Shown here piece after piece: positions 1 to 64,000 of a stretch of 64,000 nt of DNA. The stretch is taken from positions 1 through 64,000 of the IMG/VR virus record IMGVR_UViG_3300024346_003797, one strand, 5' to 3'. Numbering within the stretch: position 1 is the first letter of the stretch; every line of letters starts with the position of its first letter. The position numbers and the translations under genes are program-made. The DNA is from a virus. The notes under the pieces are model-generated. The model worked only from the letters and a program-made list of their open reading frames with translations, did no database searches and had not been told where the DNA came from.

Positions 1-1079
1 ATATCGATAACGTTATCACGTTGTTCCATATCAACTTCTTGTTTGGCAGCTTTATCCCCAGTTGCTTCTACTATAACTGATTCTGTTAATTTAGCTTTAT
101 TAGCTGGTTTAACATTACCGTTATTTAGAACTGCTGGAAGATACTTATCGAAAGCGGCTTGTAGACGTGGTGTCTGGACGCTTTCTAGTAAGTTCTGCAT
201 TACTGATGCCTTTTCTTCGTTCAATGTAGCGAGTAATTCGCTCATTGTTTTTTCACGTAGATTAGATTCTTTAATAATACGAACTTCACGTTCTTTTGAT
301 TCAATCAACTTCTTAGCGTTGCCGATTGTATTGATGGATTCGGCTAGTTTCTTGTCTTTTTCTTCTAGCTGAGTCATTAGTTTGCGAGTTTCTGCTTTCT
401 CACTTAAGTGAGTGACACTGAATTCACTTGCAAAACTTTCAAAGATACGACGACCAAAGTTATTTTCTCTAGCAATCTTAATATCTTCTTTCAATTGACC
501 TAATTCACCTTTGAGTTGGCTAGCGACAACCGTAGTCAATCTTTTAGCAGATTCAGCAACAAAACGTGCCTTCAATGCTTCTAATTGTTTACGACCTTCA
601 GCAACTAACTTAACCTTTGCTTCTACTACAGCCTGTTTGTCTTGTGTGAATTCTTTAATTTCACGTGCTAAAGCATGAACAATAAATTGTTCTAACTTTT
701 CTTGACTTTCCATTTGTAGTTTACGCTCACTACGTAGTTCTTTAATTTCTTCGGCTAGTTTAGTAACCATAAAATTATTGAATTTTGTAGCTGATTCACG
801 CAATTTTTGTTGCGCTATCACACGGTCTTCGTTCATTGCTTGACGTTCAGTCTGAAATTCTTCAATCTCAGTCTTTAGTCCTTCACTGACCATTTTATCA
901 AGGGCTTCTACCATCACGTATCTGTCATGTTCATAACGTTGTGCGAATTCTTCTCTTAATTCTGCACGTACTTGCTCACGAGCCTCATTCAATTTAGATT
1001 CCCATGCCTCGTTTATAGCGACACCAGTTTCTTCATTGATTAATCCACTCTCAAGTAATGGTTTGATAGCATCTAACAT
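1..1079 (-). CDS. Prohead core scaffolding protein (T4 gp22-like); 3' end beyond the left edge, absent from the ORF track
   Basis: Hand translation from ATG at 1079 (SD-like AAGGGG upstream): MLDAIKPLLESGLINEETGVAINEAWESKLNEAREQVRAELREEF..., open to base 1. Glu/Lys/Ala-rich coiled coil directly downstream of the prohead protease, as in T4 order 21-22-23. Confidence 0.85.
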   Translation of the reverse strand, partial: MLDAIKPLLESGLINEETGVAINEAWESKLNEAREQVRAELREEFAQRYEHDRYVMVEALDKMVSEGLKTEIEEFQTERQAMNEDRVIAQQKLRESATKFNNFMVTKLAEEIKELRSERKLQMESQEKLEQFIVHALAREIKEFTQDKQAVVEAKVKLVAEGRKQLEALKARFVAESAKRLTTVVASQLKGELGQLKEDIKIARENNFGRRIFESFASEFSVTHLSEKAETRKLMTQLEEKDKKLAESINTIGNAKKLIESKEREVRIIKESNLREKTMSELLATLNEEKASVMQNLLESVQTPRLQAAFDKYLPAVLNNGNVKPANKAKLTESVIVEATGDKAAKQEVDMEQRDNVID

Positions 1080-1081
1080 GC

Positions 1082-1726
1082 TTAATCCCCTTTGTTAATT
1101 TTGAGATCCTTGATAAGACGAACCACTTCATCTTTCAGGTATCTCTGTACCTTTTTGTCGCCTTGTGCCTCTTTTGCTATATCCAACATCTTATGACCAT
1201 GACGCATATTCATCATACCTTCATAAATTGCTTTAGGATAAGCATTGGGTGCACTAGGTTGTGCGACAATATCCACAGTGACTATTTCAAAGTCACTCAC
1301 TTTGCCGTCCATGTCATTCACGTTACCGCTACCACGACTTGAAACGCCGAGTTTCACACCACTCTCCAACATAGTTTTAACTAATTCACCCATTGGAGTT
1401 GGTAAAATCTTTAACTTTCCGAAACCATTAGCACCATCCATCCACATACTAGTAATCATATGTGACACACGGTCTAAATTAATCTTTAAGTCATCTGGGT
1501 GATCTACCTCACCCAATACAGAGTAACCACTTGTAATTTGCTCATTTAGAGTTTGAACAGCAGACTCAATTTCAGACACGGGGTAAACACGCTCATTTGC
1601 GTTCTTTACCCCGCCCTGAATGAAGATACCTTTCATATAAAGGTTCTTCTTGTCGCCTTCACTGACAGATTCAACAACCATACCGGCTCGGTCAAATGTC
1701 AGATGCTCCTTGAGATACAAAGCCAT
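1082..1726 (-). CDS. Prohead core protease (T4 gp21-like)
   Basis: Motifs GIFIQ..VKNANERVYP, LGEVDHP, VSH, LGVSSRGSG, DIVAQPSAPNAY typical of gp21-family proteases. Confidence 0.95.
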   Translation of the reverse strand: MALYLKEHLTFDRAGMVVESVSEGDKKNLYMKGIFIQGGVKNANERVYPVSEIESAVQTLNEQITSGYSVLGEVDHPDDLKINLDRVSHMITSMWMDGANGFGKLKILPTPMGELVKTMLESGVKLGVSSRGSGNVNDMDGKVSDFEIVTVDIVAQPSAPNAYPKAIYEGMMNMRHGHKMLDIAKEAQGDKKVQRYLKDEVVRLIKDLKINKGD

Positions 1727-1740
1727 TGCTCTCAGATTCC

Positions 1741-2568
1741 TTAAATACGTCTTTTAGCAGGAGTTCTACGTGACTCTGCTACTGGGCTACGAACTTTACC
1801 TGCTTCGTCTTTAGTGACTGGCTTAGGTGCGGCTGTTAAGTCTGCATTGTTTTGAGCTGGAGCATTTTTGAATGATCCTGCACCTTTAACAGATGTTTCA
1901 CCTTTTGCATATGCATTACTTGGGCCTTTTGGTCCTGTTGGAACTGATTCACTAGCACCACTGAACTTAACTGGCTTGCTATCCATTCCAGCTTGACCGC
2001 TATTAGCATCTACTGTGCTTTTATTTTGCACTCCATTGTCACCGTGAGTTACAGAAACTTTCTTTAGTGTGATAGCTTCCATCATAGGATCTTCTTCACC
2101 ACCCATGTCGTCCATATCACCCATGTCGTCTCCGCCCATGTCATCCATGTCATCCATACCTTCTTCATCACCCATATCGTCACCGCCCATGATTTCTTCA
2201 AACTCAGCCATTAGCTGGTCTAATTTATCTTCTAGGTCAACAACACGGTCTTCTAAACCTTCTTCGCCACCTTCTTCACTGTCCATTTCAATGTCGACAG
2301 CTTCTTCACCGTCATCATCCATGTCAGCAATGTCAAATTCTTCATCTTCTGCTTCTGCTTCTGCCATGCCTTGTTCTTCACTACCGATTTCATCTAATAA
2401 ATCTTGTACTTGACCAGAAGGCTGGTTCATCATATCATCTTCATCCATCATTGATTCATAGATTTCGCGGCTTTTTTCAACTACGATATCGTGAAACAAT
2501 GCACGTGCTTGTTCTTCGTTCTCATTGATAATCAAATCAATAAGTTGTTCAAATTTTTTATTATCCAT
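1741..2568 (-). CDS. Acidic low-complexity prohead core/internal protein
   Basis: 275 aa, very D/E/M-rich, one short coiled coil (LEDRVVDLEDKLDQLMAEFE). Lies between portal and protease like T4 gp67/gp68. AGGAG SD. Confidence 0.6.
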   Translation of the reverse strand: MDNKKFEQLIDLIINENEEQARALFHDIVVEKSREIYESMMDEDDMMNQPSGQVQDLLDEIGSEEQGMAEAEAEDEEFDIADMDDDGEEAVDIEMDSEEGGEEGLEDRVVDLEDKLDQLMAEFEEIMGGDDMGDEEGMDDMDDMGGDDMGDMDDMGGEEDPMMEAITLKKVSVTHGDNGVQNKSTVDANSGQAGMDSKPVKFSGASESVPTGPKGPSNAYAKGETSVKGAGSFKNAPAQNNADLTAAPKPVTKDEAGKVRSPVAESRRTPAKRRI

Positions 2569-2601
2569 TGATGTTCTCCTAAGTAAATGGCTTTGTAGAA
2601 T

Positions 2602-2608
2602 TATTTAG
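2602..2608 (-). promoter_or_regulatory. Late promoter motif CTAAATA
   Basis: Variant of T4 late -10 TATAAATA, just after a terminator and upstream of the 275-aa gene. Confidence 0.65.
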
Positions 2609-2620
2609 TGTGTATATGGC

Positions 2621-2648
2621 AAAACAGCACATTAAGTGCTGTTTTTTT
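2621..2648. terminator. Intrinsic terminator, potentially bidirectional
   Basis: AAAACAGCAC-ATTAA-GTGCTGTTTT inverted repeat with T-runs on both strands, downstream of the portal/small-gene unit. Confidence 0.75.
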
Positions 2649-2690
2649 ACGTTTTTACCTAGAATAAGCAATTTTTATAAATTTACTAAC

Positions 2691-2915
2691 TTATAATTGA
2701 GGTTGATCGGGTTTTGGCTGACTATATTGTGCATGAATCTTTTTAAGATAGCTAGCCTTTTCATAATTTCTAACATCATTCATCTTACGTAATTTACGAA
2801 TCTGACGTAATGTTAATTTAGTTTTACGGCTTTCTCTCCACTTTGGTTTGCTGTTATCAGACTCTACATCTTGGTAACCTTCAATAGCGGGTGTAAACAT
2901 TTCAAATAAGTGCAT
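2691..2915 (-). CDS. Small basic head-module protein (74 aa)
   Basis: Start re-assigned to ATG 2915 (MHLFEMF...) because it lies 5 nt after a late motif and avoids overlap with the portal gene. Basic helix RKTKLTLRQIRKLRKM. Confidence 0.7.
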   Translation of the reverse strand: MHLFEMFTPAIEGYQDVESDNSKPKWRESRKTKLTLRQIRKLRKMNDVRNYEKASYLKKIHAQYSQPKPDQPQL

Positions 2916-2920
2916 ATGTT

Positions 2921-2927
2921 TATTTAT
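2921..2927 (-). promoter_or_regulatory. Late promoter motif ATAAATA (leaderless configuration)
   Basis: GATAAATA followed by 5 nt then ATG; no SD. Confidence 0.6.
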
Positions 2928-2928
2928 C

Positions 2929-4719
2929 TTAAATCTGTCCAGGAGCACCGCCAGGCGTATTACCTGCCATACCGGCTGCGTCATTACTGACTGGACCTGC
3001 TACTTCCATACCATCCAATCCACCTTCTGGTTCAGGTGCATTCATATCTTCACCGGTCTGTGTATCAGATTCAATATCACCCACTGATACACCAATACTA
3101 CGTAAATCACTACCTTGTGGGTCAATTTCAATTTCTTTATCATTTTCTTCACGCCACATTTTCTCATTCTTACTGATTTCTTCTTCGGTTAATCCCAAGA
3201 ATCGTTCCATAGCAAAACGCTTACTTATGTATGGATACTGTTCAATCGCAGTAAATGAACCGATTCGTGCTGTATCTAACTCACTTTGACGATAAGCCGC
3301 AAAGTTTTGTGGTGGATTAAACTGTAATTGAAATAAACCACTATCAATATTCAGTCCTCTCCAACGTAAGAATAACTTAAATTCTTCATCTAGCTTTTGG
3401 CTAATATACTTCTGTAGTCGTTCACAATATTGATTGAAGCGAAACTCTTGGATCATTGCTGTACCAACACGTCCGTCACTCATTGGAGTAGGATTGTCAT
3501 CTGGTCCAGTTGGAAGATAGCTACTTGGCACACGTAAACCACGTGCTAATCTGTTGTTAAAGTAACGCAAGTCGTCAATCTCACCCAAATTCTGTCCACC
3601 GGGCAACACTTCAACACTTGACCCTCTTCCATCAGCAGTAACTGGGAAGAAGTAATCTTCATTCATACTTAATGGATTGTATGACGCATCAACTACACTA
3701 CCACCGCCATGTGTACTTGGTATACGTCTTTGATGGATCTCATTTTTAATACGCTCAACAAAAGCCATAGCCAAGTGACTTGGCATATTACCAACGTCAA
3801 TCTTAAACATTCTACGTTCTGGAGCACGTTGCACACGATAGATAAGAACCGCATCTTCTAATAATTCTTTTTGCTTATATACCTTAAAGACATTCTCTAA
3901 AATACTCTGTCCAAAGGGCCAGAAGCGGTCTAGACCTTCTGTTAAACTTAGATGGACAACGTGTTTAGCATCAATGGCTGCTTCGCTTTGACCTAATGTA
4001 AAACGACTACCTGATGTATTGTATGGCATACTTGGAACCGTATATCCACCACCTGCTCCACCGCCGCCCGTACCGCCCATACCAGTTGCTGGATTAGCGG
4101 CAAAATCTGTATTAGTTTTAGTAGCTACTGATAAGTTCTGTAAGTTAATGTTAATATCTTTAATAACATATTGTTCAGGCTTTTTACCTTCACTTTCGTT
4201 CACAATAACTTTAATAACTTTAGTCATATCTACCCAATATAACTTAAAGTTTTCCGGGTCACGAACAAATATTTGGTCACCAAACTTAATAGTATTACGG
4301 AAGATTTTGAATGTTCTAGTTTCAAACTCATTGAGTTTACACCATTGTTGTAATTGAGTTTTTAATAGTTCAACTTCATGTTGAGTTGGTTCATCTTTGA
4401 AATCTAAGTCAAAAGGAGTTTTATTATGTTCATTTGTTTGTGTACTGAACTCAGATATAATGTCTAAACACGCATTAATCTCAGCGTCAACATCCATCAT
4501 TTCATATTGATTGTAACGTTCAATACGATTTGGATGACCTGTGTAAACTTCTGGTAAACGGCTACGATAGTTTTTATAACCCATTTCAGCGTTGTTATAC
4601 CCACCAGTGTCACTACCGTTTTGTCCTGGGCTACCATTCCATGCACCGGTATTGTTGTTAAATCCAGAGATGGGACTGGACATTCCAGATTTGTTTGAGA
4701 AGCGTTTTTTGTATGTCAT
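2929..4719 (-). CDS. Portal protein (T4 gp20-like)
   Basis: Motifs LEDAVLIYRVQRAPERRMFKIDVGNMP, EDYFFP, VEVLPGGQNLGEIDDLRYF, LRVPSSYL, EFRFNQYCERLQ. Confidence 0.96.
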   Translation of the reverse strand: MTYKKRFSNKSGMSSPISGFNNNTGAWNGSPGQNGSDTGGYNNAEMGYKNYRSRLPEVYTGHPNRIERYNQYEMMDVDAEINACLDIISEFSTQTNEHNKTPFDLDFKDEPTQHEVELLKTQLQQWCKLNEFETRTFKIFRNTIKFGDQIFVRDPENFKLYWVDMTKVIKVIVNESEGKKPEQYVIKDININLQNLSVATKTNTDFAANPATGMGGTGGGGAGGGYTVPSMPYNTSGSRFTLGQSEAAIDAKHVVHLSLTEGLDRFWPFGQSILENVFKVYKQKELLEDAVLIYRVQRAPERRMFKIDVGNMPSHLAMAFVERIKNEIHQRRIPSTHGGGSVVDASYNPLSMNEDYFFPVTADGRGSSVEVLPGGQNLGEIDDLRYFNNRLARGLRVPSSYLPTGPDDNPTPMSDGRVGTAMIQEFRFNQYCERLQKYISQKLDEEFKLFLRWRGLNIDSGLFQLQFNPPQNFAAYRQSELDTARIGSFTAIEQYPYISKRFAMERFLGLTEEEISKNEKMWREENDKEIEIDPQGSDLRSIGVSVGDIESDTQTGEDMNAPEPEGGLDGMEVAGPVSNDAAGMAGNTPGGAPGQI

Positions 4720-4737
4720 AGTAGATGCTTTATCTAG

Positions 4738-4744
4738 TATTTAG
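4738..4744 (-). promoter_or_regulatory. Late promoter motif CTAAATA
   Basis: In the short gap between the tape-measure-like gene and the portal gene. Confidence 0.65.
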
Positions 4745-4746
4745 TG

Positions 4747-7700
4747 TTAAACCCTAGAATGCTTTAATAATTCAGCCTGTACATCATTACTACTTGACAG
4801 TATAGATATCATCGTGCTGAATTTATCATCCATAATATTGTATAGGTCAGCTAATAATCTATTATCATTTTCTGGTTGACTAGCAACTGTAGTATTAGTC
4901 GTTGTAGGTAATGCCGAACTTAAGTTTTCTTTGGTAACATTTTCTAATAATGTTTTAACTACCTTCAATTGATTTTCTGGAACCACTGCTTCTTTGCCGT
5001 GTAACATTACTGGATATCCAGATTCTGGACCGTCGAATACTCCTCCCATTCTAGCCATTTCAAAGTGTACCGGATCATTGGGTACTGTTTGAAATAATCC
5101 CTGAGCATTCATCGCCGCCACTGCTTTTGAATCATTATAATTCTGTATATCAACCGCCATACCACGCTCATGTTTACTAGTGCCAGGACGACCTATAGGC
5201 ATATCCTTAGCAGTTCTGCCCGGCCGCCCTGCGGCAACTGATTCATCCCAGAGTCTTTGTTGATCTTCTGGATCACGTTTAGCACTATTAATTGAAATTG
5301 TGCTACCAGTCATTGACTTAAATTCATTTGCCGCATTTATAATTTTAGACTTAATGCTATCATTTAACTGTTCGAAATTAGATTTACTTCCAGATCTACT
5401 TCCAAAGGTGAATAAGCTTTCGATTCCTTTAATAACTTCATTTCCGGTTGTAGTAAATGGATTATCTGAGGTTACAGTTGATGATGCTCCTCTAGTAGGG
5501 CGATTTGATTCTGTTCGTACAGTAGCTGATACCGGCGGTGATGAAGGTGTTAATGATTGTGTTGGTTGCTTTGTTGTCGGTTGTACTGGTTGAGCAGTTG
5601 GTTGCTTTGTTGTCGGTTGTACTGGTTGAGCAGTTGGTTGCTTTGTTGTCGGTTGTACTGGTTGTGCAATTGGTTGCTTTGTTGTCGGTTGTACTGGTTG
5701 TGCAGTTGGTTGTGCAGTTGTCGGTTGTACTGGTTGTGCAGTTGGTTGTGCAGTTGTCGGTTGTACTGGTTGTGCAGTTGGTTGTGCAGTTGGCGCAGGA
5801 GCCATACTTCTAGTGGCTGGGGCAGTAGTTGACTTAGGTGGTGCAGGTTGTGCAGTTGGTTGTGCAGTTGGAGCAGAAGGAACTGTGGGTTGTTTGGGCG
5901 CCGGCAATCCTCTGGCGGCATTACGTGTAGCAGTTTCTTCTAATCTTCTTGCTTTTTCAGCTTCTAATCTTGCTTTATGTTCTGCTAATCTAGCGTCAAT
6001 GGCTTCTTGTGACCCTCTACCTGAAGCTTTTTCAGCTTTCTCTCGGGTAGCAGTTGCAGTTTCAAGATTGGTTTGAGTAGTCTGTCTAGCTTCTCTTGCA
6101 GGTGCCGTAGTTGGTGCCGGAGTAGATGTAGTTGCAGGTGTAGTACCTTTGGTACCTTTGATTTGTATATCTCCTCCTGCTACCGGTTTAGCACCTACTG
6201 TGTTACTAAATTTAGTGACTGCTTTGTTAAACATATCACTAGCATCTTTATTTAATTTTGCGGCGGCATTAAATGTCCAAACAACACTATCCAATTTTTG
6301 TGCGGCCGCCTGTTGCATCCTTGTTGCTTCAACATTGTCTTTAGTACGTTTATCAGCACCTTCACCTGTTTTAGCATCTGCTTCTTTTTTTAGATACTCA
6401 CTAAGACTTATGTTCTGTTTAGTTGCTTCTTCATTGGCTTTTAATATTCTATTGTAAAAATCAATGTTAGTACCAGTTTTATCTGTTTGTAATCCTGATA
6501 GATCCGACCCAACTGCTTTGGCTGCAGCCAATTCACGCATTTGTTCTTTGCTACCTTTGGCAGCTTCAAGCAATACTTCTTCTCTGGATTTACCTGCTTT
6601 AATCGCATCTAATGCTTTTGAGAATTGTATATAAGCGGCTGAACTAGCTTCATCTGTAGGGCCACCACCGGCAGCACCTAATTTAGCTACACCACCGGCG
6701 CCTCTAGTAAGACCCTGTTGTTGTAAATCAACAGATAAATCATAATATTTCTTTAATCTTGCTTGCTCTACTTTGTCGCCTCTATTGGCTGCGTCTTCCA
6801 TTGCCGCACGAATTTCTTCGATAGCGTTAATTGCATTTTGTGCTTCTTCTTGTTCTTTTCTAGTTGCTCCGGTGAGCATTGCCATTTTATCTAGTTCTTC
6901 GATATAAGCAGATGCACCTCTAATTAAGTCTTTTGTATTTTTTTCTTGCATCAAACCCAAACGAGTTTGTTGAGCCATGTACTTTAATGTATGTTCACGC
7001 TGTGCGTCAGCAGTAACACCCATCTGTGCTAACTTTTCTCCAAATTCAGCACTCTTTGTTAGTTCTCCTGCAACTTCTGCAAATTGTTTAGCACCGGCGG
7101 CAGTAGTACCACCAAACATCTTTAAATCTTTTGCACTAGACATTAACATTTCGTTAAATTTCTCTAGCTCTGCAGTAGTCATGCCAAGTGTCTGAACAGT
7201 CTCAAATACTCCGGTCATGCCAGCGGCAGTGGTTAATCCAGCTTCACTTAACTTATTAAAACTATCAAATAGTTTATCATTTTGTTCGGCTGCAACTTTA
7301 TTTGCTTCAGCGAGAGTGGATGCCGCCATACCAAGCAATGCTAAAGCACCACCTGCTATTCTGGCTGCTATACCTAAACCAGGTATAAACATCATTGCGG
7401 CGCCAATGCCCTTCATAGCTGTAGTAACACTATCAGCAAACTCACTAATAGCTTTAGCACCTACTTTAGCACCACGTTCACCTTCATAAAGTGATTTGGT
7501 CATCACCTTAGTAGCATTGAACACACCTTCAAGACCAGCTGATACTAATTTATATGAAGCAGTAAGACCCATACTACCCTTAGTTGCTTCTACTATCTTA
7601 TTAGAAAACTCCCCAGTAATAGCTTTAGTACTGTTAAGCTTATCAGCCATGTCCCCAAAAGCTTTACCTGGTGCACCGGATACTTTAAGTTCAGCTAATT

Positions 7701-8262
7701 GTTTTTGTTGTTCTTTAGATAGTTCGGCAGTAGTGTTTATTATCTTGCCATTATTCTTTAAAAGAGTGCCATTTGATGCAACAATACCGCCCATAGCTTC
7801 AGCTTGTTTCTTAAACATATCTGCACGTTGTACAGTCAAATATGCTTCAGAAGTTTTCCATTCTGCTATTACTCTTTTTTGAGCATTATTTATTTCTAAC
7901 GAACCTTCAATAACATCACTTATTGATTTAAGTTCTTTTTGGAATAGTTCCTCTCTCTTTAGATTTACAACTTCTTCTTTAGCATGTTGTTGTTGAGTTT
8001 TAGTATATTGTCTATCTAACTCATCATTAACCTTCTTTTCAAGGTCTGCTCTATTTTTTTCAGCTTCAGTACGCTTTTTATATTCAGTGTCTATTTTTTT
8101 ATAGTTACCCGATGAGTCCTTGATAAAACCCTTTTGTGCCGCTAGTTGTTCTTCAGTAAGTTCTTTTTCTTCTGCTTTTTGACCAACCATCTGGCCCATG
8201 AACTCTGCAAGGGAACGTAATTGTTCATTAAGGGATTCTAAATCTTCATTATTAATTGCCAT
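4747..8262 (-). CDS. Tape-measure-like protein with P/Q/T linker and C-terminal M15-type (D-Ala-D-Ala/L-Ala-D-Glu) peptidase domain
   Basis: Long Ala/Lys/Glu helical body with a hydrophobic Gly/Ala segment (GIGAAMMFIPGLGIAARIAGGALALLGMAA). Zn-peptidase motifs SAKR..EDQQRL, SKHERGMAVD, DPVHF, then the TMP-type tail GGVFDGPESGYPVMLHGKEAVVP. Confidence 0.75.
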   Translation of the reverse strand: MAINNEDLESLNEQLRSLAEFMGQMVGQKAEEKELTEEQLAAQKGFIKDSSGNYKKIDTEYKKRTEAEKNRADLEKKVNDELDRQYTKTQQQHAKEEVVNLKREELFQKELKSISDVIEGSLEINNAQKRVIAEWKTSEAYLTVQRADMFKKQAEAMGGIVASNGTLLKNNGKIINTTAELSKEQQKQLAELKVSGAPGKAFGDMADKLNSTKAITGEFSNKIVEATKGSMGLTASYKLVSAGLEGVFNATKVMTKSLYEGERGAKVGAKAISEFADSVTTAMKGIGAAMMFIPGLGIAARIAGGALALLGMAASTLAEANKVAAEQNDKLFDSFNKLSEAGLTTAAGMTGVFETVQTLGMTTAELEKFNEMLMSSAKDLKMFGGTTAAGAKQFAEVAGELTKSAEFGEKLAQMGVTADAQREHTLKYMAQQTRLGLMQEKNTKDLIRGASAYIEELDKMAMLTGATRKEQEEAQNAINAIEEIRAAMEDAANRGDKVEQARLKKYYDLSVDLQQQGLTRGAGGVAKLGAAGGGPTDEASSAAYIQFSKALDAIKAGKSREEVLLEAAKGSKEQMRELAAAKAVGSDLSGLQTDKTGTNIDFYNRILKANEEATKQNISLSEYLKKEADAKTGEGADKRTKDNVEATRMQQAAAQKLDSVVWTFNAAAKLNKDASDMFNKAVTKFSNTVGAKPVAGGDIQIKGTKGTTPATTSTPAPTTAPAREARQTTQTNLETATATREKAEKASGRGSQEAIDARLAEHKARLEAEKARRLEETATRNAARGLPAPKQPTVPSAPTAQPTAQPAPPKSTTAPATRSMAPAPTAQPTAQPVQPTTAQPTAQPVQPTTAQPTAQPVQPTTKQPIAQPVQPTTKQPTAQPVQPTTKQPTAQPVQPTTKQPTQSLTPSSPPVSATVRTESNRPTRGASSTVTSDNPFTTTGNEVIKGIESLFTFGSRSGSKSNFEQLNDSIKSKIINAANEFKSMTGSTISINSAKRDPEDQQRLWDESVAAGRPGRTAKDMPIGRPGTSKHERGMAVDIQNYNDSKAVAAMNAQGLFQTVPNDPVHFEMARMGGVFDGPESGYPVMLHGKEAVVPENQLKVVKTLLENVTKENLSSALPTTTNTTVASQPENDNRLLADLYNIMDDKFSTMISILSSSNDVQAELLKHSRV
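5561..5793 (-). repeat. 36-bp coding tandem repeat, ~6.5 copies (AQPVQPTT[K/A]QPT)
   Basis: Unit gttggttgctttgttgtcggttgtactggttgagca and variants, head-to-tail with no spacers. Confidence 0.95.
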
Positions 8263-8274
8263 GTTTTTTACCCA

Positions 8275-8296
8275 CTAAATAGTTAATAGTATTTAT
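8275..8296. promoter_or_regulatory. Face-to-face late promoter motifs: CTAAATA (+, 8275-8281) and ATAAATA (-, 8290-8296)
   Basis: Both lie in the 61-nt gap between the divergent tape-measure-like and gp26-like genes. Confidence 0.6.
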
Positions 8297-8323
8297 GTCT
8301 TAAAAATACCCCTAGGAGAACCC

Positions 8324-9148
8324 ATGAACACAAACCCATTAAAACAGTATTTTCGCCGTCCTGAAATATATTTGAAACTTCCGAGTGGAGGTAAGTTCTA
8401 TCCAGCTGGATCCATTGATTTACCTGATAATCACGAATTACCAGTGTATCCAATGACTGCAATAGATGAAATAACTAGCAAAACGCCGGATGCTTTGTTT
8501 AATGGAACTGCGGTAGTAGATATCATTAAAAGCTGTATTCCAAATATCAAAGATCCATGGTCCATCCCTACTATAGACTTAGATCCTATATTAGTAGCTA
8601 TCAGGGCCGCTAGCAATGGTACGATGTTGGATATTGATTCCACATGCCCTAACTGTAGTGAAGAAGCATCATACAGTATAAACTTGATTGGATTATTAAC
8701 AAGTTTGGAAGCAGGTAATTATAATGAATCGGTTACATTAAATGAATTATCGTTTAAGTTTAACCCATTTTCATATAAAAAAATAAACAACATTAACATG
8801 GTTCAGTTTGAGATAGAACAGTCTATTAAGAATCTAGAAAATATAGCTGATGCCGATGCTAGACAAGCTGAATCCAATTCAGTAATGCAACGTTTAAACA
8901 AGTTAAGTATGGAATTAATATGTGAATCTATTGAGCATATTGCAACTCCATCAGCAGTTGTAAGTGAAAAAGAATATATTTTGGATTTTTTAAACAATTG
9001 TGATAAAAGAACATTTGAACAACTTAGAACTAGTGCAGTAAAATTACGTGAATCATCACAATTAAAGCCATTGGATGTGAAATGTATTCATTGCTCACAT
9101 GAATATAAACAAAAACTAACGCTTAACGTATCTGATTTTTTCGATTAA
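8324..9148 (+). CDS. Baseplate hub assembly/tail assembly chaperone (T4 gp26-like)
   Basis: NPLKQYFRRP.IY.KLPSGG, VYPMTAIDEI, D...ILVAIRAAS.G, two CxxC pairs (CPNC, CIHC), C-terminal DFF. AGGAG SD. Confidence 0.75.
   Translation: MNTNPLKQYFRRPEIYLKLPSGGKFYPAGSIDLPDNHELPVYPMTAIDEITSKTPDALFNGTAVVDIIKSCIPNIKDPWSIPTIDLDPILVAIRAASNGTMLDIDSTCPNCSEEASYSINLIGLLTSLEAGNYNESVTLNELSFKFNPFSYKKINNINMVQFEIEQSIKNLENIADADARQAESNSVMQRLNKLSMELICESIEHIATPSAVVSEKEYILDFLNNCDKRTFEQLRTSAVKLRESSQLKPLDVKCIHCSHEYKQKLTLNVSDFFD
9136..9142 (+). other. Candidate -1 ribosomal frameshift heptamer T TTT TTC
   Basis: X XXY YYZ heptamer correctly phased in the last codons of the gp26-like gene (GAT TTT TTC GAT TAA). The -1 frame is open from 9136 to TAA 9372. 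Confidence 0.6.
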
Positions 9149-9195
9149 GGCTTCTATATCTCAACTCTGAAGATATACAGAAGCTGATAGATGAT

Positions 9196-9372
9196 ATGGA
9201 GTCAGAGAGTAAAGCCATAAAAAATGCTGCCCTTAAGTTTGCATGGTACATGCGTGGAGGTGCCAGCTATGAAGATATATTAAATATGTCCTCTGTTGAA
9301 CGAAATAATATTGGTAAACTAATAGAAGATAATCTTGACACTACTAAGAAATCAGGACTACCATTCTTCTAA
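9196..9372 (+). CDS. gp51-like baseplate hub assembly protein (58 aa from ATG; frame open from 9136), absent from the ORF track
   Basis: MESESKAIKNAALKFAWYMRGGASYEDILNMSSVERNNIGKLIEDNLDTTKKSGLPFF. The ..EDILNM...ER motif and position after gp26 resemble gp51-like proteins. No clear SD before the ATG. Confidence 0.7.
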   Translation: MESESKAIKNAALKFAWYMRGGASYEDILNMSSVERNNIGKLIEDNLDTTKKSGLPFF

Positions 9373-9418
9373 TCAATCCCGTAACTGTTCATTTATCAAC
9401 ATCGGGCTATCTATGTAA

Positions 9419-9460
9419 AGATGAACTTCGTTCATCTAAGAACTCACTTCGTTCGTTCTT
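9419..9460 (-). other. Two abutting C-GAA-G triloop hairpins (ssDNA-type structures)
   Basis: Minus strand: AAGAAC-GA-AC-GAA-GT-GA-GTTCTT (tandem G.A mismatches) followed immediately by perfect AGATGAAC-GAA-GTTCATCT. Confidence 0.7.
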
Positions 9461-9519
9461 TGTTTTTACGGTTATCTATTGTATTTTACTCTATATAATA
9501 TATGGACTATATTGCCGCT

Positions 9520-9861
9520 TTGAAGCCATGGTAGTGCTATTCAGCACTACCAATGGTTAAGGGAATTTGCCATGCCCGTCATCCTTTGTTATCTTTTCCC
9601 CGTCTAATTAGCTATTTGATGCTATTAAACGCTACCGGTTGCTCTGTAAAGTTATGGGACTGTAGTGAAGCTATCAATGGTCTTTCAATTGATTCTTCAG
9701 CAACGCACTTCTCACCCCGCAAAGATAAAGTAGGGATGAGCTTGTTGAGGGTTCGCTTTGTCGATTGCCCTCTCGGTATTCCATAGTTATCACTAACTAT
9801 GCTTACTCCAGATCCATCAGCGTTCTTACACGCATCTTCAAGGAGGTCTTGCAGCCAAGAC
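9520..9861 (-). ncRNA. Candidate large structured non-coding RNA (~340 nt), family not recognised
   Basis: At least 8 hairpins plus nested long-range helices found by hand. G-U wobbles and a GUGA (GNRA) tetraloop favour the minus strand. GC-richer than flanks. No convincing ORF. Confidence 0.65.
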
Positions 9862-9878
9862 AACGAATTTTTATTTGA

Positions 9879-10433
9879 TTATGTAGTTGGGATATTGATA
9901 ACAGTTTGAGTTGACGTTGTGTCTGGTGTTGCCGAATAGGTTTTTAATAATGTACTGTTGTGTAGAAAAAAGTCATCAAATTCAACGATTAGCCAATCGC
10001 CAAACTTGCTTGACGAATAATAGACAAAATTGTCTGTTATCCATGTTGAGCCGCATTGCACGGCAACATAACGACCTTTTCTATTAAACTTCATAAACAA
10101 TAAATTTACGTCACCTGTTTCGGCAACGTCCATTAATTGTTCAATCCATGTATTTATTACTTTGCAGTCGCCTGAAAGTAGTAAGTGAAAAGGAAAATCA
10201 GCATAAAACTTACATTCAATGTTCATCTTACTGAAACTTTGACCGGGTACAATATCACCTTTGAAAGAACGTACTTGTCCTTCATGTAATACTGCTGTTC
10301 TATGCTGATTTTTACCACCAATGTAAGCTCCGGATCCAGGTGCTCTTATAAAGCTTTCGCCATATAGGTCAGAAAGAAACTTTGCAACTTCTCTCTCAAA
10401 TCCTGATCCTTTAGCCTTCTGTGGTGATGTCAT
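9879..10433 (-). CDS. Holliday junction resolvase-like PD-(D/E)XK nuclease
   Basis: KAKGSGFEREVA, RAPGSGA, GDIV, IECK motifs of Hjc-like resolvases. Start re-assigned to ATG 10433 (MTSPQKAKG). Confidence 0.8.
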   Translation of the reverse strand: MTSPQKAKGSGFEREVAKFLSDLYGESFIRAPGSGAYIGGKNQHRTAVLHEGQVRSFKGDIVPGQSFSKMNIECKFYADFPFHLLLSGDCKVINTWIEQLMDVAETGDVNLLFMKFNRKGRYVAVQCGSTWITDNFVYYSSSKFGDWLIVEFDDFFLHNSTLLKTYSATPDTTSTQTVINIPTT

Positions 10434-10438
10434 GTTAA

Positions 10439-10445
10439 TACTTAT
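10439..10445 (-). promoter_or_regulatory. Late promoter motif ATAAGTA (leaderless configuration)
   Basis: GATAAGTA + 5 nt + ATG of the resolvase. Confidence 0.55.
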
Positions 10446-10467
10446 CTGTCTCTGTGTGTATTTGAAA

Positions 10468-12540
10468 TTATTCTGTATCAACCGCTGTTGAATAACTTGT
10501 AAAGCCGTTCTCTTTAATCACCTTAAGAACACTAGGCACCCGCCCGGCTAGTTCTTCACGGTGACTTACAAGCCAAATAGATTTTTGTCTGCGTCTGCTC
10601 ATGTCTTTAAGAATCGCAATAGCATTCTCAACACCCATCGTGTCAAGACCACTATCAATCAACTCATCAATAAACAATGTATTGATCGGGCGATACAACG
10701 ATTCCCATACATCTCTAAACGCAAAACTTAAGCCAAGAATCAATCTATTCCGCTCTCCTCGACTCAAGTTATCAAAATCAAGTTCACGACCAAGCTCGGT
10801 AATCTCAACCTGCAAATCATTCTGAAAGATAACTTGATGGGGTAAACCAATCTTATCCAAGTAATGTGTCAATCGTGCATTCAAGTAACTTAAATTCTGG
10901 TCAATAATCTTCTTACGAACAAAACTATCTTTGCTAACTAATAAATCTAACAAGAACTTCTGATGTTCCATTGTGCGTGTTAACTTATTGATAGCTTCAA
11001 AGTCAATCGCTTGTAGTGCTTGAGTTTCCATTTCAACTACCTGTTCACTATACGGGTCAGTCTCTTGTGATTTGTTATCAATTTGATTTAGAATGTTAGC
11101 AACTTCACTTGAGTGTTTGATTGCCTCAGCTTCAGTATCATAATGAGTAACAGGTTGAGCACCTATAGCTATAGGAGTCAGTTCACTTAGTTGTTCACTA
11201 AATGGGTTAGCCTCTTGCTTTTTATCTTCCCAAACTTTCTTTAAGTTAGCTACATCACCACTATGACGAATAGCTTCTGCCTCAGTTTTGTATGAGGGAA
11301 TAGGCTTAGTACCTAATACACTAACCAATGATTCATTGATTGATAATTGTGTTTCAAAATGAACCAATTCAGCACGTGCGTTCTCAAGTAGAGTAGTTTT
11401 TTCTAATGTGACCTCTAAATGCTTATCATCATGGAAGTCTTGACCACAAGCATAACACTTATGATCCTCAAGTTCTTTAACTTCCCGAACCAATTTGTCA
11501 ATTAATTTTTTTTCTTTTGTGATACTTTTGGTTAGGGTATCAATTATTGTTCCTATAGATTTTTGTTCTGCCTCATCGTGTAGCCAATCTTTTAAGTCAC
11601 TCCAGACTTTGAGTTCGGCTTCAATGTCATACTCATTTTTAAGAGAGTAAGCCTTATGTGCTATTGAAACATCTGTGTCATGTTTTTGTTGCCAAGCTGT
11701 AGACCGAGCAATCAACGCATTGTATGCATCCTGTGCTTCTTTTTGTTTAGTCCAAACACTCAAATCTTTGTGTGCTTGTAGTTCTACTTCAATATTAATT
11801 TTACTTAGTTCATCATATTGTAATGCTAATGATGTTAAATCATCATCGTGTTTCTTTAGCCACAATGTTTGTCTACGTTTCAATGCATCAATCTGCTCCT
11901 TGACACGTTTGTTAGCTTCTTCAATACCCTTAACACGATATTCTTCTTGCTGAATACTATCTTTACTATCACGGATCATATTCTTAATGACCTCAGCTTT
12001 TTCAGATAGTAATGTAATACCCAATAACTGTTCAATGATATCACGCTGGTCATTAGTTTTTAATGCTAAGAACGGTTCACTATATGTATTCAACACAACA
12101 ATATGTTTAAACATATCGGCACTCATGTGAATCACACTTTCAATTGCCTGTTGTGTTTCTTTGTTCTCGCCCTGTGCATCGTCTGTATTCTTTTGTAAAT
12201 CGTTGTTTACATAAAACTTAAGAATGTTTGGTTTACGACCACGTTCAATCTTATAGTCAACACCATCTACACTAAACTCTAGGGTAACCATCATACCCTT
12301 ACCATTAGTACGATTGACTAGATTATCTTTACGAATGCTATTGATTGGTACACCAAACAAGGCATAGCTAAGACCCTGAATGAGGGTTGTCTTACCCGTA
12401 CCATTACGAGCACCGTCACCACCTAAGTCTAAGTTTTCACCTAGAATAAGTGTTAAGTCTTGTCGGTCAAAACTAACAGCTTGTGTTACTTGACCTATTG
12501 ATAAAAAATTCCGTAATGTAATATTCTTTAATGTAATCAT
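10468..12540 (-). CDS. SbcC/Rad50-like ATPase (T4 gp46-like recombination endonuclease subunit)
   Basis: Walker A GARNGTGKTT, zinc hook CYAC, signature LSRGE, Walker B FIDE, H-loop VSH. Confidence 0.95.
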   Translation of the reverse strand: MITLKNITLRNFLSIGQVTQAVSFDRQDLTLILGENLDLGGDGARNGTGKTTLIQGLSYALFGVPINSIRKDNLVNRTNGKGMMVTLEFSVDGVDYKIERGRKPNILKFYVNNDLQKNTDDAQGENKETQQAIESVIHMSADMFKHIVVLNTYSEPFLALKTNDQRDIIEQLLGITLLSEKAEVIKNMIRDSKDSIQQEEYRVKGIEEANKRVKEQIDALKRRQTLWLKKHDDDLTSLALQYDELSKINIEVELQAHKDLSVWTKQKEAQDAYNALIARSTAWQQKHDTDVSIAHKAYSLKNEYDIEAELKVWSDLKDWLHDEAEQKSIGTIIDTLTKSITKEKKLIDKLVREVKELEDHKCYACGQDFHDDKHLEVTLEKTTLLENARAELVHFETQLSINESLVSVLGTKPIPSYKTEAEAIRHSGDVANLKKVWEDKKQEANPFSEQLSELTPIAIGAQPVTHYDTEAEAIKHSSEVANILNQIDNKSQETDPYSEQVVEMETQALQAIDFEAINKLTRTMEHQKFLLDLLVSKDSFVRKKIIDQNLSYLNARLTHYLDKIGLPHQVIFQNDLQVEITELGRELDFDNLSRGERNRLILGLSFAFRDVWESLYRPINTLFIDELIDSGLDTMGVENAIAILKDMSRRRQKSIWLVSHREELAGRVPSVLKVIKENGFTSYSTAVDTE

Positions 12541-12743
12541 TTTAATTTTCTAAAAAAACTATCTTTGGCTAATTCTTCTGCCTTTAATGTTTTTTCCATA
12601 ATACTTTCTACTTTAAGTTTGGCACTAATCAATCTATGTGTTTCTCTGAAACTACCTATATAGGGTTGTGTCTTTGATAGTTCAGATAAAGCAATACCTA
12701 AGTGTTTGTTTATTTTTATAAGAGAAGCTACTTTGTAGGTCAT
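12537..12743 (-). CDS. Hypothetical basic protein (68 aa)
   Basis: 4-nt overlaps with both the gp47 and gp46 genes (translational coupling). Confidence 0.6.
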   Translation of the reverse strand: MTYKVASLIKINKHLGIALSELSKTQPYIGSFRETHRLISAKLKVESIMEKTLKAEELAKDSFFRKLK

Positions 12744-13753
12744 AAGTTATTGTAAATGTCCAACAATAGTTTTTTGTCAAAAGTATTTGATTCAATAGAA
12801 TTAATTTGGTCAATGACGATTTGGTCAACTGACTCAAACCGTAATCCATCTGAACCAGCAATCTCTGTTTGTTCTGCTTTAATAGGTATCAATGCCATCT
12901 CACGTAGTTTATGTTCTGGGATTAGTGTTTCTCTAATGAAGTTAGCTTCCTCATAACTAATATCAATGTCAAGATGTACTCTAACATGACTGTCAATTAA
13001 TAGCAAGCCCTCAGGGTTTTCTAATACATCACTTAGTTTATATACACGATATAATGGTTGACGTGGCCAACTAAAGAATTGTGGATCTTGTCCCCATTCA
13101 AGTACCATCATGCCACGTGCATCATCACCTGCGTCAGCATAGTTATGCGGGAAAGCGTTACCTATATACCACACATTCTTTTTACTTTGACGTTTATGGA
13201 AATGACCACTGAATACTAAATCTGTATTTGGAAAAGAGTCCATATTAATATCACCATGGTCAGGCATTAATATTTGTGCATTCATGTAAAAATTGGGAAG
13301 CTCAAAATGTCCAAATATATATTTAGATTTTAATTTTTTAATTTGTTTTGCTTCATCACCTACTAGCCATGGGCAAATAGTCACATCACCTTCAGTAAAA
13401 ATATCATTAATAACATGAACATTAGGAAGATACCCGGCCCATAATACACTATGAACGTCACGTTTTTCTCTATAGTATAGATCATGGTTCCCTGTTAAAA
13501 AGAACACTTGAGTAAAATTAGAATTTAATAATTCTAAACATTGCATAGAATAATGAAGGCTGTGTATATTGATACTCGCTCGGTGATTATGCCAATCTCC
13601 ACATATAATTGCAGTATCACACCCCTCATCTTTTGCTTTGGATATAAACCACGTAACAAAATTCAAACAGTCCTCATTGTGAACTATACTATTTGATTTT
13701 AGACCAATGTGAAGGTCAGTCATTACTGCCGCTTTTTTAAATAGATTACTCAT
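12740..13753 (-). CDS. SbcD/Mre11-like nuclease (T4 gp47-like)
   Basis: Metallophosphoesterase motifs DLH, GDWH, GNHD, GHFE, SGHFH. Start re-assigned to ATG 13753 (MSNLFKK). Confidence 0.93.
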   Translation of the reverse strand: MSNLFKKAAVMTDLHIGLKSNSIVHNEDCLNFVTWFISKAKDEGCDTAIICGDWHNHRASINIHSLHYSMQCLELLNSNFTQVFFLTGNHDLYYREKRDVHSVLWAGYLPNVHVINDIFTEGDVTICPWLVGDEAKQIKKLKSKYIFGHFELPNFYMNAQILMPDHGDINMDSFPNTDLVFSGHFHKRQSKKNVWYIGNAFPHNYADAGDDARGMMVLEWGQDPQFFSWPRQPLYRVYKLSDVLENPEGLLLIDSHVRVHLDIDISYEEANFIRETLIPEHKLREMALIPIKAEQTEIAGSDGLRFESVDQIVIDQINSIESNTFDKKLLLDIYNNL

Positions 13754-13759
13754 ATGTTT

Positions 13760-13788
13760 ATTATATAGGATATGGCACTGCAAAGCAA
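13760..13788 (-). promoter_or_regulatory. Sigma70-type promoter TTGCTT-N17-TATAAT
   Basis: Perfect -10, 17-nt spacer, ATG 6 nt after the -10. The -35 lies inside an inverted repeat (13772-13794). Confidence 0.65.
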
Positions 13789-13802
13789 TGCCATTGGACA
13801 AA

Positions 13803-14714
13803 TTATTCTTCGTAAACTGTACTGCTTGACCCAGAACCCTGACGACTCCAACTTGGATTAAGACCGTTGATTTCTAAAATATCATCACGTATGTTTTGGT
13901 TGCGCTTTTCTGTGTTCAATACACGACAGAAGCTGTTAGTTATAGCTGCCGTATAATACGCAAACGGGTTTGCTGATTTGGCTTCATTGAAACGCAAGCC
14001 AACATATGTTAGTTGTAGAATGGCACTGTTACGCATTTCGTCATTATATGTATACCCACGCCAATTATATTTCATTGCATATTTTTCACACATCATAATA
14101 TACATACGGGCAAGTTTGTTTGTGATTTTACCATGTTCTTTATTAAAGAAACCAGTTGCTAGATCACCTTCCCAATGACTTTTACCTACACAATAGAATG
14201 TATTGTTGTCATCAATTTTATAATGTTGGAATGGGGGGAAGTTAACTTTAACATGAACCATATCATCTACTTCAGCTTTGGTTGTATTATCTTCTAGGTC
14301 AGCAAATATCTCATCTGGATTTGGTTCCTCAAACTCAAAGATATCTTTTGCTGTTTTCTTTTTAACTGTTTTGCGAGGCTGTTTTGGTGCAACTGGCACG
14401 TGATCCCAATTCATTACACGGAATACTAAATCTGTTAATGGAATAGAATCAGGGGAAACTGCATCTTTACTACCTTGTTCTAAGCTTAAACGCAATGCAC
14501 GGGTTTCTTTTGCCTGTTGGATTGTTTCGGGTTTGAAAGCGTATGCTAGACTTTCATCTAGTGGTGCTTGGGGCATATCTACTATGAAGTCATACCTATG
14601 ATATTCTGGTTTAGTAAAGCAACAATATGCATTTTTACTCTCATGTATTTCTTTTAAAATATCTTTGTTATTGAGATAGTTTACGGGTTTGCGTGGTGCG
14701 GGGAGTAGAGACAT
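13803..14714 (-). CDS. Late sigma factor (T4 gp55-like) with a large insertion
   Basis: YLNNKDIL N-terminus and NWRGYTYNDEM, FNEAKSANPFAYYT.....F...L..EK motifs. Start re-assigned to ATG 14714 after SD AAGGA. Confidence 0.85.
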   Translation of the reverse strand: MSLLPAPRKPVNYLNNKDILKEIHESKNAYCCFTKPEYHRYDFIVDMPQAPLDESLAYAFKPETIQQAKETRALRLSLEQGSKDAVSPDSIPLTDLVFRVMNWDHVPVAPKQPRKTVKKKTAKDIFEFEEPNPDEIFADLEDNTTKAEVDDMVHVKVNFPPFQHYKIDDNNTFYCVGKSHWEGDLATGFFNKEHGKITNKLARMYIMMCEKYAMKYNWRGYTYNDEMRNSAILQLTYVGLRFNEAKSANPFAYYTAAITNSFCRVLNTEKRNQNIRDDILEINGLNPSWSRQGSGSSSTVYEE

Positions 14715-14737
14715 AGTTTCCTTATTATGTTTGATGT

Positions 14738-14766
14738 ATTGTAACACATTAGTTGCAGAAAAGCAA
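14738..14766 (-). promoter_or_regulatory. Sigma70-type promoter TTGCTT-N17-TACAAT (extended TGn)
   Basis: Upstream of the sigma gene. Same -35 hexamer as the gp47 promoter, again inside an inverted repeat (GTTGC-N6-GCAAC). Confidence 0.6.
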
Positions 14767-14801
14767 CAATTTATTAGAGAAAAGGGTAAAATCAGCACTT
14801 T

Positions 14802-14817
14802 TATTTAGCGATAAATA
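14802..14817. promoter_or_regulatory. Back-to-back late motifs CTAAATA (-, 14802-14808) and ATAAATA (+, 14811-14817)
   Basis: TATTTAG-CG-ATAAATA between the divergent sigma gene and baseplate operon. Confidence 0.65.
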
Positions 14818-14839
14818 TGTGTAAGGATAACAACATATT

Positions 14840-16114
14840 ATGGCATCACAAGCTCAACTAGACGCTGATATTGCATCAACCCAAGCTGAAATAGCATCAT
14901 TAGAACTTCAGCTGGATGCGGCTGCAGGATCACCTAATCCAGACCCTGCGGTAATCGCTAATTTAGAAAGAAGTTTATCTTTTGCACAGACTTCTCTGAC
15001 TAGCTTACAATCACAACTATCTAATTTAACAGTAGCCGCTAATGATCCAAATACTAACGTTGGTAACGACACCGAACAACTATCACGTGGACAATTAACT
15101 GTTGATCCAAATACAGATCCAAATACTAATCTAGGTAGTGAAACAATACAGAATCCTGCACCGGCAACTATTAATGTAGACGATGCAATTGAAAAAGCTA
15201 GACTGGAAGCTGAGGCAATAAATGGTGAAATAATTCCTCGTACTGAACAAGATATTATTGGTGCATATGGTGGAATGAAGGGTTTACAAGGATCCGTTGA
15301 TAATGCCAGAGCACGACAGATTACACAAGATGCAGAAAATGCAAAAACACAAGGTGATTGGCGTGTACGATTAAGTTTAGCACCAAGTGCAAGCTACTTA
15401 TATAAAGCCGCTAATCCAGGTATATTAAAATACTTACAAAAAACAGATGGTGTTATATTCCCATATGTCCCGCAAATACAAGTTACTTATGCGGCTCATT
15501 ATGATGCGTCCGAGTTAACACATAGTAACTATAAAATATTTCAGTATAAAAATAGTAGTATAGACCAAATTAGTATTACTTGTGATTTCACTGCACAAGA
15601 CAATGAAGAGGCTAACTATCTTTTAGCAGTAATACATTTCTTTAGGTCAGTTACTAAAATGTTTTATGGACAAGATGATATACCTAAAGCAGGTACACCT
15701 CCACCATTATGTTATCTAAGTGGTTTAGGTGGTTTTCAATTTGATAGACACCCGTTAGTAATATCATCATTTAATTATAGCTTACCCAATGATGTAGACT
15801 ATATACGTGCGGGTAGCCCAACATTACAACCAGGGGTTGACTCAAGTGCATATAATGGTAGTACTGGTGCAGATGCTACAGTTGGTAGTGTTCGTTTAGG
15901 AAGATTGAATCCAGGTGCAACTGAAAATGCACCACAGTTCACAAAAGCAACAAACACGCAACCTACGTATGTACCAACTAAGATATCAATATCACTTGTT
16001 GCATATCCTATCGTTACAAGAAGTGATATTAGTAATAAGTTTAGTTTAGCAGATTATGCTACTGGTGCATTATTACAAGGTAGTAAAAACCCTAGCGGTG
16101 GAGGAATTTGGTAA
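14840..16114 (+). CDS. Baseplate/tail-tube-initiator-like protein with N-terminal coiled coil
   Basis: DWRVRL, GVIFPYVPQI, ISITCDFTAQ, G.PPPLCYL.G.G, P.VI.SFNY.LP.DVDYI resemble tube-fold baseplate proteins (gp48/gp54-like). First gene of the baseplate operon. Confidence 0.55.
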   Translation: MASQAQLDADIASTQAEIASLELQLDAAAGSPNPDPAVIANLERSLSFAQTSLTSLQSQLSNLTVAANDPNTNVGNDTEQLSRGQLTVDPNTDPNTNLGSETIQNPAPATINVDDAIEKARLEAEAINGEIIPRTEQDIIGAYGGMKGLQGSVDNARARQITQDAENAKTQGDWRVRLSLAPSASYLYKAANPGILKYLQKTDGVIFPYVPQIQVTYAAHYDASELTHSNYKIFQYKNSSIDQISITCDFTAQDNEEANYLLAVIHFFRSVTKMFYGQDDIPKAGTPPPLCYLSGLGGFQFDRHPLVISSFNYSLPNDVDYIRAGSPTLQPGVDSSAYNGSTGADATVGSVRLGRLNPGATENAPQFTKATNTQPTYVPTKISISLVAYPIVTRSDISNKFSLADYATGALLQGSKNPSGGGIW

Positions 16115-16425
16115 TGGCAGATAATACAATGTACCCGGCAACAAGTCCATACTATAGTACAGATATAGTTAATGGCAAGTTTTTAGATGTGATGATAGAT
16201 AGACCTATCATTAAACAACCGTCGGATATCTATTGGGAAATTACTATGGTGTATGAATATCGTCCTGATTTGCTAGCATATGACTTATATGCAGACAGTA
16301 GATTGTGGTGGGTGTTTGCTAGTAGAAATCCAAATAGATTAAAAGATCCGTATTTTGATTTTGTAACGGGTGTGGGTATATACTTACCTAAGGCGCCTTT
16401 ATTAAAACAGTTATTGGGACTATAA
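16114..16425 (+). CDS. Baseplate wedge protein, LysM-like (T4 gp53-like)
   Basis: YEYRPDLLAYDLYADSRLWWVFASRNP...DP..DF..G..IYLP. TAATG overlap with the upstream gene. Confidence 0.85.
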   Translation: MADNTMYPATSPYYSTDIVNGKFLDVMIDRPIIKQPSDIYWEITMVYEYRPDLLAYDLYADSRLWWVFASRNPNRLKDPYFDFVTGVGIYLPKAPLLKQLLGL

Positions 16426-18981
16426 ATGGCAAATTCGAATAATCTCACTGGTGATGCGGATAGTGATAACGGGTACAACAAAGAAGAAATAGCTAAACTC
16501 GCCTCAATAAAAAATGATATCTCACCTAACAATGAAATGGAAACGCTTAACGAAGGTTATGCGGGCACTACTACGGCGGGACAAGCAGGCAAAGGATCAG
16601 CAAATAAGGTACAGTCAAATGAGATTGCTGCCGGCCCTAAACCAGGACAAAGACCACAAAACCCATTAGCATCTTTTTCAAGTTACACATATCAAATTAC
16701 ATTGTACATGATAACACCAGATGCATACGATGCCTTTATTCAATCCGGTAGAGCTAATATTAATGCTATTAATAATGCCGCTAACCCACAAGTAGCTACT
16801 GCACTCGCAGAAGGAAATTCAGGTGCATACATCATAGCGCAAAGCGGTGGCATAAACAATAAGACAAGTAAAAGAGCATTTGACCTCGATTTTTATATAG
16901 ATGATTTAAAAATTACCACAGCTATTAATGGCAAGTCAACCACCACTGCATCTAATGATACTAAGATGACATTTAATATTTACGAACCATATGGCTTTTC
17001 GTTTATATCAAAAATTACAAGGGCGGCACAGTTATTAAAATCAACTAGTAAGATTAAAGATTTTAGAGATTTGTCTAATGCTACAAAACAGTTTTTTGTA
17101 TTAGGAATTAGATTTCAAGGCTACGATCAAGCTGGTAAAGAAATATCAGCATCTACCTCTACTAATTTAAACAAGTTTGACATGACTGGTGATTCTGGAG
17201 GTGTCTTTGAACGTTTCTTTGATATAATGATTACTAGTATGAAGTTTAAGATTGATGGGAAGACGACAGTATATAATATTACTGCCGCACCTATTGCCCC
17301 TAAAGTAGGATTTGGTGTTAAGTATGGTAGGGTAGATAATGGTGCACGACTAGAAGGCAGCACTGTACATGATGCATTAACTGGAACTAGGGGTTTGTTG
17401 ACAACACTAAATGAACAGCAGGTTGCAATATCAAAAAAATTAGGTACAGGTAGTATTCCAAATGTATATAAACTTGAATTTTTAGGAAATGCAGAGACAA
17501 CTATCGGTAAAGCTTCAATTGTAAGTATAGCTGATTTAGATAAATCAAAATATCCAATGAGTGCCGCAGCCAATATTGGTCAGGTGAATGAATCCGTATC
17601 AGTTAAAACAGTACCAAATAGTAACAGAAGAACTATTACATTTACCAATGATGTATCTATTATGCAGGCAGTAAGTTCTATTGTATCACAGAGTAGTTAT
17701 TTGGAAGACGCATTGAATGTTATTATTAAATCAGAGACACAACCTGATCCTTCTCCTAACTCGCAGGGTGAAATAAAAGATCCAACTCCTGAAAGTATTA
17801 AATGGTATAATTTAGGGTCAAGAGTTAAAGTATTAGGGTTCGACACAGTAGTAAAAGATTTTGCATATGAAATAACTTACATCATACAGCCTTATGAAAC
17901 TCCAGCAGTTACTAGTCCATATGCAGGTAAAACAACTAAGTATTATGGCGCACATAAAAGATATGAATATTGGTTTACAGGTAAAAACTCTGAGATAATT
18001 CAATACGAACAAAAATTAGACAATGCATATTTTACTGTAGCATTAAATCCTACTGGTACTGACGCTAGTACCGGCGGTGGAACAAATACTCCAACCTTTC
18101 CGAACAAACGACAAAATGAAGATAGAACTGGTAAGTTAGATGTGGGTAAAGAAGCACAAAACTCTTACCTAACAAGTTTATACGATCCAGGAGCATATGC
18201 ATCTGCAAAGGTAACTATATTAGGAGATCCAGATTACTTGATGCAAGAAAGTCCGGGATCTGTTAACAGTGTATATCGTCAATTTTATGGTAGAGGATTT
18301 ACTATAAACCCTAATGGTGGACAAGTGTTTATTGAGATAGATTTTAAAGAAGCTATAGATTATAACAATGATGATGGTTTATTATCTATCAACGAGTCCA
18401 TACTGTTTTGGAAATATCCTAAAGAAATATCTTCTGCTGTTAAAGGCGTTAGTTATATGGTAACAACCGTTGATAGTATTTTTTCTAAAGGTAAGTTTAC
18501 GCAAGAGTTACAATGTATTATAAACACCTTTCCTGATATATCAACTAAAAACACCGCAGCCGCAGCAGGCAGACCAATCGCAACCTCTACTAGATTTGAA
18601 AACACTTCAACTCAAGCCGCCGCCGAAACTAATAGATTAGTTAATGCGGGTAATAGATATGCTTATGCACCGAATCAATCTAATGCTGAAACTGCTAGAT
18701 TGGCAAGATTAAATGTTCGAACAGGTGGGTCACAAACAGGCTCAAGTGGAGCGGCAAATACAGGAGAGAACTCATCTGGTAACACTGGATATCTTAAAGA
18801 TAATCCTCCTAATACGGAAAACCCATCGATGGGTAATGAGGCTGCTAAGTACAATACAAATCAATCATCTAATGCAGCCTCAGAACCTGATGATGAGAAT
18901 GTTGTAAATCCTAAACAACAACCTGCAAATCAAGGTGGTAGAGATGAACCAGTACAAGGAAGACCAAGGGGCGGAGCATAA
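16426..18981 (+). CDS. Baseplate hub protein (gp27/gpD-like)
   Basis: Between gp53-like and gp5-like genes. C-terminal VTILGDP...Y.VTTVDS.FSKGKFTQEL pattern typical of hub proteins. Disordered termini. Confidence 0.6.
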   Translation: MANSNNLTGDADSDNGYNKEEIAKLASIKNDISPNNEMETLNEGYAGTTTAGQAGKGSANKVQSNEIAAGPKPGQRPQNPLASFSSYTYQITLYMITPDAYDAFIQSGRANINAINNAANPQVATALAEGNSGAYIIAQSGGINNKTSKRAFDLDFYIDDLKITTAINGKSTTTASNDTKMTFNIYEPYGFSFISKITRAAQLLKSTSKIKDFRDLSNATKQFFVLGIRFQGYDQAGKEISASTSTNLNKFDMTGDSGGVFERFFDIMITSMKFKIDGKTTVYNITAAPIAPKVGFGVKYGRVDNGARLEGSTVHDALTGTRGLLTTLNEQQVAISKKLGTGSIPNVYKLEFLGNAETTIGKASIVSIADLDKSKYPMSAAANIGQVNESVSVKTVPNSNRRTITFTNDVSIMQAVSSIVSQSSYLEDALNVIIKSETQPDPSPNSQGEIKDPTPESIKWYNLGSRVKVLGFDTVVKDFAYEITYIIQPYETPAVTSPYAGKTTKYYGAHKRYEYWFTGKNSEIIQYEQKLDNAYFTVALNPTGTDASTGGGTNTPTFPNKRQNEDRTGKLDVGKEAQNSYLTSLYDPGAYASAKVTILGDPDYLMQESPGSVNSVYRQFYGRGFTINPNGGQVFIEIDFKEAIDYNNDDGLLSINESILFWKYPKEISSAVKGVSYMVTTVDSIFSKGKFTQELQCIINTFPDISTKNTAAAAGRPIATSTRFENTSTQAAAETNRLVNAGNRYAYAPNQSNAETARLARLNVRTGGSQTGSSGAANTGENSSGNTGYLKDNPPNTENPSMGNEAAKYNTNQSSNAASEPDDENVVNPKQQPANQGGRDEPVQGRPRGGA

Positions 18982-18984
18982 CAT

Positions 18985-21900
18985 ATGGCATATGATGAAA
19001 TAAAACCCAGGGGTAGTACTAAAGCAAGTAGACCTGATGCAGGTGGCGCAGTATTACGTAGTGTACCTCTTTTTGGTATTGTTAAAGACAATATCGATCC
19101 AATACGTTCAGGTCGATTACAGGTATATATCAGTGATTTAGGTGGATTAGACCCTGACGATAGCAATAATTGGGTAACAGTTAGTTATATGACTCCATTC
19201 TATGGGGTAACTACACCATCAAGTGCAAATACAGGTTGGGGAGAATATATAAAGAATCCCAACAGTTATGGTATGTGGAATAGTCAACCTGATTTGGGTA
19301 CTACAGTTATATGCATATTCATTAACGGTGATCCTAATTATGGATTTTGGATAGGATGTGTTCCTCAACCTGAAGCATTACACATGGTACCTGCAATTGG
19401 TGGCACTGACAATATTGTTGCAAACGCAGGTGAAGCAAGAGGACTAGGTGGTGCAGTACGTTTACCAGTAGTTAATATTAATACTAACAATGAGGGAATT
19501 GCAAATAGTAATAAATTTTTATCTGATGCCAAACCTGTACATAGTTATGTTGCTAGTATACTAGCACAACAGGGTTTAATTAGAGATCCTATTAGGGGAG
19601 TTATTGGATCAAGCGCACAACGTGAAGCACCAAGTCGTGTTGGTTGGGGAGTAAGCACACCAGGCAGACCTATATATGAAGGTGGTTTTACTGATGAAAC
19701 TATTGCTGATGCCGCTAGCGGGACTGGCAAAACTGCTGGATTAAAAGTTATTGCACGTAGAGCCGGTCACACACTAGTAATGGATGACGGAGACATATTA
19801 GGTCGAGACCAATTAGTAAGAATACGTAGTAGTTTAGGACATCAAATATTAATGAGTGATGATGGACAAACACTATTCATCATTCACGCTAATGGGCAAA
19901 GTTATATTGAGTTAGGAAAAGAAGGTACAATTGACATGTACTCTACTAACTCATTCAATGTAAGAACGCAAGGTGATTTAAACTTACATGCAGATAATAA
20001 CATTAATATCAATGCAGGCAAACAATTAAACATCAGTGCAGAAACAATTGCAATTAGTAGTGAAAAAGAAACTATACAAAAAGTTGGAACAGATTTTAGT
20101 TTGTATGCTTCTGGTAAATATACAACCAAAGTAGATGGTAAGATGAGTTTTGCTAGTAGTTCAGATGCATCTTTTTATAGTGATTCCATTACATACTTCA
20201 ATGGTAGTAAGATTAATTTAAATACAGGATCATCTAGTCTTGTACCACAAGAAGTTAAACCATTGCCTGTAGTAGCACATACTGATACATTGAATGATGC
20301 TACTAAAGGTTGGGCGGCTGCACCTGGTAAGTTATTAAGTATTGTAAGTAGAGCACCTGCTCACGCACCGTGGGCTAGCGCAAATCAAGGTGTAGATGTT
20401 AAAGTTAATAACAATGCTAGTTCTGCATTACCTTCAGCACCTTCACCGGCAGTAGCTGCCGCAAATGCAAGTGCAGGAGAAGGTCCAACCACAGCACCTG
20501 TATCTGTTGCAGTTGCCTCTACTGTACCACCAACAGCGGCAATAAGCACGGCACTTGATAAAAATACAACCAGTACAATGGTTGGTCAAATATCAACCTT
20601 GGCAGCAACTGGTCCCGCAGCCTCCGCAGTTAAACTAGGAGCAGGAGTAGTAGACACTGCAACAGGCAAAGTAGCCTGCATTGGAGCAATGGCACAAAGC
20701 CCAGAACAAATGGAACAAGCAGGAATACTTAAGCCGGGCTCGGCAGCATTGATTGCTAAGTTAGTTGCTGATGGTAAAACAGTAGAAGAAGCAATGACCT
20801 CAAACTTGTTTACAGGTATGCCCGGAGCAGAAAATCTCAAAACATATATTAGTAACATAAGTGCTCAATGTGCGGCGCAAGTTAATACATTCCAAAAAGC
20901 ACAAACTGCATTAACACAAAATGGACTGATTACTGGTAATGAAGCAGGTACTCAAATTGCCGGTCTAGTTATGTCAGCGTCAACTGCTGGTATATCAGAT
21001 ACAGTTAACTTTGTTAAAAATGCCGCTAATTCTGCAATAGGAGCAGTAACAGGAGCAGTGTCAAATATCGCAGGAGCCGCTACAGGAGCATTAAACAATG
21101 TGTTAGGATCGGCTAGTAGTTTAGTGTCAGCAGGTAATTTTGCTGGTAACTTATCTAGTACAGTTACAGGTGGACTAAGTAGTATCGCAGGCTCGTTAGG
21201 TGGCATGGCTAAAGGAGCTGTAGCTGGTATAGCAGGATTATTAGATAGTGCTAAAGGTGTAGCAGGCAGTGCATTCAGTGCAATTACAGGAGCATTCCCA
21301 ACATTACAGGCTGGTGTACCACAAAATATCAAAGACATAACAGAAAAAGCACAAGCGACAGCACAAGCACCGTCATCCAATCCATTGTCAGGTGCATTAA
21401 ATGCAGTAACAGGCGCAATAGCAGGAGTTACAGGTGCAGCTACAGGATTATTAAAAAATACATTAGGCGTAACTGCAAATCTATCTACTGGATTAGGCGC
21501 GTTACCGGGAGGAGCTGGAGTAGTTGCTTCTGTGGTTAATAATGCTGTGGGAGCTGTTAATACTATACCCGGAGTTAGTGCAGTAACAGGATTAATTGGA
21601 CAAGCAACATCAATAACAAATGGTATATCTAGTTTAGCAGTTAATCCATTAGCGTCATCTAATATATTAAACGCAGCCTCAGGAGCAGCCGGAGCATTGA
21701 CAAAAGGTCTAGACGACTTAAAGAGTGGTAAATTATCACTATCATCATTAGCTAGTGCAGGATTACCAGCTGGTGCAGCCGCACAATTAAATGCCGCTAT
21801 TAGCTCAATGAGTTCAGGTGGCGCAGTACAAATCAAATTACCAACAGTAGCTATTAATACTACCGATAGAAGTGAATTAACATCACAAGTTACTAATATA

Positions 21901-22224
21901 TTGGGCAACTCAAAAATACCAGCACCAAACTTTGCAGGTGTTAGTGAAGATGCATATAAGGCTGGATTATCTAAAATAGATGCAAAAAAAGAAAAGTATA
22001 AAGAAATTGATGCAAAATTAGAGGCTTTAAACGAGGAAGCTAAAACAGTTAGAGCACAATATAATGCATCTGCTGAAACATACGAAAATGCAAATAACAA
22101 CTTACCTGCAGGTGACCCGTCAGTCAGGGCAATATACGAAACAACACAACAATATAGAACACAGTTACTAGCACTTCAGAAAAAAGGATATGACCTGCTG
22201 AATGAGCGAGACAACATAGTATAA
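18985..22224 (+). CDS. Central spike (gp5/VgrG-like) with long Ala/Gly-rich extension
   Basis: OB-fold GIVKDNIDP.RSGRLQVYI...YGMW..PD.GT.V...F, beta-helix entry GH...MDD / GHQILMSDD, then ~500 aa A/G/S/L-rich segment and a C-terminal coiled coil. Confidence 0.85.
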   Translation: MAYDEIKPRGSTKASRPDAGGAVLRSVPLFGIVKDNIDPIRSGRLQVYISDLGGLDPDDSNNWVTVSYMTPFYGVTTPSSANTGWGEYIKNPNSYGMWNSQPDLGTTVICIFINGDPNYGFWIGCVPQPEALHMVPAIGGTDNIVANAGEARGLGGAVRLPVVNINTNNEGIANSNKFLSDAKPVHSYVASILAQQGLIRDPIRGVIGSSAQREAPSRVGWGVSTPGRPIYEGGFTDETIADAASGTGKTAGLKVIARRAGHTLVMDDGDILGRDQLVRIRSSLGHQILMSDDGQTLFIIHANGQSYIELGKEGTIDMYSTNSFNVRTQGDLNLHADNNININAGKQLNISAETIAISSEKETIQKVGTDFSLYASGKYTTKVDGKMSFASSSDASFYSDSITYFNGSKINLNTGSSSLVPQEVKPLPVVAHTDTLNDATKGWAAAPGKLLSIVSRAPAHAPWASANQGVDVKVNNNASSALPSAPSPAVAAANASAGEGPTTAPVSVAVASTVPPTAAISTALDKNTTSTMVGQISTLAATGPAASAVKLGAGVVDTATGKVACIGAMAQSPEQMEQAGILKPGSAALIAKLVADGKTVEEAMTSNLFTGMPGAENLKTYISNISAQCAAQVNTFQKAQTALTQNGLITGNEAGTQIAGLVMSASTAGISDTVNFVKNAANSAIGAVTGAVSNIAGAATGALNNVLGSASSLVSAGNFAGNLSSTVTGGLSSIAGSLGGMAKGAVAGIAGLLDSAKGVAGSAFSAITGAFPTLQAGVPQNIKDITEKAQATAQAPSSNPLSGALNAVTGAIAGVTGAATGLLKNTLGVTANLSTGLGALPGGAGVVASVVNNAVGAVNTIPGVSAVTGLIGQATSITNGISSLAVNPLASSNILNAASGAAGALTKGLDDLKSGKLSLSSLASAGLPAGAAAQLNAAISSMSSGGAVQIKLPTVAINTTDRSELTSQVTNILGNSKIPAPNFAGVSEDAYKAGLSKIDAKKEKYKEIDAKLEALNEEAKTVRAQYNASAETYENANNNLPAGDPSVRAIYETTQQYRTQLLALQKKGYDLLNERDNIV

Positions 22225-22227
22225 ATA
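22220..22227 (+). promoter_or_regulatory. Late promoter TATAAATA
   Basis: Exact T4 late consensus upstream of the gp25-like gene. Confidence 0.7.
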
Positions 22228-22244
22228 CGATATAGGATAACAAC

Positions 22245-22694
22245 ATGCCAGCATACATCGGATTCAGTACAATTAACGCTAACAAGCCGCGTTCTACTAA
22301 TTTACCTGCAGGTATTGCGGGTGGTGTTGGATCAATACCACAACCAGTTACTCCTGGTAAAAAGTTTAAGTTAGTAGACCAACAATTAGTGATACAAGAT
22401 TTTATTAATGCGTTGAATATTCAGCAAGGACAGAAAGTTGGAAATCCCGGATACGGAACCACATTGTGGAGCTTTGTATTTGAACCCAATACATTTGATG
22501 TACAAAATAAACTAGAAACTGAACTTAGACGAGTTGCCAATCAAGACCCAAGACTTATCGTTAATACGGTTAGTGCATATCCCCAAGAAAATGGTATATT
22601 GATTGAAATGGAACTAGCTATAGCACCCTTTAATAATGCACAATTATTAAGCGTTTTCTTTAATAACACAACCGGCACAGCAGTTATTCAGTAA
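22245..22694 (+). CDS. Baseplate wedge/sheath initiator (T4 gp25-like)
   Basis: D..LVIQDFINALNIQQGQKVGNPGYGTTLWSFVFEP...DPRL motif. Confidence 0.9.
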   Translation: MPAYIGFSTINANKPRSTNLPAGIAGGVGSIPQPVTPGKKFKLVDQQLVIQDFINALNIQQGQKVGNPGYGTTLWSFVFEPNTFDVQNKLETELRRVANQDPRLIVNTVSAYPQENGILIEMELAIAPFNNAQLLSVFFNNTTGTAVIQ

Positions 22695-22724
22695 TATCTT
22701 ACAAAAACGATGGTTCTAAGTATG

Positions 22725-22731
22725 ATAAATA
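22725..22731 (+). promoter_or_regulatory. Late promoter motif ATAAATA
   Basis: GATAAATA upstream of the gp6-like gene. Confidence 0.65.
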
Positions 22732-22750
22732 CTTAAAAGAGAATACCACT

Positions 22751-25700
22751 ATGGCTACAAGTTCACGACAATCAGCACTATTCGGCGTTAACGACTGGAA
22801 GGCAATATACCAAACCTTCCGTGAAGCCGATTTCCGTTCATATGATTATGAAACATTACGTAAAAGTTTTATTGACTATTTGCGAGTTTACTACCCAGAA
22901 ACGTTTAATGATTATATCGAATCAAGTGAATTTATTGCGTTACTAGATGTTATGGCTTTTATGGGCCAAGGCCTAGCTTTCCGTAGTGATTTAAATGCAC
23001 GTGAAAACTTTATTGACACGGCTGAACGTAGAGATAGCGTTGTTAAATTAGCTAATTTGGTTAGTTATACTCCTAAACGTAATATAGCTGGTCAGGGTTA
23101 TATCAAGGTAACAAGTATACAAACAAGTGAAAACATTACTGATTTAAATGGGTTCAATTTAAGCAATCAAACTGTATTATGGAATGATCCTGCAAATGTT
23201 AACTGGTTAGAACAGTTTAATACTATTATCAATGCAACATTAATTAACACACAACGTATCGGTCGTCCAGGAAATACTGCTCAACTGTTAGGAATAAAAA
23301 CTGATGAATACGCTATTAATATTCCTCCTGCTAATCTTCCAATAATACCGTTTACTGCAGTAGTAGACAATCAAACAATGAACTTTGAGTTGGTCAGTGC
23401 TACTAGTTTAAATGAAGATTATGTTTATGAAATTCCACCTGCACCTAGTGGCAGAATGAATATGTTATATCGCAATGATAAATTGGGATATGGCAGTCCA
23501 AACACAGGGTTCTTCTTTTATTTTAAACAAGGTAATTTGCAAAACTTTGATTTTAATTTAGCACAACAAATTGCTAATCAAGTTGTTGACATAGATATTC
23601 AAGGTATCAACAACACAGATACTTGGTTGTATCAGTTGAGTACTGATAACAGTTCTGCTGTTAATAGAACGTTATGGAATCAAGTAGAGAATGTTTATGC
23701 TGACGCATATTTACAAACTGAAAATAGTGTTCGCAGAATATTCTCAGTTGGTTCTAGATTTAACGACCAAGTTAGTTACGTTTTTGGTGATGGAGTATTT
23801 TCCGAGATTCCAGTTGGTTCATTTAGAGCATACGTTCGTGCAGGTAATGCATTAACATATACAATTGATCCAACTGAAATGCAAAATCTATCAGTTACAA
23901 TAAGTTATATTAGTAGAGTAGGACGAACAGAAACACTTACATTAGGATTAGAATTACAGACACCAGTGTCAACCGCACAGGCAAGAGAAACATTAGCAAA
24001 CATTAAACAACGTGCCCCTACTCGCTACTACACACAGAATAGAATGGTTAATGGTGAAGATTACAACAATTTCCCATATACATTATACAGTTCTATTATT
24101 AAAAGCAAAGCTATTAACCGTAGTTCTGTTGGCGTATCAAAAAACTTAGACTTGTTAGATCCAACCGGAAAATACTCCAGCACTAATAGTTTTGCAAATG
24201 ATGGTGGTATGTACCAAGATAGTACCAATGGTAATGTGTTATTAACTATTACTACCACAGGTGATATTATTACATTCTTAACAAATACATTAGCTGTATT
24301 ATTAGGATCTGAACCCGGAAGTCTAGTGGGTGATAACAGAGCAAGACAATATTACATTCAAAATTATACACGCTATCCAGTAAACACTGCATCAGGGGAC
24401 GGCACTGTTTATTGGGAAGACCAAACAGTTGATGCCAATAGCATCACTGGTTATTTCTTTAATATTAATGGTAGTGCAAACACTCCCATACCAGTAGGAA
24501 CATATTCTACATACAATATGAAATATGCAACCAAAGGTGCTATGATTAAATTTATTGCACCGAGTGGTTATTATTTTAATGAATCCAGCAGATTGGTTTC
24601 TGGTATTGCAGGACCATCTGACAGAAGTTATATATGGACTACTGTATTAAATGTTATAGGCGATGGGTACAACAATGGTGAAGGTGCATTTAGTAATGGT
24701 ACCGGACCTATAACGTTAAATGGTTATGTACCACAAGGTGCAATAGTTTCTACTATATTGCCTGCATTCGACAACTCACTACCTAATATAGTGTTACAGG
24801 AATGCAGAGTTAGAATGGAACTTAATCAGAGTTTTAGTTTAATATTTGACAATAGTTTAACCATCGCACAAGATCGATGGAGTATTGGTGCATACAATGC
24901 AAGTAACTATTTTGTTAACTTTGAAAGTGTAGGAAATAACCGTTATAGTGTAGCATATCGCTCGTTAGCATATTACTTTGGCAGTGTTGCTGATACTAGA
25001 TTTACATATGAAACTGGTAAGTTAGTATACGATCCGTTTAGTGGTAAAATATTACAAGATTATGTTAAAGTATTAGCTACCAATACTCAACCTGGAAGTA
25101 ACTATCCATTGGCAATGCCAGTTCCAGTAAGTATCATTGGTCAAACAGTTGAGAGTGATGGATATGTTAATGATTTTGAAGTAGAGGTATCAAGTATCGA
25201 TGTAAATGATAGAACCATTATTACTAATCCGGATTTCTTTACAGAGGTAACAGGATATGTTAATGGTAATACAAACATCGGGGTATATACATTCTTTGAA
25301 CTAGTACAAGATGCAATTAATCTATCACGTTATCAACTTATTGAATCAAGTTCGGTAGTTTATCAGTATGCAACTAAAACACAGGTTGAGGTAGTTAAGT
25401 ATGAATATCCAGAAGGACAGTTATTCTATGCGTATACAGATAATTTATTTTATACAACAATACAAGACCAAACAATAAACACACCATATTATATTGTAAC
25501 TGAACAACCTCAATATAGTATGAAGCCTGGGCGTCAAGGATTGCAGTTCCAATATCGCCATAATAGTAATAACACTACACGTATTGATCCTGCTACAACA
25601 AATATTATCGATTTATATGTAGTAACACAAGCTTATTATACTGCGTATCAAAATTGGTTACAAGATATTACTGATACAGTACCAATGCCAGATAAGCCCA

Positions 25701-26155
25701 CAATCAATGAATTATCACAAGCATATGGATCATTAAATGATTATAAGATGTTGAGTGATAGTGTGATTTTAAACAGTGTAGTTTTCTTACCATTATTTGG
25801 ACCTAAAGCTCCAACACAGTTACGAGCAACTATTAAAGTTATTAAAGCAAGCAATACTAATGCCAGTGATAGTGAAATTCGTAGTGCAGTTCTCTCTGCT
25901 ATGAATACCTATTTTAGTATTAATAATTGGACATTTGGTGATACATTTTACTTCAGTGAACTAAGCGCATATCTACATTCACAAGTAGGTGAGTTAATAA
26001 GTTCTGCTGTGTTAGTTCCAAATGACCCAACAATGAACTTTGGTGATTTGTATGAAATTAAGGCTGCCCCATATGAGATTTTTGCAAATGGTGCAACAGC
26101 AAATGATGTTGTTGTTATTGCCGCATTGACTCCCGCCGAATTACAAATAAGATAA
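22751..26155 (+). CDS. Baseplate wedge subunit (T4 gp6-like)
   Basis: DF.SYDYETLR, ENFIDTAERRDSV..LA....Y.P, FGDGVF..IP, ETLANIKQRAP..YYTQNRMVNGEDY. Confidence 0.9.
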   Translation: MATSSRQSALFGVNDWKAIYQTFREADFRSYDYETLRKSFIDYLRVYYPETFNDYIESSEFIALLDVMAFMGQGLAFRSDLNARENFIDTAERRDSVVKLANLVSYTPKRNIAGQGYIKVTSIQTSENITDLNGFNLSNQTVLWNDPANVNWLEQFNTIINATLINTQRIGRPGNTAQLLGIKTDEYAINIPPANLPIIPFTAVVDNQTMNFELVSATSLNEDYVYEIPPAPSGRMNMLYRNDKLGYGSPNTGFFFYFKQGNLQNFDFNLAQQIANQVVDIDIQGINNTDTWLYQLSTDNSSAVNRTLWNQVENVYADAYLQTENSVRRIFSVGSRFNDQVSYVFGDGVFSEIPVGSFRAYVRAGNALTYTIDPTEMQNLSVTISYISRVGRTETLTLGLELQTPVSTAQARETLANIKQRAPTRYYTQNRMVNGEDYNNFPYTLYSSIIKSKAINRSSVGVSKNLDLLDPTGKYSSTNSFANDGGMYQDSTNGNVLLTITTTGDIITFLTNTLAVLLGSEPGSLVGDNRARQYYIQNYTRYPVNTASGDGTVYWEDQTVDANSITGYFFNINGSANTPIPVGTYSTYNMKYATKGAMIKFIAPSGYYFNESSRLVSGIAGPSDRSYIWTTVLNVIGDGYNNGEGAFSNGTGPITLNGYVPQGAIVSTILPAFDNSLPNIVLQECRVRMELNQSFSLIFDNSLTIAQDRWSIGAYNASNYFVNFESVGNNRYSVAYRSLAYYFGSVADTRFTYETGKLVYDPFSGKILQDYVKVLATNTQPGSNYPLAMPVPVSIIGQTVESDGYVNDFEVEVSSIDVNDRTIITNPDFFTEVTGYVNGNTNIGVYTFFELVQDAINLSRYQLIESSSVVYQYATKTQVEVVKYEYPEGQLFYAYTDNLFYTTIQDQTINTPYYIVTEQPQYSMKPGRQGLQFQYRHNSNNTTRIDPATTNIIDLYVVTQAYYTAYQNWLQDITDTVPMPDKPTINELSQAYGSLNDYKMLSDSVILNSVVFLPLFGPKAPTQLRATIKVIKASNTNASDSEIRSAVLSAMNTYFSINNWTFGDTFYFSELSAYLHSQVGELISSAVLVPNDPTMNFGDLYEIKAAPYEIFANGATANDVVVIAALTPAELQIR

Positions 26156-26158
26156 GTA
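26152..26158 (+). promoter_or_regulatory. Late promoter motif ATAAGTA
   Basis: GATAAGTA overlapping the gp6 stop, upstream of the giant gene. Confidence 0.55.
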
Positions 26159-26181
26159 CTATATAACCTTAGAGAGAAATA

Positions 26182-29100
26182 ATGGCAACAAGAATTAGAA
26201 CACTGAATTTTCTACCTGAAATATTTAAAACAACTACAAATAGTCAATTTTTAAATGCGACATTAGATCAGATTGTAGATCAACCTAATGTTAAAAGAAT
26301 TGAAGGTTACATAGGTAGCAGGTTTGGTTATGGTGTCAATGCAAAGAACTATTATGTCACTGAACCTACTAAAACTAGAACAGATTATCAACTAGATCCC
26401 GGAGTAGTATTTCTTAAGAAAGATACAAATACCGCACAAGATTTTATTAGTTATCCGGGCATCATCGATGGATTAGAGTTGGAAGGTGCGGTAGTTAATA
26501 ATAATAATAGGCTATTTACTAGTCAGTTCTATTCTTGGGATAGCTTTACTGACTTAGATAAGATTATTAACTTTAATCAATATTATTGGATTCCAGAAGG
26601 ACCAGATGCAGTAACAGTTAGTACAGAAACAGTTTATAACGCTACTGATTACATTGTAACAAGTACATCAAATGGATATTTAATTACAGCAGACGGCGCA
26701 TCTCAAGGTTCTATCAACCCGTCTATCACATTATTACGTGGTGGCACTTACCGCTTTAGCGTAAATCAAAATAGTCAGTTTTGGATTCAAGGTATGCCTG
26801 GAGTTACTGGGTATGATCCAGCACAACCGAACGTACAAACACGTGATGTACTAGGTGTAGATAATAATGGAACAGAAGTTGGTGTAGTAACATTCACCGT
26901 ACCATTCAAAAACGCACAAGATGAATATAACTTTCCTGGCAATAACCGTGTTGATGTAGTATCAACACTTGCGTTTGATGACGTTAATGGGGTACTAGTT
27001 AGTAGTTTAACTAATGGTATTGATGGCATTACCTCGTTAGAAGGCTTAACATTAATGTTCTATAATACAGGTAGCCCATCTGTTATAGAAGCCGGATCAT
27101 TTATAGTTGGTAATACTTATAAAATAAATACCATTGGCACTACTGATTTTACCTTAATTGGAGCAACATCAAATACAGTAGGGGTCTCATTCATTGCAAC
27201 TGGTATAGGTACTGGCAATGGAAGTGCAAACTCACTAACTGGTTATGTATCAAAGTTTTATGATACTACACCGTTTGATGAAGACGGCGGATCTAGTTAT
27301 ACCCCTCCTGGTGACAGTTTGAATTTTGCAAACTTTGAAGGTGGATACTATACAGATATTGCATCAACATTTTATACTGTTACATATGAAGGTGACCCAT
27401 CCGATCCTGTTATTAGACTAGTTGAAGCTGGTACTATACCAGTAGAAGAAAGAATTACTGCAAACTATGGTCAAGAGTTTATTGGAAGAAGTTTTTATCT
27501 AAACACAAGTGACACTATAATATTAATACCTTACCTAAGTGCTATTTTAGATACGTTGTATTATCAAGACGGTACATCTGGTAATAAAGTAGGTCAAATT
27601 AGATTGATTGCTAGTAATACTACTAACCGTATTGACGTAGACACTGATATTATAGGTAAGAAAAACTATACTTCACCCAACGGCGTAGTATTTACTAATG
27701 GATTAAAAGTTATTTTTTCCGGTGAAATCTATCCCACTAGTTATGAAAACATTAGATATTATGTTGAGGGAGTGGGTACTGCAATTCAACTAGTTCCGGT
27801 TACAGATTTGGTAGCTCCGGAACCGTTCACCTCAGGCACATACATTCCGTTTGACACTACACCATATGATATTGGAAACTTTGATAGCAATTTATATGTT
27901 CCTGTAACTCCTGATTATATTACTATTGCTAGAAATAGTATTGATAAAAATCCATGGTCAAGAAGCAATCGATGGTTTCATATTGACGTAATTACAGCTA
28001 CTGCAACGTACAATAGTAATCCAGGATTAGTTACGTTATATGCTACTGCAAATAATAAAGCTAAACGTCCGGTCATTGAATTTTATCCTAATCTAAGATT
28101 ATTTGATGCAGGAGTTGTTGGCAAGGCACCTATTGACTTTATAGACTTTAGAACCACTGATGCATTAAATCAAGTAGCCGCACAAGAAAACTATTATCCT
28201 GATGTGGAAGTTTATACTACATATACTGGAACTATCAATGGAGTTACAGGTACAAGTACAACCGTAACTATACTTGCAAATAACGTCACTGGCGCATTTC
28301 AAGTTGGTCAGTATATTAATGACAGTACAAATATTCTTCCTAGAAATAGTCAAATAACTAATATTTCTGGAACTACAACTCTTACATTAACGGTAGAGTG
28401 GCTAGGTAGTCAAACAATAGGATCAACATCAGTCGCATCATTAATTGCCAATGATAATCAAAATGATGAGTATGCATTGTTTGATGGGGCACGTGTAGTT
28501 TTTGCTGCCGATAATAATCAAGATGTTAAAAATAAAATATATGTTTCTAGATTTTCTACATTAACAGAAGGTGGTACTCCAGTAATCACCTTGACTGAAG
28601 CTGAAGATGGTTTAGTATTACCTGATGAACAAACAGTTGCATTTAGAGGTTTCAATTATCAAGGTATGGATTTTTACTTTGACGGTATTGATTGGATAGA
28701 AGGTCAACAAAAAACTACCGTAAATCAACCACCATTGTTTGACATATTTGATGAGAACAATATAAGTTTTGGTAACAGTGATGTATATGTAGGTACATCA
28801 TTCACTGGTAATAAATTATTTGCGTATGGACTAGGCATAGGTTCTGATGATCCTGTATTAGGTTTCCCATTGCAATACAGTTCTATTGACAATGTGGGAG
28901 ATATTAGTTTTGATGTTTCATTAAACTCTGCAACATTTAACTATGTTAGTGGTACAACTCCTATTACACAAAAAGTTAACACGGGATACGTATATAATTA
29001 TACAGATTTAATCACATCAATACGTCAATTAGGCTGGCAAACTGCAATTGCACCTAGTGTGCAATATCAAATATTTGAGTTTGATTATTTTGCAAGTAAC

Positions 29101-32100
29101 CCAACTAGCACATTCACATGTGATATTGCTAAACTAGCAGATAGTGACAGTGCATGGCCTACAATACAAGTTTTTGTAAATAACCAAATACAAGATACTA
29201 GCAATTATACAGTAACTACAACTTCTTCACAAACTATTGTGACGTTGGCTGTACCTAATCCATTAATAGATACAGTAGTTGAAATCTCAGTATTAAGTGA
29301 CCAAGTAAGCGAAACTGCATATTACGGTATACCTATTAATTTAAATAACAACCCATTAAATGCCGACGTTACAAATGTTAACGTTGGTGATATACGTGGA
29401 CAATATCAAAGTAGTTTCTACAATAATCCTAACACAACCGGCGAAGTATTTGGACCAAACAACTATCGTGATTTAGGAAACATGGTTCCATATGGTAATA
29501 GAATTATCCAAAACAGCGCAAGCTTAGTATTACCGGGCGCATTCTTACGCAAACAGAACCATAACTTATTCAATGCATTACTATATAATAGCAGAGAGTA
29601 TATTACATTTAAGACGTTATTAGTAGACACAGTTAATAACACAGAATACAATGTTTATACTTCACCATCTACAATGTTAGATGATGCACTAGACCAGATA
29701 ACTAAATCAAAATCCGATAGTAATAGTTTCTTTTGGAGTGATATGTTGCCAAGTAAGGCAGCATACATTACCAATACATATAGTTTTGCAAATGCATTAG
29801 ATGTAAGTATATATCCATTAAGTAAGGTGTATAATTTTGATACTGCTAATTATAACGGCGTGTTAGTATATTTGACTACATCCGCTGGTATAACTTCTCA
29901 GTTAATTCGTAATGTTGATTATACAGTAAGCAGTACTAGTCCATCATTGACAGTAACACTAGATTTGGCTCCTGGTGATCAAATTACCATTAAGGAATAT
30001 AATCAAACTTATGGTTCATATGTTCCAAACACTCCTACTAAGTTGGGATTATATCCAGCAACAATACCAGCAGTAGTATTAGATATTAATTATAATCAAC
30101 CTACATATTTTATTGTAGGGCATGATGGTTCATATAATAAATTATATGGGGATTACATTGATGGTAGATTAATTGATTTTAGAGACCAAGTGTTATTAGA
30201 ATATGAAACACGTGTATATAATAACTTAAAACTAAGCAACGTTATACCTATTCAGGCATATGAAGTTATGCCCGGCTTCTTTAGAGATACCGATTATAGT
30301 TATGATGAGATACTAGAAATATATTCTAGTAGCTTTTTAAACTGGGTAGGACAAAATAGAATCAACTACAAAAAACAGTTTTATAATACCAATAATGAAT
30401 ATACCTATAACTATAACGTAAGTGGTAATAAAATAAACAGAGAAGTTATACCTCAAGGATATTGGAGAGGTATATATGAATATTTCTATGACACTAGCAA
30501 TCCGGATACTTATCCATGGGAAATGCTTGGCTTCACCGATCAGCCTACATGGTGGCAAACACGTTACGGACCTGCACCATATACAAGTGATAACTTAGTA
30601 TTATGGAATGATTTAGCACAGGGTATCGATTGGAATAACGGCAACCCTGTTGTTATACCAAAAGCAGTTCGCCCACAATTATTACAAGTATTGCCAGTAG
30701 ATAGCGCAGGTAATTTAGTATCACCATTCGTATCTATTGTAGGTAATTACAGCAACACATCATTTAACCGTGATTGGAAAGTTGGTGATGTGGGTCCAGC
30801 AGAATTCTCATATCGCAGAAGTAGTAGCTGGCCTTTTGACTTAATGCGTATATTAGCATTGACTAAGCCTGCTGAGTTTTTTAATTTAGGGGTTGATGTT
30901 GACAATTACAAATACAATGAAGAATTTAATCAATACTTGGTTAATAATCGCAGTCACCTAGTCATCAGTGATGTAGAAATATACGGCAATGGAATTGCTA
31001 AAACAAGTTATATCAACTGGGTAGTTGACTTTGAGAAACAAGTTGGTATAGATGCAACAACAAATATTACAGAATTATTAGATAATATTGACGTTAGGTT
31101 AGTATATCGTGTAGCAGGATTTAGTGATAAAAACTTATTAAAATTCTATGTTGAAAAATCTACAGCAAATAGCAATAACAGTAGTTTATTAATTCCCGAT
31201 GAAAGCTATCAGGTACTGCTATATGATAACCAACCCTTTGACCGTATTACGTACAGCGGGGTAGTAATTCAATTAACAGATCAGGGCTACTATAAGGTAT
31301 ATGGCAATAGTCAAACTAATGCATACTTTAATGTATTGCTACCTAAAATTAATGGTAGATATGAAAGAGTATCTGTTCAAGGCTTAAGCGTTCAACTAGC
31401 CACAGACTATTACTCTAATCCTACATTGGTTGCGTATGGCACAGAATTTTATAACGTACAAGAAGTAGCACAATTCCTAGAGAGTTATGGTAGATACTTA
31501 GCAAGTCAGGGTGTGTTGTTTGACCAAATAGAATCTGGATTAGAAGTAAGCTGGAGACAAATGGTTGCTGAATATTTATATTGGGCACAAACTGGTTGGG
31601 AATCAGGCAGTATTGTTAATATAAATCCTGCGGCATCATTCCTCTCTATCAATAAAGATAGTTATATTGTACAACCATTGACGTTACAACAACAAAACTT
31701 TGTGTTAAATCAAAACTTATATCCAATACAAAGCACTGATTTAAGTATTGTACGTGATGGTACATTATTCTCTGCACAACCACTAAATCAAGGTGATACT
31801 ATTGCGTATGGTCAATTTAATATTAGTAACTTTGAACATGGCATTGTCTTTGACAACGTTACATTATTTGACGATGTGATTTACAACCTAACAACTGGCT
31901 TACGACAAAATCGTATTAACGTTCGTGGCACAAAAACTGCTGACTGGAATGGTACAGTTGATGCTCAAGGTTTTATTCTTAATCAAGACAACATACTTGA
32001 TTGGAGCAAAGAAGTTAAGTATACTACAGGATCAATCGTCAAATACAAGAACAAATACTGGATTGCTATTACCATCATTCAAGCAAAAGCTGTATTTGAT

Positions 32101-35100
32101 GAACGTGAATGGAAAGAAACAGATTATAACGAAATACAAAAAGGCTTATTACCTAACACCAGTACACGTTCATATGAATCTACATTGTACTATGATGTAA
32201 ATCGTGCTAACTTAGAAAATGATGCTGACTTGTTAAGCTTTAGTTTGATTGGCTATCGCCCACGTAATTATTTGGCTCTTGCTGATTTAACAGATATTAC
32301 ACAGATTAATGTCTATAAAAACTTTATTAAGAATAAAGGAACAATGAATGCAGTTAGTGCATTTAAGGGAGCTAATTTACCACAAGGTGGTATTGATTAT
32401 GATGTGTATGAAAACTGGGCTATTAAATCAGGTGAGTTTGGTGGTGTATTAAATAGCAACTTCATTGACTTCAAGCTTAATGAAACATTATTAACAGGTA
32501 ATCCAAGTATTGTTGGATTAACAAATGGTGTATCAACTGATGGTGTACAACAAGAAGTACCTTTATATAGTATATATAACTATGGTAGACCAATAAATTC
32601 TACTACTGTTCTACCCACATTACCAACTGATACCCCTTCAACACTGTTCCCTTATGCAGGTTATGCTAATTTTAATGATATGCGTATTGCCGCATATTAT
32701 TATTTTAACTTAGCAAATAGTACATCTCCTAGTGGAGAGGTAGTACCTTTAGCAAGACTATACGTGGGTCAATATGTTTGGATAGCCGATTACCAAGGTA
32801 CATGGCAAGTAATGACACCTATAAGTTTAGGTGCAATCATATTTGCTAAAAACAATTTGAACGGTACTGCAACAATTACATTCAGTACACCTCATGGACT
32901 GACAAAATATCAGCCTTTTGCAATAGTTAATTTTAATGATAGTTTAAATGGTTATTACGTTGCTACAACTATAGTTGATCCAAACAATATTATTGTTAAT
33001 GTCACATTAGATCCTGCCATCACTACTATAACTGGTCAAGGCGTAGGATTTAGATTCCAATCGCAACGTGTAGATAACCCTAGTGATATTATTAATTTAC
33101 CATTACTGAATAATGAATTTGTTAAAAATAAGGTATGGGTAGATACTAATACTGACGGAAGTTGGGCAGTATATCGTAAATCTATTAATTATGCATATGA
33201 TTCCGAACTAGTTAAAGACGGATCAGAAACATTTGGTAGTGCAGTCGCATATACTGATAGTTTGGGTTATTTAGTTGGGGATGCAGATGCAGGTGTTGTG
33301 TATCGTTATAGCTTTAATGACTTATTCAACCAATATTTGTTAACTCAAACATTAACACAAACATCTTCATTTGGAACAACAATTGCATATGCAGATGATA
33401 TATTTGTAATATCTCAACCTACAGGTGCAAGCACAGTTTACATTTACCAACTAGTTGTTAACACTACAGTAGATGCTTTACAATCATTTCAAACAGCAAT
33501 AACAGCACCAGGTGGTGTTACTGAATGGGGAAGAGCAATTGCAATTTCAGGTGATAAGAACTGGTTATATATTTCTGCAGTAACATCGTCAGCTAGTTTA
33601 GTTTATGTATATCAACTATCTGCCGTAACAGATGAATATGAGTTATCTACTACAATCGATTTTGGATTACCTAATACTGATAATTTTGGCTATTCGTTAG
33701 CTACTGATTATTATGGCGATACTATAATAATTGGTGCACCTACAAAACAATATGATAGCAGTACCAGTAACTGGGGCTATACATATGTTTATGATAGAAC
33801 AGTACAAAATGATGAAGCACAATATACTAGTTTACCTGACGTTCCTCAAACATTCGCAATGGCTTGGACACCGTCGACTACAACTATTACAGCAACTGCA
33901 AGTGATGCAGGTACAGATCGTTTTACATGTGCAGATAGCTCATCGTTGGTAGTAGGTAGTCCAATCGTATTTACCGGTACTGTATATGGTGGTGTTTCTT
34001 TAAATACTGTATATTACATATTAGCTAAACCAACAGGCACTACATTTACTATATCGACCGAGCGTAGTGGAACTATATTACCATTAAGTACTGATACCGG
34101 GTCTATGTCTGTTGTACAACAAAATGATAGTTTATTAGTAAATGTTAACGGAACACTAATAACAGACAATAATTATAGTATAATAGGTTCTACCTTTAAT
34201 GTGTACAGTTCATTAAATGCAGGTGATATTGTTACTATAAGTGGTAACAACTTTGTATTAGCTCAAACGTTAACTACCGAGACTACTCCTAGAATTGGAG
34301 TACAGTTTGGTACTAGCATTGACACAACTACATATGCAACTGAAATACTAGTTGGTGCACCCTTTGAGATTAACAGTCAAAACCAAGAAGGTGCAGTATA
34401 TCGTTATACCAATGGTGGTAGCAAATATGGTATGGTAATCGGTACCAGTAATTGTGCAATCACTACAAGTAGAACTATATTAATTAATGGCTATATGGTT
34501 GTGTTACCTGCTGGTAATGCAACTACATCTGCTACTGCTATTAATCAATCAAATATAACTAATGTTTATGCTACTGCATTAGATGGTAAATTGATTATCA
34601 GTTTAATAGATAATGCATTGGCATTAGTTAATGATAAACTTAATATTACCTCATTAGCAACTGCTACATGGGCAGAGTTAGGATTTAACCAATATACTCA
34701 AACTCAAGTTATTAACGATCCGCATGTTCAAGGTACTACTCAGTTTGGTAATGTAGTTAAGTTTAATGAGTTTGACTCATTTATTGTTAGTGCACCTACT
34801 GCTACACGTTATGAAGCAACTACGTTTGATGCATCGGATGATGACAACTATGACAATGACACATTATTTGACAATAATGCCACTCAGTGGGTAGACACAT
34901 ATAGAAATGCCGGAGCAGTTTATATGTTTGATTATTTAGGTGTATATAATGAAACATTAGCTAACTGTGGTAACTTTGTATATGCTCAGAGTGTAAACGA
35001 CATTAATGAAACATTTGGTAGTCAACCCATGTATGGTCATGCATTAGAGTTTAATGCATCGCAAGTGGTTATAGGTACACCAGACTTTAAACCGGACACT

Positions 35101-38100
35101 GTTGCAGGACAAATTGTAACTTATACTAATGCTACCGGTGCTACTGATTGGAGTGTATATAGAAGCTCAAGTCCAGTTGTTGACATTGACAGAATACAAA
35201 ATATTCAGTTATACAGTGCGTTGACTAATAACACATTAGATAATTTAGATTATATCGATCCATTACAAGGAAAAATATTAGGGTCAGTAAGACAAAACAT
35301 TGATGTTGTATCTAATGCAGACCCTGCAGGTTATAACTCACCTAACAAACCATTAGGAACAATAGTTTGGGGTGCCGCACAAGTTGGTCAATTGTGGTTC
35401 AATACAAGTACAACTCGTTTTGTAAATTATCATCAAAATGACGTAGTATATGATAGTAAATGGTGGGGGCAAGTATTCCCAGGCAGTGATGTTACAGTGT
35501 ATAGTTGGATAACAAGTAATGTTCCTCCTGCTCTGTATACAGGGCCTGGTACAGCATATGATATTGATTCATATGCTATAGAATATATGTTAAATTCTAC
35601 TGGTGTATTGACGCCGGTATATTTCTATTGGGTACGTAATACCAATATTGTGTTCACTAAAACTGGAAAAACACTATCAGACAGTATTATACAGATGTAC
35701 ATCACTTCGCCTATAAACTCTGGTATAAGTTATTTCGCTCCTTTAGAACAAGGCATTTATGCTTTGTATAACTGTGGAGAAAACATCAACGGAACTGATA
35801 CAGTATTACATATTGGATATAGTACAGGCACAAATGATGATACATCACACAGTGTATATAACTTAATACGCACTAACTATGCTGATGATTTCTTACCTGG
35901 ATTACCAGAAGTATCACATACTCATACTATAAATCATGGCACTAATAACACTACTACAGGAATTCCAGAATCATTGTATGATAGAATGTTAGATAGCTTG
36001 TGCGGAGTAGATGAATCCGGTGGTGTTGTCCCCGATCCATATTTACCTAAACCAGTACAGTCTGGTATATATGCTAGACCAAGACAAAGCTTCTTTGTTA
36101 ATAGATTCCTTGCATTGAAAAACTATTTGACTTATGCTAACGAAGTGTTAGCACAATATCCTATAACTGAAACAAGAAACGCTAGCTTTTTAAATGCAAA
36201 AAATCCAACTATAATAGAAACTATTGTTGCTGGCAATTGTCAAGCTAATACAATATATACTATTGTAACTGTAGGTGATGTTGATTGGACTAGTATAGGT
36301 GCATCAAGTAATACAGTGGGAGTTACATTTACTGCTACTGGACCTGCTACCGGTTCTAGTAGAAATACAGGTACTGCATCGTTCTTAGCATTTACAGAAG
36401 GCGCCAAGTATAATACACCTGACTATTGGAGTTATATAAATTGGTGGGCAACCGGATATGACAATAATACAAAATCAGCGTTACAAGTTCCTATCTATGC
36501 AGACTTGGCTACAGTTGATGCAAGTCCCGGTTTAATAGTTACAGTTACTGCAAACGGTGACGGTAAATCAGAAACCTATGTTTATACTAATTTAGGTATA
36601 TGGGAACGTATTGGCTTACAAGATGGTACAATTGCATTTGACTCAAGCTTATGGGATTATAAAACAGCACGTTTAGGATTTGGTGATAACTTCTTTGACA
36701 CAACTCCTTATGATTTGTACCCTTCGCAAGAAACACGCAACATTACACGTGCATTAAATGAAGAAATCTATACTAACGAATTATTGATTTTTAGAAACAA
36801 GAGCTTGATTTTATTATTTGAGTATATTCAAAGTGAAACAATCGAGTCACAAAATTATTTGCCATGGTTAAATAAAACGTCATTTATTGATGTAGCACAC
36901 ACCATTCGTGACTTACGACCAATTGAAGTATATCAATCAGATAACCAAGATTTCTTGTCAGGATATATTAACGAAGTAAAACCATACCATGTAGTTATCA
37001 AAGAGTTCTTGTTTAAATATACAGGCACAGATGTATATGCAGGTATTATTACTGATTTTGATTTACCAGCACAATATAATACGTCAGTAGAGCAGTTTAT
37101 TACTCCTGAGTTAGTTTATGCTAACCCAAGTTCAGCTAATCAATATTTACCTACAGATCCTATATGGCAAACAGCTCCGTATAGTGAATGGTTTAATAAC
37201 TATGGATTAAGTATTACTGGTGTAAACAACTATCAAATCACAGTATTAGCATCATATATTTCACTAAACGCTGGTTCGTTTGCAGTAGATAATGCATACG
37301 GTTTCCCAATTAACGGCACTATACTTATTGGTGATGAGTTGATAGGATACTCAAGCGTAGATAGGTCAAATAATACATTAACTGGGTTAACAAGAGGGGT
37401 AGACGGAACACCAATCACAGCACATATACCCGGTGAAATTATTTCAATGGATTTACCTGCAGTATTGTTATTAGACGGTGGGCGTGGCTACACTGAACCA
37501 CCTAGAATAACCGCATATATTGACACTACGATATATCCTGAACCAAGACGCCCTGCAGTACTACAAGCAGTAATGAGTTTGGACTCAATATTAAGTGTGA
37601 ATGTAATTGATCCGGGCGATGGTTATGCAGTATTACCGCAAATCATTATAGATCCTTCTATCTTAATTCCTTTTACTGCAAATAATGTTGACACCTTAAC
37701 AAGTACAATAGCGTTACCCGCACCATTATTACAAACAGGCGATTTAGTAAAATATACAGTAGGTGCTAGTACTACCGCAGTTGGTGGATTAGATACTGAC
37801 CAGTATTACTATGTTGGAGTATTGGAATCAACTCCTACGTTTAACATTGCATTATATACAACTTATAGAGATGCTGTTAACGATAGTGACCGTGTTATAT
37901 TGTTTGATGCCGGTACTGGAAACAATAACCTATTAAGTGTTAGTGCAAGAGCAAGCTGTATATCTACATCAATACCAATTCGTGAAAATATAATTACATT
38001 GCGATTTGATAGAACAACATATAATTCTCAAGTAACCGATTGGCAAGGTGGACAATTCTATGGTAGTTTCTATGCTGGATTGTTTAATAATAGTGAAAGA

Positions 38101-41100
38101 ATATCTAGTTCTAGTATTGGGTTACAATCAACACAACCACCAATTGATACAATTTTAGCAAGTGCTCAAGGTGCAGTGTTTGAAGTAGAAGGTGTTACGA
38201 ATGACCAAACACTAGTGTGGAGTTCACGTACACGTAATGTCACACAAACTGTTGCATCTACTGATATCATTACTATTGAACCATCAACAGGTGGTGCACC
38301 AGACGAAGGTTTTGTAGGACCAACAACTGGCTTCTATGTTGATATGCCAGTTAAATTCCAAGGCGCAGTTGGCGCAAGTAATATAGTTAACGGTACAACA
38401 TATTATATAAAATCTATAATTAATGAAACTGATTTTACTATATCTGCAACTGTAGGTGGTGGATTATTTGCATTAGGTAATGCGACTATCAGCACAGCCG
38501 GATTATTGATGTATATAGGTGAAGTTACAAATACTGCGGTAGTTACACTATTCTACCCTGGTATATTAACTGCAACAGCTACTACCGCTACTACTAATAC
38601 AATATCAGTGCCGACAGTTGGTACTAATAATTTAGGTGGCACTAGTGGATTCTATCCTAATTTACCAGTATTCTTTACAGGAAATGTGTTTGGCGGTGTG
38701 ATTGAAAATGAAACTTATTATGTAACAACTGTTATAAATGATGAGACATTTACAATGTCTACTAAAACTGACGCATTAACCATTAGTGTTAACTCAACTT
38801 CTGCAACAGGTAATGTTATCAACTGCACAAGTAGTGTTGGACTTTCTATTAATGACCCTATCATCTTTACTGATATATCAGTGGTATCGGGTACAACAAA
38901 TATTGTTGCAGGAACAACTTATTATGTAAGTGCGATAACTTCTAACTCACAGTTTGTAATATCTAGTGTAGTTAACGGTGGACCATTTAATCCCGGTACT
39001 AGTACTAGTACGATGACAGGTGTGGATCAAAAGGATATTGTACAATTAACAACTACAACCGGATCAATGACATGTAACGTTGGTTTACCAGTAAGTCCAG
39101 GACAAGTTACCGGACAACAGTTTACGTTCTATCCAACATCAACTACAACTGAAACAGTTACTGGAACTAACGGTAATCTAGTTGTAAGAACAATAGATAA
39201 TGCGCTTGCAAATGGAGATTATTTAAGTGTTACTTCACTAAGCGGTGGATTAACTAATATGTATATTAATATGCCAATCACTGTTGCTAGCAACTACGGT
39301 GGTTTAATAGGTGGTACTACATATTACATAAACGAGTTAGGCATTGTACAAAATGATGTAATTGCTACTACTGCTGGTAACTTACTAACATGTACTAGCA
39401 CAGCAGGTTTCTATGATGAAATGCCAATTATATTCAGCGGTACTGCATTAGGCGGATTAGTATTAGATACACTATACTATGTTATTGGATCTTCTATTAC
39501 TAGTACGCAGTTTAAAATATCAGAAACTGCAGGAGGCAGTGAAGTTGATTTGACTAGCGATAGTGGTGCTACTATGACTGCAACTGGTCAACCATATATT
39601 AAGGTATCAGCTACTAAAGGTGGAGGTGTATTCGCATTAACCAATGCAACAACTACGGTAGTAATGACACAAGCACCCACAGCAGTACCTGAATTTGATG
39701 TAAGTTGGGTATTAGGTGGATATACAATAAGCATAAACGATCCAGGTGAAGGATACACACTAGATAATACTATTACTATTTTAGGTACTGATTTAGGTGG
39801 AACAACTCCAGCTAATGATTTGGTTATGACAGTTAATACTATTGACACTATAACTGCAAATCCAAATAATGAGTTCTTACCATTAGAATCTAATGGCTCT
39901 ATTGAGTCAGTTATTGGTTCAGGAACACCTAACGCTACTGTAACACAATATTACTTAAAGGTTATATCTGCGTCAGAGTGTGAAGTATATAGTGATCCTT
40001 TATTACAGATACCCGTAAGTGGAATAAACTTCCCTTATACTACCGGTGATTATACATTACTTCCAGAACCGTTCTACTTCAATCAAAGCATTGTAAAATA
40101 CAATAACAATGTATATCAATGTATTGTAAGTAACAATGATGATGAGTTTATATTTGGTAAATGGGAGTTGTTATTAAGTGATAGTAGAAAACTAAATGCG
40201 TTAGATAGAATTGTTGGTTATTATCAACCAACAGTAAATATGCCGGGATTAGATTTAACACAGTTAGTAGATGGAATTACATATCCAAATAGTACATATA
40301 TGGGTAATGCATTTGCCCCTAATGATGAATATACATTGGACACTATATTACAAGACCAACAGTTTAATCCAACAGCAGTTAATACTACTGCAGTAGTTTG
40401 GAATGGTACAAGATATATTGCTGCCGCAAACACACCTGACTATTCCGATATTATTACAAGTGATACAGGTAGTACATGGGATTTTAATCAAATATCATCA
40501 CAACCGATAGGATTGTCTGACATAACTTATTCTGGTACAAAATATGTAATCAGTTCTACTAATATAGCAACTCCTATATTAATAAGTGATGACGGAGATA
40601 CATGGACTACTACTGGATTGGCAGCTAATACTGTATCAGTTACTAGTACTAGTTTAAATAGCGTTACATATCTAAATGGTTTATATATGGCAGCCGGTGA
40701 TATTATTGTATCAAGTTCGGATGCATATACATGGACAGAAAGATATAGATTTACTAACTCTGTATTATATGGAATACAAGGAATTGATATCAATAACTTT
40801 ACTGGATTTATTGCGGTAGGTTATGGTCCTGACTATAGTGTTATCCCGACAATAACTCAATCGGTTGTATTACGAAGCGTTAATGGTACTGTATGGAATA
40901 ATGTAACTCCATCGGGTTCAGCAGAAACAATGTATGGAGTAACTAGTGGCAATAACATTATTGTTATAGTTGGCGACAATGGTACTATCTTTACTAGTGT
41001 GAATGGTAGTAATTGGGTTGATACAAGTACTGGTAGTGACAATTTAAGAGATGTGGTATATTCTGACAGCCTCGGACTATTTGTTGCAGTTGGACAATCA

Positions 41101-43896
41101 GGATCTGTTTTAACATCATCAGATGATGGTGCTACTTGGACATCACAAACTTCAACTACAACTGAGAATTTAAATGGTATCATTTGGAATAGTGATGCCG
41201 AAGAGTTTATTATAACTGGTGAAAACAACGTTGTACTACAGAGTTCAGATGGAATAACTTGGACAAGTACAAATATATTTGTTACATTACCTACAGTGTA
41301 TGATGTTCAAGGTGATGCATTTACTGCAGGTTATGGTCCAGAAGAACTTGTACCAGGTGTAGTTACTGATAATCTAACTATGGTTGTAACAACACGTCCG
41401 GGAACAAACTGGGATGTAGAAACATATCAACATGTTGGATATAACGTAGTATCTTCTGAGATAACTCCAATTGGATTAACACAAGTATTGTTTAGCTTTG
41501 ATGGATTAGTACAAACTCCTGCACAAATATCTGTATTCCAAATTGATAGTGCGACTGGTTTAGCGACAAGATTGTATGAACCTGATGCATTCACTATTGA
41601 TTGGATAACAAAAACAGTTGAATTAACTACTGCATTACCTGCAGGTGATAAGTTAATGATTGATGTTTATGAAGTGGGCAACGGCGATCAACTAGAAAAA
41701 TCTAACTCACAGACTGATCCTATTAGACTAAACTCTACTACTGGATTTAATGAGATTTATTTAAACTGCAATTATAGTGCTACAATCAGTGCTGGGTCTG
41801 GAGTAGTAAGACCAGGCACACAACCAATACATGTTATAGCAACGGAAACTGATAGTACAGATGATACTATATTATGTGAAAATGTTGTTAACTTCACATT
41901 AAACGACCAAATAATATTTGGAGGTGATGTTTTTGGTGGTATTGTAGCAGACACACATTATTATGTTAAAACTATAAGTGAAGTAACCAATAAAATTACT
42001 ATTTCAGATACAATAGTAACAGGTGTTGCAGGCCCGGCATTTGCACTAACATCTGATGTAGGTTCTATGGATGTAATAATAGAAACCGGCAGTGGTACAT
42101 ATTGGACTGATCCTATTGTATATTATAATGGTAATAAACTTGTATCAGGTAACACAGCCCGTGTAATACAAACTATTAGTAGCACCAACAGTATTGTATG
42201 TAATTCAACTGATGGTATATCAGTAAATGAGACTATCGTGTTTAGTGATACTATGTTTGGTAATGATATCACTCCTCAAACGGTATATTATATTAAATCA
42301 ATAATTGATGGTAATGAATTTACGATTTCTGAGACAAGCGTTGCAGGTGTACCTGGACCAGTACTTACACTAAGTGATGCAGTCGGTGGCGCACTAGGAG
42401 TCACCAATGATTATGCATTGGGCATAGCAGATAATGGCATTTCAGCAAAAATGATTTTTGCGGCACAATATGATGATACAGTGGATTATTTAAATTACAC
42501 AGTATTTGGAGAAACTTTCCCAAGTCAGTATGGATATACTATACCTGAAACACAATTGTTTGAAGGAGACGGGACAACTGATACATTTGTACTAGATAAT
42601 TATGTAGGCGGTGATAATCCGTTGAACGCAATAGTAGAAATTAATGGATTACGAGTGGATCAAGGTGTATCTACCTATACTATATCATTTGGGCCTGACA
42701 CAATTGTATTTGACACAGCACCAAGTAATGGTGATATTATTTCTGTAACTAGTTATAATTTAACTGATCGACAGTATTTTAATACACAATATGGCTTGAC
42801 CGGCGAAACGGTTTCTGCCATAACTTACATTAATAATGCCACTACACCAGTACAGGTCACTACTACAACTGCACATGGTTTAACTACAGGTAATATTGTA
42901 AGAATAGACGGTGTACAAGGTTCAGTACAATTAAACAACAATACATACTATGTTGATGTTATAAGCACTACTGTATTGGATTTGTATTATGATGACACCT
43001 TACTTGATCCTGTTATTTCAGTATCATCATATACAGGTGGTGGATATGTTTGGTTAGATGAAACATTTACCGTAGATAGTGATTGGGAACAAGATAATGT
43101 TGACAGATTATGGGTAACAATTAATGGTTATCGTGTACCATCAAGCTCATTATATTTGAATGCCAATAACAATCTAAGTATTTTAGCTCCAGTAGATAGT
43201 GCAGATAGCATTACTATTACTAGTATGATGCCAAGTGCAACCCCTAATCAACTGGTATATTTACAGAATGTTAATAAGACTAACACGCCGTCGGTATATA
43301 GAGCGAACACTAATACTAGAACATGGTTAGTTGCCCCATTGTATAATACTGACAATACAATCTATGTAGCAGATGTTAGTCGAATTACTGATACAATAAT
43401 ACAAGCTGTAACTGTACCGGCCGCAGTAGATGGTATTACTACTATTGGACTGACAGCAGATAAAAACATTATTTCTCAAGTTATTGTGTATAATACCACA
43501 ACTAGCACTTATGTAAGTTCTACTAATTATAGTATAGTAATTCAAAACTTAGCGCCAGTATTGCAAATAACTGCCGGAGTAACGGTGGGAGATAGCATAG
43601 TGATTACTACGATTGAGGGGAATTTAATATATCTTAATGGAGAACAGATTAGATTTACTACAGTAGACTTAAATGCTAATACATTAAGTGGGTTGCAACG
43701 AGGCACAAATGGTACAGGAATATTGACTTATATACCGGTATATAGCGAGGTATATGGAATATTATCCAATAACATGTTACCTAGTGTAAATTACAATTTG
43801 ACTTGGAATAGCAATATTTACAATGTATCTCAGGGTGATCCGTTGCAGATTAGTGAGACTAATGCCGCAATATTCTTAAATACGGACATATCTTAA
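26182..43896 (+). CDS. Giant 5904-aa baseplate/receptor-binding structural protein (gp7-like position)
   Basis: Single uninterrupted ORF after gp6. gp7-like N-terminus (LNFLPEIF), EVKPYHV wedge motif, FG-GAP-like and BNR-like propeller repeats, ~11 small beta-barrel modules. Confidence 0.8.
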   Translation: MATRIRTLNFLPEIFKTTTNSQFLNATLDQIVDQPNVKRIEGYIGSRFGYGVNAKNYYVTEPTKTRTDYQLDPGVVFLKKDTNTAQDFISYPGIIDGLELEGAVVNNNNRLFTSQFYSWDSFTDLDKIINFNQYYWIPEGPDAVTVSTETVYNATDYIVTSTSNGYLITADGASQGSINPSITLLRGGTYRFSVNQNSQFWIQGMPGVTGYDPAQPNVQTRDVLGVDNNGTEVGVVTFTVPFKNAQDEYNFPGNNRVDVVSTLAFDDVNGVLVSSLTNGIDGITSLEGLTLMFYNTGSPSVIEAGSFIVGNTYKINTIGTTDFTLIGATSNTVGVSFIATGIGTGNGSANSLTGYVSKFYDTTPFDEDGGSSYTPPGDSLNFANFEGGYYTDIASTFYTVTYEGDPSDPVIRLVEAGTIPVEERITANYGQEFIGRSFYLNTSDTIILIPYLSAILDTLYYQDGTSGNKVGQIRLIASNTTNRIDVDTDIIGKKNYTSPNGVVFTNGLKVIFSGEIYPTSYENIRYYVEGVGTAIQLVPVTDLVAPEPFTSGTYIPFDTTPYDIGNFDSNLYVPVTPDYITIARNSIDKNPWSRSNRWFHIDVITATATYNSNPGLVTLYATANNKAKRPVIEFYPNLRLFDAGVVGKAPIDFIDFRTTDALNQVAAQENYYPDVEVYTTYTGTINGVTGTSTTVTILANNVTGAFQVGQYINDSTNILPRNSQITNISGTTTLTLTVEWLGSQTIGSTSVASLIANDNQNDEYALFDGARVVFAADNNQDVKNKIYVSRFSTLTEGGTPVITLTEAEDGLVLPDEQTVAFRGFNYQGMDFYFDGIDWIEGQQKTTVNQPPLFDIFDENNISFGNSDVYVGTSFTGNKLFAYGLGIGSDDPVLGFPLQYSSIDNVGDISFDVSLNSATFNYVSGTTPITQKVNTGYVYNYTDLITSIRQLGWQTAIAPSVQYQIFEFDYFASNPTSTFTCDIAKLADSDSAWPTIQVFVNNQIQDTSNYTVTTTSSQTIVTLAVPNPLIDTVVEISVLSDQVSETAYYGIPINLNNNPLNADVTNVNVGDIRGQYQSSFYNNPNTTGEVFGPNNYRDLGNMVPYGNRIIQNSASLVLPGAFLRKQNHNLFNALLYNSREYITFKTLLVDTVNNTEYNVYTSPSTMLDDALDQITKSKSDSNSFFWSDMLPSKAAYITNTYSFANALDVSIYPLSKVYNFDTANYNGVLVYLTTSAGITSQLIRNVDYTVSSTSPSLTVTLDLAPGDQITIKEYNQTYGSYVPNTPTKLGLYPATIPAVVLDINYNQPTYFIVGHDGSYNKLYGDYIDGRLIDFRDQVLLEYETRVYNNLKLSNVIPIQAYEVMPGFFRDTDYSYDEILEIYSSSFLNWVGQNRINYKKQFYNTNNEYTYNYNVSGNKINREVIPQGYWRGIYEYFYDTSNPDTYPWEMLGFTDQPTWWQTRYGPAPYTSDNLVLWNDLAQGIDWNNGNPVVIPKAVRPQLLQVLPVDSAGNLVSPFVSIVGNYSNTSFNRDWKVGDVGPAEFSYRRSSSWPFDLMRILALTKPAEFFNLGVDVDNYKYNEEFNQYLVNNRSHLVISDVEIYGNGIAKTSYINWVVDFEKQVGIDATTNITELLDNIDVRLVYRVAGFSDKNLLKFYVEKSTANSNNSSLLIPDESYQVLLYDNQPFDRITYSGVVIQLTDQGYYKVYGNSQTNAYFNVLLPKINGRYERVSVQGLSVQLATDYYSNPTLVAYGTEFYNVQEVAQFLESYGRYLASQGVLFDQIESGLEVSWRQMVAEYLYWAQTGWESGSIVNINPAASFLSINKDSYIVQPLTLQQQNFVLNQNLYPIQSTDLSIVRDGTLFSAQPLNQGDTIAYGQFNISNFEHGIVFDNVTLFDDVIYNLTTGLRQNRINVRGTKTADWNGTVDAQGFILNQDNILDWSKEVKYTTGSIVKYKNKYWIAITIIQAKAVFDEREWKETDYNEIQKGLLPNTSTRSYESTLYYDVNRANLENDADLLSFSLIGYRPRNYLALADLTDITQINVYKNFIKNKGTMNAVSAFKGANLPQGGIDYDVYENWAIKSGEFGGVLNSNFIDFKLNETLLTGNPSIVGLTNGVSTDGVQQEVPLYSIYNYGRPINSTTVLPTLPTDTPSTLFPYAGYANFNDMRIAAYYYFNLANSTSPSGEVVPLARLYVGQYVWIADYQGTWQVMTPISLGAIIFAKNNLNGTATITFSTPHGLTKYQPFAIVNFNDSLNGYYVATTIVDPNNIIVNVTLDPAITTITGQGVGFRFQSQRVDNPSDIINLPLLNNEFVKNKVWVDTNTDGSWAVYRKSINYAYDSELVKDGSETFGSAVAYTDSLGYLVGDADAGVVYRYSFNDLFNQYLLTQTLTQTSSFGTTIAYADDIFVISQPTGASTVYIYQLVVNTTVDALQSFQTAITAPGGVTEWGRAIAISGDKNWLYISAVTSSASLVYVYQLSAVTDEYELSTTIDFGLPNTDNFGYSLATDYYGDTIIIGAPTKQYDSSTSNWGYTYVYDRTVQNDEAQYTSLPDVPQTFAMAWTPSTTTITATASDAGTDRFTCADSSSLVVGSPIVFTGTVYGGVSLNTVYYILAKPTGTTFTISTERSGTILPLSTDTGSMSVVQQNDSLLVNVNGTLITDNNYSIIGSTFNVYSSLNAGDIVTISGNNFVLAQTLTTETTPRIGVQFGTSIDTTTYATEILVGAPFEINSQNQEGAVYRYTNGGSKYGMVIGTSNCAITTSRTILINGYMVVLPAGNATTSATAINQSNITNVYATALDGKLIISLIDNALALVNDKLNITSLATATWAELGFNQYTQTQVINDPHVQGTTQFGNVVKFNEFDSFIVSAPTATRYEATTFDASDDDNYDNDTLFDNNATQWVDTYRNAGAVYMFDYLGVYNETLANCGNFVYAQSVNDINETFGSQPMYGHALEFNASQVVIGTPDFKPDTVAGQIVTYTNATGATDWSVYRSSSPVVDIDRIQNIQLYSALTNNTLDNLDYIDPLQGKILGSVRQNIDVVSNADPAGYNSPNKPLGTIVWGAAQVGQLWFNTSTTRFVNYHQNDVVYDSKWWGQVFPGSDVTVYSWITSNVPPALYTGPGTAYDIDSYAIEYMLNSTGVLTPVYFYWVRNTNIVFTKTGKTLSDSIIQMYITSPINSGISYFAPLEQGIYALYNCGENINGTDTVLHIGYSTGTNDDTSHSVYNLIRTNYADDFLPGLPEVSHTHTINHGTNNTTTGIPESLYDRMLDSLCGVDESGGVVPDPYLPKPVQSGIYARPRQSFFVNRFLALKNYLTYANEVLAQYPITETRNASFLNAKNPTIIETIVAGNCQANTIYTIVTVGDVDWTSIGASSNTVGVTFTATGPATGSSRNTGTASFLAFTEGAKYNTPDYWSYINWWATGYDNNTKSALQVPIYADLATVDASPGLIVTVTANGDGKSETYVYTNLGIWERIGLQDGTIAFDSSLWDYKTARLGFGDNFFDTTPYDLYPSQETRNITRALNEEIYTNELLIFRNKSLILLFEYIQSETIESQNYLPWLNKTSFIDVAHTIRDLRPIEVYQSDNQDFLSGYINEVKPYHVVIKEFLFKYTGTDVYAGIITDFDLPAQYNTSVEQFITPELVYANPSSANQYLPTDPIWQTAPYSEWFNNYGLSITGVNNYQITVLASYISLNAGSFAVDNAYGFPINGTILIGDELIGYSSVDRSNNTLTGLTRGVDGTPITAHIPGEIISMDLPAVLLLDGGRGYTEPPRITAYIDTTIYPEPRRPAVLQAVMSLDSILSVNVIDPGDGYAVLPQIIIDPSILIPFTANNVDTLTSTIALPAPLLQTGDLVKYTVGASTTAVGGLDTDQYYYVGVLESTPTFNIALYTTYRDAVNDSDRVILFDAGTGNNNLLSVSARASCISTSIPIRENIITLRFDRTTYNSQVTDWQGGQFYGSFYAGLFNNSERISSSSIGLQSTQPPIDTILASAQGAVFEVEGVTNDQTLVWSSRTRNVTQTVASTDIITIEPSTGGAPDEGFVGPTTGFYVDMPVKFQGAVGASNIVNGTTYYIKSIINETDFTISATVGGGLFALGNATISTAGLLMYIGEVTNTAVVTLFYPGILTATATTATTNTISVPTVGTNNLGGTSGFYPNLPVFFTGNVFGGVIENETYYVTTVINDETFTMSTKTDALTISVNSTSATGNVINCTSSVGLSINDPIIFTDISVVSGTTNIVAGTTYYVSAITSNSQFVISSVVNGGPFNPGTSTSTMTGVDQKDIVQLTTTTGSMTCNVGLPVSPGQVTGQQFTFYPTSTTTETVTGTNGNLVVRTIDNALANGDYLSVTSLSGGLTNMYINMPITVASNYGGLIGGTTYYINELGIVQNDVIATTAGNLLTCTSTAGFYDEMPIIFSGTALGGLVLDTLYYVIGSSITSTQFKISETAGGSEVDLTSDSGATMTATGQPYIKVSATKGGGVFALTNATTTVVMTQAPTAVPEFDVSWVLGGYTISINDPGEGYTLDNTITILGTDLGGTTPANDLVMTVNTIDTITANPNNEFLPLESNGSIESVIGSGTPNATVTQYYLKVISASECEVYSDPLLQIPVSGINFPYTTGDYTLLPEPFYFNQSIVKYNNNVYQCIVSNNDDEFIFGKWELLLSDSRKLNALDRIVGYYQPTVNMPGLDLTQLVDGITYPNSTYMGNAFAPNDEYTLDTILQDQQFNPTAVNTTAVVWNGTRYIAAANTPDYSDIITSDTGSTWDFNQISSQPIGLSDITYSGTKYVISSTNIATPILISDDGDTWTTTGLAANTVSVTSTSLNSVTYLNGLYMAAGDIIVSSSDAYTWTERYRFTNSVLYGIQGIDINNFTGFIAVGYGPDYSVIPTITQSVVLRSVNGTVWNNVTPSGSAETMYGVTSGNNIIVIVGDNGTIFTSVNGSNWVDTSTGSDNLRDVVYSDSLGLFVAVGQSGSVLTSSDDGATWTSQTSTTTENLNGIIWNSDAEEFIITGENNVVLQSSDGITWTSTNIFVTLPTVYDVQGDAFTAGYGPEELVPGVVTDNLTMVVTTRPGTNWDVETYQHVGYNVVSSEITPIGLTQVLFSFDGLVQTPAQISVFQIDSATGLATRLYEPDAFTIDWITKTVELTTALPAGDKLMIDVYEVGNGDQLEKSNSQTDPIRLNSTTGFNEIYLNCNYSATISAGSGVVRPGTQPIHVIATETDSTDDTILCENVVNFTLNDQIIFGGDVFGGIVADTHYYVKTISEVTNKITISDTIVTGVAGPAFALTSDVGSMDVIIETGSGTYWTDPIVYYNGNKLVSGNTARVIQTISSTNSIVCNSTDGISVNETIVFSDTMFGNDITPQTVYYIKSIIDGNEFTISETSVAGVPGPVLTLSDAVGGALGVTNDYALGIADNGISAKMIFAAQYDDTVDYLNYTVFGETFPSQYGYTIPETQLFEGDGTTDTFVLDNYVGGDNPLNAIVEINGLRVDQGVSTYTISFGPDTIVFDTAPSNGDIISVTSYNLTDRQYFNTQYGLTGETVSAITYINNATTPVQVTTTTAHGLTTGNIVRIDGVQGSVQLNNNTYYVDVISTTVLDLYYDDTLLDPVISVSSYTGGGYVWLDETFTVDSDWEQDNVDRLWVTINGYRVPSSSLYLNANNNLSILAPVDSADSITITSMMPSATPNQLVYLQNVNKTNTPSVYRANTNTRTWLVAPLYNTDNTIYVADVSRITDTIIQAVTVPAAVDGITTIGLTADKNIISQVIVYNTTTSTYVSSTNYSIVIQNLAPVLQITAGVTVGDSIVITTIEGNLIYLNGEQIRFTTVDLNANTLSGLQRGTNGTGILTYIPVYSEVYGILSNNMLPSVNYNLTWNSNIYNVSQGDPLQISETNAAIFLNTDIS

Positions 43897-43899
43897 ATG

Positions 43900-43906
43900 A
43901 TAAATA
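43900..43906 (+). promoter_or_regulatory. Late promoter motif ATAAATA (leaderless configuration)
   Basis: GATAAATA + 5 nt + ATG 43912. Confidence 0.6.
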
Positions 43907-43911
43907 AATAT

Positions 43912-44064
43912 ATGAGCAATAATATAGAAGAAAATAAGACTACACCTGTACCGGAATATGGTCCTAAACCTGACGAACATGGTGGGTTTTACTTCTCATC
44001 TCATTTAAAAATAACTGATCCAAATACTAAAGAAGTATTGGTTCAACAAAGAGGCGATAACTAA
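43912..44064 (+). CDS. Small 50-aa protein, absent from the ORF track
   Basis: MSNNIEENKTTPVPEYGPKPDEHGGFYFSSHLKITDPNTKEVLVQQRGDN. Fills the gap exactly and overlaps the next gene by TAATG. Confidence 0.75.
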   Translation: MSNNIEENKTTPVPEYGPKPDEHGGFYFSSHLKITDPNTKEVLVQQRGDN

Positions 44065-44684
44065 TGTCAGTAATAACACTATCATATAAAGTAGAAGGGT
44101 TTTTAAAGATTTATGACCCTAATAACGGAGAAGTACTAGTAGATAAGCACAACGCCATCAACTATGAAAACATGAGTGAGGCCATTGCTGACACATTAAG
44201 TAGTCGTGGTTACGGAGAAATTTATCAGATGGCATTTGGGAACGGTGGTGCAAGCGTAGATGAAACAGGTGTTATCACATATCTACCCCCAAATACAACT
44301 GGTCAAAATGCTGCCTTATATAATCAAACATATGCAAAAATTGTAGATGATACTAGCGTTTTTAACTTAGATGCTACCCGTAATAAAATGACAGTTACGC
44401 ACACAACGGGAAAAGTATATACTGATATATTAGTGCAATGTTTATTAGATTACGGTGAGCCTGCAGGTCAAAATGCGTTTGACAATAGCACACAAACGGA
44501 CTCATCATATATTTTTGATGAGCTTGGTCTATTGGCAAATTATGGTACGGATAATGACGGTAACGTGATTACCAGATTACTAACACACGTAATTTTCCAT
44601 CCAGTACAAAAGAGTTTGAATAGACAAATACAAATAGATTATACAGTCAGGATTCAAAGCTTGACAAACTTAGTGACAATTTAA
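44064..44684 (+). CDS. Putative baseplate structural protein
   Basis: Beta-rich 206 aa with FDELGL and LLTHVIFHPVQKSLNRQIQIDYTVRI, resembling baseplate/fibre-anchor N-terminal domains. Position in the tail operon. Confidence 0.55.
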   Translation: MSVITLSYKVEGFLKIYDPNNGEVLVDKHNAINYENMSEAIADTLSSRGYGEIYQMAFGNGGASVDETGVITYLPPNTTGQNAALYNQTYAKIVDDTSVFNLDATRNKMTVTHTTGKVYTDILVQCLLDYGEPAGQNAFDNSTQTDSSYIFDELGLLANYGTDNDGNVITRLLTHVIFHPVQKSLNRQIQIDYTVRIQSLTNLVTI

Positions 44685-44685
44685 G

Positions 44686-44692
44686 ATAAATA
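44686..44692 (+). promoter_or_regulatory. Late promoter motif ATAAATA
   Basis: GATAAATA immediately after the stop codon, upstream of the fibre gene. Confidence 0.6.
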
Positions 44693-44715
44693 ACAGAATA
44701 TCGGGGTAATTTAAT

Positions 44716-45894
44716 ATGGCATATACGATTGTAAAGAGTGATGGAACAGTACTAACAACCATTGCTGACGGTACTATAAACACAACTAGTACATCATTGG
44801 GTTTACCGGGCAGGAACTATGCTGGGTATGGCCAATCACTTGATACCAACTTTGTTCATGCAATGGAAAACTTTGCAGACTCTGTTCCTCCTTCTAATCC
44901 ATTGCGAGGTCAATTATGGTATAATACTAATGATAGCACCTTGTGTGTTTGTCCAGCAGATGGAACTACAACTGCTAGCTCTTGGATTACACTAGCGCAG
45001 TCAGGTGGTTCAGGTACAACAACATTTGGATCGGTAACTGTTACAGGTAATCTTCAAGCAAACAATATCACTGCAGTAAACGCATTAGTCGGGGACACAA
45101 TCACTGTTCGTCTAGCAACAGTTACTGCAAATGCGTCAATCGCAAATGCAAATGTTACAAATGGTAATATCACCACATTAACTACAGCAAATATTACTTC
45201 TGGTTCGTCAACAACTATCGGCAATATTACAGGTACTTGGACAGTAACAGGTGGTTCAGCCGGTAACAGTTTAGTAGTTGCTAATGGTAATGTTTATACA
45301 ACTGGCATTAAAACAGATAACTATTACTATGCAAATGGTACTCCATTCAACCCAACAGGAACATATGGTAATGCTAATGTAGCATTATTTTTACCAACAT
45401 ATACCGGTAACTTGCAACCATCATTGGTAACAACTTCTGCAATCGCAGGTGGTGGTACGATTTCTGGTATATGGACATTGGCTAGTGGTGCTAGATTAAA
45501 TGCAACATACGCTGACTTAGCAGAACGTTTTGAGGCAGATGCAACATATGATGCAGGTACAGTTGTTGAATTGGGCGGAGATGCAGAAATAACTGCAGTA
45601 GTAAATGAACTAAGCGAAGATGTATTTGGCGTGGTATCTAACACAGCGGCGTATTTAATGAACGCCGGAGCAGGGGATGATTTAACTCATCCACCAGTAG
45701 CTGTTGGTGGTCGTGTACAAGTTAAAGTTACAGGCAAAGTTCGTAAAGGTCAACGTTTAGTAAGTGCTGGAAATGGTATTGCACGTGCAGCCAAAATAGG
45801 TGAAGCAACATCATTCAATGTAATTGGACGTGCTCTAGCAAACAAAACTACTGATGACGTTGGCACCGTAGAAGCATTCGTTTCAATTAAATAA
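44716..45894 (+). CDS. Tail fibre/spike protein with C-terminal intramolecular-chaperone-like (peptidase G2-type) domain
   Basis: N-terminal anchor GRNYAGYG...NF...MENFA...P.NPLRGQLWY, T/N-rich beta shaft, C-terminal YADLAERFEAD..YDAGTVV.LGG...FGVVS...GRVQVKV...VIGRAL. Confidence 0.7.
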   Translation: MAYTIVKSDGTVLTTIADGTINTTSTSLGLPGRNYAGYGQSLDTNFVHAMENFADSVPPSNPLRGQLWYNTNDSTLCVCPADGTTTASSWITLAQSGGSGTTTFGSVTVTGNLQANNITAVNALVGDTITVRLATVTANASIANANVTNGNITTLTTANITSGSSTTIGNITGTWTVTGGSAGNSLVVANGNVYTTGIKTDNYYYANGTPFNPTGTYGNANVALFLPTYTGNLQPSLVTTSAIAGGGTISGIWTLASGARLNATYADLAERFEADATYDAGTVVELGGDAEITAVVNELSEDVFGVVSNTAAYLMNAGAGDDLTHPPVAVGGRVQVKVTGKVRKGQRLVSAGNGIARAAKIGEATSFNVIGRALANKTTDDVGTVEAFVSIK

Positions 45895-45903
45895 GGATAA
45901 AAC

Positions 45904-46869
45904 ATGAGTTACGCACAATATGCAACGATTGAAGCTGGTGATTTTAACACATTGGTAACTGGATTTGCCAATGGAGCAGCCAATACTAGTACTGCCGCAC
46001 TGAACACTGTCTGGTCAACCGGAACACAAAATAGAGGTTATGGTCAAACAGCAATCGTAGCAGAAACTGCAGGTAATACTATTACTGCTACTAAGTGGGC
46101 AGCATTGGTATCAAACACTGCTAATTCAGCCTCACATCAAAGTTCTAGTATTACTAGCGTTACAGCCCCTGCAGTTGGAAATACAATTACATATTTGTCT
46201 GCTATTCCTACAAACTTAACAACTATCTATAATAATAGATTGAATGCAGTATCACAAAGTGCAACCAGTTCTAATGCAGCCGTGTATGCAAGTACATGGG
46301 CTAGTGCAATTACATTTACACATACGATAACATTCGCCAATGGTGATGCCGCACGTTATTTCTTTAATTCAGGCGGACAATTAGCTATTACTGCAACACA
46401 CGCTAACTCAACTTCAGGTATTAACTTGTTAGTGAATAACTTAGCAAGTAACGTAGGAACAGTTGTATTAAGTTCACCTACTACAGGTACTGCTACAATT
46501 GCTAGCACAAGTTATAATGGTGTTACTAAAGTAGGTGGCGGAGGATCAACTCCTACTATATCTACTAATAGTGGATACTATTCTTGGACAACAAGTAATG
46601 CAAACATATTCTATCAAACTGCTAGCACAGGACCTTCTGGATACCTATCAACTAATATCAACATCTTTGTAAAAACAAATGGAACTGTTGGTAGTAACGG
46701 AGATGTAGGTAATGTTATTACAATCTATACAGTTTGGGACGAAATACCAAATGGATTAACAGTTGGAACTGGATCTACTACTACAGTAACTATTCGTCCA
46801 CCCGAAACAACTTATATTGCTAATACTTGGGGCACACCTACAGTAGGTGGCACTGTAACAGGTAGTTAA
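45904..46869 (+). CDS. Ser/Thr-rich virion structural (fibre-associated) protein
   Basis: Very T/S/A/N-rich, GYGQT and F...DAARYFFNSGG motifs, AAGGA SD, directly after the fibre gene. Confidence 0.6.
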   Translation: MSYAQYATIEAGDFNTLVTGFANGAANTSTAALNTVWSTGTQNRGYGQTAIVAETAGNTITATKWAALVSNTANSASHQSSSITSVTAPAVGNTITYLSAIPTNLTTIYNNRLNAVSQSATSSNAAVYASTWASAITFTHTITFANGDAARYFFNSGGQLAITATHANSTSGINLLVNNLASNVGTVVLSSPTTGTATIASTSYNGVTKVGGGGSTPTISTNSGYYSWTTSNANIFYQTASTGPSGYLSTNINIFVKTNGTVGSNGDVGNVITIYTVWDEIPNGLTVGTGSTTTVTIRPPETTYIANTWGTPTVGGTVTGS

Positions 46870-46894
46870 TTTTTAACAACAGCACAGTATCTAT

Positions 46895-46901
46895 CTAAAT
46901 A
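46895..46901 (+). promoter_or_regulatory. Late promoter motif CTAAATA heading the GT/radical-SAM operon
   Basis: Upstream of AGGAG and ATG 46917. Downstream genes overlap or abut until 58920. Confidence 0.6.
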
Positions 46902-46916
46902 CTCGTAGGAGTGTTT

Positions 46917-47222
46917 ATGGATACCAAAACCTTAATTACTGAGGCGAAAGCTCGCTTCAATCACAATAGCGCAAAAGCGCAACTCAAAGACAAATACGAT
47001 GGAAAACTCATTGTTGCAGAACAAGGGGGACTTTGGAAAGCAAGCCCTGAACTTATTTCTACACTAAATGCATTTGATGATAACTTCATCGTACTTATTG
47101 ATAACTTTGACAATCCTGTACAGGTTAACAGAGAACAACTATTAACTGTACTAAAAACTACTTACCAAAAAGTCATGCTTGACTGGTATAAAGAATGGAA
47201 AGAACTAGAGACTAAACGATGA
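46917..47222 (+). CDS. Hypothetical protein, possible fibre-assembly chaperone
   Basis: ATG 46917 after AGGAG. GGLWKASPELI...VLIDNFDNPVQV. Function inferred from position only. Confidence 0.45.
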   Translation: MDTKTLITEAKARFNHNSAKAQLKDKYDGKLIVAEQGGLWKASPELISTLNAFDDNFIVLIDNFDNPVQVNREQLLTVLKTTYQKVMLDWYKEWKELETKR

Positions 47223-48022
47223 ACAGAGGAGCAATACTATTTGCATTTAACTCAACAAAGTTTGACTACTATTCAATGGCAGTTGCAACAGCGAAAAGAG
47301 TTAATCATTTTTTAAATATGCCTGTTACAATCGTGACGGACACTAACTCCATATCTGATTCACCGTACAAGTTTGATAAAACAATACTAGTAGAACCCGA
47401 CAAAAGTAATACCAGAGACTGGGGGATGTGGATTAATAAGGGTCGTTATCAGGCATATAACTTATCACCATATTATGAAACTCTATTATTAGACACAGAT
47501 TATATGGTTAACTCAACTAAGACATTGGATATATTTAACTACTATGATGATTTTTGTTGTCATAATAAAACTAGTTATCTAATGCAACCAGGATTACCAC
47601 AAGAAGTACTGAGTGTTTATAGTTTCGAAACACTGTGGGCAACAGTTGTTGCTTTTAAAAAGTCAAATAGAGCTAAACAAATATTTGATTGTTTAGAAAT
47701 GGTTCAAAAGAACTTTAATCACTATGCAGATTTACACGGATTTATTGCTGAAACATATAGAAATGATTACGCACTAACACTTGCTCTTAGAATAGCTAAT
47801 GGACATTCTACACTAAAACAAGATTTTATACCATGGAACTTAGTACATTTAGGACAAAAGAATGTACATATCTATCGCAATAATGATACTGAGTTTAATA
47901 CAGAATATACTATCATGCATGATAACTGGCAACGTGGTAAACTACGTAAAGAATATACCACTATCAAGGATATGGATTTTCATGTAATGAATAAACTTAA
48001 CTTTATGGAGCTAATAGCATGA
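47219..48022 (+). CDS. GT-A-fold glycosyltransferase-like protein
   Basis: RYQAYNLSPYYETLLLDTDY (DxD), WATVVAFKK, RNDYALTLA: GT8-like pattern. Confidence 0.6.
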   Translation: MNRGAILFAFNSTKFDYYSMAVATAKRVNHFLNMPVTIVTDTNSISDSPYKFDKTILVEPDKSNTRDWGMWINKGRYQAYNLSPYYETLLLDTDYMVNSTKTLDIFNYYDDFCCHNKTSYLMQPGLPQEVLSVYSFETLWATVVAFKKSNRAKQIFDCLEMVQKNFNHYADLHGFIAETYRNDYALTLALRIANGHSTLKQDFIPWNLVHLGQKNVHIYRNNDTEFNTEYTIMHDNWQRGKLRKEYTTIKDMDFHVMNKLNFMELIA

Positions 48023-48780
48023 GTAAAGGGTTTGTTATTATGGCACAAGATACTGATAAGGTTAGCTACACTAACTGTGCCAAAGCATTAGAACTAAGCA
48101 TCAAACGTGTCATGCCTAATAGTAATGTAACAATAATTACCAGTGATATGCTACCATATGGTGACCTGGGTGGCTATGCAAATGATTGGCAAGTATATGA
48201 ATGTAGTCCATATGATGAAACAATCAAACTAGAAGCTGATATGTTTTTTACCCGCAATATTGACCATTGGTGGGATATATTAAGTATTAACGATGTGGTT
48301 GTGTCAAATACTATACGTAACTTTAAAGGAGATATATCTGACTGTAGAGTATATCGTAGATTTATAGATGATAATCAATTACCCGACTGTTACAATGCAA
48401 TTACATACTTTAAAAAATCTGAAACAGCTAAACAGTTTTATACTGTAGTTAAAGATGTATTTGAGAACTGGGAAGAATACAAACTTGTACTTAAATGTAA
48501 TCCAAATGAAGAGGTAAGCACAGATTGGGCATATGCATTAGCATGTCATATTATTGGTGTAGAAAAAACAATGCTACCTGACTTTACTGAAATGAGTATG
48601 GTACACATGAAACGTTATGTTAATGGTTTGCCCAGTGAAGACTGGACTAATACATTGGTATATGAGTTATTACCCGATACTATCAGAATAAATTCCTACC
48701 CACAATTATACCCGTTACACTATCATGTGAAATCATTTAGTGATATAATATTAGAAAGCTACAAATGGAACACATATTAA
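48019..48780 (+). CDS. GT-A-fold glycosyltransferase-like paralog (ExD variant)
   Basis: WQVYECSPYDETIKLEADM, YNAITYFKKS, STDWAYALA align with the upstream gene. Confidence 0.55.
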   Translation: MSKGFVIMAQDTDKVSYTNCAKALELSIKRVMPNSNVTIITSDMLPYGDLGGYANDWQVYECSPYDETIKLEADMFFTRNIDHWWDILSINDVVVSNTIRNFKGDISDCRVYRRFIDDNQLPDCYNAITYFKKSETAKQFYTVVKDVFENWEEYKLVLKCNPNEEVSTDWAYALACHIIGVEKTMLPDFTEMSMVHMKRYVNGLPSEDWTNTLVYELLPDTIRINSYPQLYPLHYHVKSFSDIILESYKWNTY

Positions 48781-49097
48781 TTTGGGAAGCACCACCTATC
48801 ATCAAACCTGAGTTTAGGTTATATTATGATGATAAAGGTAAGGTGTTGTTTTATACATGTGACAAACCTGAAGGTAAATACATAGTTATTGATGCTAATA
48901 CATTTGCACAAGGACGTCCGGATATTAGAGTAGTTGATGGTAAAATCGCATCAGTTGATTCCGGAGCAGTTGTATCCAAACTAATATTAAATATTGAAGG
49001 TATATCTTGCGCTAGCGAAGATATTAGTATTGTAGTAGATGAAACGTATGATGGTGAAACTAATAAATGGAAATTAATAACATATGAACTTGGATGA
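48765..49097 (+). CDS. Hypothetical protein
   Basis: 110 aa, overlaps both neighbours. EFRLYYDDKGKVLFYTC. Confidence 0.6.
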   Translation: MEHILIWEAPPIIKPEFRLYYDDKGKVLFYTCDKPEGKYIVIDANTFAQGRPDIRVVDGKIASVDSGAVVSKLILNIEGISCASEDISIVVDETYDGETNKWKLITYELG

Positions 49098-50037
49098 TAT
49101 TATTGATGTAGCAGATTTAGATTGTATCTATCTTAGCTATGATGAACCACAAAAAGAAGAATTTTGGCTAAAGATTAAAAACATGGTGCCTTGGGCTAAA
49201 CGTGTTGATAGTGTTAAGGGATCTGATGCGGCACACAAAGCCGCAGGTGAAGCGAGTGATACAGAACGCTTTATATTGATTGACGGCGACAATATGCCAG
49301 AAGAAAGCTTCTTCAACATTCAGTTAGATTTTACTGATAAGGATGAAACCTTTCGTAAAGCACAGTTTCGTTGGAAGGCGGTTAATAGTATCAATGGACT
49401 ACGCTATGGCAATGGCGGTATGAGTTCATGGACAAAAACTTATGTGCGTGAAATGAAAACACATGAGCATCAAAATGAAGGTGATGTTTCACGAATAGCT
49501 GACTTTTGTTTAGACAGCAAAGACAACTTATATTGGGCAATGCATGATTGTTACTCTACTACTTATCCTAATTATACTCCGTTTCAAGCGTGGCGTGCTG
49601 GTTTCCGAGAAGGAGTCAAAATGGTGCTCGACCGAGGAGCGAAACCATCAGTCGACCAATTCAAAGAAACTGTAGCAACACGTAATCTCAACAATCTAAC
49701 GATCTGGCATAACATAGGTCGTGATGTAGAGTACGGCGACTGGGCTATTTATGGCGCACGACTAGGTACATACATGACCATGCTCACCGAGTGGGATCCT
49801 ACTAATGTGCAATGGTTTGATAACTATACAGTACTATGGGAAGAGCATTCACATAGAGATCCTGACCGTGAATCGGCATTACTCGGAGCTTCATTGCAAG
49901 ACAAATTGGGACTACCTATGCATCACTTTGATGGAGGACAAAGCAAGTTCTTCAAACGTCATTATAAAGCAGACTTTAGAAATATAGGTCCGTTAGTAAC
50001 TGAAATGGAAGTTATTCGTAAGATTGAAGGCTGGTAA
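49084..50037 (+). CDS. GT-A-like glycosyltransferase
   Basis: IYLSYDEP, RVDSVKGSDAAHKAA, FILIDGDN (DxD), NGLRYGNGG, QAWRAGFREGVK. Confidence 0.6.
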   Translation: MNLDDIIDVADLDCIYLSYDEPQKEEFWLKIKNMVPWAKRVDSVKGSDAAHKAAGEASDTERFILIDGDNMPEESFFNIQLDFTDKDETFRKAQFRWKAVNSINGLRYGNGGMSSWTKTYVREMKTHEHQNEGDVSRIADFCLDSKDNLYWAMHDCYSTTYPNYTPFQAWRAGFREGVKMVLDRGAKPSVDQFKETVATRNLNNLTIWHNIGRDVEYGDWAIYGARLGTYMTMLTEWDPTNVQWFDNYTVLWEEHSHRDPDRESALLGASLQDKLGLPMHHFDGGQSKFFKRHYKADFRNIGPLVTEMEVIRKIEGW

Positions 50038-50038
50038 T

Positions 50039-51466
50039 ATGAGTGAAAATATAAAAGGCGATGAAGTTAGCAAAGTTGATGGCAAGTTTCAAAGCTTATA
50101 TCAAAACTCATCTGAACAAGTACTAAAAGAACTTAACAAAGTAAGCCCAAGCTTTTGTTTAGCTAAGTGGTATAATGTAAGTATTCATATTCCTACAGGT
50201 AGAACACATAGTTGCTATCATCCTCCTACTCATCCTATTCCATTGGAAGAAGTAAAGATTGATGTAAGCGCATTACATAATACCAAATATAAAAAAGAAC
50301 AACGCAAACTAATGTTAGAGGGCAACCGCCCTGATGAATGTAACTTCTGTTGGGAAATAGAAGATAGCGGTAATCAATTAAGCGATAGAGCATACAGAAG
50401 TAAAGATGTATTTGCCCCGGGTATGATTGAGGAAGCAGTTAAGATTGGTCATGACGGTAATCCTAAGCCCAGGTATGTAGAAGTTAACTTCAATCAAGCA
50501 TGTAACTTTAAATGTACTTATTGTAGTCCACATCTATCTACTGCTTGGATGCAAGATATTGAAAAGAATGGAGCATTCATATTAGCAGATAGATGGCATA
50601 ATGACATGACTTGGATGAAGCAAGCCAATATGATTCCAAACAATAGGTCAGACAATCAATATGTTGAAGCATTCTGGGAATGGCTACCCGATATATATCC
50701 CACACTACAAACATTTCGTATGACCGGCGGTGAGCCGTTGATGGATAAAAACACTTTTAAGATGTTTGAGTACGTTAAGGATCACCCAAAGAAAGACTTA
50801 CAATTAAGTTTAACTAGTAACTGTTGCCCTCCTGCAGGTCAGTGGGATAGGTTTATGCAGGGTCTAAAGGATATCACTGATGCAGATGCTGTAGATCATT
50901 TTATGTTATTTTGTAGTTTAGACAGTTGGGGTAAGCAGGCTGAATATATCCGTACTGGTATGGATTTTGAATTACTAGAGAAAAATATTATTGACTTTTT
51001 AATCAATAGTCAAAAGCATAGTTTAACATTTATCGTAACATTCAATGCACTAAGTTATACAGGCTGGGTAGAATATGTTAAACAAATACATAATATGCGT
51101 AAAACATATTGTACTGATAGACAACTGATTTGGTTTGATGTTCCTATGTTATCTAGTCCTGAATGGCTTAACCCTAGATTATTCCCAGAACTTATTACAG
51201 AGCTTGAGAAGTCAGTTAAATATATGAGTGAAAACAAAGAGGCAGATCATAACAGATTTAAAGGCTTCAAAGATTTTGAAATTAATAAAGTTGAAAGACT
51301 TATCGATTGGGTAAAAACCGAAAGCGATTTTAATAGAAGTTTAGCAATGAAAAACTTTTATCTGTACTTCACTGAACATGATAAACGTAGAGGAACAAAC
51401 TTCTTAGAAACCTTCCCCGAATTAACTGAACAATGGAATAAATGTAAGGACGAACATGGACGATAG
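50039..51466 (+). CDS. Radical SAM protein 1, N-terminal Twitch/SPASM-like domain
   Basis: CNFKCTYC, TGGEP. N-terminal C..KW...SCYH...CNFCW. Start re-assigned to ATG 50039. Confidence 0.9.
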   Translation: MSENIKGDEVSKVDGKFQSLYQNSSEQVLKELNKVSPSFCLAKWYNVSIHIPTGRTHSCYHPPTHPIPLEEVKIDVSALHNTKYKKEQRKLMLEGNRPDECNFCWEIEDSGNQLSDRAYRSKDVFAPGMIEEAVKIGHDGNPKPRYVEVNFNQACNFKCTYCSPHLSTAWMQDIEKNGAFILADRWHNDMTWMKQANMIPNNRSDNQYVEAFWEWLPDIYPTLQTFRMTGGEPLMDKNTFKMFEYVKDHPKKDLQLSLTSNCCPPAGQWDRFMQGLKDITDADAVDHFMLFCSLDSWGKQAEYIRTGMDFELLEKNIIDFLINSQKHSLTFIVTFNALSYTGWVEYVKQIHNMRKTYCTDRQLIWFDVPMLSSPEWLNPRLFPELITELEKSVKYMSENKEADHNRFKGFKDFEINKVERLIDWVKTESDFNRSLAMKNFYLYFTEHDKRRGTNFLETFPELTEQWNKCKDEHGR

Positions 51467-52814
51467 AGTTGTATTTGTAAAAAACGTAAGAGATAGATTA
51501 AATGCAGTAAGCCCAAGCTTCTGTGCAATGAAATGGCTACATCAAACATTGTATCTACATACAGGTGATAATCATAGTTGTTATCATCCTAGACCACATC
51601 ATATCCCATTAGATGAAATTGCGGTTGATCCAAGCGCATTACATAACACTAAATGGAAAAAAGAGCAACGTAAAAAGATGCTTGAAGGCGAGCGTCCTGG
51701 TGAATGTTACTATTGCTGGAACATCGAAGACCTAGAAGGAGATCATATCAGTGATAGAATGATACATAGTTCAAGTGATTTTAGCGAACCTCTCATTGAA
51801 AAACTAGGACAAATGCCATGGGATGCACCTGTTAACCCACGCTATTTAGAAGTTAGCTTTGGCAATGCATGTAACTATCGTTGCGGATACTGTAGCCCAC
51901 AAGCTAGTACAATGTGGATGGAAGAAATCAAAAAGCATGGCAACTATGACTTAACATATAACCAGTATGGTATTGACTTTTTAACATCAGGTACGTATTA
52001 TGGTCCTAAAGAAGAAAACCCATATATTGAAGCATTCTGGAAGTGGTGGCCTAGTTTAAGAAATGATTTGCACACACTACGCATTACAGGTGGTGAGCCA
52101 CTAATGAATCCGGGTGCTATGCAGTTCTTTGATTTACTAGAAGATGAGCCTGCACCAAACTTAGAAATCACATTGAATAGTAACTTGGGAGTCACGTTTG
52201 ACAGAGTTGACAGATTAATTGAACGTGTAGGATCATTAACATCACAAAATAAAATACGTAAGTTTAGCTTCTTTACTAGTATTGAAGGCTGGGGAGAACA
52301 AGCTGAATATATGCGTACAGGTATGAAGTGTGACCACTGGGAAAGAAACATGAAAGCAATCATGAAGACCGGTGCAACTATCAATTTGATGTGTACATTT
52401 AATGTATTATGTGTAGCAACATTTGAGAATTTGTTACACAAAGTCATTGAATGGCGCAAAGAGTTTGGTAAGCATAGTGTTGGCCTTGATACTCCTTATT
52501 TGAAAGAACCTCCCCACTGGATGATTAACATATTGACTCCTGATTTTATCCCGCACATGGACAAAACATTGAAGTTTATTCAGGATAATCCAGAACACTT
52601 CCATGCAGTAGAATATGAAAAGTTCAAGCGGGTCACTAACTATATGAAAGAACATGTGATTAGTGAAGACAAGATCCGTGCAGGACGCAGAGATTTCTAT
52701 AGCTTCTTCTCAGAAAATGATAAACGATTGGGTACTGATTTGATTAAAACATTCCCGCAATATGAAGAATTTTACAAACTATGTAAGGATGTTTATGACA
52801 ACTATGATAAATGA
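51456..52814 (+). CDS. Radical SAM protein 2, paralog of protein 1
   Basis: CNYRCGYC, TGGEP. N-terminal CAMKW...SCYH...CYYCW. Confidence 0.9.
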   Translation: MDDRVVFVKNVRDRLNAVSPSFCAMKWLHQTLYLHTGDNHSCYHPRPHHIPLDEIAVDPSALHNTKWKKEQRKKMLEGERPGECYYCWNIEDLEGDHISDRMIHSSSDFSEPLIEKLGQMPWDAPVNPRYLEVSFGNACNYRCGYCSPQASTMWMEEIKKHGNYDLTYNQYGIDFLTSGTYYGPKEENPYIEAFWKWWPSLRNDLHTLRITGGEPLMNPGAMQFFDLLEDEPAPNLEITLNSNLGVTFDRVDRLIERVGSLTSQNKIRKFSFFTSIEGWGEQAEYMRTGMKCDHWERNMKAIMKTGATINLMCTFNVLCVATFENLLHKVIEWRKEFGKHSVGLDTPYLKEPPHWMINILTPDFIPHMDKTLKFIQDNPEHFHAVEYEKFKRVTNYMKEHVISEDKIRAGRRDFYSFFSENDKRLGTDLIKTFPQYEEFYKLCKDVYDNYDK

Positions 52815-54027
52815 AACTAACAAACATTCTTGGTGTGTGAATGCATATCACGCAATGAGTGCAAACAATGATGGTAGCACCAAAACATGTTGTATGATTG
52901 GAGAAGAATACAATAGATTATCTAAAACTTCTAATGAATATTATATTGGTGTAAAAAGCATTAAAGAAAACTTTGATTGTGATGCCGCACAAACTATTAG
53001 AGATAATCTCTCAAATGGTATAAGAGATAATGCATGTCGTCTATGTTGGCAGGAAGAAGATGGTGGCAGAAAAAGTAAACGTTTACGTGATAATGATAAG
53101 TATATCCACGCCATCACGTATGATAATCAAAAACCATTCACAGGTCTTGCTAAAGTAGAATTAAACTTAGGTAACAATTGCAACATTAAGTGCAGAACAT
53201 GTCACCCCACTATCAGTTCTACTTGGATGAAAGAAGCATTTGACTTGGATCATGCACCACAAAACACTACCTATAAAGAATTTAGTATCGGCATGAAAAA
53301 ATACCATCAACATTACGATGATGAAAGTAGCTTTTGGCCTGACTTAACAGAGAACTTGGAAACAATCAAGCAGTTTGATTTTTACGGTGGTGAACCATTC
53401 TTAAGCAAAAAGATGTGGGAAATACTACGTATATGCGTTGAGCGTGGTTATGCTAAAGATATTGAATTGCATTATAATACGAACGGTACAGTATGGCCCA
53501 AAGATGTTGAACTATGGAAGCACTTTCGTTCAGTAAACATTAGCTTTAGTATAGATGGCGTTGGGGAACGGTTTGAATATATGCGATATCCTGCAAACTG
53601 GGAAGAAGTAAAATTAAATATGCAAAAAGCGATTGATTTTAATAATACTCATAACAACTTATATTTAAGTTGGTGTATGACATTGAGTAGTTTAAACATA
53701 TATTACTTGCCTGAACTACTAGATGAATATTATAATAACTGGACTGGTATGGGATTCTACTTAAATCTTGTACATAATCCAAATCATTTCAATATAAGTA
53801 AAATGTCCCCTGAAGCAAAAGAAGCTGTAATTGCACAGTTAAATAATATTCCCAAAGAATATGAAAACGCATGGCATCAGCTTCCTGGTATTATTGGGTT
53901 CATGACCGGCGGTGAATATGAGCCTGCTGTTTGGGAACACATGCTGAAAACTATTGATAAGCATGATAACTATAGAGAACAAGATTTCTCTAAAACATTT
54001 AGCGAATTTGCAAAGGCGATAAGATGA
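52795..54027 (+). CDS. Radical SAM protein 3, N-terminal Twitch/SPASM-like domain
   Basis: CNIKCRTC, YGGEP. N-terminal WCV...G..KTCC...CRLCW. Start 52795 (after AAGGA) or 52804. Confidence 0.9.
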   Translation: MTTMINETNKHSWCVNAYHAMSANNDGSTKTCCMIGEEYNRLSKTSNEYYIGVKSIKENFDCDAAQTIRDNLSNGIRDNACRLCWQEEDGGRKSKRLRDNDKYIHAITYDNQKPFTGLAKVELNLGNNCNIKCRTCHPTISSTWMKEAFDLDHAPQNTTYKEFSIGMKKYHQHYDDESSFWPDLTENLETIKQFDFYGGEPFLSKKMWEILRICVERGYAKDIELHYNTNGTVWPKDVELWKHFRSVNISFSIDGVGERFEYMRYPANWEEVKLNMQKAIDFNNTHNNLYLSWCMTLSSLNIYYLPELLDEYYNNWTGMGFYLNLVHNPNHFNISKMSPEAKEAVIAQLNNIPKEYENAWHQLPGIIGFMTGGEYEPAVWEHMLKTIDKHDNYREQDFSKTFSEFAKAIR

Positions 54028-55319
54028 GCGAACAATTCTGGAAATCTAATAACTTAATGCAGATGCACATTGAGTTAACTAACTTATGTAATGCAGCCTG
54101 TCCTATGTGTGTTAGATTTTATAATAATAGTACGCTTACTCGTCCGGATCTAGAGTTTGGTCAAATTACTATTGATAAATTTAAAAAATACTTCCCACCT
54201 GAAATCATACGTAAATGTAATCTTATCTTATTCTGCGGAGTACACGGAGATCCGTGTATTGCTAAAGATATGTATGAGATATGTGAATATATTGCTGAGT
54301 GTTCAACAGGCACCGCAGTACGTGTTAATACCAATGGCGGGATGCGTAAGAGTGAATGGTGGAGTAAATTAGGTAAACTATTTGCAAAGCATAAACACGG
54401 ATTAGTAGATGAATACTGGGAAATAACATTCAGTATTGATGGATTAGAAGATACAAATCATTTGTATCGTAGAAATGTAGAATGGTCTGCATTGATGGAA
54501 AACGTAAAGGCTTATATTAATGCCGGTGGCGGAGCAGCTTGGGATTATTTAATATTTAAACATAATGAACATCAAATATTAGAAGCAAAACAATTAAGTG
54601 AAACTATTGGATTTAGAGAGTTTATACCTAAAAAAGCCTTAGGTGTTGATTCGTACAGTGCAAATCAACTAACCATCATGCCTGCATTGAATAAAGAAGG
54701 TGAGTTAGATTATATCATTGAGGCACCAGTCAACCCAAAAAATAGAAATATGTTTAATCCCAATGGTACTATGCCATTGACATATTGGTCCTTTAAAGTA
54801 GATGAATATCGTAAACTTAAAGATGATAAAGAAAACACAACAAGAAAATATAACGAAACTGCATCAAGGATTTACGTAGATGTTATTAATAATGAGAGCT
54901 TTGATGACCAAGACTCTTGTAGTATCTCATGTAAGTCTAAAACACCTAAAGGTGGCACAGAGATATTTGTAGATAACTTTGGACGAGTAATGCCTTGTTG
55001 TTATATAGGTACACATTTGAATGGTAAATATAACGATGTTGCATCTATGCAGTTGTTTAATCATATGAATCAATATGGATGGGATAACTTTAACTTAGAT
55101 TTACATACACTAGAAGAAATTCTTAATGGAGGTCATTTAGATAGAGTGTTTGCAGATTCATGGAATAAAGACTCTGTAAAGAACGGTAAGTTAGCATACT
55201 GTGCTAATACATGTGGAAAAAAATCATCAATAGATAAAATCTTTTCCCATGAGTTAAATGACAAAGCAACAGCTATGGAGCAGTATAGAATAAACAATAG
55301 TGAATGCAAGTTCGATTAA
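54024..55319 (+). CDS. Radical SAM protein 4, C-terminal Twitch/SPASM-like domain
   Basis: CNAACPMC, CGVHGDP, NTNGG, SIDG. C-terminal CKSK...GRVMPCCY...CANTC. Confidence 0.9.
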   Translation: MSEQFWKSNNLMQMHIELTNLCNAACPMCVRFYNNSTLTRPDLEFGQITIDKFKKYFPPEIIRKCNLILFCGVHGDPCIAKDMYEICEYIAECSTGTAVRVNTNGGMRKSEWWSKLGKLFAKHKHGLVDEYWEITFSIDGLEDTNHLYRRNVEWSALMENVKAYINAGGGAAWDYLIFKHNEHQILEAKQLSETIGFREFIPKKALGVDSYSANQLTIMPALNKEGELDYIIEAPVNPKNRNMFNPNGTMPLTYWSFKVDEYRKLKDDKENTTRKYNETASRIYVDVINNESFDDQDSCSISCKSKTPKGGTEIFVDNFGRVMPCCYIGTHLNGKYNDVASMQLFNHMNQYGWDNFNLDLHTLEEILNGGHLDRVFADSWNKDSVKNGKLAYCANTCGKKSSIDKIFSHELNDKATAMEQYRINNSECKFD

Positions 55320-55333
55320 TATAGGATATTATA

Positions 55334-56554
55334 ATGAATGAAAAAACTTTTTGCAGTTTACCCTTTACTGGGGTATTTTTAGGTAGTGATGGTGGTGTAA
55401 GACCTTGTTGTTCATTACGGGGAGAACTAGGTAATATTAATGAAAATTCGCTTGACGAAATTATTAACGGGGAAATAGCAACATCTATTCGGACATCCAT
55501 TGTTAACAACGAATGGCATACTATGTGTAGTCAATGTCAAGAGTTAGAAAGTAGAGGAGCTAGGACAGAACGAGTAGGTACATTACATTTATATGATGAG
55601 TTGAATACTCTTACAGAAAAAGACTTTAAGCTAACAAAGCTAGATTTACGTTGGAGCAATACTTGTAACTTAACTTGTAATTATTGTTACGAGTATTTTA
55701 GTTCAAAATGGGCTGAAATTAAAGGAATCAAAGTTAATGCAAATAAAGATATAGCAGAGGAAAAGGTCTTTTCTTTCATTGAAGAAAACATGAAAAAAAA
55801 TCCGGATGTTAAGTACAATGTTAACTTGTTGGGAGGAGAGCCATTATTACAGAAGCCTAACTCTAAACTCCTAGATACAATAAGTAGTAGATCCGATATA
55901 TACATATTGACCAATTTAACCGTCCCTTTAGAAACAAATAAAATAGCATCTAAACTATTAGAGGGTGATAATGTCGCATGGGGTATAAGTTTTGAAACAA
56001 TAGGTAAGCGTTTTGAACATGTTAGATATGGTGGAGATTGGGCTCAACTTGTAAAAAACCTACGATATTTGCGTGATAGTAAAGTTAGATCCATTGATTC
56101 CCATCCTTTGTATTGTGTATATAGTGCATTTAATTTAGTAGAATACATGGAGTTCATAGCAGAAGAAGGATATTTTAACAAACAATATTGGCAGGTATTG
56201 CAGAACACTGCTGGATTAGATGTGTATCAACTATCATACCCAATGAAAGTAAAGGCAATGAAAGAGTTAGAGATATGCTTTGATAGATTTGATAAACATT
56301 TTGACCTATCATTATTGAAATCGGTTCATACAGGACTAGAAGCTTCAATGGATATACAATATTATAATAGTGAAGCGGCATTTACTTGGCTATCAGATTT
56401 AGATAAATCTATACCCGGACAAAAACAAGCATTCATCGATTTATGGCCTGAAGTATATAGTGATATGCAACGCACCCGTACTTGGGAACTGAACAGTTCC
56501 GGTAAATATTTAGCGGACTCTAACAACCGCCCCACTTATAAACCAGACAACTGA
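55334..56554 (+). CDS. Radical SAM protein 5, N-terminal Twitch/SPASM-like domain
   Basis: CNLTCNYC, LGGEP. N-terminal CSLPF...DGGVRPCC...CSQC. Confidence 0.9.
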   Translation: MNEKTFCSLPFTGVFLGSDGGVRPCCSLRGELGNINENSLDEIINGEIATSIRTSIVNNEWHTMCSQCQELESRGARTERVGTLHLYDELNTLTEKDFKLTKLDLRWSNTCNLTCNYCYEYFSSKWAEIKGIKVNANKDIAEEKVFSFIEENMKKNPDVKYNVNLLGGEPLLQKPNSKLLDTISSRSDIYILTNLTVPLETNKIASKLLEGDNVAWGISFETIGKRFEHVRYGGDWAQLVKNLRYLRDSKVRSIDSHPLYCVYSAFNLVEYMEFIAEEGYFNKQYWQVLQNTAGLDVYQLSYPMKVKAMKELEICFDRFDKHFDLSLLKSVHTGLEASMDIQYYNSEAAFTWLSDLDKSIPGQKQAFIDLWPEVYSDMQRTRTWELNSSGKYLADSNNRPTYKPDN

Positions 56555-56555
56555 C

Positions 56556-57797
56556 ATGGCAATATTAAACAGAAATAGATTTCCAATGACATTTACATGG
56601 GGAGGATGTACCTCCTTAGATAAAACTTATATTAATTGGATTGAGAATGGAAAAGATCATAGAATCTTTGGATATAAAGATTATAACGATACTGATTACT
56701 GGTATATTGAGATTATGCACGGGGACGTATTTTATTCATTCCCATTAGAAACACTTATCCCCGACGATGTATTGTATAATATACGACAAGGTAAAGTTGT
56801 TCTAATACTAAGCAACTTTTCTGAATCGTATCATAGCATCGTAGAAGATATATACATCCATACTGTTATTAACGGTAAGATTCCTCCGGAACAAATACTA
56901 TTATATACTAACAGTCCGGATATCATACAAGAAATAAACTTTATAAGCAAACAGTTTAGTCAGAATCCCATTAAGGCACATTTGTTATTTGAGTTTGAAA
57001 TGGGTGCGTCCAATACTATAGCATATTCTGATGACAAGTCAGAAGAAAGTAGATGTTACACTAGTAAAACATTAGAACTTGCTGACTATCCTAAAAAATA
57101 TTTAAGTTACAATGGTATGCGAAGACCACAGCGTGTAAGTATAGTTGCTTTGTTAGCATCCATGGATCTATTAAAGCACGGCTATGTAAGTTATAATTCA
57201 TATGTACGATCGGATGCAGACAACATTGATGCAAAAAGAAACTATGATGAAATGTTATTATGGCATATAGAAAATCCTAGATTTATTGATATCTTGCAAA
57301 ATAATAAGGATATATTGTTAAGCTTAAACAGTTTATACTTAGATACTGAACCGGGTATCACTAGTGGGAAGGCAGGATATCACCAAATCACTAAACAGTT
57401 TTATGAAGAAACTTATTTTAGTGTTGTTACTGAAACGCTTTGTATGAAGAAGTTTAGTAATGACGGTAAAACAGGAATGGGTAGAATATTAAGTGAAAAG
57501 ACCTTTAAGGCTATATTAAATCATCATCCTTTCTTGTTAGTGGCAGTTCCCAGAAGCTTACAGTTTTTAAAGAGCATGGGATATAAAACCTTTCACCCAT
57601 ATATAAACGAAGAATATGATAATGAAACTGACGATTCTACCCGTTTACTAATGATAGCTGATGAAACTAAACGTTTATGTGAGCTTTCTTCGGAACAACT
57701 GCAGGAGTTTTTATTGGCTACTAAAGAAATAGTCAACTACAATTTTCAAGTTTTAAAATCTAAAAAAGGACCGTGGTTGATACCATTGATTAACTAA
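56556..57797 (+). CDS. GT-B/GT10-like glycosyltransferase
   Basis: YFSVVTET...SEKTFKAI..HPF...GYKTFHPYINEEYD resembles the fucosyltransferase-type E...(S/T)EK...P motif. Confidence 0.55.
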   Translation: MAILNRNRFPMTFTWGGCTSLDKTYINWIENGKDHRIFGYKDYNDTDYWYIEIMHGDVFYSFPLETLIPDDVLYNIRQGKVVLILSNFSESYHSIVEDIYIHTVINGKIPPEQILLYTNSPDIIQEINFISKQFSQNPIKAHLLFEFEMGASNTIAYSDDKSEESRCYTSKTLELADYPKKYLSYNGMRRPQRVSIVALLASMDLLKHGYVSYNSYVRSDADNIDAKRNYDEMLLWHIENPRFIDILQNNKDILLSLNSLYLDTEPGITSGKAGYHQITKQFYEETYFSVVTETLCMKKFSNDGKTGMGRILSEKTFKAILNHHPFLLVAVPRSLQFLKSMGYKTFHPYINEEYDNETDDSTRLLMIADETKRLCELSSEQLQEFLLATKEIVNYNFQVLKSKKGPWLIPLIN

Positions 57798-57798
57798 G

Positions 57799-58920
57799 AT
57801 GAGTGACACAAAATACACTGTATATTGGAAAAAAGATACTCGAAATTATTTATATATTAATAAGCCAAAATTATATGAAGAGGCTAATAGAGAACCATAC
57901 AGTGCTTATATTATGTACTATATGGGCACCCCGTTTGAAGAATATGATACACAAGTATTAGACCATTTGCGTAAAGATCCAACTAGTATTATGATTATGA
58001 TACATGACTGGTCTCCTTGCGGATCTCCTCCTACTAGCAATTTGTATTTGGAAAAGATTGAAGCTATTGTTAAGTTTACTAATTTATTACCTGAACAATA
58101 TTATCTGATAACAATGGACACTATAGAAGCGGAAAGCATTAAACATGCATTAGTAGAAAGAGGTATACACATTAACTTTATAGGTAGAAACTCGTTACTA
58201 ATAGATGAGACTATTGTATATGATAAACCCTTAAAGGCACCGGAAAAACTATTTAGTATATTCTGCCGAGCATCTAGAGAATGGAGATTTCACTTCTTTT
58301 GTGATATGATTAAGTATGGGTTGTTAGACAAAAGTATTTATAGTTATATGAAAGCGTCCCCTTACCCGGAAGACCCACACCCTACAGAAATATCAGAAAT
58401 AAAAAAGATGATACCTTTAAAATATCGGCTCTTACCTAAAATTAGAAATGAAATAAATACATGGGTTGATAATATGCCATATACTTTAGTAGAAAACATT
58501 TATGATTATTATTCTCCAATTCTCTTTGATGCAATAAGCAATTCACATATACATATTGTTTTAGAGACAATGGTGATAGGACAAATACATCATGTTACTG
58601 AAAAGACCTGGAAAGCTATATCGGTAAAGAAACCATTTATAATATATGGTGTTTTGGGTAGTTTACAGTGGTTGCACACACGAGGCTACAAAACTTTTCA
58701 CCCATATATAAATGAGGACTATGATTTAGAACAAGATCCAATCAGACGCAAAGACATGATTATACGTGAAATGACAAGGATTTCTAACTTGGCAGATGAT
58801 GAGTTAGCACAATTAATAGAAAACTGTACTCCCACAATAGAGCATAATCATAAACTATTTCTTGAATCAAGAAACTTTAAGTGGCCAGAAGAATTTGCCA
58901 AGCTTGGTATCTTTAAATAA
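57799..58920 (+). CDS. GT-B/GT10-like glycosyltransferase paralog
   Basis: HIVLET...TEKTWKAI..KKPFIIYG...GYKTFHPYINEDYD. Confidence 0.55.
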   Translation: MSDTKYTVYWKKDTRNYLYINKPKLYEEANREPYSAYIMYYMGTPFEEYDTQVLDHLRKDPTSIMIMIHDWSPCGSPPTSNLYLEKIEAIVKFTNLLPEQYYLITMDTIEAESIKHALVERGIHINFIGRNSLLIDETIVYDKPLKAPEKLFSIFCRASREWRFHFFCDMIKYGLLDKSIYSYMKASPYPEDPHPTEISEIKKMIPLKYRLLPKIRNEINTWVDNMPYTLVENIYDYYSPILFDAISNSHIHIVLETMVIGQIHHVTEKTWKAISVKKPFIIYGVLGSLQWLHTRGYKTFHPYINEDYDLEQDPIRRKDMIIREMTRISNLADDELAQLIENCTPTIEHNHKLFLESRNFKWPEEFAKLGIFK

Positions 58921-59271
58921 TCAACCGTATTTCTTAACTTCTCTTACCGGGTCGTTAAGAACTTCAGCCATTCTGTTCTTTAAAATATATCTCTCATTCA
59001 ATATATTACGAACATGGATAGCTCTACGCCCAACTTCCTCTAAACTATACTTGTGCTCTACAGTGTACTTTTTAAAATCATCTTCTAATTCCCAGACTCT
59101 GGCATGAACATCATATAGTTTATCTAAGTCTTCCCTAATCAGATTAAGATCCAAATCTTTTAGCTGATTGGAGTAAAAATCTAATTCTTCTTTGTTATCA
59201 TTTAATTTTGCAAACTTAAGCTTGGCGATACAATATCTATCTACTAATTCAATAACTGGGAATTTATACAT
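58921..59271 (-). CDS. Helical hypothetical protein (DUF6165-like)
   Basis: ELVDRY.IAKLK...VWELED...RN..NER..LKN...EVKKY pattern. Last gene of the sugar-enzyme operon. Confidence 0.5.
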   Translation of the reverse strand: MYKFPVIELVDRYCIAKLKFAKLNDNKEELDFYSNQLKDLDLNLIREDLDKLYDVHARVWELEDDFKKYTVEHKYSLEEVGRRAIHVRNILNERYILKNRMAEVLNDPVREVKKYG

Positions 59272-60472
59272 TTTTTATTTCTACCTTTGGAAAATACTTT
59301 AAAAACAAGTCTTGCGGCTCGTTTCTTACTACCTTAATACGATTACTAATCTCAGTAAAGAAGTTCCAAGCTAATGGCATAAACAATATTTTATCTTCTT
59401 TACTATATTCTTTTAACACATCTATAGATTTTATAGGTGAATTGTGTCCCGGACTGTATAGATTATGTTTGAGTGGACTATCATCTATAATCAAATCTAA
59501 TGGTTCTTTGATATAGTTTAACAATGTGTTACCTTTAGCGGCTGCACCGTAACCCACTACCTTATAACCCTGATCCTTATATGTATTGATTACAGATTTT
59601 AATTCAAACATATTAGATTGAACTGTTTGCTCCCAATCTTTATATGTTTTTAAATCTAACAATTTGGATTCATTCTTAATAATGTTCTCTACGTTAAATG
59701 TACGTTTTTGTATTTTACTTAATACGAATATATAGCTATTCCCGTGTATCGGAGTTTTAATTACATCTATTAGATTTAAATTTGCTCTTTTAGCTAACTC
59801 ATTCATACTATTAGCATTAAAGAAATTGATATGTTCGTGGTATATAGTATCAAACTCATTGTTTAAAACCATATCTGCTTGACTAGTTTGAATGAATAAC
59901 ATAGTATGGTCACTCATTAATTCTTTAACAGTTTGCAAAAATTCTATTGGATTTGGATTATGAGCAAACACATTCTGTGCAGTAATGGCATCAAAATTAT
60001 AATGAATTTTCTCTATAATGTTTGGACCAAAGTAGTCACAAATAACATCATGTTTTGCTGAACTAGTTGGATGAATATTTTCTGCTGGATCAATGCCAAA
60101 TGTATTTAAACTATAGGGTTTAAAACAATCTAGTTGCGTACCATCATTACATCCAATATCTAATACGTTACCAGTCTGCCGGTCCATGTTTTCTACTACA
60201 TAACCTGCAAACCATTTACTATATTCTTTTAATGTTTTGCTGGTACCAGCAACGTACAAGTAATTGGAATAGATTATTTTAGGATCAACTGTATGAGTTA
60301 ATTGCAAATGACAGCAATCTTTACACAGATTAACTCCTAATGGATATGTATCTTGTTTGTATGGTTTGTCTTTTAAATTATTAGCTAAAGGTTGATTACC
60401 TAAATCTAATGAAGGTATTAAATGTGTGCCACCACAGGCTAAGCACGTTGTATTTTCTATTAGGTTATTCAT
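59264..60472 (-). CDS. NDP-sugar C-methyltransferase (TylCIII/EryBIII/TcaB9-like)
   Basis: Zn site CLAC...CKDC, LDLGNQPLAN, SAM motif DIGCNDG, NVFAH, FDTIYHEH, GYGAAAKGNTLL. Confidence 0.88.
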   Translation of the reverse strand: MNNLIENTTCLACGGTHLIPSLDLGNQPLANNLKDKPYKQDTYPLGVNLCKDCCHLQLTHTVDPKIIYSNYLYVAGTSKTLKEYSKWFAGYVVENMDRQTGNVLDIGCNDGTQLDCFKPYSLNTFGIDPAENIHPTSSAKHDVICDYFGPNIIEKIHYNFDAITAQNVFAHNPNPIEFLQTVKELMSDHTMLFIQTSQADMVLNNEFDTIYHEHINFFNANSMNELAKRANLNLIDVIKTPIHGNSYIFVLSKIQKRTFNVENIIKNESKLLDLKTYKDWEQTVQSNMFELKSVINTYKDQGYKVVGYGAAAKGNTLLNYIKEPLDLIIDDSPLKHNLYSPGHNSPIKSIDVLKEYSKEDKILFMPLAWNFFTEISNRIKVVRNEPQDLFLKYFPKVEIKNV

Positions 60473-61370
60473 ATGTTTTATATTGATTTCTGTTGCTAAA
60501 GGTCACTGTATCAATTTTGTTTACTAATTCAGTTACAATAGAGGTAGTAGTGTCATTGAACATAAAGTTATAATCTGTTTTAAACTTGTTTACGTCCATT
60601 AAAAAGTTGTAAGCATTTGGAACATCAGTAGTACGTTGTACATTAGAATGTAATACCTGACTGACATTAGATGATATGTTTTCAACGGTATCACAAAAAC
60701 TAGCTAAATTGTAAATACCAAATTTGGGTGTCTCAATAATAGTTTTTATCGCCCTAGTTAAGTCTGTAATTCCCAATATTGGTCGTTGAATATCTACATT
60801 GTTTATAGTTAAACTGTTAGTTTCAACCGATCTTTTAGTCATTGAATTAATCATTAACTCCTCTCTGACATTTGGACTCCACCCGTTAACGGTACCAAAA
60901 CGTAAACCTACAATATTATATCCTTCAGCTATAAACTTCTGTGCGTTTAAATCTAACGAGTACTTGGTTAAGTCGTAGTTATTAATCGGTTTGAATGTAA
61001 TGTGAACATCTTCTGCTAGTGGAACATCAGTTATTCCATATACGCTTCCACTACTAGCATAAATCAATAATTGTGATTTATCTAGTTTGTTTACTAAGGT
61101 GTTGAAGTTATTTACATTGTTGTTCCAACTAGAGTTAACATCACCAATACACATTTTAACCGAGCTATGGCCGGCTAATAATACAATGGTATCAAACTTA
61201 CTGAGATATTCTTTAGTAAGATTATTGTAATCGATAGTATAGCTATATTTAAAATCTTTACCATACCAGCAAAGATCCACACTTTCAATTGAGTAAGCTG
61301 AGTTTAATTCGTATATAAGTCTGGAACCAATATAACCATTCCCACCTATAATTAGAACAGATTTAGTCAT
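60465..61370 (-). CDS. NAD-dependent NDP-sugar epimerase/dehydratase/reductase (extended SDR)
   Basis: GGNGYIG, ASSGSVYG, YDLTK (YxxxK), LRFGTVNG.SP. Confidence 0.9.
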   Translation of the reverse strand: MTKSVLIIGGNGYIGSRLIYELNSAYSIESVDLCWYGKDFKYSYTIDYNNLTKEYLSKFDTIVLLAGHSSVKMCIGDVNSSWNNNVNNFNTLVNKLDKSQLLIYASSGSVYGITDVPLAEDVHITFKPINNYDLTKYSLDLNAQKFIAEGYNIVGLRFGTVNGWSPNVREELMINSMTKRSVETNSLTINNVDIQRPILGITDLTRAIKTIIETPKFGIYNLASFCDTVENISSNVSQVLHSNVQRTTDVPNAYNFLMDVNKFKTDYNFMFNDTTTSIVTELVNKIDTVTFSNRNQYKTYE

Positions 61371-61374
61371 CGAT

Positions 61375-61417
61375 TATTTAGTAAAAACTTTGGGTATGTG
61401 AAACATTTTCATAAGTA
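61375..61417. promoter_or_regulatory. Divergent late motifs CTAAATA (-, 61375-61381) and ATAAGTA (+, 61411-61417)
   Basis: 4 and 5 nt upstream of the respective ATGs; no SD on either side. Confidence 0.6.
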
Positions 61418-61422
61418 TAATA

Positions 61423-64000
61423 ATGATTAGAGATGTATTTTATTACGGTAATAAACCCAACGCACACCCAAGAGAAAAACACGCAATTGATTTAGCCGAT
61501 GCTAGAAGTCAATGCACTACTGAACATTTTTGGATAATCAACGAATATTGCGACTACACAAACTTTGATTGGGATTGGGATTTTGACTTTCTACCCGATG
61601 AAGATGTGTGGGCTGAAGAACACAACAACGTATGGCCCAGTAGCTATCAAAAAGATAGTGGTACTTGGTTATGTTCAGAACAAGACAGTCAAGTAATTAT
61701 CTATCGTGCAGATGTGGATCCTGTATCATTAAAAGATATTATATCAGGTAATTGGAAAATCATTGAAGCAATAGACATGCCATCGTTTGATTTTAAATGG
61801 CACCCTGATCCAACTGAGGATCCCTACATATACGTATTTGGTAATCAATGGTATTCTGGTATGATAATGCCTACAGTAGAATATCATGTTCCCGGGGCAA
61901 CAAATAGAAAATACCTAACAGATAAGATAGCGCAACTGTTGCCTATACCTGAACTGTTTGATACGATACATGAAACATTAGACTTTGATTATAGCTGGAG
62001 ACCAGACCCAACTAGCCCACCATATACCTATGTGTTTGGTAATACTCAGTACCCAAGTAGTGTAATGCCAACTATAGAGTACACTGTTGAGGGCGCAACT
62101 GAACGCAAGTTCATCGAACAGATTACACCTAAGCTAAAACCTCAACAACATAAGTTTAATATATTAGAAATTATAGATAGAAACAAGTTTGACTTTAGTT
62201 GGGTACCAGATCCAACTAGCCCTCCTTATATCTATGTGTTTGGTAATACTCAATACCCGGGTACTATAATGCCAACAATAGAATATACTGTTGAAGGTGC
62301 AACAGAACGTAAGTATGTAGATAATATAGTTGCACATTTATTACCAATGCAATCAGTATTCAATACGATATATGAAACATTAGACTTTGATTATAGCTGG
62401 AGACCAGATCCAACTAGCCCACCATATATCTATGTGTTTGGTAATACTCAGTATCCCGGTAATATTATGCCGACCATTGAATATGTAGTAGAAGGTGCAA
62501 CAGAACGCAAGTATATAGATGATATTGTTCCTAACTTAGCACATCAGCCACACAAGTTTAAACTACTAGAAGATATTGATACTACTAAGTTTGACTTTAG
62601 TTGGGTACCAGATCCAACTAGTCCTCCGTATATCTATGTATGGGGTAATCAATGGAATAAACCTGAGGATAAGATTAGTGTGCAGTATGTTGTTGAGGGT
62701 GCGACTGAATACAAGTATATGGAACAACGTGCTACCCGTAAAGCATGTACTGACAACTGGCAGACACCTGGTTATGTAATACAGAACAGCTTTGATTATA
62801 GTTGGGAACCTAATCCAAATGATAATCCATATATCTATCAATTTGGTACACAATGGCAAAAAACAGGCGGCCCTAAGTATATAGTAGAAGGCGCTACCGA
62901 AATCAAGTATGTAGATGTTATTAAAGCAAGTATTGTACCGTGGCAGTTTAAGAACTGGTTAATACCTAGAAATATAGAACAAACTAGTTTTGATTTTAGT
63001 TGGCATCCCGATGATACAGAACCAAACTATATCTATCAATTTGCTAGTCAATGGAGTAAATCGGGCGGCCCACGGTTCTCTATGCCAAACGCAACAGATG
63101 TTAAGTATATTGATTTTCCTATAGCAGTAGCTAAAACTGATATGACACACTGGTCTATACCTGCAGGATTAGATACTAGTGAGTTTGATTACAGTTGGCA
63201 TCCTGATATTGAAGACGAACCCTACATCTATCAGTTTGGAACACAATGGCAAAAGACAGGCGGCCCTGTATTTACTGCACCATTATGCAATGAAACAACT
63301 CCTGTCAAGTATGTTGATATAACAAAAGCAAAAATGTTACCTAATGATAGTAACTGGGTAACACATGAAAACATAGTTGATTTTGATTATAGTTGGCACC
63401 CAGACTCTACTGAACAACCCTATATCTATCAATTTGGAACACAATGGCAAAAGACAGGTGGTCCGTCATATGTAGTTGGGGGTGCTACTGAAATCAAGTA
63501 CGTAGATGTTATAACAGCAAATGTATCAGTTACAACTAAAAATTGGGTAACACATGAGGAAGTTATTGACTTTGATTACAGCTGGCATCCAGATAGTACT
63601 GAACAACCCTATATATATCAATGGGGCAATAAACATTATGGCAGTGATTTACAGCCCACAATAGAATATATTGTACCCGGTGCAACACAAATCAAACATA
63701 TGTCGCAAGATGTTAACCTATCAGTAAGTGACAAATGGATTGAACATTATGATATTGACAAAACTAAATTTGACATGTCATGGAGACCTGATCCAACTAG
63801 TCCTCCGTATATCTATATATGGGGAAATAAACACATTGCTCCTGAACTTAAATCTACCGTTGAGTACCATGTTGAAGGGGCTACTGAGATTAAATACATG
63901 CCGGAGCGATTGGCAGTGTTGCCAGAGTTTGATAGATGGCATGAAATACAGCTAGTTGATAGAACTAAGTTTGATTTGACATGGAGACCTGACCCACGTG
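61423..64000 (+). CDS. Large tandem-repeat protein (>859 aa, truncated at right edge), absent from the ORF track
   Basis: Hand translation MIRDVFYYGNKPNAHPREK... open to the window end. At least 12 copies of a ~63-68 aa unit FD[FY]SW.PDP..PPYIY.[FW]G.Q......Y.VEGATE.KY. Confidence 0.9.
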   Translation, partial: MIRDVFYYGNKPNAHPREKHAIDLADARSQCTTEHFWIINEYCDYTNFDWDWDFDFLPDEDVWAEEHNNVWPSSYQKDSGTWLCSEQDSQVIIYRADVDPVSLKDIISGNWKIIEAIDMPSFDFKWHPDPTEDPYIYVFGNQWYSGMIMPTVEYHVPGATNRKYLTDKIAQLLPIPELFDTIHETLDFDYSWRPDPTSPPYTYVFGNTQYPSSVMPTIEYTVEGATERKFIEQITPKLKPQQHKFNILEIIDRNKFDFSWVPDPTSPPYIYVFGNTQYPGTIMPTIEYTVEGATERKYVDNIVAHLLPMQSVFNTIYETLDFDYSWRPDPTSPPYIYVFGNTQYPGNIMPTIEYVVEGATERKYIDDIVPNLAHQPHKFKLLEDIDTTKFDFSWVPDPTSPPYIYVWGNQWNKPEDKISVQYVVEGATEYKYMEQRATRKACTDNWQTPGYVIQNSFDYSWEPNPNDNPYIYQFGTQWQKTGGPKYIVEGATEIKYVDVIKASIVPWQFKNWLIPRNIEQTSFDFSWHPDDTEPNYIYQFASQWSKSGGPRFSMPNATDVKYIDFPIAVAKTDMTHWSIPAGLDTSEFDYSWHPDIEDEPYIYQFGTQWQKTGGPVFTAPLCNETTPVKYVDITKAKMLPNDSNWVTHENIVDFDYSWHPDSTEQPYIYQFGTQWQKTGGPSYVVGGATEIKYVDVITANVSVTTKNWVTHEEVIDFDYSWHPDSTEQPYIYQWGNKHYGSDLQPTIEYIVPGATQIKHMSQDVNLSVSDKWIEHYDIDKTKFDMSWRPDPTSPPYIYIWGNKHIAPELKSTVEYHVEGATEIKYMPERLAVLPEFDRWHEIQLVDRTKFDLTWRPDPR

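Follow-up and report, generated by a model that had tools for sequence, protein, structure and literature searches.

A conserved pair of tandem G·A hairpins lies 3' of a large structured non-coding RNA gene in uncultured T4-like jumbo phages

RNA-primed origins with a hairpin on the displaced strand are represented by ColE1, in which RNA II is combined with a primosome assembly site, by the mitochondrial LSP/CSB region with OriL, and by the R-loop origins oriF and oriG of T4. The early promoters of the N4 virion RNA polymerase are DNA hairpins with a 5-7-bp stem and a GGA or GAA triloop. The classical setting of sheared tandem G·A pairs is Y-GA-R, and a kink-turn is formed where tandem sheared G·A pairs lie next to a 3-nt bulge on one strand. 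To our knowledge, natural roles of DNA mini-hairpins have been documented for just a handful of small replicons, and we know of no origins or other single-copy control sites described for uncultured jumbo phages. The DNA mini-hairpin GCGAAGC has a Tm of 76.5°C, and r(GCGAAAGC) has a Tm of 39°C (PMC13037366, Chemistry 2026). Mini-hairpins of the GCGNAGC/GCGNNAGC type were found at the complementary-strand origins of G4, St-1, and alpha3, at ssiA of RSF1010 (CCGAAGG), and at the N4 early promoters (PMC13037366).

The stretch of DNA analysed here, referred to as the window, covers the initial 64 kb of a viral contig of 77 kb from IMG/VR. CheckV puts the completeness of this contig at 22%, so it is a fragment of a jumbo phage of ~350 kb. 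The genes flanking the hairpin region are T4-like. The minus strand carries the portal gene (2929-4719) and a gene for a 1171-aa protein with a VanY domain (4747-8262), while the plus strand carries a gp26-like baseplate hub gene (8324-9148) and a small gp51-like ORF, which ends at 9372 and is convergent with the RNA unit described below. A non-coding stretch (9373-9878) follows, and then a PDDEXK/RusA-like resolvase gene (9879-10481, minus strand), beyond which the gp46-like, gp47-like, and gp55 late sigma factor genes are all encoded on the minus strand. The frame of the gp51-like ORF (9120-9372, plus strand) is open far upstream of its first ATG, from just past the gp26-like stop, and the gp26-like and gp51-like ORFs overlap in the relative L147 (3959-4828 and 4771-5052).

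A sequence-only reading of the window had proposed two tandem hairpins on the minus strand of the non-coding stretch, and both were confirmed at the letter level. Hairpin A (9438-9460, minus strand) reads AAGAAC-GA-AC-GAA-GT-GA-GTTCTT and comprises a 6-bp AAGAAC/GTTCTT stem, a tandem of sheared-type G·A pairs (C-GA-A / T-GA-G), a 2-bp AC/GT step, and a GAA triloop, its apex being ACGAAGT. Hairpin B (9419-9437, minus strand) abuts hairpin A directly and reads AGATGAAC-GAA-GTTCATCT, with an 8-bp AGATGAAC/GTTCATCT stem and a C-GAA-G triloop. The corresponding plus-strand letters are AGATGAAC-TTC-GTTCATCT at 9419-9437 and AAGAAC-TC-AC-TTC-GT-TC-GTTCTT at 9438-9460. The folding z-scores of the window sequence were -2.4 to -2.9, and since such single-sequence values are modest, the case for the hairpins was built on comparison with relatives. 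The GAA-triloop stem was rejected as a motif repeated in the window, because no other stem with at least 7 pairs and a GAA triloop was present in the 64 kb. A covariance model of both hairpins (R1) identified one copy per genome in the source record and in the two complete relatives, G001 and G002, the sizes of which are 348.7 and 364.2 kb.

The relatives used for comparison were 151 loci from two protein-anchored IMG/VR scans, representing uncultured phages of lakes, rivers, and similar waters. The distant relatives L147-L150 and L180-L203 were designated as clade II. No DNA-level match to the region was found among cultured phages using megablast and blastn. PA5oct and SCTP-2 were considered as cultured relatives and rejected, since they had only the resolvase in common, with 42% identity and a different layout; model R1 gave no convincing match in these two genomes. 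The pair was kept on one strand in more than 80 distinct variants from related giant lake phages. The core at 9414-9485 was far better conserved than its surroundings, being 97% identical in L089, whose gp26-like protein was only 69% identical.

In an alignment of 62 distinct relative tails fitted to the covariance model, 98.6% of the cells paired and changes on both sides were observed in 15 of the 16 pairs, while the MAFFT-only seed A1 gave 10 of 16. The covariation score of the 62 tails was 0.381, compared with 0.102 for shuffles and 0.035-0.051 for slid partners. Both-side changes were found in all eight helix pairs of hairpin A and in seven of the eight pairs of hairpin B (alignment A3), for which 18 distinct fully paired stems were counted among 70 clade-I variants. 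The unpaired TC/TC steps of the plus strand correspond to tandem G·A on the minus strand, and these steps were kept or multiplied while the adjoining pairs varied, as in C-GA-AC...GT-GA-G, C-GA-GC...GC-GA-G, GAATGA...GAATGA, and ACT-GA-GT-GA-GC-GATA-GC-GA-AC-GA-AGT. In the model-fitted alignment, their setting was always 5'-Y-GA-R-3', with a pyrimidine on the 5' side and a purine on the 3' side, and the pairs beside the GA steps flipped from C-G to U-A and from A-U to G-C without ever reversing their orientation. The few wobble pairs (L108, L104, L115, L126) were G·T on the minus strand and A·C on the other. Since the G·A steps were kept in the Y-GA-R setting and the wobbles were G·T on the minus strand, we concluded that the minus strand is the functional one. 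The proposed minus-strand specificity of the hairpins was therefore upheld, the G·A pairs and G-N-A loops existing only there, and the GNA loops and G·A mismatches were kept in relatives together with compensatory stem changes, as had been anticipated.

Two further structural candidates were rejected. A kink-turn did not fit, because the G·A steps were symmetric 2x2 arrangements without a 3-nt bulge in all forms and the extended forms had at most single-base bulges. A hammerhead-like CUGAUGA reading of hairpin B was ruled out, because GAUGA lies inside the covarying stem.

The hairpins lie at the 3' flank of a structured non-coding RNA of ~360 nt (9510-9870, minus strand), which represents an uncatalogued class. 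Using 37 sequences with less than 90% identity, RNAalifold predicted 74 pairs, 53 of which had compensatory changes, and the 177 G·U versus 22 A·C cells in the RNA body fixed the minus strand. Searches of Rfam with gathering and E-value thresholds returned nothing relevant, and no tRNA or tmRNA was found. In every relative with enough flanking sequence, the pair was located 3' of the RNA on the same strand, across deep divergence, at a distance of 25-130 nt from the RNA, with hairpin B starting 65-133 nt past the RNA 3' helix. The suggestion that an RNA module and the hairpins are physically coupled thus agreed with their conservation as one unit. An AT-rich tract had been pointed out between the two at 9472-9512; it is present in the window, and as the spacer from the RNA body to the hairpins (9472-9509, minus strand) it is variable in sequence and length. 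The structure, strand, single copy, and coupling to the RNA gene are established. As a separate observation, the RNA carries an invariant, anti-Shine-Dalgarno-like CCUCCUUGAG, which is predicted to pair with an invariant internal GGAG.

In clade II, the gene upstream of the unit encodes a GIY-YIG endonuclease instead of the resolvase, and the 215-aa gene downstream of it runs in the same direction as the unit in L150 and its relatives. L089 carries an inserted gene for a GIY-YIG homing endonuclease on the far side of the hairpins. Since the unit survives these changes of neighbours, the resolvase and convergent transcription are not part of its conserved design. Consequently, neither the setting beside resolvase/gp46/gp47 nor the convergent arrangement of two transcription units, to both of which the sequence-only reading had given weight, could be retained as a conserved feature, clade II having the GIY-YIG gene upstream and a co-directional gene downstream. 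The clade II RNA body ends in a 9-bp hairpin with a UUCG, UAC, or AUUC cap; then come a U-rich tract and a spacer of 25-45 nt, which are followed by a stand-alone 2-bp ACGAAGT unit, hairpin A (e.g., GA-GC-GTTA-GC-GA), and hairpin B with a GAA or GGA loop. One or two nucleotides past hairpin B, CTAAATAC or CATAAATAC matches a T4-type late promoter (e.g., L180:1471-1480), and late promoters of this CTAAATAC/CATAAATAC type precede late genes in these phages. Since the clade II pair is located between a terminator-like hairpin and a late promoter, it may lie outside both flanking transcripts. The clade-II RNA was not detected by nhmmer with the clade-I RNA profile, so the homology of the two RNA bodies is argued from their similar layout only. 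In L180-L203, the late promoter after hairpin B serves the co-directional 215-aa gene and then a 651-aa Ala/Gly-rich gene, and in several of these members a TTCATTTA motif is found ~35 nt upstream of the pair.

The apexes of the hairpins followed strict rules. Seventy-six of the 84 distinct tails could be parsed as Y-GA-R, 2 bp, loop, 2 bp, and Y-GA-R. The apexes among these 76 tails were ACGAAGT (36), GCGAAGC (9), GCGATAGC (8), GTGTTAAC (4), ACGTAGT (3), and GCGTAGC (3), while GCGACAGC (2), GCGTAAGC (2), GCGAAAGC (1), and GCGCAAGC (1) were rarer, and GCGTTAGC was found in L190/L197. Most loops in the relatives were G-N-A or G-N-N-A, and 71 of the 76 apex loops had G first and A last. A pyrimidine occupied position 3 in 14 of the 18 tetraloops (G-N-Y-A), which are thus not GNRA. 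The hairpin B loops of the 70 clade-I variants were GAA (47), GTA (11), GCA (1), and a few others, and the variants included the cores CCGAAGG and GCGAAGC. The GCGNAGC/GCGNNAGC mini-hairpin motif was therefore present among the relatives, the window itself carrying the ACGAAGT variant. Together with the non-GNRA majority of the tetraloops (14 of 18), these motifs accord with the earlier description of the hairpins as DNA-type. The loops in the adjacent RNA bodies are GNRA and UUCG. G·U accounted for 4 of 939 tail cells (0.4%) versus 6.8% of the RNA-body cells, but G·U avoidance was downgraded as a proof of DNA, since wobble is equally absent from the isolated hairpin at the end of the clade-II RNA, and a short hairpin that stands alone may accommodate it badly in either molecule. 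New in this analysis are the clade II layout, the strict Y-GA-R count, the 14:4 excess of non-GNRA tetraloops, and the null covariation between loop and RNA body described below.

We tentatively favour, at somewhat short of an even chance, the reading that the pair works at the RNA level, as a 3' tail or insulator of the RNA unit; prior expectation supports it, as do the position and orientation of the pair, which never vary. That the acting molecule is RNA, and that its job is 3'-end formation or insulation, are the parts of this reading that we infer. The hairpin pair would belong, as a conserved module on the 3' flank, to a new large non-coding RNA gene found in freshwater T4-like jumbo phages, and the strand with the same (minus) sense as the RNA would act in single, folded form. 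Transcription of the unit would pass through the A-rich spacer into the pair, and the two stacked compact hairpins, with their Watson-Crick steps, sheared G·A pairs, and G-N-A loops, would mark and protect the RNA 3' end. The pair would also insulate what comes next, which is the convergent late operon in the window and the co-directional late promoter in clade II, and it may additionally give a protein a G·A platform. On the plus strand, the reverse complement of hairpin A and the TGTTTTT T-tract would probably help to stop the convergent gp26/gp51-like late transcript.

In favour of the tail or insulator reading, the pair stays with the RNA on the same strand and always on its 3' side despite the changed neighbours, and no terminator is located between the RNA body and the pair in clade I. 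The wobbles, which would be A·C on the other strand, and the T-rich tail of the plus strand, which is kept where a convergent gene exists, point in the same direction. The pair resembles the 3' hairpin tails and intrinsic terminators of RNA genes in lying directly 3' of the RNA gene, on its strand and at the boundary with the next unit, and in having stems that covary. Unlike these, it has no U-tract, its AU-rich stems carry triloops and G·A pairs where the others have GC-rich stems with GNRA or UUCG loops, and its sequence conservation is unusually high. Of the two marks of an intrinsic terminator, the pair thus has the position at the 3' end of a transcription unit, being always 3' of the RNA on its strand, while the hairpin followed by a U-tract is lacking on the minus strand, where the letters after hairpin B are TTTACA, CTAAA, or TTAAA in every variant. 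A consensus terminator scan listed neither hairpin.

Further evidence also stands against this reading. The loop rules are DNA-type, and the 2-bp apical stems are stable as DNA and much weaker as RNA. G·U is nearly absent from the tail, and the clade II pair may be largely untranscribed. The loop of hairpin B showed no complementary covariation with any column of the RNA body, and a kissing or tertiary contact of the two was rejected. The RNA libraries bear on transcription of the locus to a limited extent. Pieces of the RNA body and the resolvase gene were present at low depth in contigs from four RNA-library studies, and the absence of contigs joining the RNA body to the hairpins among these short low-depth metatranscriptome contigs is uninformative either way. 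One relative metatranscriptome contig of 207 nt extends from the gp51-like ORF across both hairpins and stops ~25 nt inside the T-rich tract; this is a weak hint in favour of the tail or insulator reading and fits an end of the plus-strand mRNA in this tract, although DNA carry-over is possible.

A second reading, a close rival that we consider somewhat less likely, is that the pair is a single-stranded DNA signal. The unpaired minus strand would fold into extra-stable mini-hairpins that are read by a replication or transcription protein, and it could be opened behind an RNA-DNA hybrid, as a lagging-strand template, or by supercoil extrusion aided by the AT-rich flank. By analogy, the nearest models would be the sites at which priming takes place on the displaced strand when an origin is RNA-primed (ColE1, OriL, ssiA, G4). 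A more specific form of this reading, which we consider rather unlikely, is a transcript-coupled, strand-specific initiation signal, in which the RNA gene would open the duplex, the displaced RNA-sense strand would fold, and a replication protein would use the hairpins. The candidate user would be a primase, a helicase loader, or a clamp loader feeding the adjacent late promoter.

The resemblance to known mini-hairpins speaks for a single-stranded DNA signal. The apexes match GCGNAGC/GCGNNAGC exactly in many relatives, and the same motifs are found at the G4, St-1, and alpha3 origins and at ssiA of RSF1010 (CCGAAGG) (PMC13037366). In common with these initiation sites, the element has C-GNA-G or C-GNNA-G loops closed by a sheared G·A, 2-bp G-C stems, and, among the relatives, exact GCGAAGC, GCGAAAGC, GCGTTAGC, and CCGAAGG cores, the CCGAAGG and GCGAAGC cores occurring in hairpin B, and it is likewise strand-specific and single-copy. 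It differs in that the known sites belong to single-stranded phage or plasmid replicons with known primases (PMC13037366), whereas the host here is a 350-kb dsDNA T4-like phage; in addition, the window apex ACGAAGT has an A-T step in place of G-C, and the stacked tandem G·A steps are extra. The conservation of the stand-alone 2-bp ACGAAGT unit in clade II, the dominance of non-GNRA tetraloops, the near absence of wobble, and the single copy per 350-kb genome also argue for a DNA signal. The same holds for the clade II pair, which lies between the terminator-like hairpin and the late promoter and is perhaps untranscribed, and for the displaced-strand geometry, in which the hairpins are located on the RNA-sense strand past the transcript and the AT-rich tract.

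This geometry is shared with the RNA-primed origins, in which a transcript, an unwinding tract, and a signal on the RNA-sense strand follow in the same order; the correspondence is one of geometry only. In contrast to such origins, the RNA here is a heavily folded molecule of 360 nt with its own conserved architecture, and no skew signal was seen. A GC-skew inflection at the element had been suggested as a sign of an origin, but in G002 (364 kb) the skew turned at ~190 and ~335 kb, while the element is located at 293.4 kb. The absence of a turn at the element is a weak test, since skew in such phages mostly tracks transcription. The ends of G002 share a repeat of 127 bp that stems from assembly overlap, and the assembly is circular, so it carries no information on physical ends. 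No match to a RepB'-type primase (PF16793) or a DnaG zinc ribbon (PF01807) was found in the two complete relatives G001 and G002, the RepB' family being also absent from the control genomes. Moreover, a 360-nt RNA with 53 covarying pairs far exceeds the need of a primer, A-rich RNA forms weak hybrids, and sheared G·A pairs and loops closed by G...A are known in RNA too. Functional single-stranded DNA hairpins are rare in dsDNA phages, which also counts against this reading. The bipartite RNA and single-stranded DNA element of the sequence-only reading was thus supported in part: the coupling, the strand, and the DNA mini-hairpin rules stood, while the skew inflection, the resolvase/gp46/gp47 setting, and the convergence did not.

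The pair was also compared with the hairpin promoters of N4, with which it shares a purine-rich 3-nt loop closed by C-G, GGA loops being present in some clade II variants. It differs from the N4 early promoters in its 8-bp stem and in its copy number. While the latter occur in several copies upstream of early genes and are used by a T7-like virion RNA polymerase, the element was found once per genome. A T7/N4-type RNA polymerase (PF00940) was not found in G001 and G002, although its absence is not proven, since the control genomes also lacked the family.

We consider it improbable that the pair is merely a bidirectional intrinsic terminator for two converging units. The pair does lie between convergent genes in the window, its stems, being perfectly Watson-Crick, would form in either transcript, the reverse complement of hairpin A is followed by a T-tract on the plus strand, and one RNA-library contig ends in the T-rich tract. 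However, the conserved G·A pairs become U·C and C·U mismatches in the plus-strand transcript and weaken the hairpin before the T-tract, which has only 2 G-C pairs besides its U·C mismatches, and the minus strand has no U-tract, neither hairpin being listed by the consensus scan. The pair also persists in clade II with a co-directional downstream gene, and its conservation goes far beyond the need of a terminator (97% for the core in L089 against 69% for the gp26-like protein). Since the G·A rule, the extreme conservation, and the clade II context are left unexplained, a plain bidirectional terminator was disfavoured. A canonical two-way terminator with a 10-bp stem between an A-run and a T-run is located at 2621-2645 of the window, indicating that the phage uses ordinary intrinsic terminators elsewhere.

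Finally, a double-stranded DNA binding site, in which the two GAACGAAGT repeats, at a distance of 21 bp or two helical turns, would act as iterons and the palindromes would be incidental, is very improbable: the direct repeat ACTTCGTTC does occur at 9425-9433 and 9446-9454 with a spacing of 21 bp and CGAAG is the most invariant part, but the stems vary freely provided that pairing is kept (15 of 16 pairs), which a duplex site does not demand, the CGAAG-CGAAG spacing shifts greatly in the extended hairpin A forms, and the Y-GA-R orientation rule is sensible only for a folded strand.

The element is a compact signal with exact rules, comprising Y-GA-R steps, G-N-A loops, and two abutting hairpins in one copy per genome, and it is tied to a new large RNA and kept in abundant lake phages of a broad group. 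If the pair acts as an RNA tail or insulator, as we tentatively prefer, it would be a 3'-end module that is unusual in lacking a U-tract, and it may point to the protein that partners the RNA. Acting as DNA, it would represent a new kind of origin or loading site and provide a handle on the start of replication or late transcription in these phages. A single-stranded DNA initiation signal would give a T4-like jumbo phage with a ColE1- or OriL-style origin module, and it would provide the first natural example of a large dsDNA virus that uses stacked sheared-G·A DNA hairpins as a genomic signal. Either way, a testable 42-nt motif and a covariance model are available for finding the RNA unit in metagenomes.

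Several motifs flank the pair. An A-rich run with ACCGTAA is located just 5' of hairpin A (9461-9471, minus strand); on the plus strand it reads TGTTTTTACGG and constitutes the T-tract after the reverse complement of hairpin A. Such T-rich tails (AGTTTTTAC, ATTTTTTAC, AATCTTTAC) were kept in the relatives that have a convergent late gene. CCGTAA (9379-9384) and TTACGG (9466-9471), which had been described as enclosing the hairpins, are present in the window, but a long-range helix between them was rejected, since it had no double changes, was broken in L014, L053, and L114, and was absent in many relatives, being missing wherever the segment 9373-9418 was missing. The two TATCTAT direct repeats noticed earlier do flank the pair at 9408-9414 and 9473-9479, and the repeat search extended them to GG(C/T)TATCTAT (family D5, strandless, 9405-9414 and 9470-9479). 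The minus-strand motif ATAGATAACC(C)GTAA was kept on both sides of the pair in close relatives only.

Between hairpin B and the stop codon of the gp51-like ORF, the minus strand carries the conserved motif GATAAATGAACAGTTACGG with a weak local hairpin CCCG...CGGG, designated hairpin C (9379-9403). Regular-expression matches to GATAAATGAACAGTTACGG with at most 1 mismatch were obtained in 60 of the 70 variants, a few of them loose, and the motif was absent in L106, L121, L124, L130, L142, and L144. Within the same segment of the minus strand, ATAAATGA is one base off the phage late promoter consensus (G/T)ATAAATA and points antisense into the gp51/gp26-like genes. The GATAAATGAACAGTTACGG region may represent a late promoter in antisense orientation, a relic, or a third hairpin of which it forms the loop.

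Homing endonuclease genes of the GIY-YIG type were found beside the highly conserved RNA-hairpin unit in three arrangements (L089:5116-5628, plus strand; L147:6646-7086, minus strand; L150:7632-8066, minus strand), which suggests that the unit is a favoured homing target or landing site. In addition, a metatranscriptome contig from the RNA run X17 joins position 10038 back to 9581, a step back of 458 with a 4-nt overlap at a depth of 5.9, so that the resolvase gene and the middle of the RNA body are connected in permuted order. A chimera or template switch may explain this junction, as may a rearranged relative or an RNA that is circular or tandem.

What the first reader, a model, noticed from the sequence alone, without database searches (positions are those of the whole stretch)
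9520..9861. Unrecognised ~340-nt highly structured RNA with probable pseudoknots, directly downstream of the Hjc-like nuclease
SEEN (minus strand, plus-strand coordinates): hairpins GUCUUG/CAAGAC (9846-9861), GCGU/ACGC, CAUAGUUA-GUGA-UAACUAUG (9782-9801, GNRA loop), GAGGG/CCCUC (9747-9772), CUCAUCCC/GGGGUGAG (9711-9740, G-U), GAAG.AUCAAU/AUUGAU.CUUC, CGUUUAAU/AUUAGACG (9601-9631, G-U), GGGAA/UUCCC, and a perfect 10-bp UGGUAGUGCU/AGCACUACCA (9529-9552). Nested helices UACCG/CGGUA (9774-9778 with 9633-9637) and GUUGCU/AGCAAC (9699-9704 with 9638-9643) close multibranch junctions. Two loops are complementary over 8 nt: UUAUCUUU (9721-9728) and AAAGAUAA (9589-9596), extendable by UCAUCC/GGAUGA into an alternative duplex. 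UUGAAG (9836-9841) matches CUUCAA (9520-9525) end to end. This is by far the largest non-coding gap in a densely packed window. I do not see tmRNA, RNase P, 6S, SRP or group I/II intron landmarks. INFERENCE: a ribozyme-sized or switch-like phage ncRNA, probably co-transcribed late with the resolvase (ATAAGTA at 10439, no terminator between). It could be an RNP partner of the nuclease, a replication primer/R-loop RNA, or a virion/packaging RNA.
Basis: partly seen in the sequence, partly recalled or inferred. Interest (0 to 1): 0.9.

Follow-up and report, generated by a model that had tools for sequence, protein, structure and literature searches.

The report
New double-pseudoknotted jumbo-phage RNA
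The gene-free gap behind the resolvase-like nuclease gene of this uncultured giant freshwater phage encodes a real, intricately folded RNA of about 360 bases that matches no catalogued RNA family. One of its loops always carries the same letters as its 3' tail, which hints that it grips its own DNA template, as a replication-primer RNA does.

Summary
Confirmed. Window 9871-9511 (minus strand) is a conserved non-coding RNA, about 453 nt long if the AU-rich spacer and two terminal hairpins (to 9419) are counted.

- **Conservation:** 168 distinct homologs come from about 275 related IMG/VR stretches, and no reading frame is conserved.
- **Structure:** 95% of cells in 89 proposed base pairs are canonical, and 65 pairs show double (compensatory) changes. 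Both controls fail to reach this: 0 of 500 shuffles, and about 40% paired after sliding.
- **Tertiary features:** two pseudoknots join into a three-strand junction. There is also a likely U.A-U / C.G-C triple, a GNRA loop and tandem G.A pairs.
- **Strand:** G.U outnumbers A.C 524 to 131, so the minus strand is the RNA sense.
- **Known families:** Rfam 15, ARAGORN and rRNA comparison give nothing. The RNA occurs once per complete 349-525 kb genome. It is absent from PA5oct, Phosso and SCTP-2, and its hairpin motif is absent from 185,579 prokaryote genomes.
- **New here:** a small hairpin loop (H8) and the 3' tail carry the same 6-9 letters and change together, in about 14 scattered lineages for one position. 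No complementary partner was found in the RNA. One relative keeps the RNA but lacks the nuclease.
- **Best mechanism (about 30%):** ColE1 RNA II-like capture of its own template DNA, seeding an R-loop in the AT-rich tract.

Earlier agents of this scan found the same RNA in other genomes and left its function unknown.

The parts
9864..9871 (-). Conserved leader box A-(A/C)-A-A-U-U-n-G just after the nuclease stop codon; role unknown (start of the RNA, or a promoter remnant)
   Evidence: Nearly invariant columns A15, A17, A18, T19, T20, G22 of alignment A1. It does not fit the phage's late-type boxes seen upstream of structural genes.
9846..9861 (-). H1 hairpin (GUCUUG / CAAGAC)
   Evidence: All 6 pairs have changes on both sides (helix 1).
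9806..9845 (-). Pc helix CUCC 9845-9842 / GGAG 9809-9806, enclosing H2 (9837-9816). H2 comprises pair A9837-U9816, tandem G.A/A.G, and GCGU 9833-9830 / ACGC 9823-9820.
   Evidence: Pc is 100% paired, with CUCU/AGAG in two sequences (helix 2). Pair 9837-9816 is G-C 73, A-U 17, G-U 5. H2 covaries (helix 3).
9782..9801 (-). H3 hairpin capped by a GNRA tetraloop (GUGA here; GCGA, GCAA or GUAA in relatives); carries large insertions in a few relatives
   Evidence: All 8 pairs have changes on both sides (helices 4-6). Loop letters.
9774..9778 (-). Pa 5' strand UACCG, pairs with CGGUA 9637-9633
   Evidence: 98.3% paired; U-A 60 / C-G 22, and GUC/GAC variants (helix 7).
9747..9772 (-). H4: GAGGG/CCCUC, with inner 3-bp hairpin UCG 9764-9762 / CGA 9755-9753
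   Evidence: 99.8% paired, 4 of 5 pairs with double changes (helices 8-9).
9707..9745 (-). H5 (ACA..AGU base, stem 9740-9733 / 9718-9711). Its loop supplies C9730 and U9729 (helix alpha) and 9728-9723 (PK1 5' strand).
   Evidence: 10 of 11 pairs have double changes, 98.9% paired (helix 10).
9699..9704 (-). Pb 5' strand GUUGCU, pairs with AGCAAC 9643-9638; stacks directly on Pa
   Evidence: 97% paired; GUUACA/UGUAAC and GUUGUC/GACAAC variants (helix 12).
9667..9698 (-). H6 variable hairpin (base GAAG/CUUC)
   Evidence: 4 base pairs with double changes; the inner part varies in length (helix 13).
9644..9666 (-). Highly conserved junction ACUACAG-UCCC-AUAACUUUACAG. It holds A9661 and G9660 (helix alpha), UCCC 9659-9656 (PK2 5' strand), and U9650 (candidate third base of a triple on U9778-A9633).
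   Evidence: Alpha: C-G 64, U-G 20, U-A 10. PK2 is 98.6% paired and all 4 pairs covary (helix 14). Triple columns: U/A/U 102, C/G/C 21, and C at 9650 sits with G at 9633 in 24 of 26 cases.
9633..9643 (-). Pb 3' strand AGCAAC followed directly by Pa 3' strand CGGUA
   Evidence: helices 7 and 12.
9601..9631 (-). H7 hairpin (11 bp)
   Evidence: 10 of 11 pairs with double changes, 97.3% paired (helix 15).
9589..9600 (-). Shared 3' strand of both pseudoknots: GGGA 9600-9597 (PK2), then AGAUAA 9594-9589 (PK1)
   Evidence: PK1's six inner pairs are 100% paired, five of them with double changes (helix 11). Among the top mutual-information pairs in 168 sequences.
9561..9577 (-). H8 mini-hairpin GGG/CCC. 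Its loop carries motif copy 1, whose first letter K (G9575) is the closing base of the stem, followed by CAUGGCAA (9574-9567).
   Evidence: The closing pair is G-C 26 / U-A 19. The loop letters change together with the 3' tail.
9529..9552 (-). H9: perfect 10-bp hairpin, almost invariant in sequence
   Evidence: The exact 24-mer is found in more than 118 viral contigs, including ones whose nuclease is only about 70% identical. 99.7% paired (helix 16).
9511..9518 (-). 3' tail motif copy 2 (K-C-G-G-C-A-A-U, K = G9518), identical in its variable letters to the H8 loop
   Evidence: K:K is G:G 101 and U:U 34, with 3 discordant. Of 59 informative sequences 35 are identical, against a mean of 7.7 and a maximum of 16 in 2000 permutations. 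Changes to GGUAA, AGCAA, GGCAG, GGCAU, GAUAAU and GUUGAA occur in both copies together.
9461..9510 (-). AU-rich, purine-rich spacer (candidate DNA-unwinding or R-loop tract)
   Evidence: AT is 74 +/- 7% in 137 homologs, against 56% in the RNA core and 64% genome-wide. Purines are 62% in the RNA sense.
9419..9460 (-). Two conserved hairpins with C-GAA-G triloops. T1 (9460-9438) has an inner ACGAAGU mini-hairpin flanked by tandem G.A. T2 (9437-9419) has 8 bp and is followed by UUUACA. They are a probable terminator and/or single-strand DNA hairpins on the strand an R-loop would displace.
   Evidence: Compensatory changes in both stems across relatives. No strong U-run was found by the terminator scan.

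Best explanation
**What it is (shown, near-certain).** It is a single-copy gene for a new class of large structured RNA, read from the minus strand. About 361 nt form the conserved core (9871-9511). An AU-rich spacer and two hairpins follow, to 9419.

**The fold.**
- A 5' domain: H1, Pc/H2 and H3, the last with a GNRA loop.
- A core closed by the stacked long-range helices Pa and Pb, which hold H4, H5 and H6.
- A 3' domain: H7, H8, H9 and the tail.
- One strand after H7 pairs with the junction (PK2) and with the H5 loop (PK1). The H5 loop also pairs with the junction (helix alpha). These three helices lock the core into a three-strand junction.

**How it most likely works (inferred, about 30%).** It acts in cis at its own locus, like the ColE1 primer RNA II.
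1. The folded body presents the H8 loop, whose letters always equal those of the 3' tail. The loop is therefore complementary to the template DNA strand at the tail site, about 57 nt downstream.
2. As RNA polymerase passes that site, the loop captures the template strand.
3. The transcript stays hybridised through the AT-rich tract, forming an R-loop.
4. The displaced strand folds into the C-GAA-G hairpins.
5. The hybrid primes or licenses DNA replication.

A variant of the same idea is that the loop displaces the nascent 3' end and so sets the RNA's end.
For: **It is a structured RNA.**
- Covariation statistics and mutual information in 168 sequences, effective number about 95.
- G.U to A.C ratio of 524 to 131 fixes the strand.
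- No conserved ORF.
- No Rfam, tRNA or tmRNA match.
- One copy per complete genome.

**For the mechanism.**
1. Identity covariation, not complementarity, links the H8 loop and the tail at four positions. Whole-motif replacements occur in both copies together.
2. The U:U state is scattered in about 14 blocks of the tree. Variable columns lying between the two motifs are not linked to it (mutual information below 0.09).
3. No complementary partner exists in the RNA or within +/-2.5 kb. Two identical RNA segments are each automatically complementary to the other's template DNA, so no third co-evolving partner is needed.
4. The tail is the last conserved element before a conserved AT-rich, purine-rich tract, followed by covarying C-GAA-G hairpins on the RNA-sense strand.
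5. There is a precedent. In ColE1, an rG stretch of RNA II must pair with a dC stretch of the template near the origin to form the persistent hybrid. T4 oriF and oriG also start from R-loops (PMC4412123).
6. The RNA does not depend on the nuclease gene (L243).
7. In a complete 348.7-kb relative the RNA lies 4.5 kb from the cumulative GC-skew minimum. It points into the arm with positive skew.
Against: - No R-loop, primer or origin has been demonstrated.
- A primer RNA would not obviously need a ribozyme-grade core with many invariant unpaired bases.
- The GC-skew minimum sits at the divergent promoter region and can be explained by gene orientation alone.
- The only recognisable promoter-like boxes upstream (ATAAGTA at 10445-10439; also in L243) resemble the boxes before structural genes. 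That suggests late rather than early expression.
- These phages carry no RNase HI gene, so host RNase H would be needed.
- The function of the invariant H9 hairpin is not explained.
- The 5' leader GUUGUC can pair with GGCAAU in most members, though without covariation, so an internal partner is not fully excluded.
Confidence: 0.32

Rival explanations
1. A trans-acting stable RNA: a ribozyme, the scaffold of a ribonucleoprotein, or an RNA-only multimer like GOLLD and ROOL. It works away from its locus. The two identical motifs would be twin docking sites for one partner.
For: - A ribozyme-grade architecture: two pseudoknots, a candidate triple, a GNRA loop, and many invariant unpaired bases at junctions.
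- The H9 helix is sequence-invariant, as protein- or RNA-contact sites often are.
- Pieces of the RNA occur in metatranscriptome libraries of four studies.
- Phage-borne large ornate RNAs of unknown function are a known kind (PMC12286853).
Against: - A protein partner would have had to change specificity every time the twin motifs changed. That is about 14 scattered switches at one position plus complete motif replacements.
- No complementary RNA partner was found nearby.
- No catalytic activity or partner is known.
- The expression evidence is low-depth contigs that cannot exclude DNA carry-over.
Confidence: 0.3
2. A 3'-UTR element of the sbcD-sbcC-nuclease operon. It would protect the mRNA from 3' exonucleases or set its end, with no function of its own.
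For: - It begins 8-20 nt after the nuclease stop in about 230 loci.
- No terminator lies between gene and RNA.
- One RNA-library contig bridges the gene and the RNA.
- Two hairpins end the unit.
Against: - A 360-nt double-pseudoknotted core that is more conserved than the neighbouring proteins is far more than a stabiliser needs. An exact 24-mer is shared by loci whose nuclease is about 70% identical.
- L243 keeps the RNA behind a different gene, with its own ATAAGTA box.
- Related phages with the same operon lack the RNA.
Confidence: 0.1
3. A DNA-level origin or protein-binding site. The two identical direct repeats would be iterons flanking an inverted repeat (H9), bound by an initiator protein. 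The RNA fold would be secondary.
For: - Identical short direct repeats flank a perfect, invariant 10-bp inverted repeat next to an AT-rich tract. This is the usual layout of iteron origins.
- The locus lies near the GC-skew minimum.
Against: - The rest of the element shows strand-specific RNA-type covariation with abundant G.U pairs.
- The first repeat is the loop of a covarying hairpin.
- An initiator protein would have to re-adapt at each of the many concerted repeat changes.
Confidence: 0.08
4. A riboswitch-like sensor that controls read-through of the T1/T2 hairpins. Read-through would make antisense RNA against the convergent orf58 / gp51-like baseplate genes.
For: - A large aptamer-like fold is followed by terminator-like hairpins.
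- The next genes are on the opposite strand.
Against: - No alternative pairing between the fold and the hairpins was detected.
- A roughly 50-nt unconserved spacer separates them.
- No known aptamer matches.
Confidence: 0.05

Closest known systems
ColE1 primer RNA II (and the R-loop origins oriF and oriG of phage T4)
   Same: - A long folded transcript followed by an AT-rich tract.
- An upstream RNA segment has the same letters as the transcript of a downstream site, so it can pair with the template DNA there. In ColE1 this is the rG stretch with the dC stretch (PMC4412123).
- It is a single-copy, cis-located element.
   Different: - No sequence or Rfam relationship.
- Far more intricate and conserved tertiary structure.
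- No antisense RNA I counterpart is seen.
- No origin, RNase H cut or primer has been shown.
- The motif is a mixed 6-9-mer in a small hairpin loop, not a G run.
GOLLD (RF01998) and ROOL (RF03087) large ornate RNAs
   Same: - Large, highly structured non-coding RNAs.
- Carried by phages or prophages, with unknown function.
- Discovered by comparative genomics and metagenomes (PMC12286853).
   Different: - No match to either Rfam model.
- Smaller: about 360 nt, against roughly 580-800 nt (from my own knowledge).
- Not next to tRNA genes. In the complete relative the tRNAs lie about 100 kb away.
- Oligomerisation was not tested.
Group I intron core (P3-P7-P8 pseudoknot)
   Same: - The topology: a long-range helix (Pa/Pb) encloses a strand (UCCC). 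That strand pairs with a strand lying just after the next hairpin (H7), as P7 does around P8.
- A GNRA loop and a possible base triple.
   Different: - It is not inside a gene, and there is no downstream exon.
- No J8/7 segment. The PK2-to-Pb junction is 12 nt where group I has J7/3.
- No P4-P6 domain.
- No hit to the Rfam intron model at E up to 10.
Bacterial RNase P RNA
   Same: - Size.
- A hairpin followed by GGAA-U-ACCG, and a distant ACAGAGCAACCGG. These loosely recall the CR-I and CR-V strands of helix P4 (a resemblance from memory).
   Different: - No Rfam RNase P hit at E up to 10.
- About 130 nt with three more hairpins follow the P4-like 3' strand, instead of P2/P1.
- No 5'/3' closing helix has support.

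Membership tests
Any Rfam 15 family (4227 models) | Score at or above the family's gathering threshold | tested here: not met
   No hit in the whole window at gathering threshold. Only chance-level hits with E of 0.2 or more on the 651-nt region and on a divergent homolog, with no family shared between the two.
tmRNA | tRNA-like acceptor/T-arm domain plus a tag reading frame | tested here: not met
   ARAGORN finds nothing in the window. It does find a separate permuted tmRNA at 38.3-38.7 kb in the complete relative, far from this RNA.
RNase P RNA | Match to RNase P covariance models; P1/P2 closing helices pairing the 5' and 3' ends | tested here: not met
   No RNase P model hit at E up to 10. 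Proposed 5'/3' end pairings show no covariation.
Group I intron | Interrupts a gene, with exons that join into one frame | tested here: not met
   It lies between convergent genes. No minus-strand ORF follows it, and no frame is conserved across it.
Group I intron | Conserved core (P4-P6, P3-P9, G-binding P7) recognised by the Rfam intron model | tested here: not met
   No hit at E up to 10. Only the P3-P7-P8-like topology is shared.
ColE1 RNA II-type primer RNA (works-like, not homology) | An upstream RNA segment able to pair with template DNA just before the hybrid-forming tract | tested here: met
   The H8 loop and the tail carry identical letters that change in concert, so the loop is complementary to the template at the tail site. 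An AT-rich tract follows.
ColE1 RNA II-type primer RNA (works-like, not homology) | Persistent RNA-DNA hybrid, RNase H processing and DNA synthesis starting at the site | not testable with these tools
   Needs wet-lab mapping. There is only indirect context: the GC-skew minimum is 4.5 kb away, and the phage has no RNase HI gene.
ColE1 RNA II-type primer RNA (works-like, not homology) | Antisense regulator (RNA I) overlapping the 5' part | tested here: inconclusive
   Weak sigma-70-like matches occur on the plus strand inside the element, at a rate like that of shuffles. There are no strand-resolved reads.
GOLLD / ROOL-type ornate phage RNAs | Match to RF01998 or RF03087 | tested here: not met
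GOLLD / ROOL-type ornate phage RNAs | Homo-oligomeric RNA-only assembly | not testable with these tools
   No RNA 3D or oligomer predictor is available.
Riboswitch / cis-regulatory leader | Sits upstream of the regulated gene on the same strand | tested here: not met
   There is no same-strand gene downstream. The next genes are convergent.
Protein-coding gene (83-aa ORF 9612-9863, minus strand) | Reading frame conserved in relatives | tested here: not met
   In 119 unique homologs the open frames differ in frame, place and length. No Pfam or PHROG hit.

The most novel reading that the evidence does not exclude
A ribozyme-grade 'ornate primer RNA'. The folded core positions a loop copy of its own 3' tail so that the nascent transcript seizes its template DNA and founds an R-loop origin of a 350-525 kb jumbo phage. 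This would be an RNA-structure-programmed replication start with no described counterpart in phages. If not that, the twin motifs mark another identity-dependent process, such as template jumping.
Probability: 0.3. Interest if true: 0.9.

Novelty: categorically new. Interest (0 to 1): 0.8.

Why it matters
Large RNAs with this degree of tertiary structure are rare, and almost every earlier class turned out to be a ribozyme, a riboswitch or an RNP core.

This class is abundant in freshwater, estuary and run-off metagenomes. It is single-copy and universal in a clade of 350-525 kb phages, and it already has enough sequence diversity for a reliable 2D model and for cryo-EM or SHAPE work.

The identity covariation between a loop and the 3' tail is an unusual evolutionary signature, because it selects sameness rather than complementarity. 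It gives a direct, cheap experimental handle: break and restore the identity.

If the R-loop reading holds, it would locate a replication origin in jumbo T4-like phages and show a new way for RNA structure to programme replication initiation.

Tried and rejected
- **Known RNA families.** Rfam at gathering threshold and at E up to 10, on the window and on a divergent homolog, gave nothing meaningful.
- **tRNA/tmRNA scan.** Nothing in the window.
- **rRNA mimicry.** This was prompted by an invariant CCUCCUUGA and by some 16S-like strings. Local alignment to E. coli 16S and 23S scores no better than shuffles, and the CCUCC pairs internally with GGAG.
- **Coding potential.** Rejected.
- **Homologs in cultured relatives.** nhmmer and covariance model R1 on PA5oct, Phosso and SCTP-2 gave only noise, E of 0.4 or more. 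The four PA5oct ncRNAs reported in PMC7318152 lie elsewhere. blastn against 50,697 phage records found nothing.
- **Prokaryote genomes.** The H9 pattern is in none.
- **Reverse transcriptase.** Sought for a template-jumping reading of the twin motifs. No RVT_1 in three complete genomes.
- **RNase HI gene.** None.
- **Complement of the tail motif.** None within +/-2.5 kb or in any alignment column, apart from the H8 closing base.
- **5' leader GUUGUC with GGCAAU.** Pairs in most members but without covariation.
- **Longest-common-substring test of loop against tail.** Too blunt: 5.3 against 4.5-4.7. The column-wise test was used instead.
- **Laying metatranscriptome contigs.** Low-depth pieces only. 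No ends, no strand, no abundance, and parts without cover mean nothing.
- **GC skew.** The minimum coincides with the divergent promoter region, so it does not discriminate.
- **Not used.** Complex prediction, structure prediction and the large protein searches, because no protein question was decisive.
Full report
**Setting.** The window is part of a 77-kb IMG/VR contig, about 22% complete. It comes from an uncultured T4-like jumbo phage. Complete relatives are 349-525 kb, and the nearest cultured relatives are PA5oct-type phages, with SbcC 43% identical.

Gene order on the minus strand is late sigma factor, SbcD, a small ORF, SbcC, and a PDDEXK_15 (T5 D14 / 'RusA-like') nuclease at 9879-10433. 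The 506-nt gap 9373-9878 follows. It faces the convergent orf58 and gp51-like baseplate hub genes.

- The minus strand of 9520-9861 folds at -99.5 kcal/mol, against -84.6 +/- 5.2 for dinucleotide shuffles, z = -2.9. The plus strand gives z = -1.9.
- Comparative evidence is much stronger. Searching IMG/VR with the nuclease protein, with the 24-nt H9 hairpin and with a junction pattern returned nearly 290 loci.
- nhmmer aligns about 275 stretches, which give 168 distinct full-length copies at 70-97% identity.
- Conservation runs from 9871 to 9511. A second block lies at 9460-9419.
- Open frames differ in frame and place between copies, so the 83-aa ORF is not a gene.

**Secondary and tertiary structure.** I counted a 16-helix model on 95 sequences that are less than 97% identical to each other.
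- 94.9% of 8318 cells are standard pairs, against 80.0% in shuffles and 33-45% after sliding the partners.
- 65 of 89 pairs have changes on both sides, and 0 of 500 shuffles reach any of the five measures.

PK1's six inner pairs are 100% paired.

- GGGAA/UUCCC has 64% pairing and no covariation.
- The end-to-end UUGAAG/CUUCAA pairing does no better than shuffles.
- The UCAUCC/GGAUGA extension is not supported.

New elements found here are:
- a second pseudoknot, PK2: UCCC 9659-9656 with GGGA 9600-9597 (helix 14);
- a 2-bp helix alpha joining the H5 loop to the junction, C9730-G9660 and U9729-A9661;
- an extension of H2 through tandem G.A pairs to A9837-U9816;
- the mini-hairpin H8;
- a three-column covariation, U9778-A9633 with U9650 changing to C-G with C, as a major-groove triple would give.

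PK1, PK2 and alpha share strands and close a three-strand junction. H3 ends in a GNRA tetraloop. G.U pairs outnumber A.C 524 to 131, so the minus strand is the RNA sense.

**Is it a known RNA?** No.
- Rfam 15 gives nothing at gathering thresholds. At E up to 10 it gives only unrelated, chance-level hits, and the window and a divergent homolog share none of them.
- ARAGORN finds no tRNA or tmRNA here. The complete relative carries a separate tmRNA and 25 tRNAs elsewhere.
- Apparent resemblances to 16S rRNA are not significant.
- RNase P-like and group I-like features are limited to local motifs or topology (see the membership table).
- A 2023 screen of IMG/VR reported only candidates of 29-151 nt (PMC10690425), so at most fragments could have been listed there. 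Its supplement is not held.
- Earlier agents of this scan met the same RNA in at least seven other genomes. They also found no family and no function.

**Distribution and context.**
- Covariance model R1, built on the 3' domain, finds exactly one copy in each of three complete genomes (349-525 kb), in a 67%-complete 250-kb relative and in the window's own contig.
- It finds nothing credible in PA5oct, Phosso or SCTP-2. The H9 pattern occurs in none of 185,579 prokaryote genomes.
- Synteny (SbcC, nuclease, RNA, then the convergent orf58 and gp51-like genes) holds in all 165 loci with enough upstream DNA and all 162 with enough downstream DNA. It also holds in the more divergent loci.
- There is one exception. 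L243 has a radical-SAM / SPASM gene and a SegE-type GIY-YIG endonuclease instead of the nuclease. It keeps the whole RNA and an ATAAGTA box about 85 nt upstream. The RNA therefore does not depend on the nuclease gene.
- Pieces of the RNA appear with no mismatches in contigs of metatranscriptome libraries from four studies, and one contig bridges the nuclease gene and the RNA. Depth is 3-6, and contigs show neither strand nor ends. This is only weak evidence of expression.

**The unexpected signature.** The strongest non-Watson-Crick signal in the alignment links the H8 loop and the 3' tail. The loop reads K-C-A-U-G-G-C-A-A, where K (G9575) is the closing base of the hairpin. The tail reads K-C-G-G-C-A-A-U (9518-9511). 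The two copies are the same, not complementary, and they change together.
- K:K is G:G 101, U:U 34, with C- and A-type pairs in further clades. Only 3 sequences are discordant.
- G to A, C to U and A to G/U changes inside GGCAA occur in both copies.
- In divergent clades the whole motif is replaced in both places at once: GGUAAU, AGUAAU, GAUAAU, GCAAGUA, GUUGAA.
- Column-wise, 35 of 59 informative sequences are identical at K, against a mean of 7.7 and a maximum of 16 in 2000 permutations. Three further positions also exceed all permutations.
- On a tree built without these columns, U:U appears in about 14 scattered blocks.
- Variable columns lying between the motifs are not linked to K, so a recombining block does not explain it.
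- Apart from the H8 closing base, no complementary partner exists in the RNA or within 2.5 kb. The 5' leader can pair with GGCAAU but does not covary.

**Mechanism.** Selection for sameness of two RNA segments has a simple reading: each is then complementary to the DNA template of the other. This is what ColE1 RNA II needs. There, an upstream rG stretch pairs with the template dC stretch near the origin to make the persistent hybrid that primes replication. T4 oriF and oriG also start from R-loops (PMC4412123).

Here the tail is the last conserved element before a conserved AT-rich tract: 74% AT, against 56% in the core and 64% genome-wide, with purines at 62% in the RNA sense. Two covarying hairpins with C-GAA-G triloops follow on the strand that an R-loop would displace. 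Another first-stage note had flagged these hairpins as origin-like.

In the complete relative, the RNA lies 4.5 kb from the cumulative GC-skew minimum and points into the positive-skew arm. The minimum itself coincides with the main divergent promoter region, so it is not independent evidence.

I therefore put an RNA II-like, cis-acting, R-loop-seeding role first, at about 30%.

Evidence against this role:
- the ribozyme-grade core is unexplained;
- the upstream boxes look late-type;
- there is no phage RNase HI;
- there are no direct data.

**Rivals.** A trans-acting ribozyme, RNP or multimer is nearly as likely (about 30%), but it explains the twin motifs poorly. A pure 3'-UTR stabiliser, an iteron-type DNA origin and a riboswitch-controlled antisense are less likely. 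No reverse transcriptase is encoded, which argues against a phage-encoded template-jumping process.

**Verdict.** This is a genuine, new class of large double-pseudoknotted RNA specific to a clade of freshwater jumbo phages. The structure is shown. The function is inferred. The loop/tail identity rule offers a sharp experimental test.

Noticed in passing
window 9419-9460: Both terminal hairpins keep C-GAA-G (or GNA) triloops. The first has an inner mini-hairpin (ACGAAGU here, GCGAAGC in relatives) flanked by tandem G.A pairs. Both stems covary across relatives.
   Followed up: partly
window 9379-9397 and 9466-9471: A further conserved box (GAUAAAUGAACAGUUACGG in RNA sense) lies beyond the second hairpin. 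Its UUACGG is complementary to CCGUAA upstream of the first hairpin, so the two could enclose both hairpins. Covariation was not tested.
   Followed up: no
L243:5786-7161: In one relative the PDDEXK nuclease gene is missing between sbcC and the RNA. A radical-SAM gene, a SPASM fragment and a SegE-like GIY-YIG homing endonuclease sit there instead. Two copies of AAACAGACACCAAGUCA and two small hairpins precede the RNA.
   Followed up: partly
window 9581 joined to 10038 (RNA-library run X16): One metatranscriptome contig joins position 9581 of the RNA back to 10038 inside the nuclease gene ('goes back 458', 4 letters of overlap, depth 5.9). It could be a template-switch artefact, a rearranged strain or a permuted molecule.
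   Followed up: no
complete relative G001 (348,701 bp): 38,319-38,707 and 193.5-202.9 kb: The relative encodes a permuted tmRNA (tag ANDSQFALAA) and a cluster of 25 tRNA genes. Both lie far from this RNA, which is at 91.1-91.5 kb.
   Followed up: no
complete relative G001, about 86.5 kb and about 212 kb: Cumulative GC skew has one minimum (86.5 kb, corresponding to the window's divergent promoter region near 14.8 kb) and one maximum (212 kb). This splits the genome into two arms of opposite skew and gene orientation.
   Followed up: partly
L199 (Sinorhizobium phage Phosso):4987-6000: About 1 kb has no annotated gene and no ORF above 74 aa. It lies between an RNase HI gene and the homologous resolvase gene. 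There is no Rfam hit and no match to this RNA. In PA5oct the corresponding hub-to-resolvase interval (2.2 kb) holds only tiny hypothetical ORFs.
   Followed up: partly
window 61371-63727: A 2.3-kb stretch has only short ORFs (57, 97 and 63 aa), so the RNA gap is not the only poorly coding region of the window.
   Followed up: no
several relatives, e.g. L219:4553-5593: In some clades about 1 kb of extra DNA separates sbcC from the nuclease gene, where the window has only a 34-nt gap.
   Followed up: no

Follow-up and report, generated by a model that had tools for sequence, protein, structure and literature searches.

The analysed DNA is a 64,000-nt window of fragment IMGVR_UViG_3300024346_003797, which comes from an uncultured giant freshwater phage, a member of the RsoM2USA/XacN1-like jumbo group. 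Directly behind the tail-fibre genes, an operon of 12 plus-strand ORFs extends from 46911 or 46917, according to the start codon, to 58920. Junctions between ORFs are either overlaps of 4–53 nt or gaps of 1–14 nt, a layout that agrees with the 12 tightly coupled genes (46917–58920) of the preliminary description. Three minus-strand ORFs (58921–59271, 59264–60472 and 60465–61370) form a second operon, which meets the first head-on with zero spacer; the convergent SDR/C-methyltransferase/helical-protein operon described earlier was recovered in this interval. As also described, a repeat-protein ORF diverges from the minus-strand operon: it starts at 61423 on the plus strand, runs past the end of the window and encodes 2212 residues on the contig. 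The features are listed below.

13803–14798, minus strand: gene for a gp55-like late sigma factor (phrog_12791, ‘sigma factor for late transcription’, 2.4e-71)
44716–45894, plus strand: g392, tail fibre and candidate glycan acceptor, with a C-terminal intramolecular-chaperone domain (Peptidase_G2 IMC) and matches to fibre/structural PHROGs
45904–46869, plus strand: g321, S/T-rich fibre-like protein and candidate acceptor (31% S+T, no Cys)
46892–46901, plus strand: T4-type late-promoter-like motif TATCTAAATA
46917–47222, plus strand: g103, conserved small leader gene (ATG at 46917 after AGGAG; the ORF list begins at GTG 46911)
47219–48022, plus strand: g267, putative GT8-like GT-A protein (family profile A1 against glycogenin, GT8, E=8e-5)
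48019–48780, plus strand: g253, paralogue of g267 (BLASTP 6e-7; shared alignment A1), in which E-A-D replaces DxD
48765–49097, plus strand: g110, small ORF, sole homologue in locus L050
49084–50037, plus strand: g317, GT2-like GT-A domain (residues ~3–175) and helical C-terminal domain (AF2 pLDDT 83)
50024–51466, plus strand: r480, core N-terminal-twitch radical SAM protein (start at TTG 50024 or ATG 50039; Cys 45, 64, 106 and 109)
51456–52814, plus strand: r452, core N-terminal-twitch radical SAM protein, paralogue of r480 (37% identity; BLASTP 3e-106)
52762–54027, plus strand: r421, lineage-variable N-terminal-twitch radical SAM protein (NF033640 score and Cys pattern)
54024–55319, plus strand: r431, radical SAM protein of conventional order (core first, C-terminal Cys cluster; CX3CX2C at residue 22)
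55334–56554, plus strand: r406, lineage-variable N-terminal-twitch radical SAM protein (Pfam SPASM at residues 7–69, before Radical_SAM at 108–263)
56556–57797, plus strand: g413, accessory GT-B fold glycosyltransferase (AF2 pLDDT 92; top Foldseek matches all GT-B)
57799–58920, plus strand: g373, second GT-B-like protein (BLASTP 1.5e-17 to the C-terminal half of g413)
58921–59271, minus strand: g116, small helical protein (90% identical in L008–L010; counterpart in L086)
59264–60472, minus strand: mt402, NDP-sugar 3-C-methyltransferase of TylC3/TcaB9/MtmC type (three Pfam domains; PDB 4rv9)
60465–61370, minus strand: sdr301, extended SDR, NDP-sugar epimerase or 4-ketoreductase (PF01370, 72.4 bits against a cut-off of 20.9)
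61423–64000, plus strand: start of the 2212-aa protein (~20 tandem 66-aa repeats)

The two fibre-like proteins encoded ahead of the operon are rich in serine and threonine, as originally reported. S+T content is 22% in g392, the family of which was found in 30 related loci, and 31% in g321, which belongs to a family of 64 ORFs across 39 loci (median S+T 24%). An S/T-rich composition is usual in fibres, and proves nothing on an acceptor role. The g103 family is present in 40/40 loci that extend to this position (BLASTP 5e-8 against the L041 member); neither g103 nor g116 matched any family. The relatedness of g110 to the 209-aa gene found at the same position in other loci was not detectable. 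The 2212-aa repeat protein features a C-terminal g317-like domain, located beyond the window.

None of the five glycosyltransferase (GT)-like ORFs matched the GT models of Pfam, NCBIfam or PHROG, and the same collections gave no curated GT8 or other GT match for 33 representatives of the g267/g253 family. The earlier count of five GT-like genes holds at the fold level only, at which the proteins comprise two probable GT8-like GT-A paralogues, one GT2-like GT-A protein and two GT-B proteins. The glycogenin match of the g267/g253 profile spans positions 12–112 only, across the DxD region. D92-x-D94 and H255 are conserved in the g267 family, which includes 3124 cluster representatives at E≤1e-3, and one member of the GT8-like family carries a fused carbohydrate-binding module (CBM_5_12). 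Foldseek and VIA matches of the g317 model are GT-A enzymes; the best VIA match is B4GALNT1 (Z 10.7, rmsd 2.9 over 143 residues), with further scores of 10.0 for both ThuS and WrtF and 8.7 for A64R, and nucleotidyltransferases also align to this fold at Z~9. D67 and D69 are invariant in 24 g317 sequences, and a long g317 paralogue weakly matches PF13641 (0.0063). The GT8-like and GT2-like proteins keep their putative metal-binding acidic motifs. The g413 model aligns to H. pylori alpha1,3-FucT (VIA Z 11.3) and T4 BGT (Z 11.1) over 255–285 residues spanning positions 1–412; the former, a GT10 enzyme, is the best match but is tied with many other GT-B proteins, and the Atlas lead reaches only 0.78. 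A search of PDB with the g413 profile found no GT. The GT-B assignment of g373 derives from homology to the C-terminal half of g413 only, and the invariant columns of alignment A3 are kept.

All five radical SAM ORFs carry the CX3CX2C motif and match Pfam Radical_SAM. Full-length scores of r480, r452, r421 and r406 against NCBIfam NF033640 (N_Twi_rSAM, N-terminal twitch domain) are 312, 310, 303 and 212 bits, respectively, all above the curated cut-off of 170 bits. r431 (52 bits) was rejected as a member. The five radical SAM genes proposed earlier are confirmed, and 4/5 belong to NF033640. In the four members, CX3CX2C lies at residues 160, 139, 140 and 111 (same order), and is preceded by a domain with four Cys residues (C-x17/18-C ... 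C-x2-C) that are invariant in alignment A4. r480 and r452 form a very strongly conserved pair, with orthologues showing 61–76% and 70–82% identity, respectively; r421, r406 and r431 (phrog_21308, 4.7e-15) are lineage-variable. NF033640 is a sequence definition only, and a search for a characterised member, a publication or a solved structure found none. Among solved structures, the radical SAM core is closest to that of 8vpo, a cyclopropyl synthase and peptide maturase (5e-10), and secondary weak matches link the module enzymes to many RiPP maturases in NCBIfam.

BtrN, NeoN and HygY are C-terminal-twitch radical SAM enzymes that oxidise, epimerise or dehydrate particular sugar positions. The phage enzymes are similar in combining a radical SAM core with one auxiliary-cluster half-SPASM domain, and the NF033640-type N-terminal domain gives a weak alignment with the twitch region of BtrN (E 0.0055). 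In contrast to BtrN, NeoN and HygY, however, they are permuted, with the twitch domain first, and core similarity is insignificant beyond the superfamily. The 123 ORFs flanking bacterial N-twitch radical SAM genes include 7 GT1-group and 5 GT2 members, as well as ABC-2 transporter and DegT genes. Locus L061 has a GT4 gene, an unknown gene, a radical SAM gene and a second GT4 gene in succession, the last two overlapping. Since bacterial relatives sit among GT4/GT2, ABC-2 transporter and DegT genes, gene neighbourhoods lend independent support to a predicted glycan role of the N-twitch family.

Judged from its sequence, mt402 is a full-length sugar 3-C-methyltransferase of the TylC3/TcaB9/MtmC type. 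Like TylC3, TcaB9, MtmC and KijD1, it features the Pfam domains PF08421, PF13489 and PF08484 (Methyltransf_13, 23 and 14; scores of 60.1, 71.7 and 86.5 against gathering scores of 31.3, 27 and 23.5), an N-terminal Cys4 zinc motif (Cys10/13/50/53), and full-length homology to solved members (D-mycarose 3-C-methyltransferase 4rv9, 3.2e-54, residues 8–375; TcaB9, 4e-38; 5t6b, 1.6e-34). Unlike these enzymes, mt402 is phage-borne and outside any antibiotic cluster; its relatives are rare in phages (5/50,697 phage records). sdr301 shows a GxxGxxG motif (G9-x-x-G-x-x-G15) and the Ser/Thr-Tyr-Lys triad (S106/S107 and Y132-x3-K136), an active site of epimerase/reductase type, and matches PDB 6vo6 (1e-12). 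In RmlB-type dehydratases, the active-site Thr is followed by an Asp-Glu acid/base pair (TDEVYG-type motif). sdr301 was rejected as an RmlB-type NDP-hexose 4,6-dehydratase, as it has SSGSVYG without the Asp-Glu pair and scores 26 bits with TIGR01181 (cut-off 365). Pfam and PDB matches thus uphold the sugar C-methyltransferase of the preliminary description; the accompanying enzyme is an SDR, but it may be a 4-ketoreductase rather than the epimerase that had been named.

The core module, consisting of the small leader gene, two GT8-like genes, the GT2-like gene and two radical SAM genes, recurs in RsoM2USA, a cultured phage of Ralstonia, as well as in at least 44 IMG/VR loci, and is syntenic with fibre genes in this same set. 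Upstream of the module, RsoM2USA ORF361 and ORF356 encode virion proteins identified by mass spectrometry (PMC8504454). The C-methyltransferase is missing from the core module in most lineages. g413, g373, g116, mt402 and sdr301 co-occur in few lineages only; the C-methyltransferase accompanies the g413 family, and three long contigs without g413 lack the methyltransferase too.

CTAAATA (46895–46901) precedes the leader gene of the plus-strand operon. NTAAATA, mostly TATAAATA, is found at the equivalent position, ~25–30 nt upstream of the first operon gene, in 39/40 related loci, and before none of the internal operon genes in the same comparison. Over the whole window, CTAAATA is not enriched (13 found, 23 expected). 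A T4-type late unit comprises a TATAAATA-like −10 element and a phage gp55-type sigma factor, and both are present. Late timing of the plus-strand operon, predicted to be one late transcription unit, is therefore supported by the conserved promoter motif and the gp55-like sigma gene. Late expression had been claimed for the minus-strand operon as well, on account of a motif of its own. That motif is doubtful, lying only 4 nt from the ATG and not being kept in L008/L010, and so is the late status of these three genes. Metatranscriptome contigs indicate presence in RNA libraries, and bear neither on start sites nor on timing. Late expression would also be compatible with remodelling of the host surface.

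We consider it roughly an even call that the module encodes late-transcribed, soluble cytoplasmic enzymes that assemble a glycan and then use radical chemistry to edit it, the most likely carriers being fibre or virion proteins of the phage itself. The two GT8-like and the GT2-like GT-A enzymes would start and extend the glycan from host nucleotide sugars. r480 and r452 have the CX3CX2C site for the SAM-cleaving cluster, and their four N-terminal Cys residues resemble the auxiliary-cluster twitch domain of BtrN; by analogy to BtrN, NeoN and HygY, the radical SAM enzymes might abstract hydrogens from sugar C-H bonds, and so oxidise, epimerise or dehydrate positions. Where the accessory genes are present, mt402 could methylate a host NDP-4-keto-6-deoxyhexose at C3, sdr301 could reduce or epimerise the product, and g413 and g373, as GT-B enzymes, would transfer the resulting branched sugar. 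Searches of the module for a membrane segment, flippase, polymerase or priming transferase found none. Of the glycan-tailoring interpretation advanced earlier, the enzyme inventory, the adjacency to fibre genes and the timing of the plus-strand operon are supported, but the late status of the minus-strand operon is doubtful.

Some phages are known to protect their progeny by blocking receptors late in infection (T5 Llp). The module might similarly act on the host envelope, with soluble GTs and radical SAM enzymes modifying lipid- or nucleotide-linked precursors of surface glycans, so that the infected cell or its debris would stop binding competing or progeny phage. The bacterial radical SAM relatives belong to loci of polysaccharide type that include an ABC-2 transporter, and the GTs of pelagimyophage fibre clusters, most commonly GT8, have been read in this way (PMC7029224). 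We nevertheless deem such remodelling unlikely, given the lack of membrane and priming functions noted above, the promoter type and strand that the operon shares with the fibre genes, and the little time that a late change would have to reach the outer surface before lysis. It is less probable still that the radical SAM enzymes alter residues of fibre or other phage proteins, by epimerisation or cross-linking as RiPP maturases do, with the GTs glycosylating separately. Most radical SAM enzymes of SPASM/twitch type mature peptides, 8vpo and the weak NCBIfam matches point the same way, and the radical SAM genes adjoin fibre genes. However, neither an RRE domain nor a short gene resembling a precursor was seen, the bacterial relatives are surrounded by many GTs rather than by precursor peptides, and thioether links are excluded in g321 because it has no Cys. 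The peptide substrates common among SPASM/twitch enzymes, and the peptide maturase 8vpo as closest core structure, count against a glycan substrate.

Decoration of modified bases in phage DNA by the GTs and radical SAM enzymes appears very improbable. Some phage GTs do assemble glycans on DNA (Pyle et al. 2024, as cited in PMC12619734), and RsoM2USA possesses a second thymidylate-synthase-like gene, but the thymidylate-synthase-like genes of this phage are >100 kb from the module. The Z score of 11.1 between g413 and T4 beta-glucosyltransferase is no better than that of many other GT-B enzymes; the late-type promoter and the position in a fibre module also argue against a DNA target, and no hydroxymethylase, kinase or base-modifying gene was found in or near the cluster. 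Least probable, by a little, is the production during infection of a soluble small molecule that is glycosylated and resembles an aminoglycoside or nucleoside. Although antibiotic sugar pathways typically include TylC3-type C-methyltransferases, SDRs and twitch radical SAM enzymes, enzymes forming an aglycone or a cyclitol and genes for export or resistance are lacking, and most lineages carry the core module without the C-methyltransferase.

Glycan assembly on virion proteins, the reading that we favour, can be set beside several known systems. The preliminary description had presented the gene combination as unique, which is too strong: although no such pathway has been characterised, cassettes of tail-fibre-linked GT and radical SAM genes have been noted in pelagimyophages (PMC7029224). 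A single hypervariable late region that combines tail fibres, GT8-type GTs and radical SAM cassettes is shared with the ‘host recognition cluster’ described for pelagimyophages and for T4-like environmental phages with many radical SAM genes (PMC7029224, PMC5332604). The accounts of that cluster are purely descriptive; they take the GTs to modify O-chains, and leave the radical SAM family undefined. In mycobacteriophages, the virions of which are glycosylated (Freeman et al. 2023, PMC10527164, as cited in PMC12619734), and in chlorovirus PBCV-1, the capsid of which is glycosylated with A64R, soluble viral GT-A enzymes are likewise encoded beside structural genes. The two systems work without radical SAM enzymes, in other hosts and with other GT families. 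A64R of PBCV-1 is itself, among other GT-A enzymes, a match of the g317 model.

The window is the opening 64 kb of an IMG/VR contig 77,090 bp long, for which CheckV reports 22% completeness, suggesting a full genome of approximately 350 kb. Genes upstream of the cluster match T4-superfamily parts, including the portal, the baseplate hub and wedge, a gp46/47-like nuclease and a gp55-like late sigma factor. No match was obtained when the cluster and the 17 kb upstream were compared by megablast with 50,697 phage records. Ralstonia phage RsoM2USA (343.8 kb), the sole cultured relative carrying the module, has been grouped beside Xanthomonas phage XacN1 (PMC8504454). The relevant features are organized as follows:

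13803-14798, gp55-like late sigma factor gene, matching among T4-superfamily parts
46911/46917-58920, plus strand, twelve ORFs, each overlapping the next by 4-53 nt or separated from it by no more than 14 nt
58921-61370, minus strand, three ORFs convergent with the plus-strand operon, with zero spacer
61423 to contig position 68061 (L004:3424-10062), plus strand, 2212-aa ORF divergent from the minus-strand operon

This map bears out the arrangement proposed in the preliminary description, namely a tightly coupled operon of 12 genes, a convergent minus-strand operon and a divergent repeat-protein gene. The first gene probably starts at ATG 46917, which lies downstream of an AGGAG motif. The two operons abut stop codon to stop codon at 58920/58921, and no terminator-like hairpin was found between them, so that converging transcripts would overlap. 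A promoter and terminator scan gave counts not above those of shuffled sequence. The cluster proteins contain no membrane-like segment, the top 19-residue hydropathy being 1.42.

All five genes initially read as radical-SAM enzymes feature a CX3CX2C motif and match the Pfam Radical_SAM model. Four of them, the core genes r480 and r452 and the variable genes r421 and r406, score 312, 310, 303 and 212 bits, respectively, against NCBIfam NF033640, an N-terminal twitch (N-twitch) family with a curated cut-off of 170 bits. All of these members carry a set of four conserved cysteines (C-x17/18-C ... C-x2-C) N-terminal to the core, and in r406 this region is scored by Pfam as a SPASM domain (residues 7-69). 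The fifth enzyme, r431, has the conventional domain order and, at 52 bits, is not a family member. In family profile searches, the N-terminal region aligns weakly with the twitch domain of the radical-SAM sugar enzyme BtrN, and the core aligns best with a RiPP cyclopropyl synthase (8vpo, 5e-10); a phmmer search of the PDB with r480 returned no matches. A literature search revealed no paper on NF033640, nor any that mentions a twitch or SPASM domain at the N terminus. The predicted r480/r452 complex scored 0.00, which counts neither for nor against binding.

A search with r480 identified 49 related IMG/VR loci. Orthologues of r480 and r452 (window 50024-52814; L005-L053) retain 61-82% identity in over 40 loci, whereas their GT8-like neighbours share 24-32% identity across loci (49% in L050), a difference in sequence that argues for unusually strong constraint on these two enzymes. 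The neighbourhood comparison suggested earlier revealed a common order, which starts with a g392-type fibre gene, an S/T-rich g321-type fibre gene, a g103-type small leader, two GT8-like genes, a small variable gene and a g317-type gene. A protein of 757-1084 residues terminating in a second g317-like domain often follows, and the order closes with the orthologues of r480 and r452, followed by other radical-SAM genes whose set varies. The core order is repeated in ORF354-348 of RsoM2USA, every one of which is annotated as hypothetical. Here ORF349 corresponds to a radical-SAM gene and ORF350, ORF352 and ORF353 are GT-like, and a TATAAATA-like motif precedes ORF354. In relatives, the 757-1084-aa protein stands between the g317 orthologue and r480, a position at which the window has no such protein; the g317-like domain spans its last ~225 residues, with the DxD intact (as in L040:6751-10005; most related loci have a similar ORF), and is preceded by 530-860 residues. 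A Pfam scan of ten accessory ORFs of related loci yielded no more than weak hints of DUF6071/GDSL, plus a single flanking 5'-3' exonuclease. The small ORF g110 has no detectable relationship to the 209-aa gene occupying the same position in other loci. Both g110 and the leader g103 were also considered as RiPP precursors and rejected, being of helical or ordinary composition, with no Cys-rich core and no RRE seen.

For g103, g110, g116, g267, g253, g317, g413 and g373, Pfam, PHROG and NCBIfam returned nothing significant, and no GT model was matched in a Pfam scan of 33 representatives of the GT8-like family. Since curated models recognise none of the five glycosyltransferase-like genes, the evidence for them is structural. 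The GT8-like genes g267 and g253 are paralogues, and a 33-sequence profile matches glycogenin (GT8) with an E-value of 8e-5 across the N-terminal half, DxD included. Residues D92/D94 and a C-terminal His are kept across 3124 representatives of this family clustered at 50% identity. One long family member (among the g267 relatives P0241-P0390) carries a CBM_5_12 carbohydrate-binding module (4.7e-07). The g317 model (pLDDT 83) has a GT-A domain at residues 3-175, with a VIA Z of 10.7 and an rmsd of 2.9 over 143 residues. Its top Foldseek matches are glycosyltransferases throughout, including the S-glycosyltransferases SunS/ThuS, WrtF, TarP and the chlorovirus capsid enzyme A64R, and D67/D69 are invariant among 24 sequences. 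The g413 model (pLDDT 92) adopts a GT-B fold, with Z values of 11.3 for an H. pylori alpha1,3-fucosyltransferase and 11.1 for T4 beta-glucosyltransferase, and many further GT-B enzymes close behind; its C-terminal half is common to g373. Profiles of the g317 and g413 families retrieved no glycosyltransferase from the PDB, and the ESM Atlas gave weak leads only (GT2, 0.87; GT10, 0.78). Thus, the GT folds sought in these ORFs are present in the g317 and g413 models and the count of five stands at the fold level; any placement in GT8, GT2 or GT10 is tentative.

The minus-strand gene mt402, first described as a sugar C-methyltransferase, is confirmed as such by zinc, SAM and C-terminal sugar C-methyltransferase domains, each above the Pfam cut-off, and by full-length alignment with MtmC-type D-mycarose 3-C-methyltransferase (3e-54), TcaB9 and KijD1. 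Its neighbour sdr301 is an extended SDR featuring GxxGxxG and a Ser-Tyr-Lys triad. The dehydratase acid pair is absent, suggesting either an epimerase, as originally proposed, or a 4-ketoreductase. L008-L010 and the L050 contig also combine g413-family genes with the C-methyltransferase, an SDR and the small helical g116, and all three of the latter are missing from three 92-105-kb contigs that likewise lack g413. Phage-borne relatives of the mt402-type methyltransferase are rare (5 of 50,697 phage records). We infer that g413, g373, g116, mt402 and sdr301 form a single accessory unit for the synthesis and transfer of a 3-C-methyl-branched sugar.

Neither TATAAATA nor CTAAATA is enriched over the whole window, and the weight of the late motif therefore rests only on its positional conservation in relatives. 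NTAAATA occurs ~25-30 nt upstream of the leader gene in 39 of 40 relatives, usually as TATAAATA, the T4 late consensus. It also precedes 27/64 g321-type and 21/37 g392-type genes, and is found upstream of no GT8-like, g317-like or comp5 gene in relatives. Combined with the presence of a gp55-like sigma gene, this conservation upholds the late motif noted ahead of the plus-strand operon and supports, at the sequence level, a late operon starting at the leader gene. The late motif attributed to the minus-strand operon is not accepted, as it lacks conservation and lies 4 nt from the sdr301 ATG. One freshwater metatranscriptome library contains short contigs that are identical to portions of g317, r480 and r452, and a second library has similar ones; DNA carry-over is possible, and such contigs reveal neither starts nor timing.

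Cellular relatives of the N-twitch enzymes, recovered with one search pattern, belong mostly to Bdellovibrionota. The 123 ORFs within ~5 kb of 15 such genes include 25 radical-SAM, 7 GT1-group and 5 GT2 genes, as well as an ABC-2 transporter pair and a DegT aminotransferase. A radical-SAM gene in the bacterial locus L061 has a GT4 gene on each side and overlaps the one downstream of it. Judged by gene content, these neighbourhoods are independent guilt by association that would link the family to polysaccharide synthesis. Tandem N-twitch arrays are found in MAG chromosomes of the predatory Bdellovibrionales, with six genes in L068:1320-9257 and five in L055:1740-9257.

The predicted pathway is probably glycan-related, and would act late in the cytoplasm, a glycan being synthesized and then edited by radical chemistry. 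Fibre or baseplate proteins of the virion are the most likely acceptors, a tentative choice to which several features point: the operon lies within the fibre module, shares the promoter type of the fibres, includes no membrane or export component, and adjoins S/T-rich fibre proteins, the early observation of which holds. Remodelling of the host surface is unlikely, and action of the radical-SAM enzymes on protein residues is less likely still. Hypermodification of DNA is highly improbable, and production of a soluble metabolite is scarcely to be expected.

Virion glycosylation by viral glycosyltransferases is established in chloroviruses. Phage glycosyltransferases are likewise established as glycosylating virions in mycobacteriophages (Freeman et al. 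2023, as cited in PMC12619734). Both systems lack radical-SAM enzymes. Fibre-linked cassettes of glycosyltransferase and radical-SAM genes have been described in pelagimyophages, with no function given (PMC7029224), and a T4-like marine genome with 12 radical-SAM genes is on record (PMC5332604). Jumbo phage, radical SAM and glycosyltransferase appeared together in no paper found by literature search.

A more specific and doubtful version of virion glycosylation is that N-twitch enzymes would edit sugars already attached to virion fibre proteins, with the radical chemistry acting on a protein-linked glycan, and that, in this lineage, the phage would also crown the glycan with a self-made 3-C-methyl-branched deoxysugar. 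If true, the phage would encode a diversifiable glycan code on its host-recognition apparatus, derived from an enzyme family without a known reaction. Solving one N-twitch member would assign a chemistry to the entire radical-SAM family and show whether giant phages glycosylate host-recognition fibres, a modification that bears on host range, protease and antibody resistance, and phage-phage competition.

Two features are new in the window: a C-methyl-sugar accessory unit that appears to be linked to a pair of GT-B genes, and a repeat protein with a degenerate g317-like end. The 2212-aa protein consists of ~20 tandem 66-aa units with the motif FD[FY]SWRPDP..P.YIYV[FW]GN ... PTIEY.V.GAT.RKY, and has no Pfam, NCBIfam or PHROG match. 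Residues 1991-2175 are homologous to the g317 GT-A-like domain (BLASTP 7e-9), with F-A-K at the DxD position, suggesting that this end may be inactive or re-purposed. A further large ORF of 5904 aa (window 26182-43896, ~20% S+T) separates the baseplate wedge gene from the fibre genes, and its positional counterpart in RsoM2USA is ORF361, a 2541-aa virion protein confirmed by MS.
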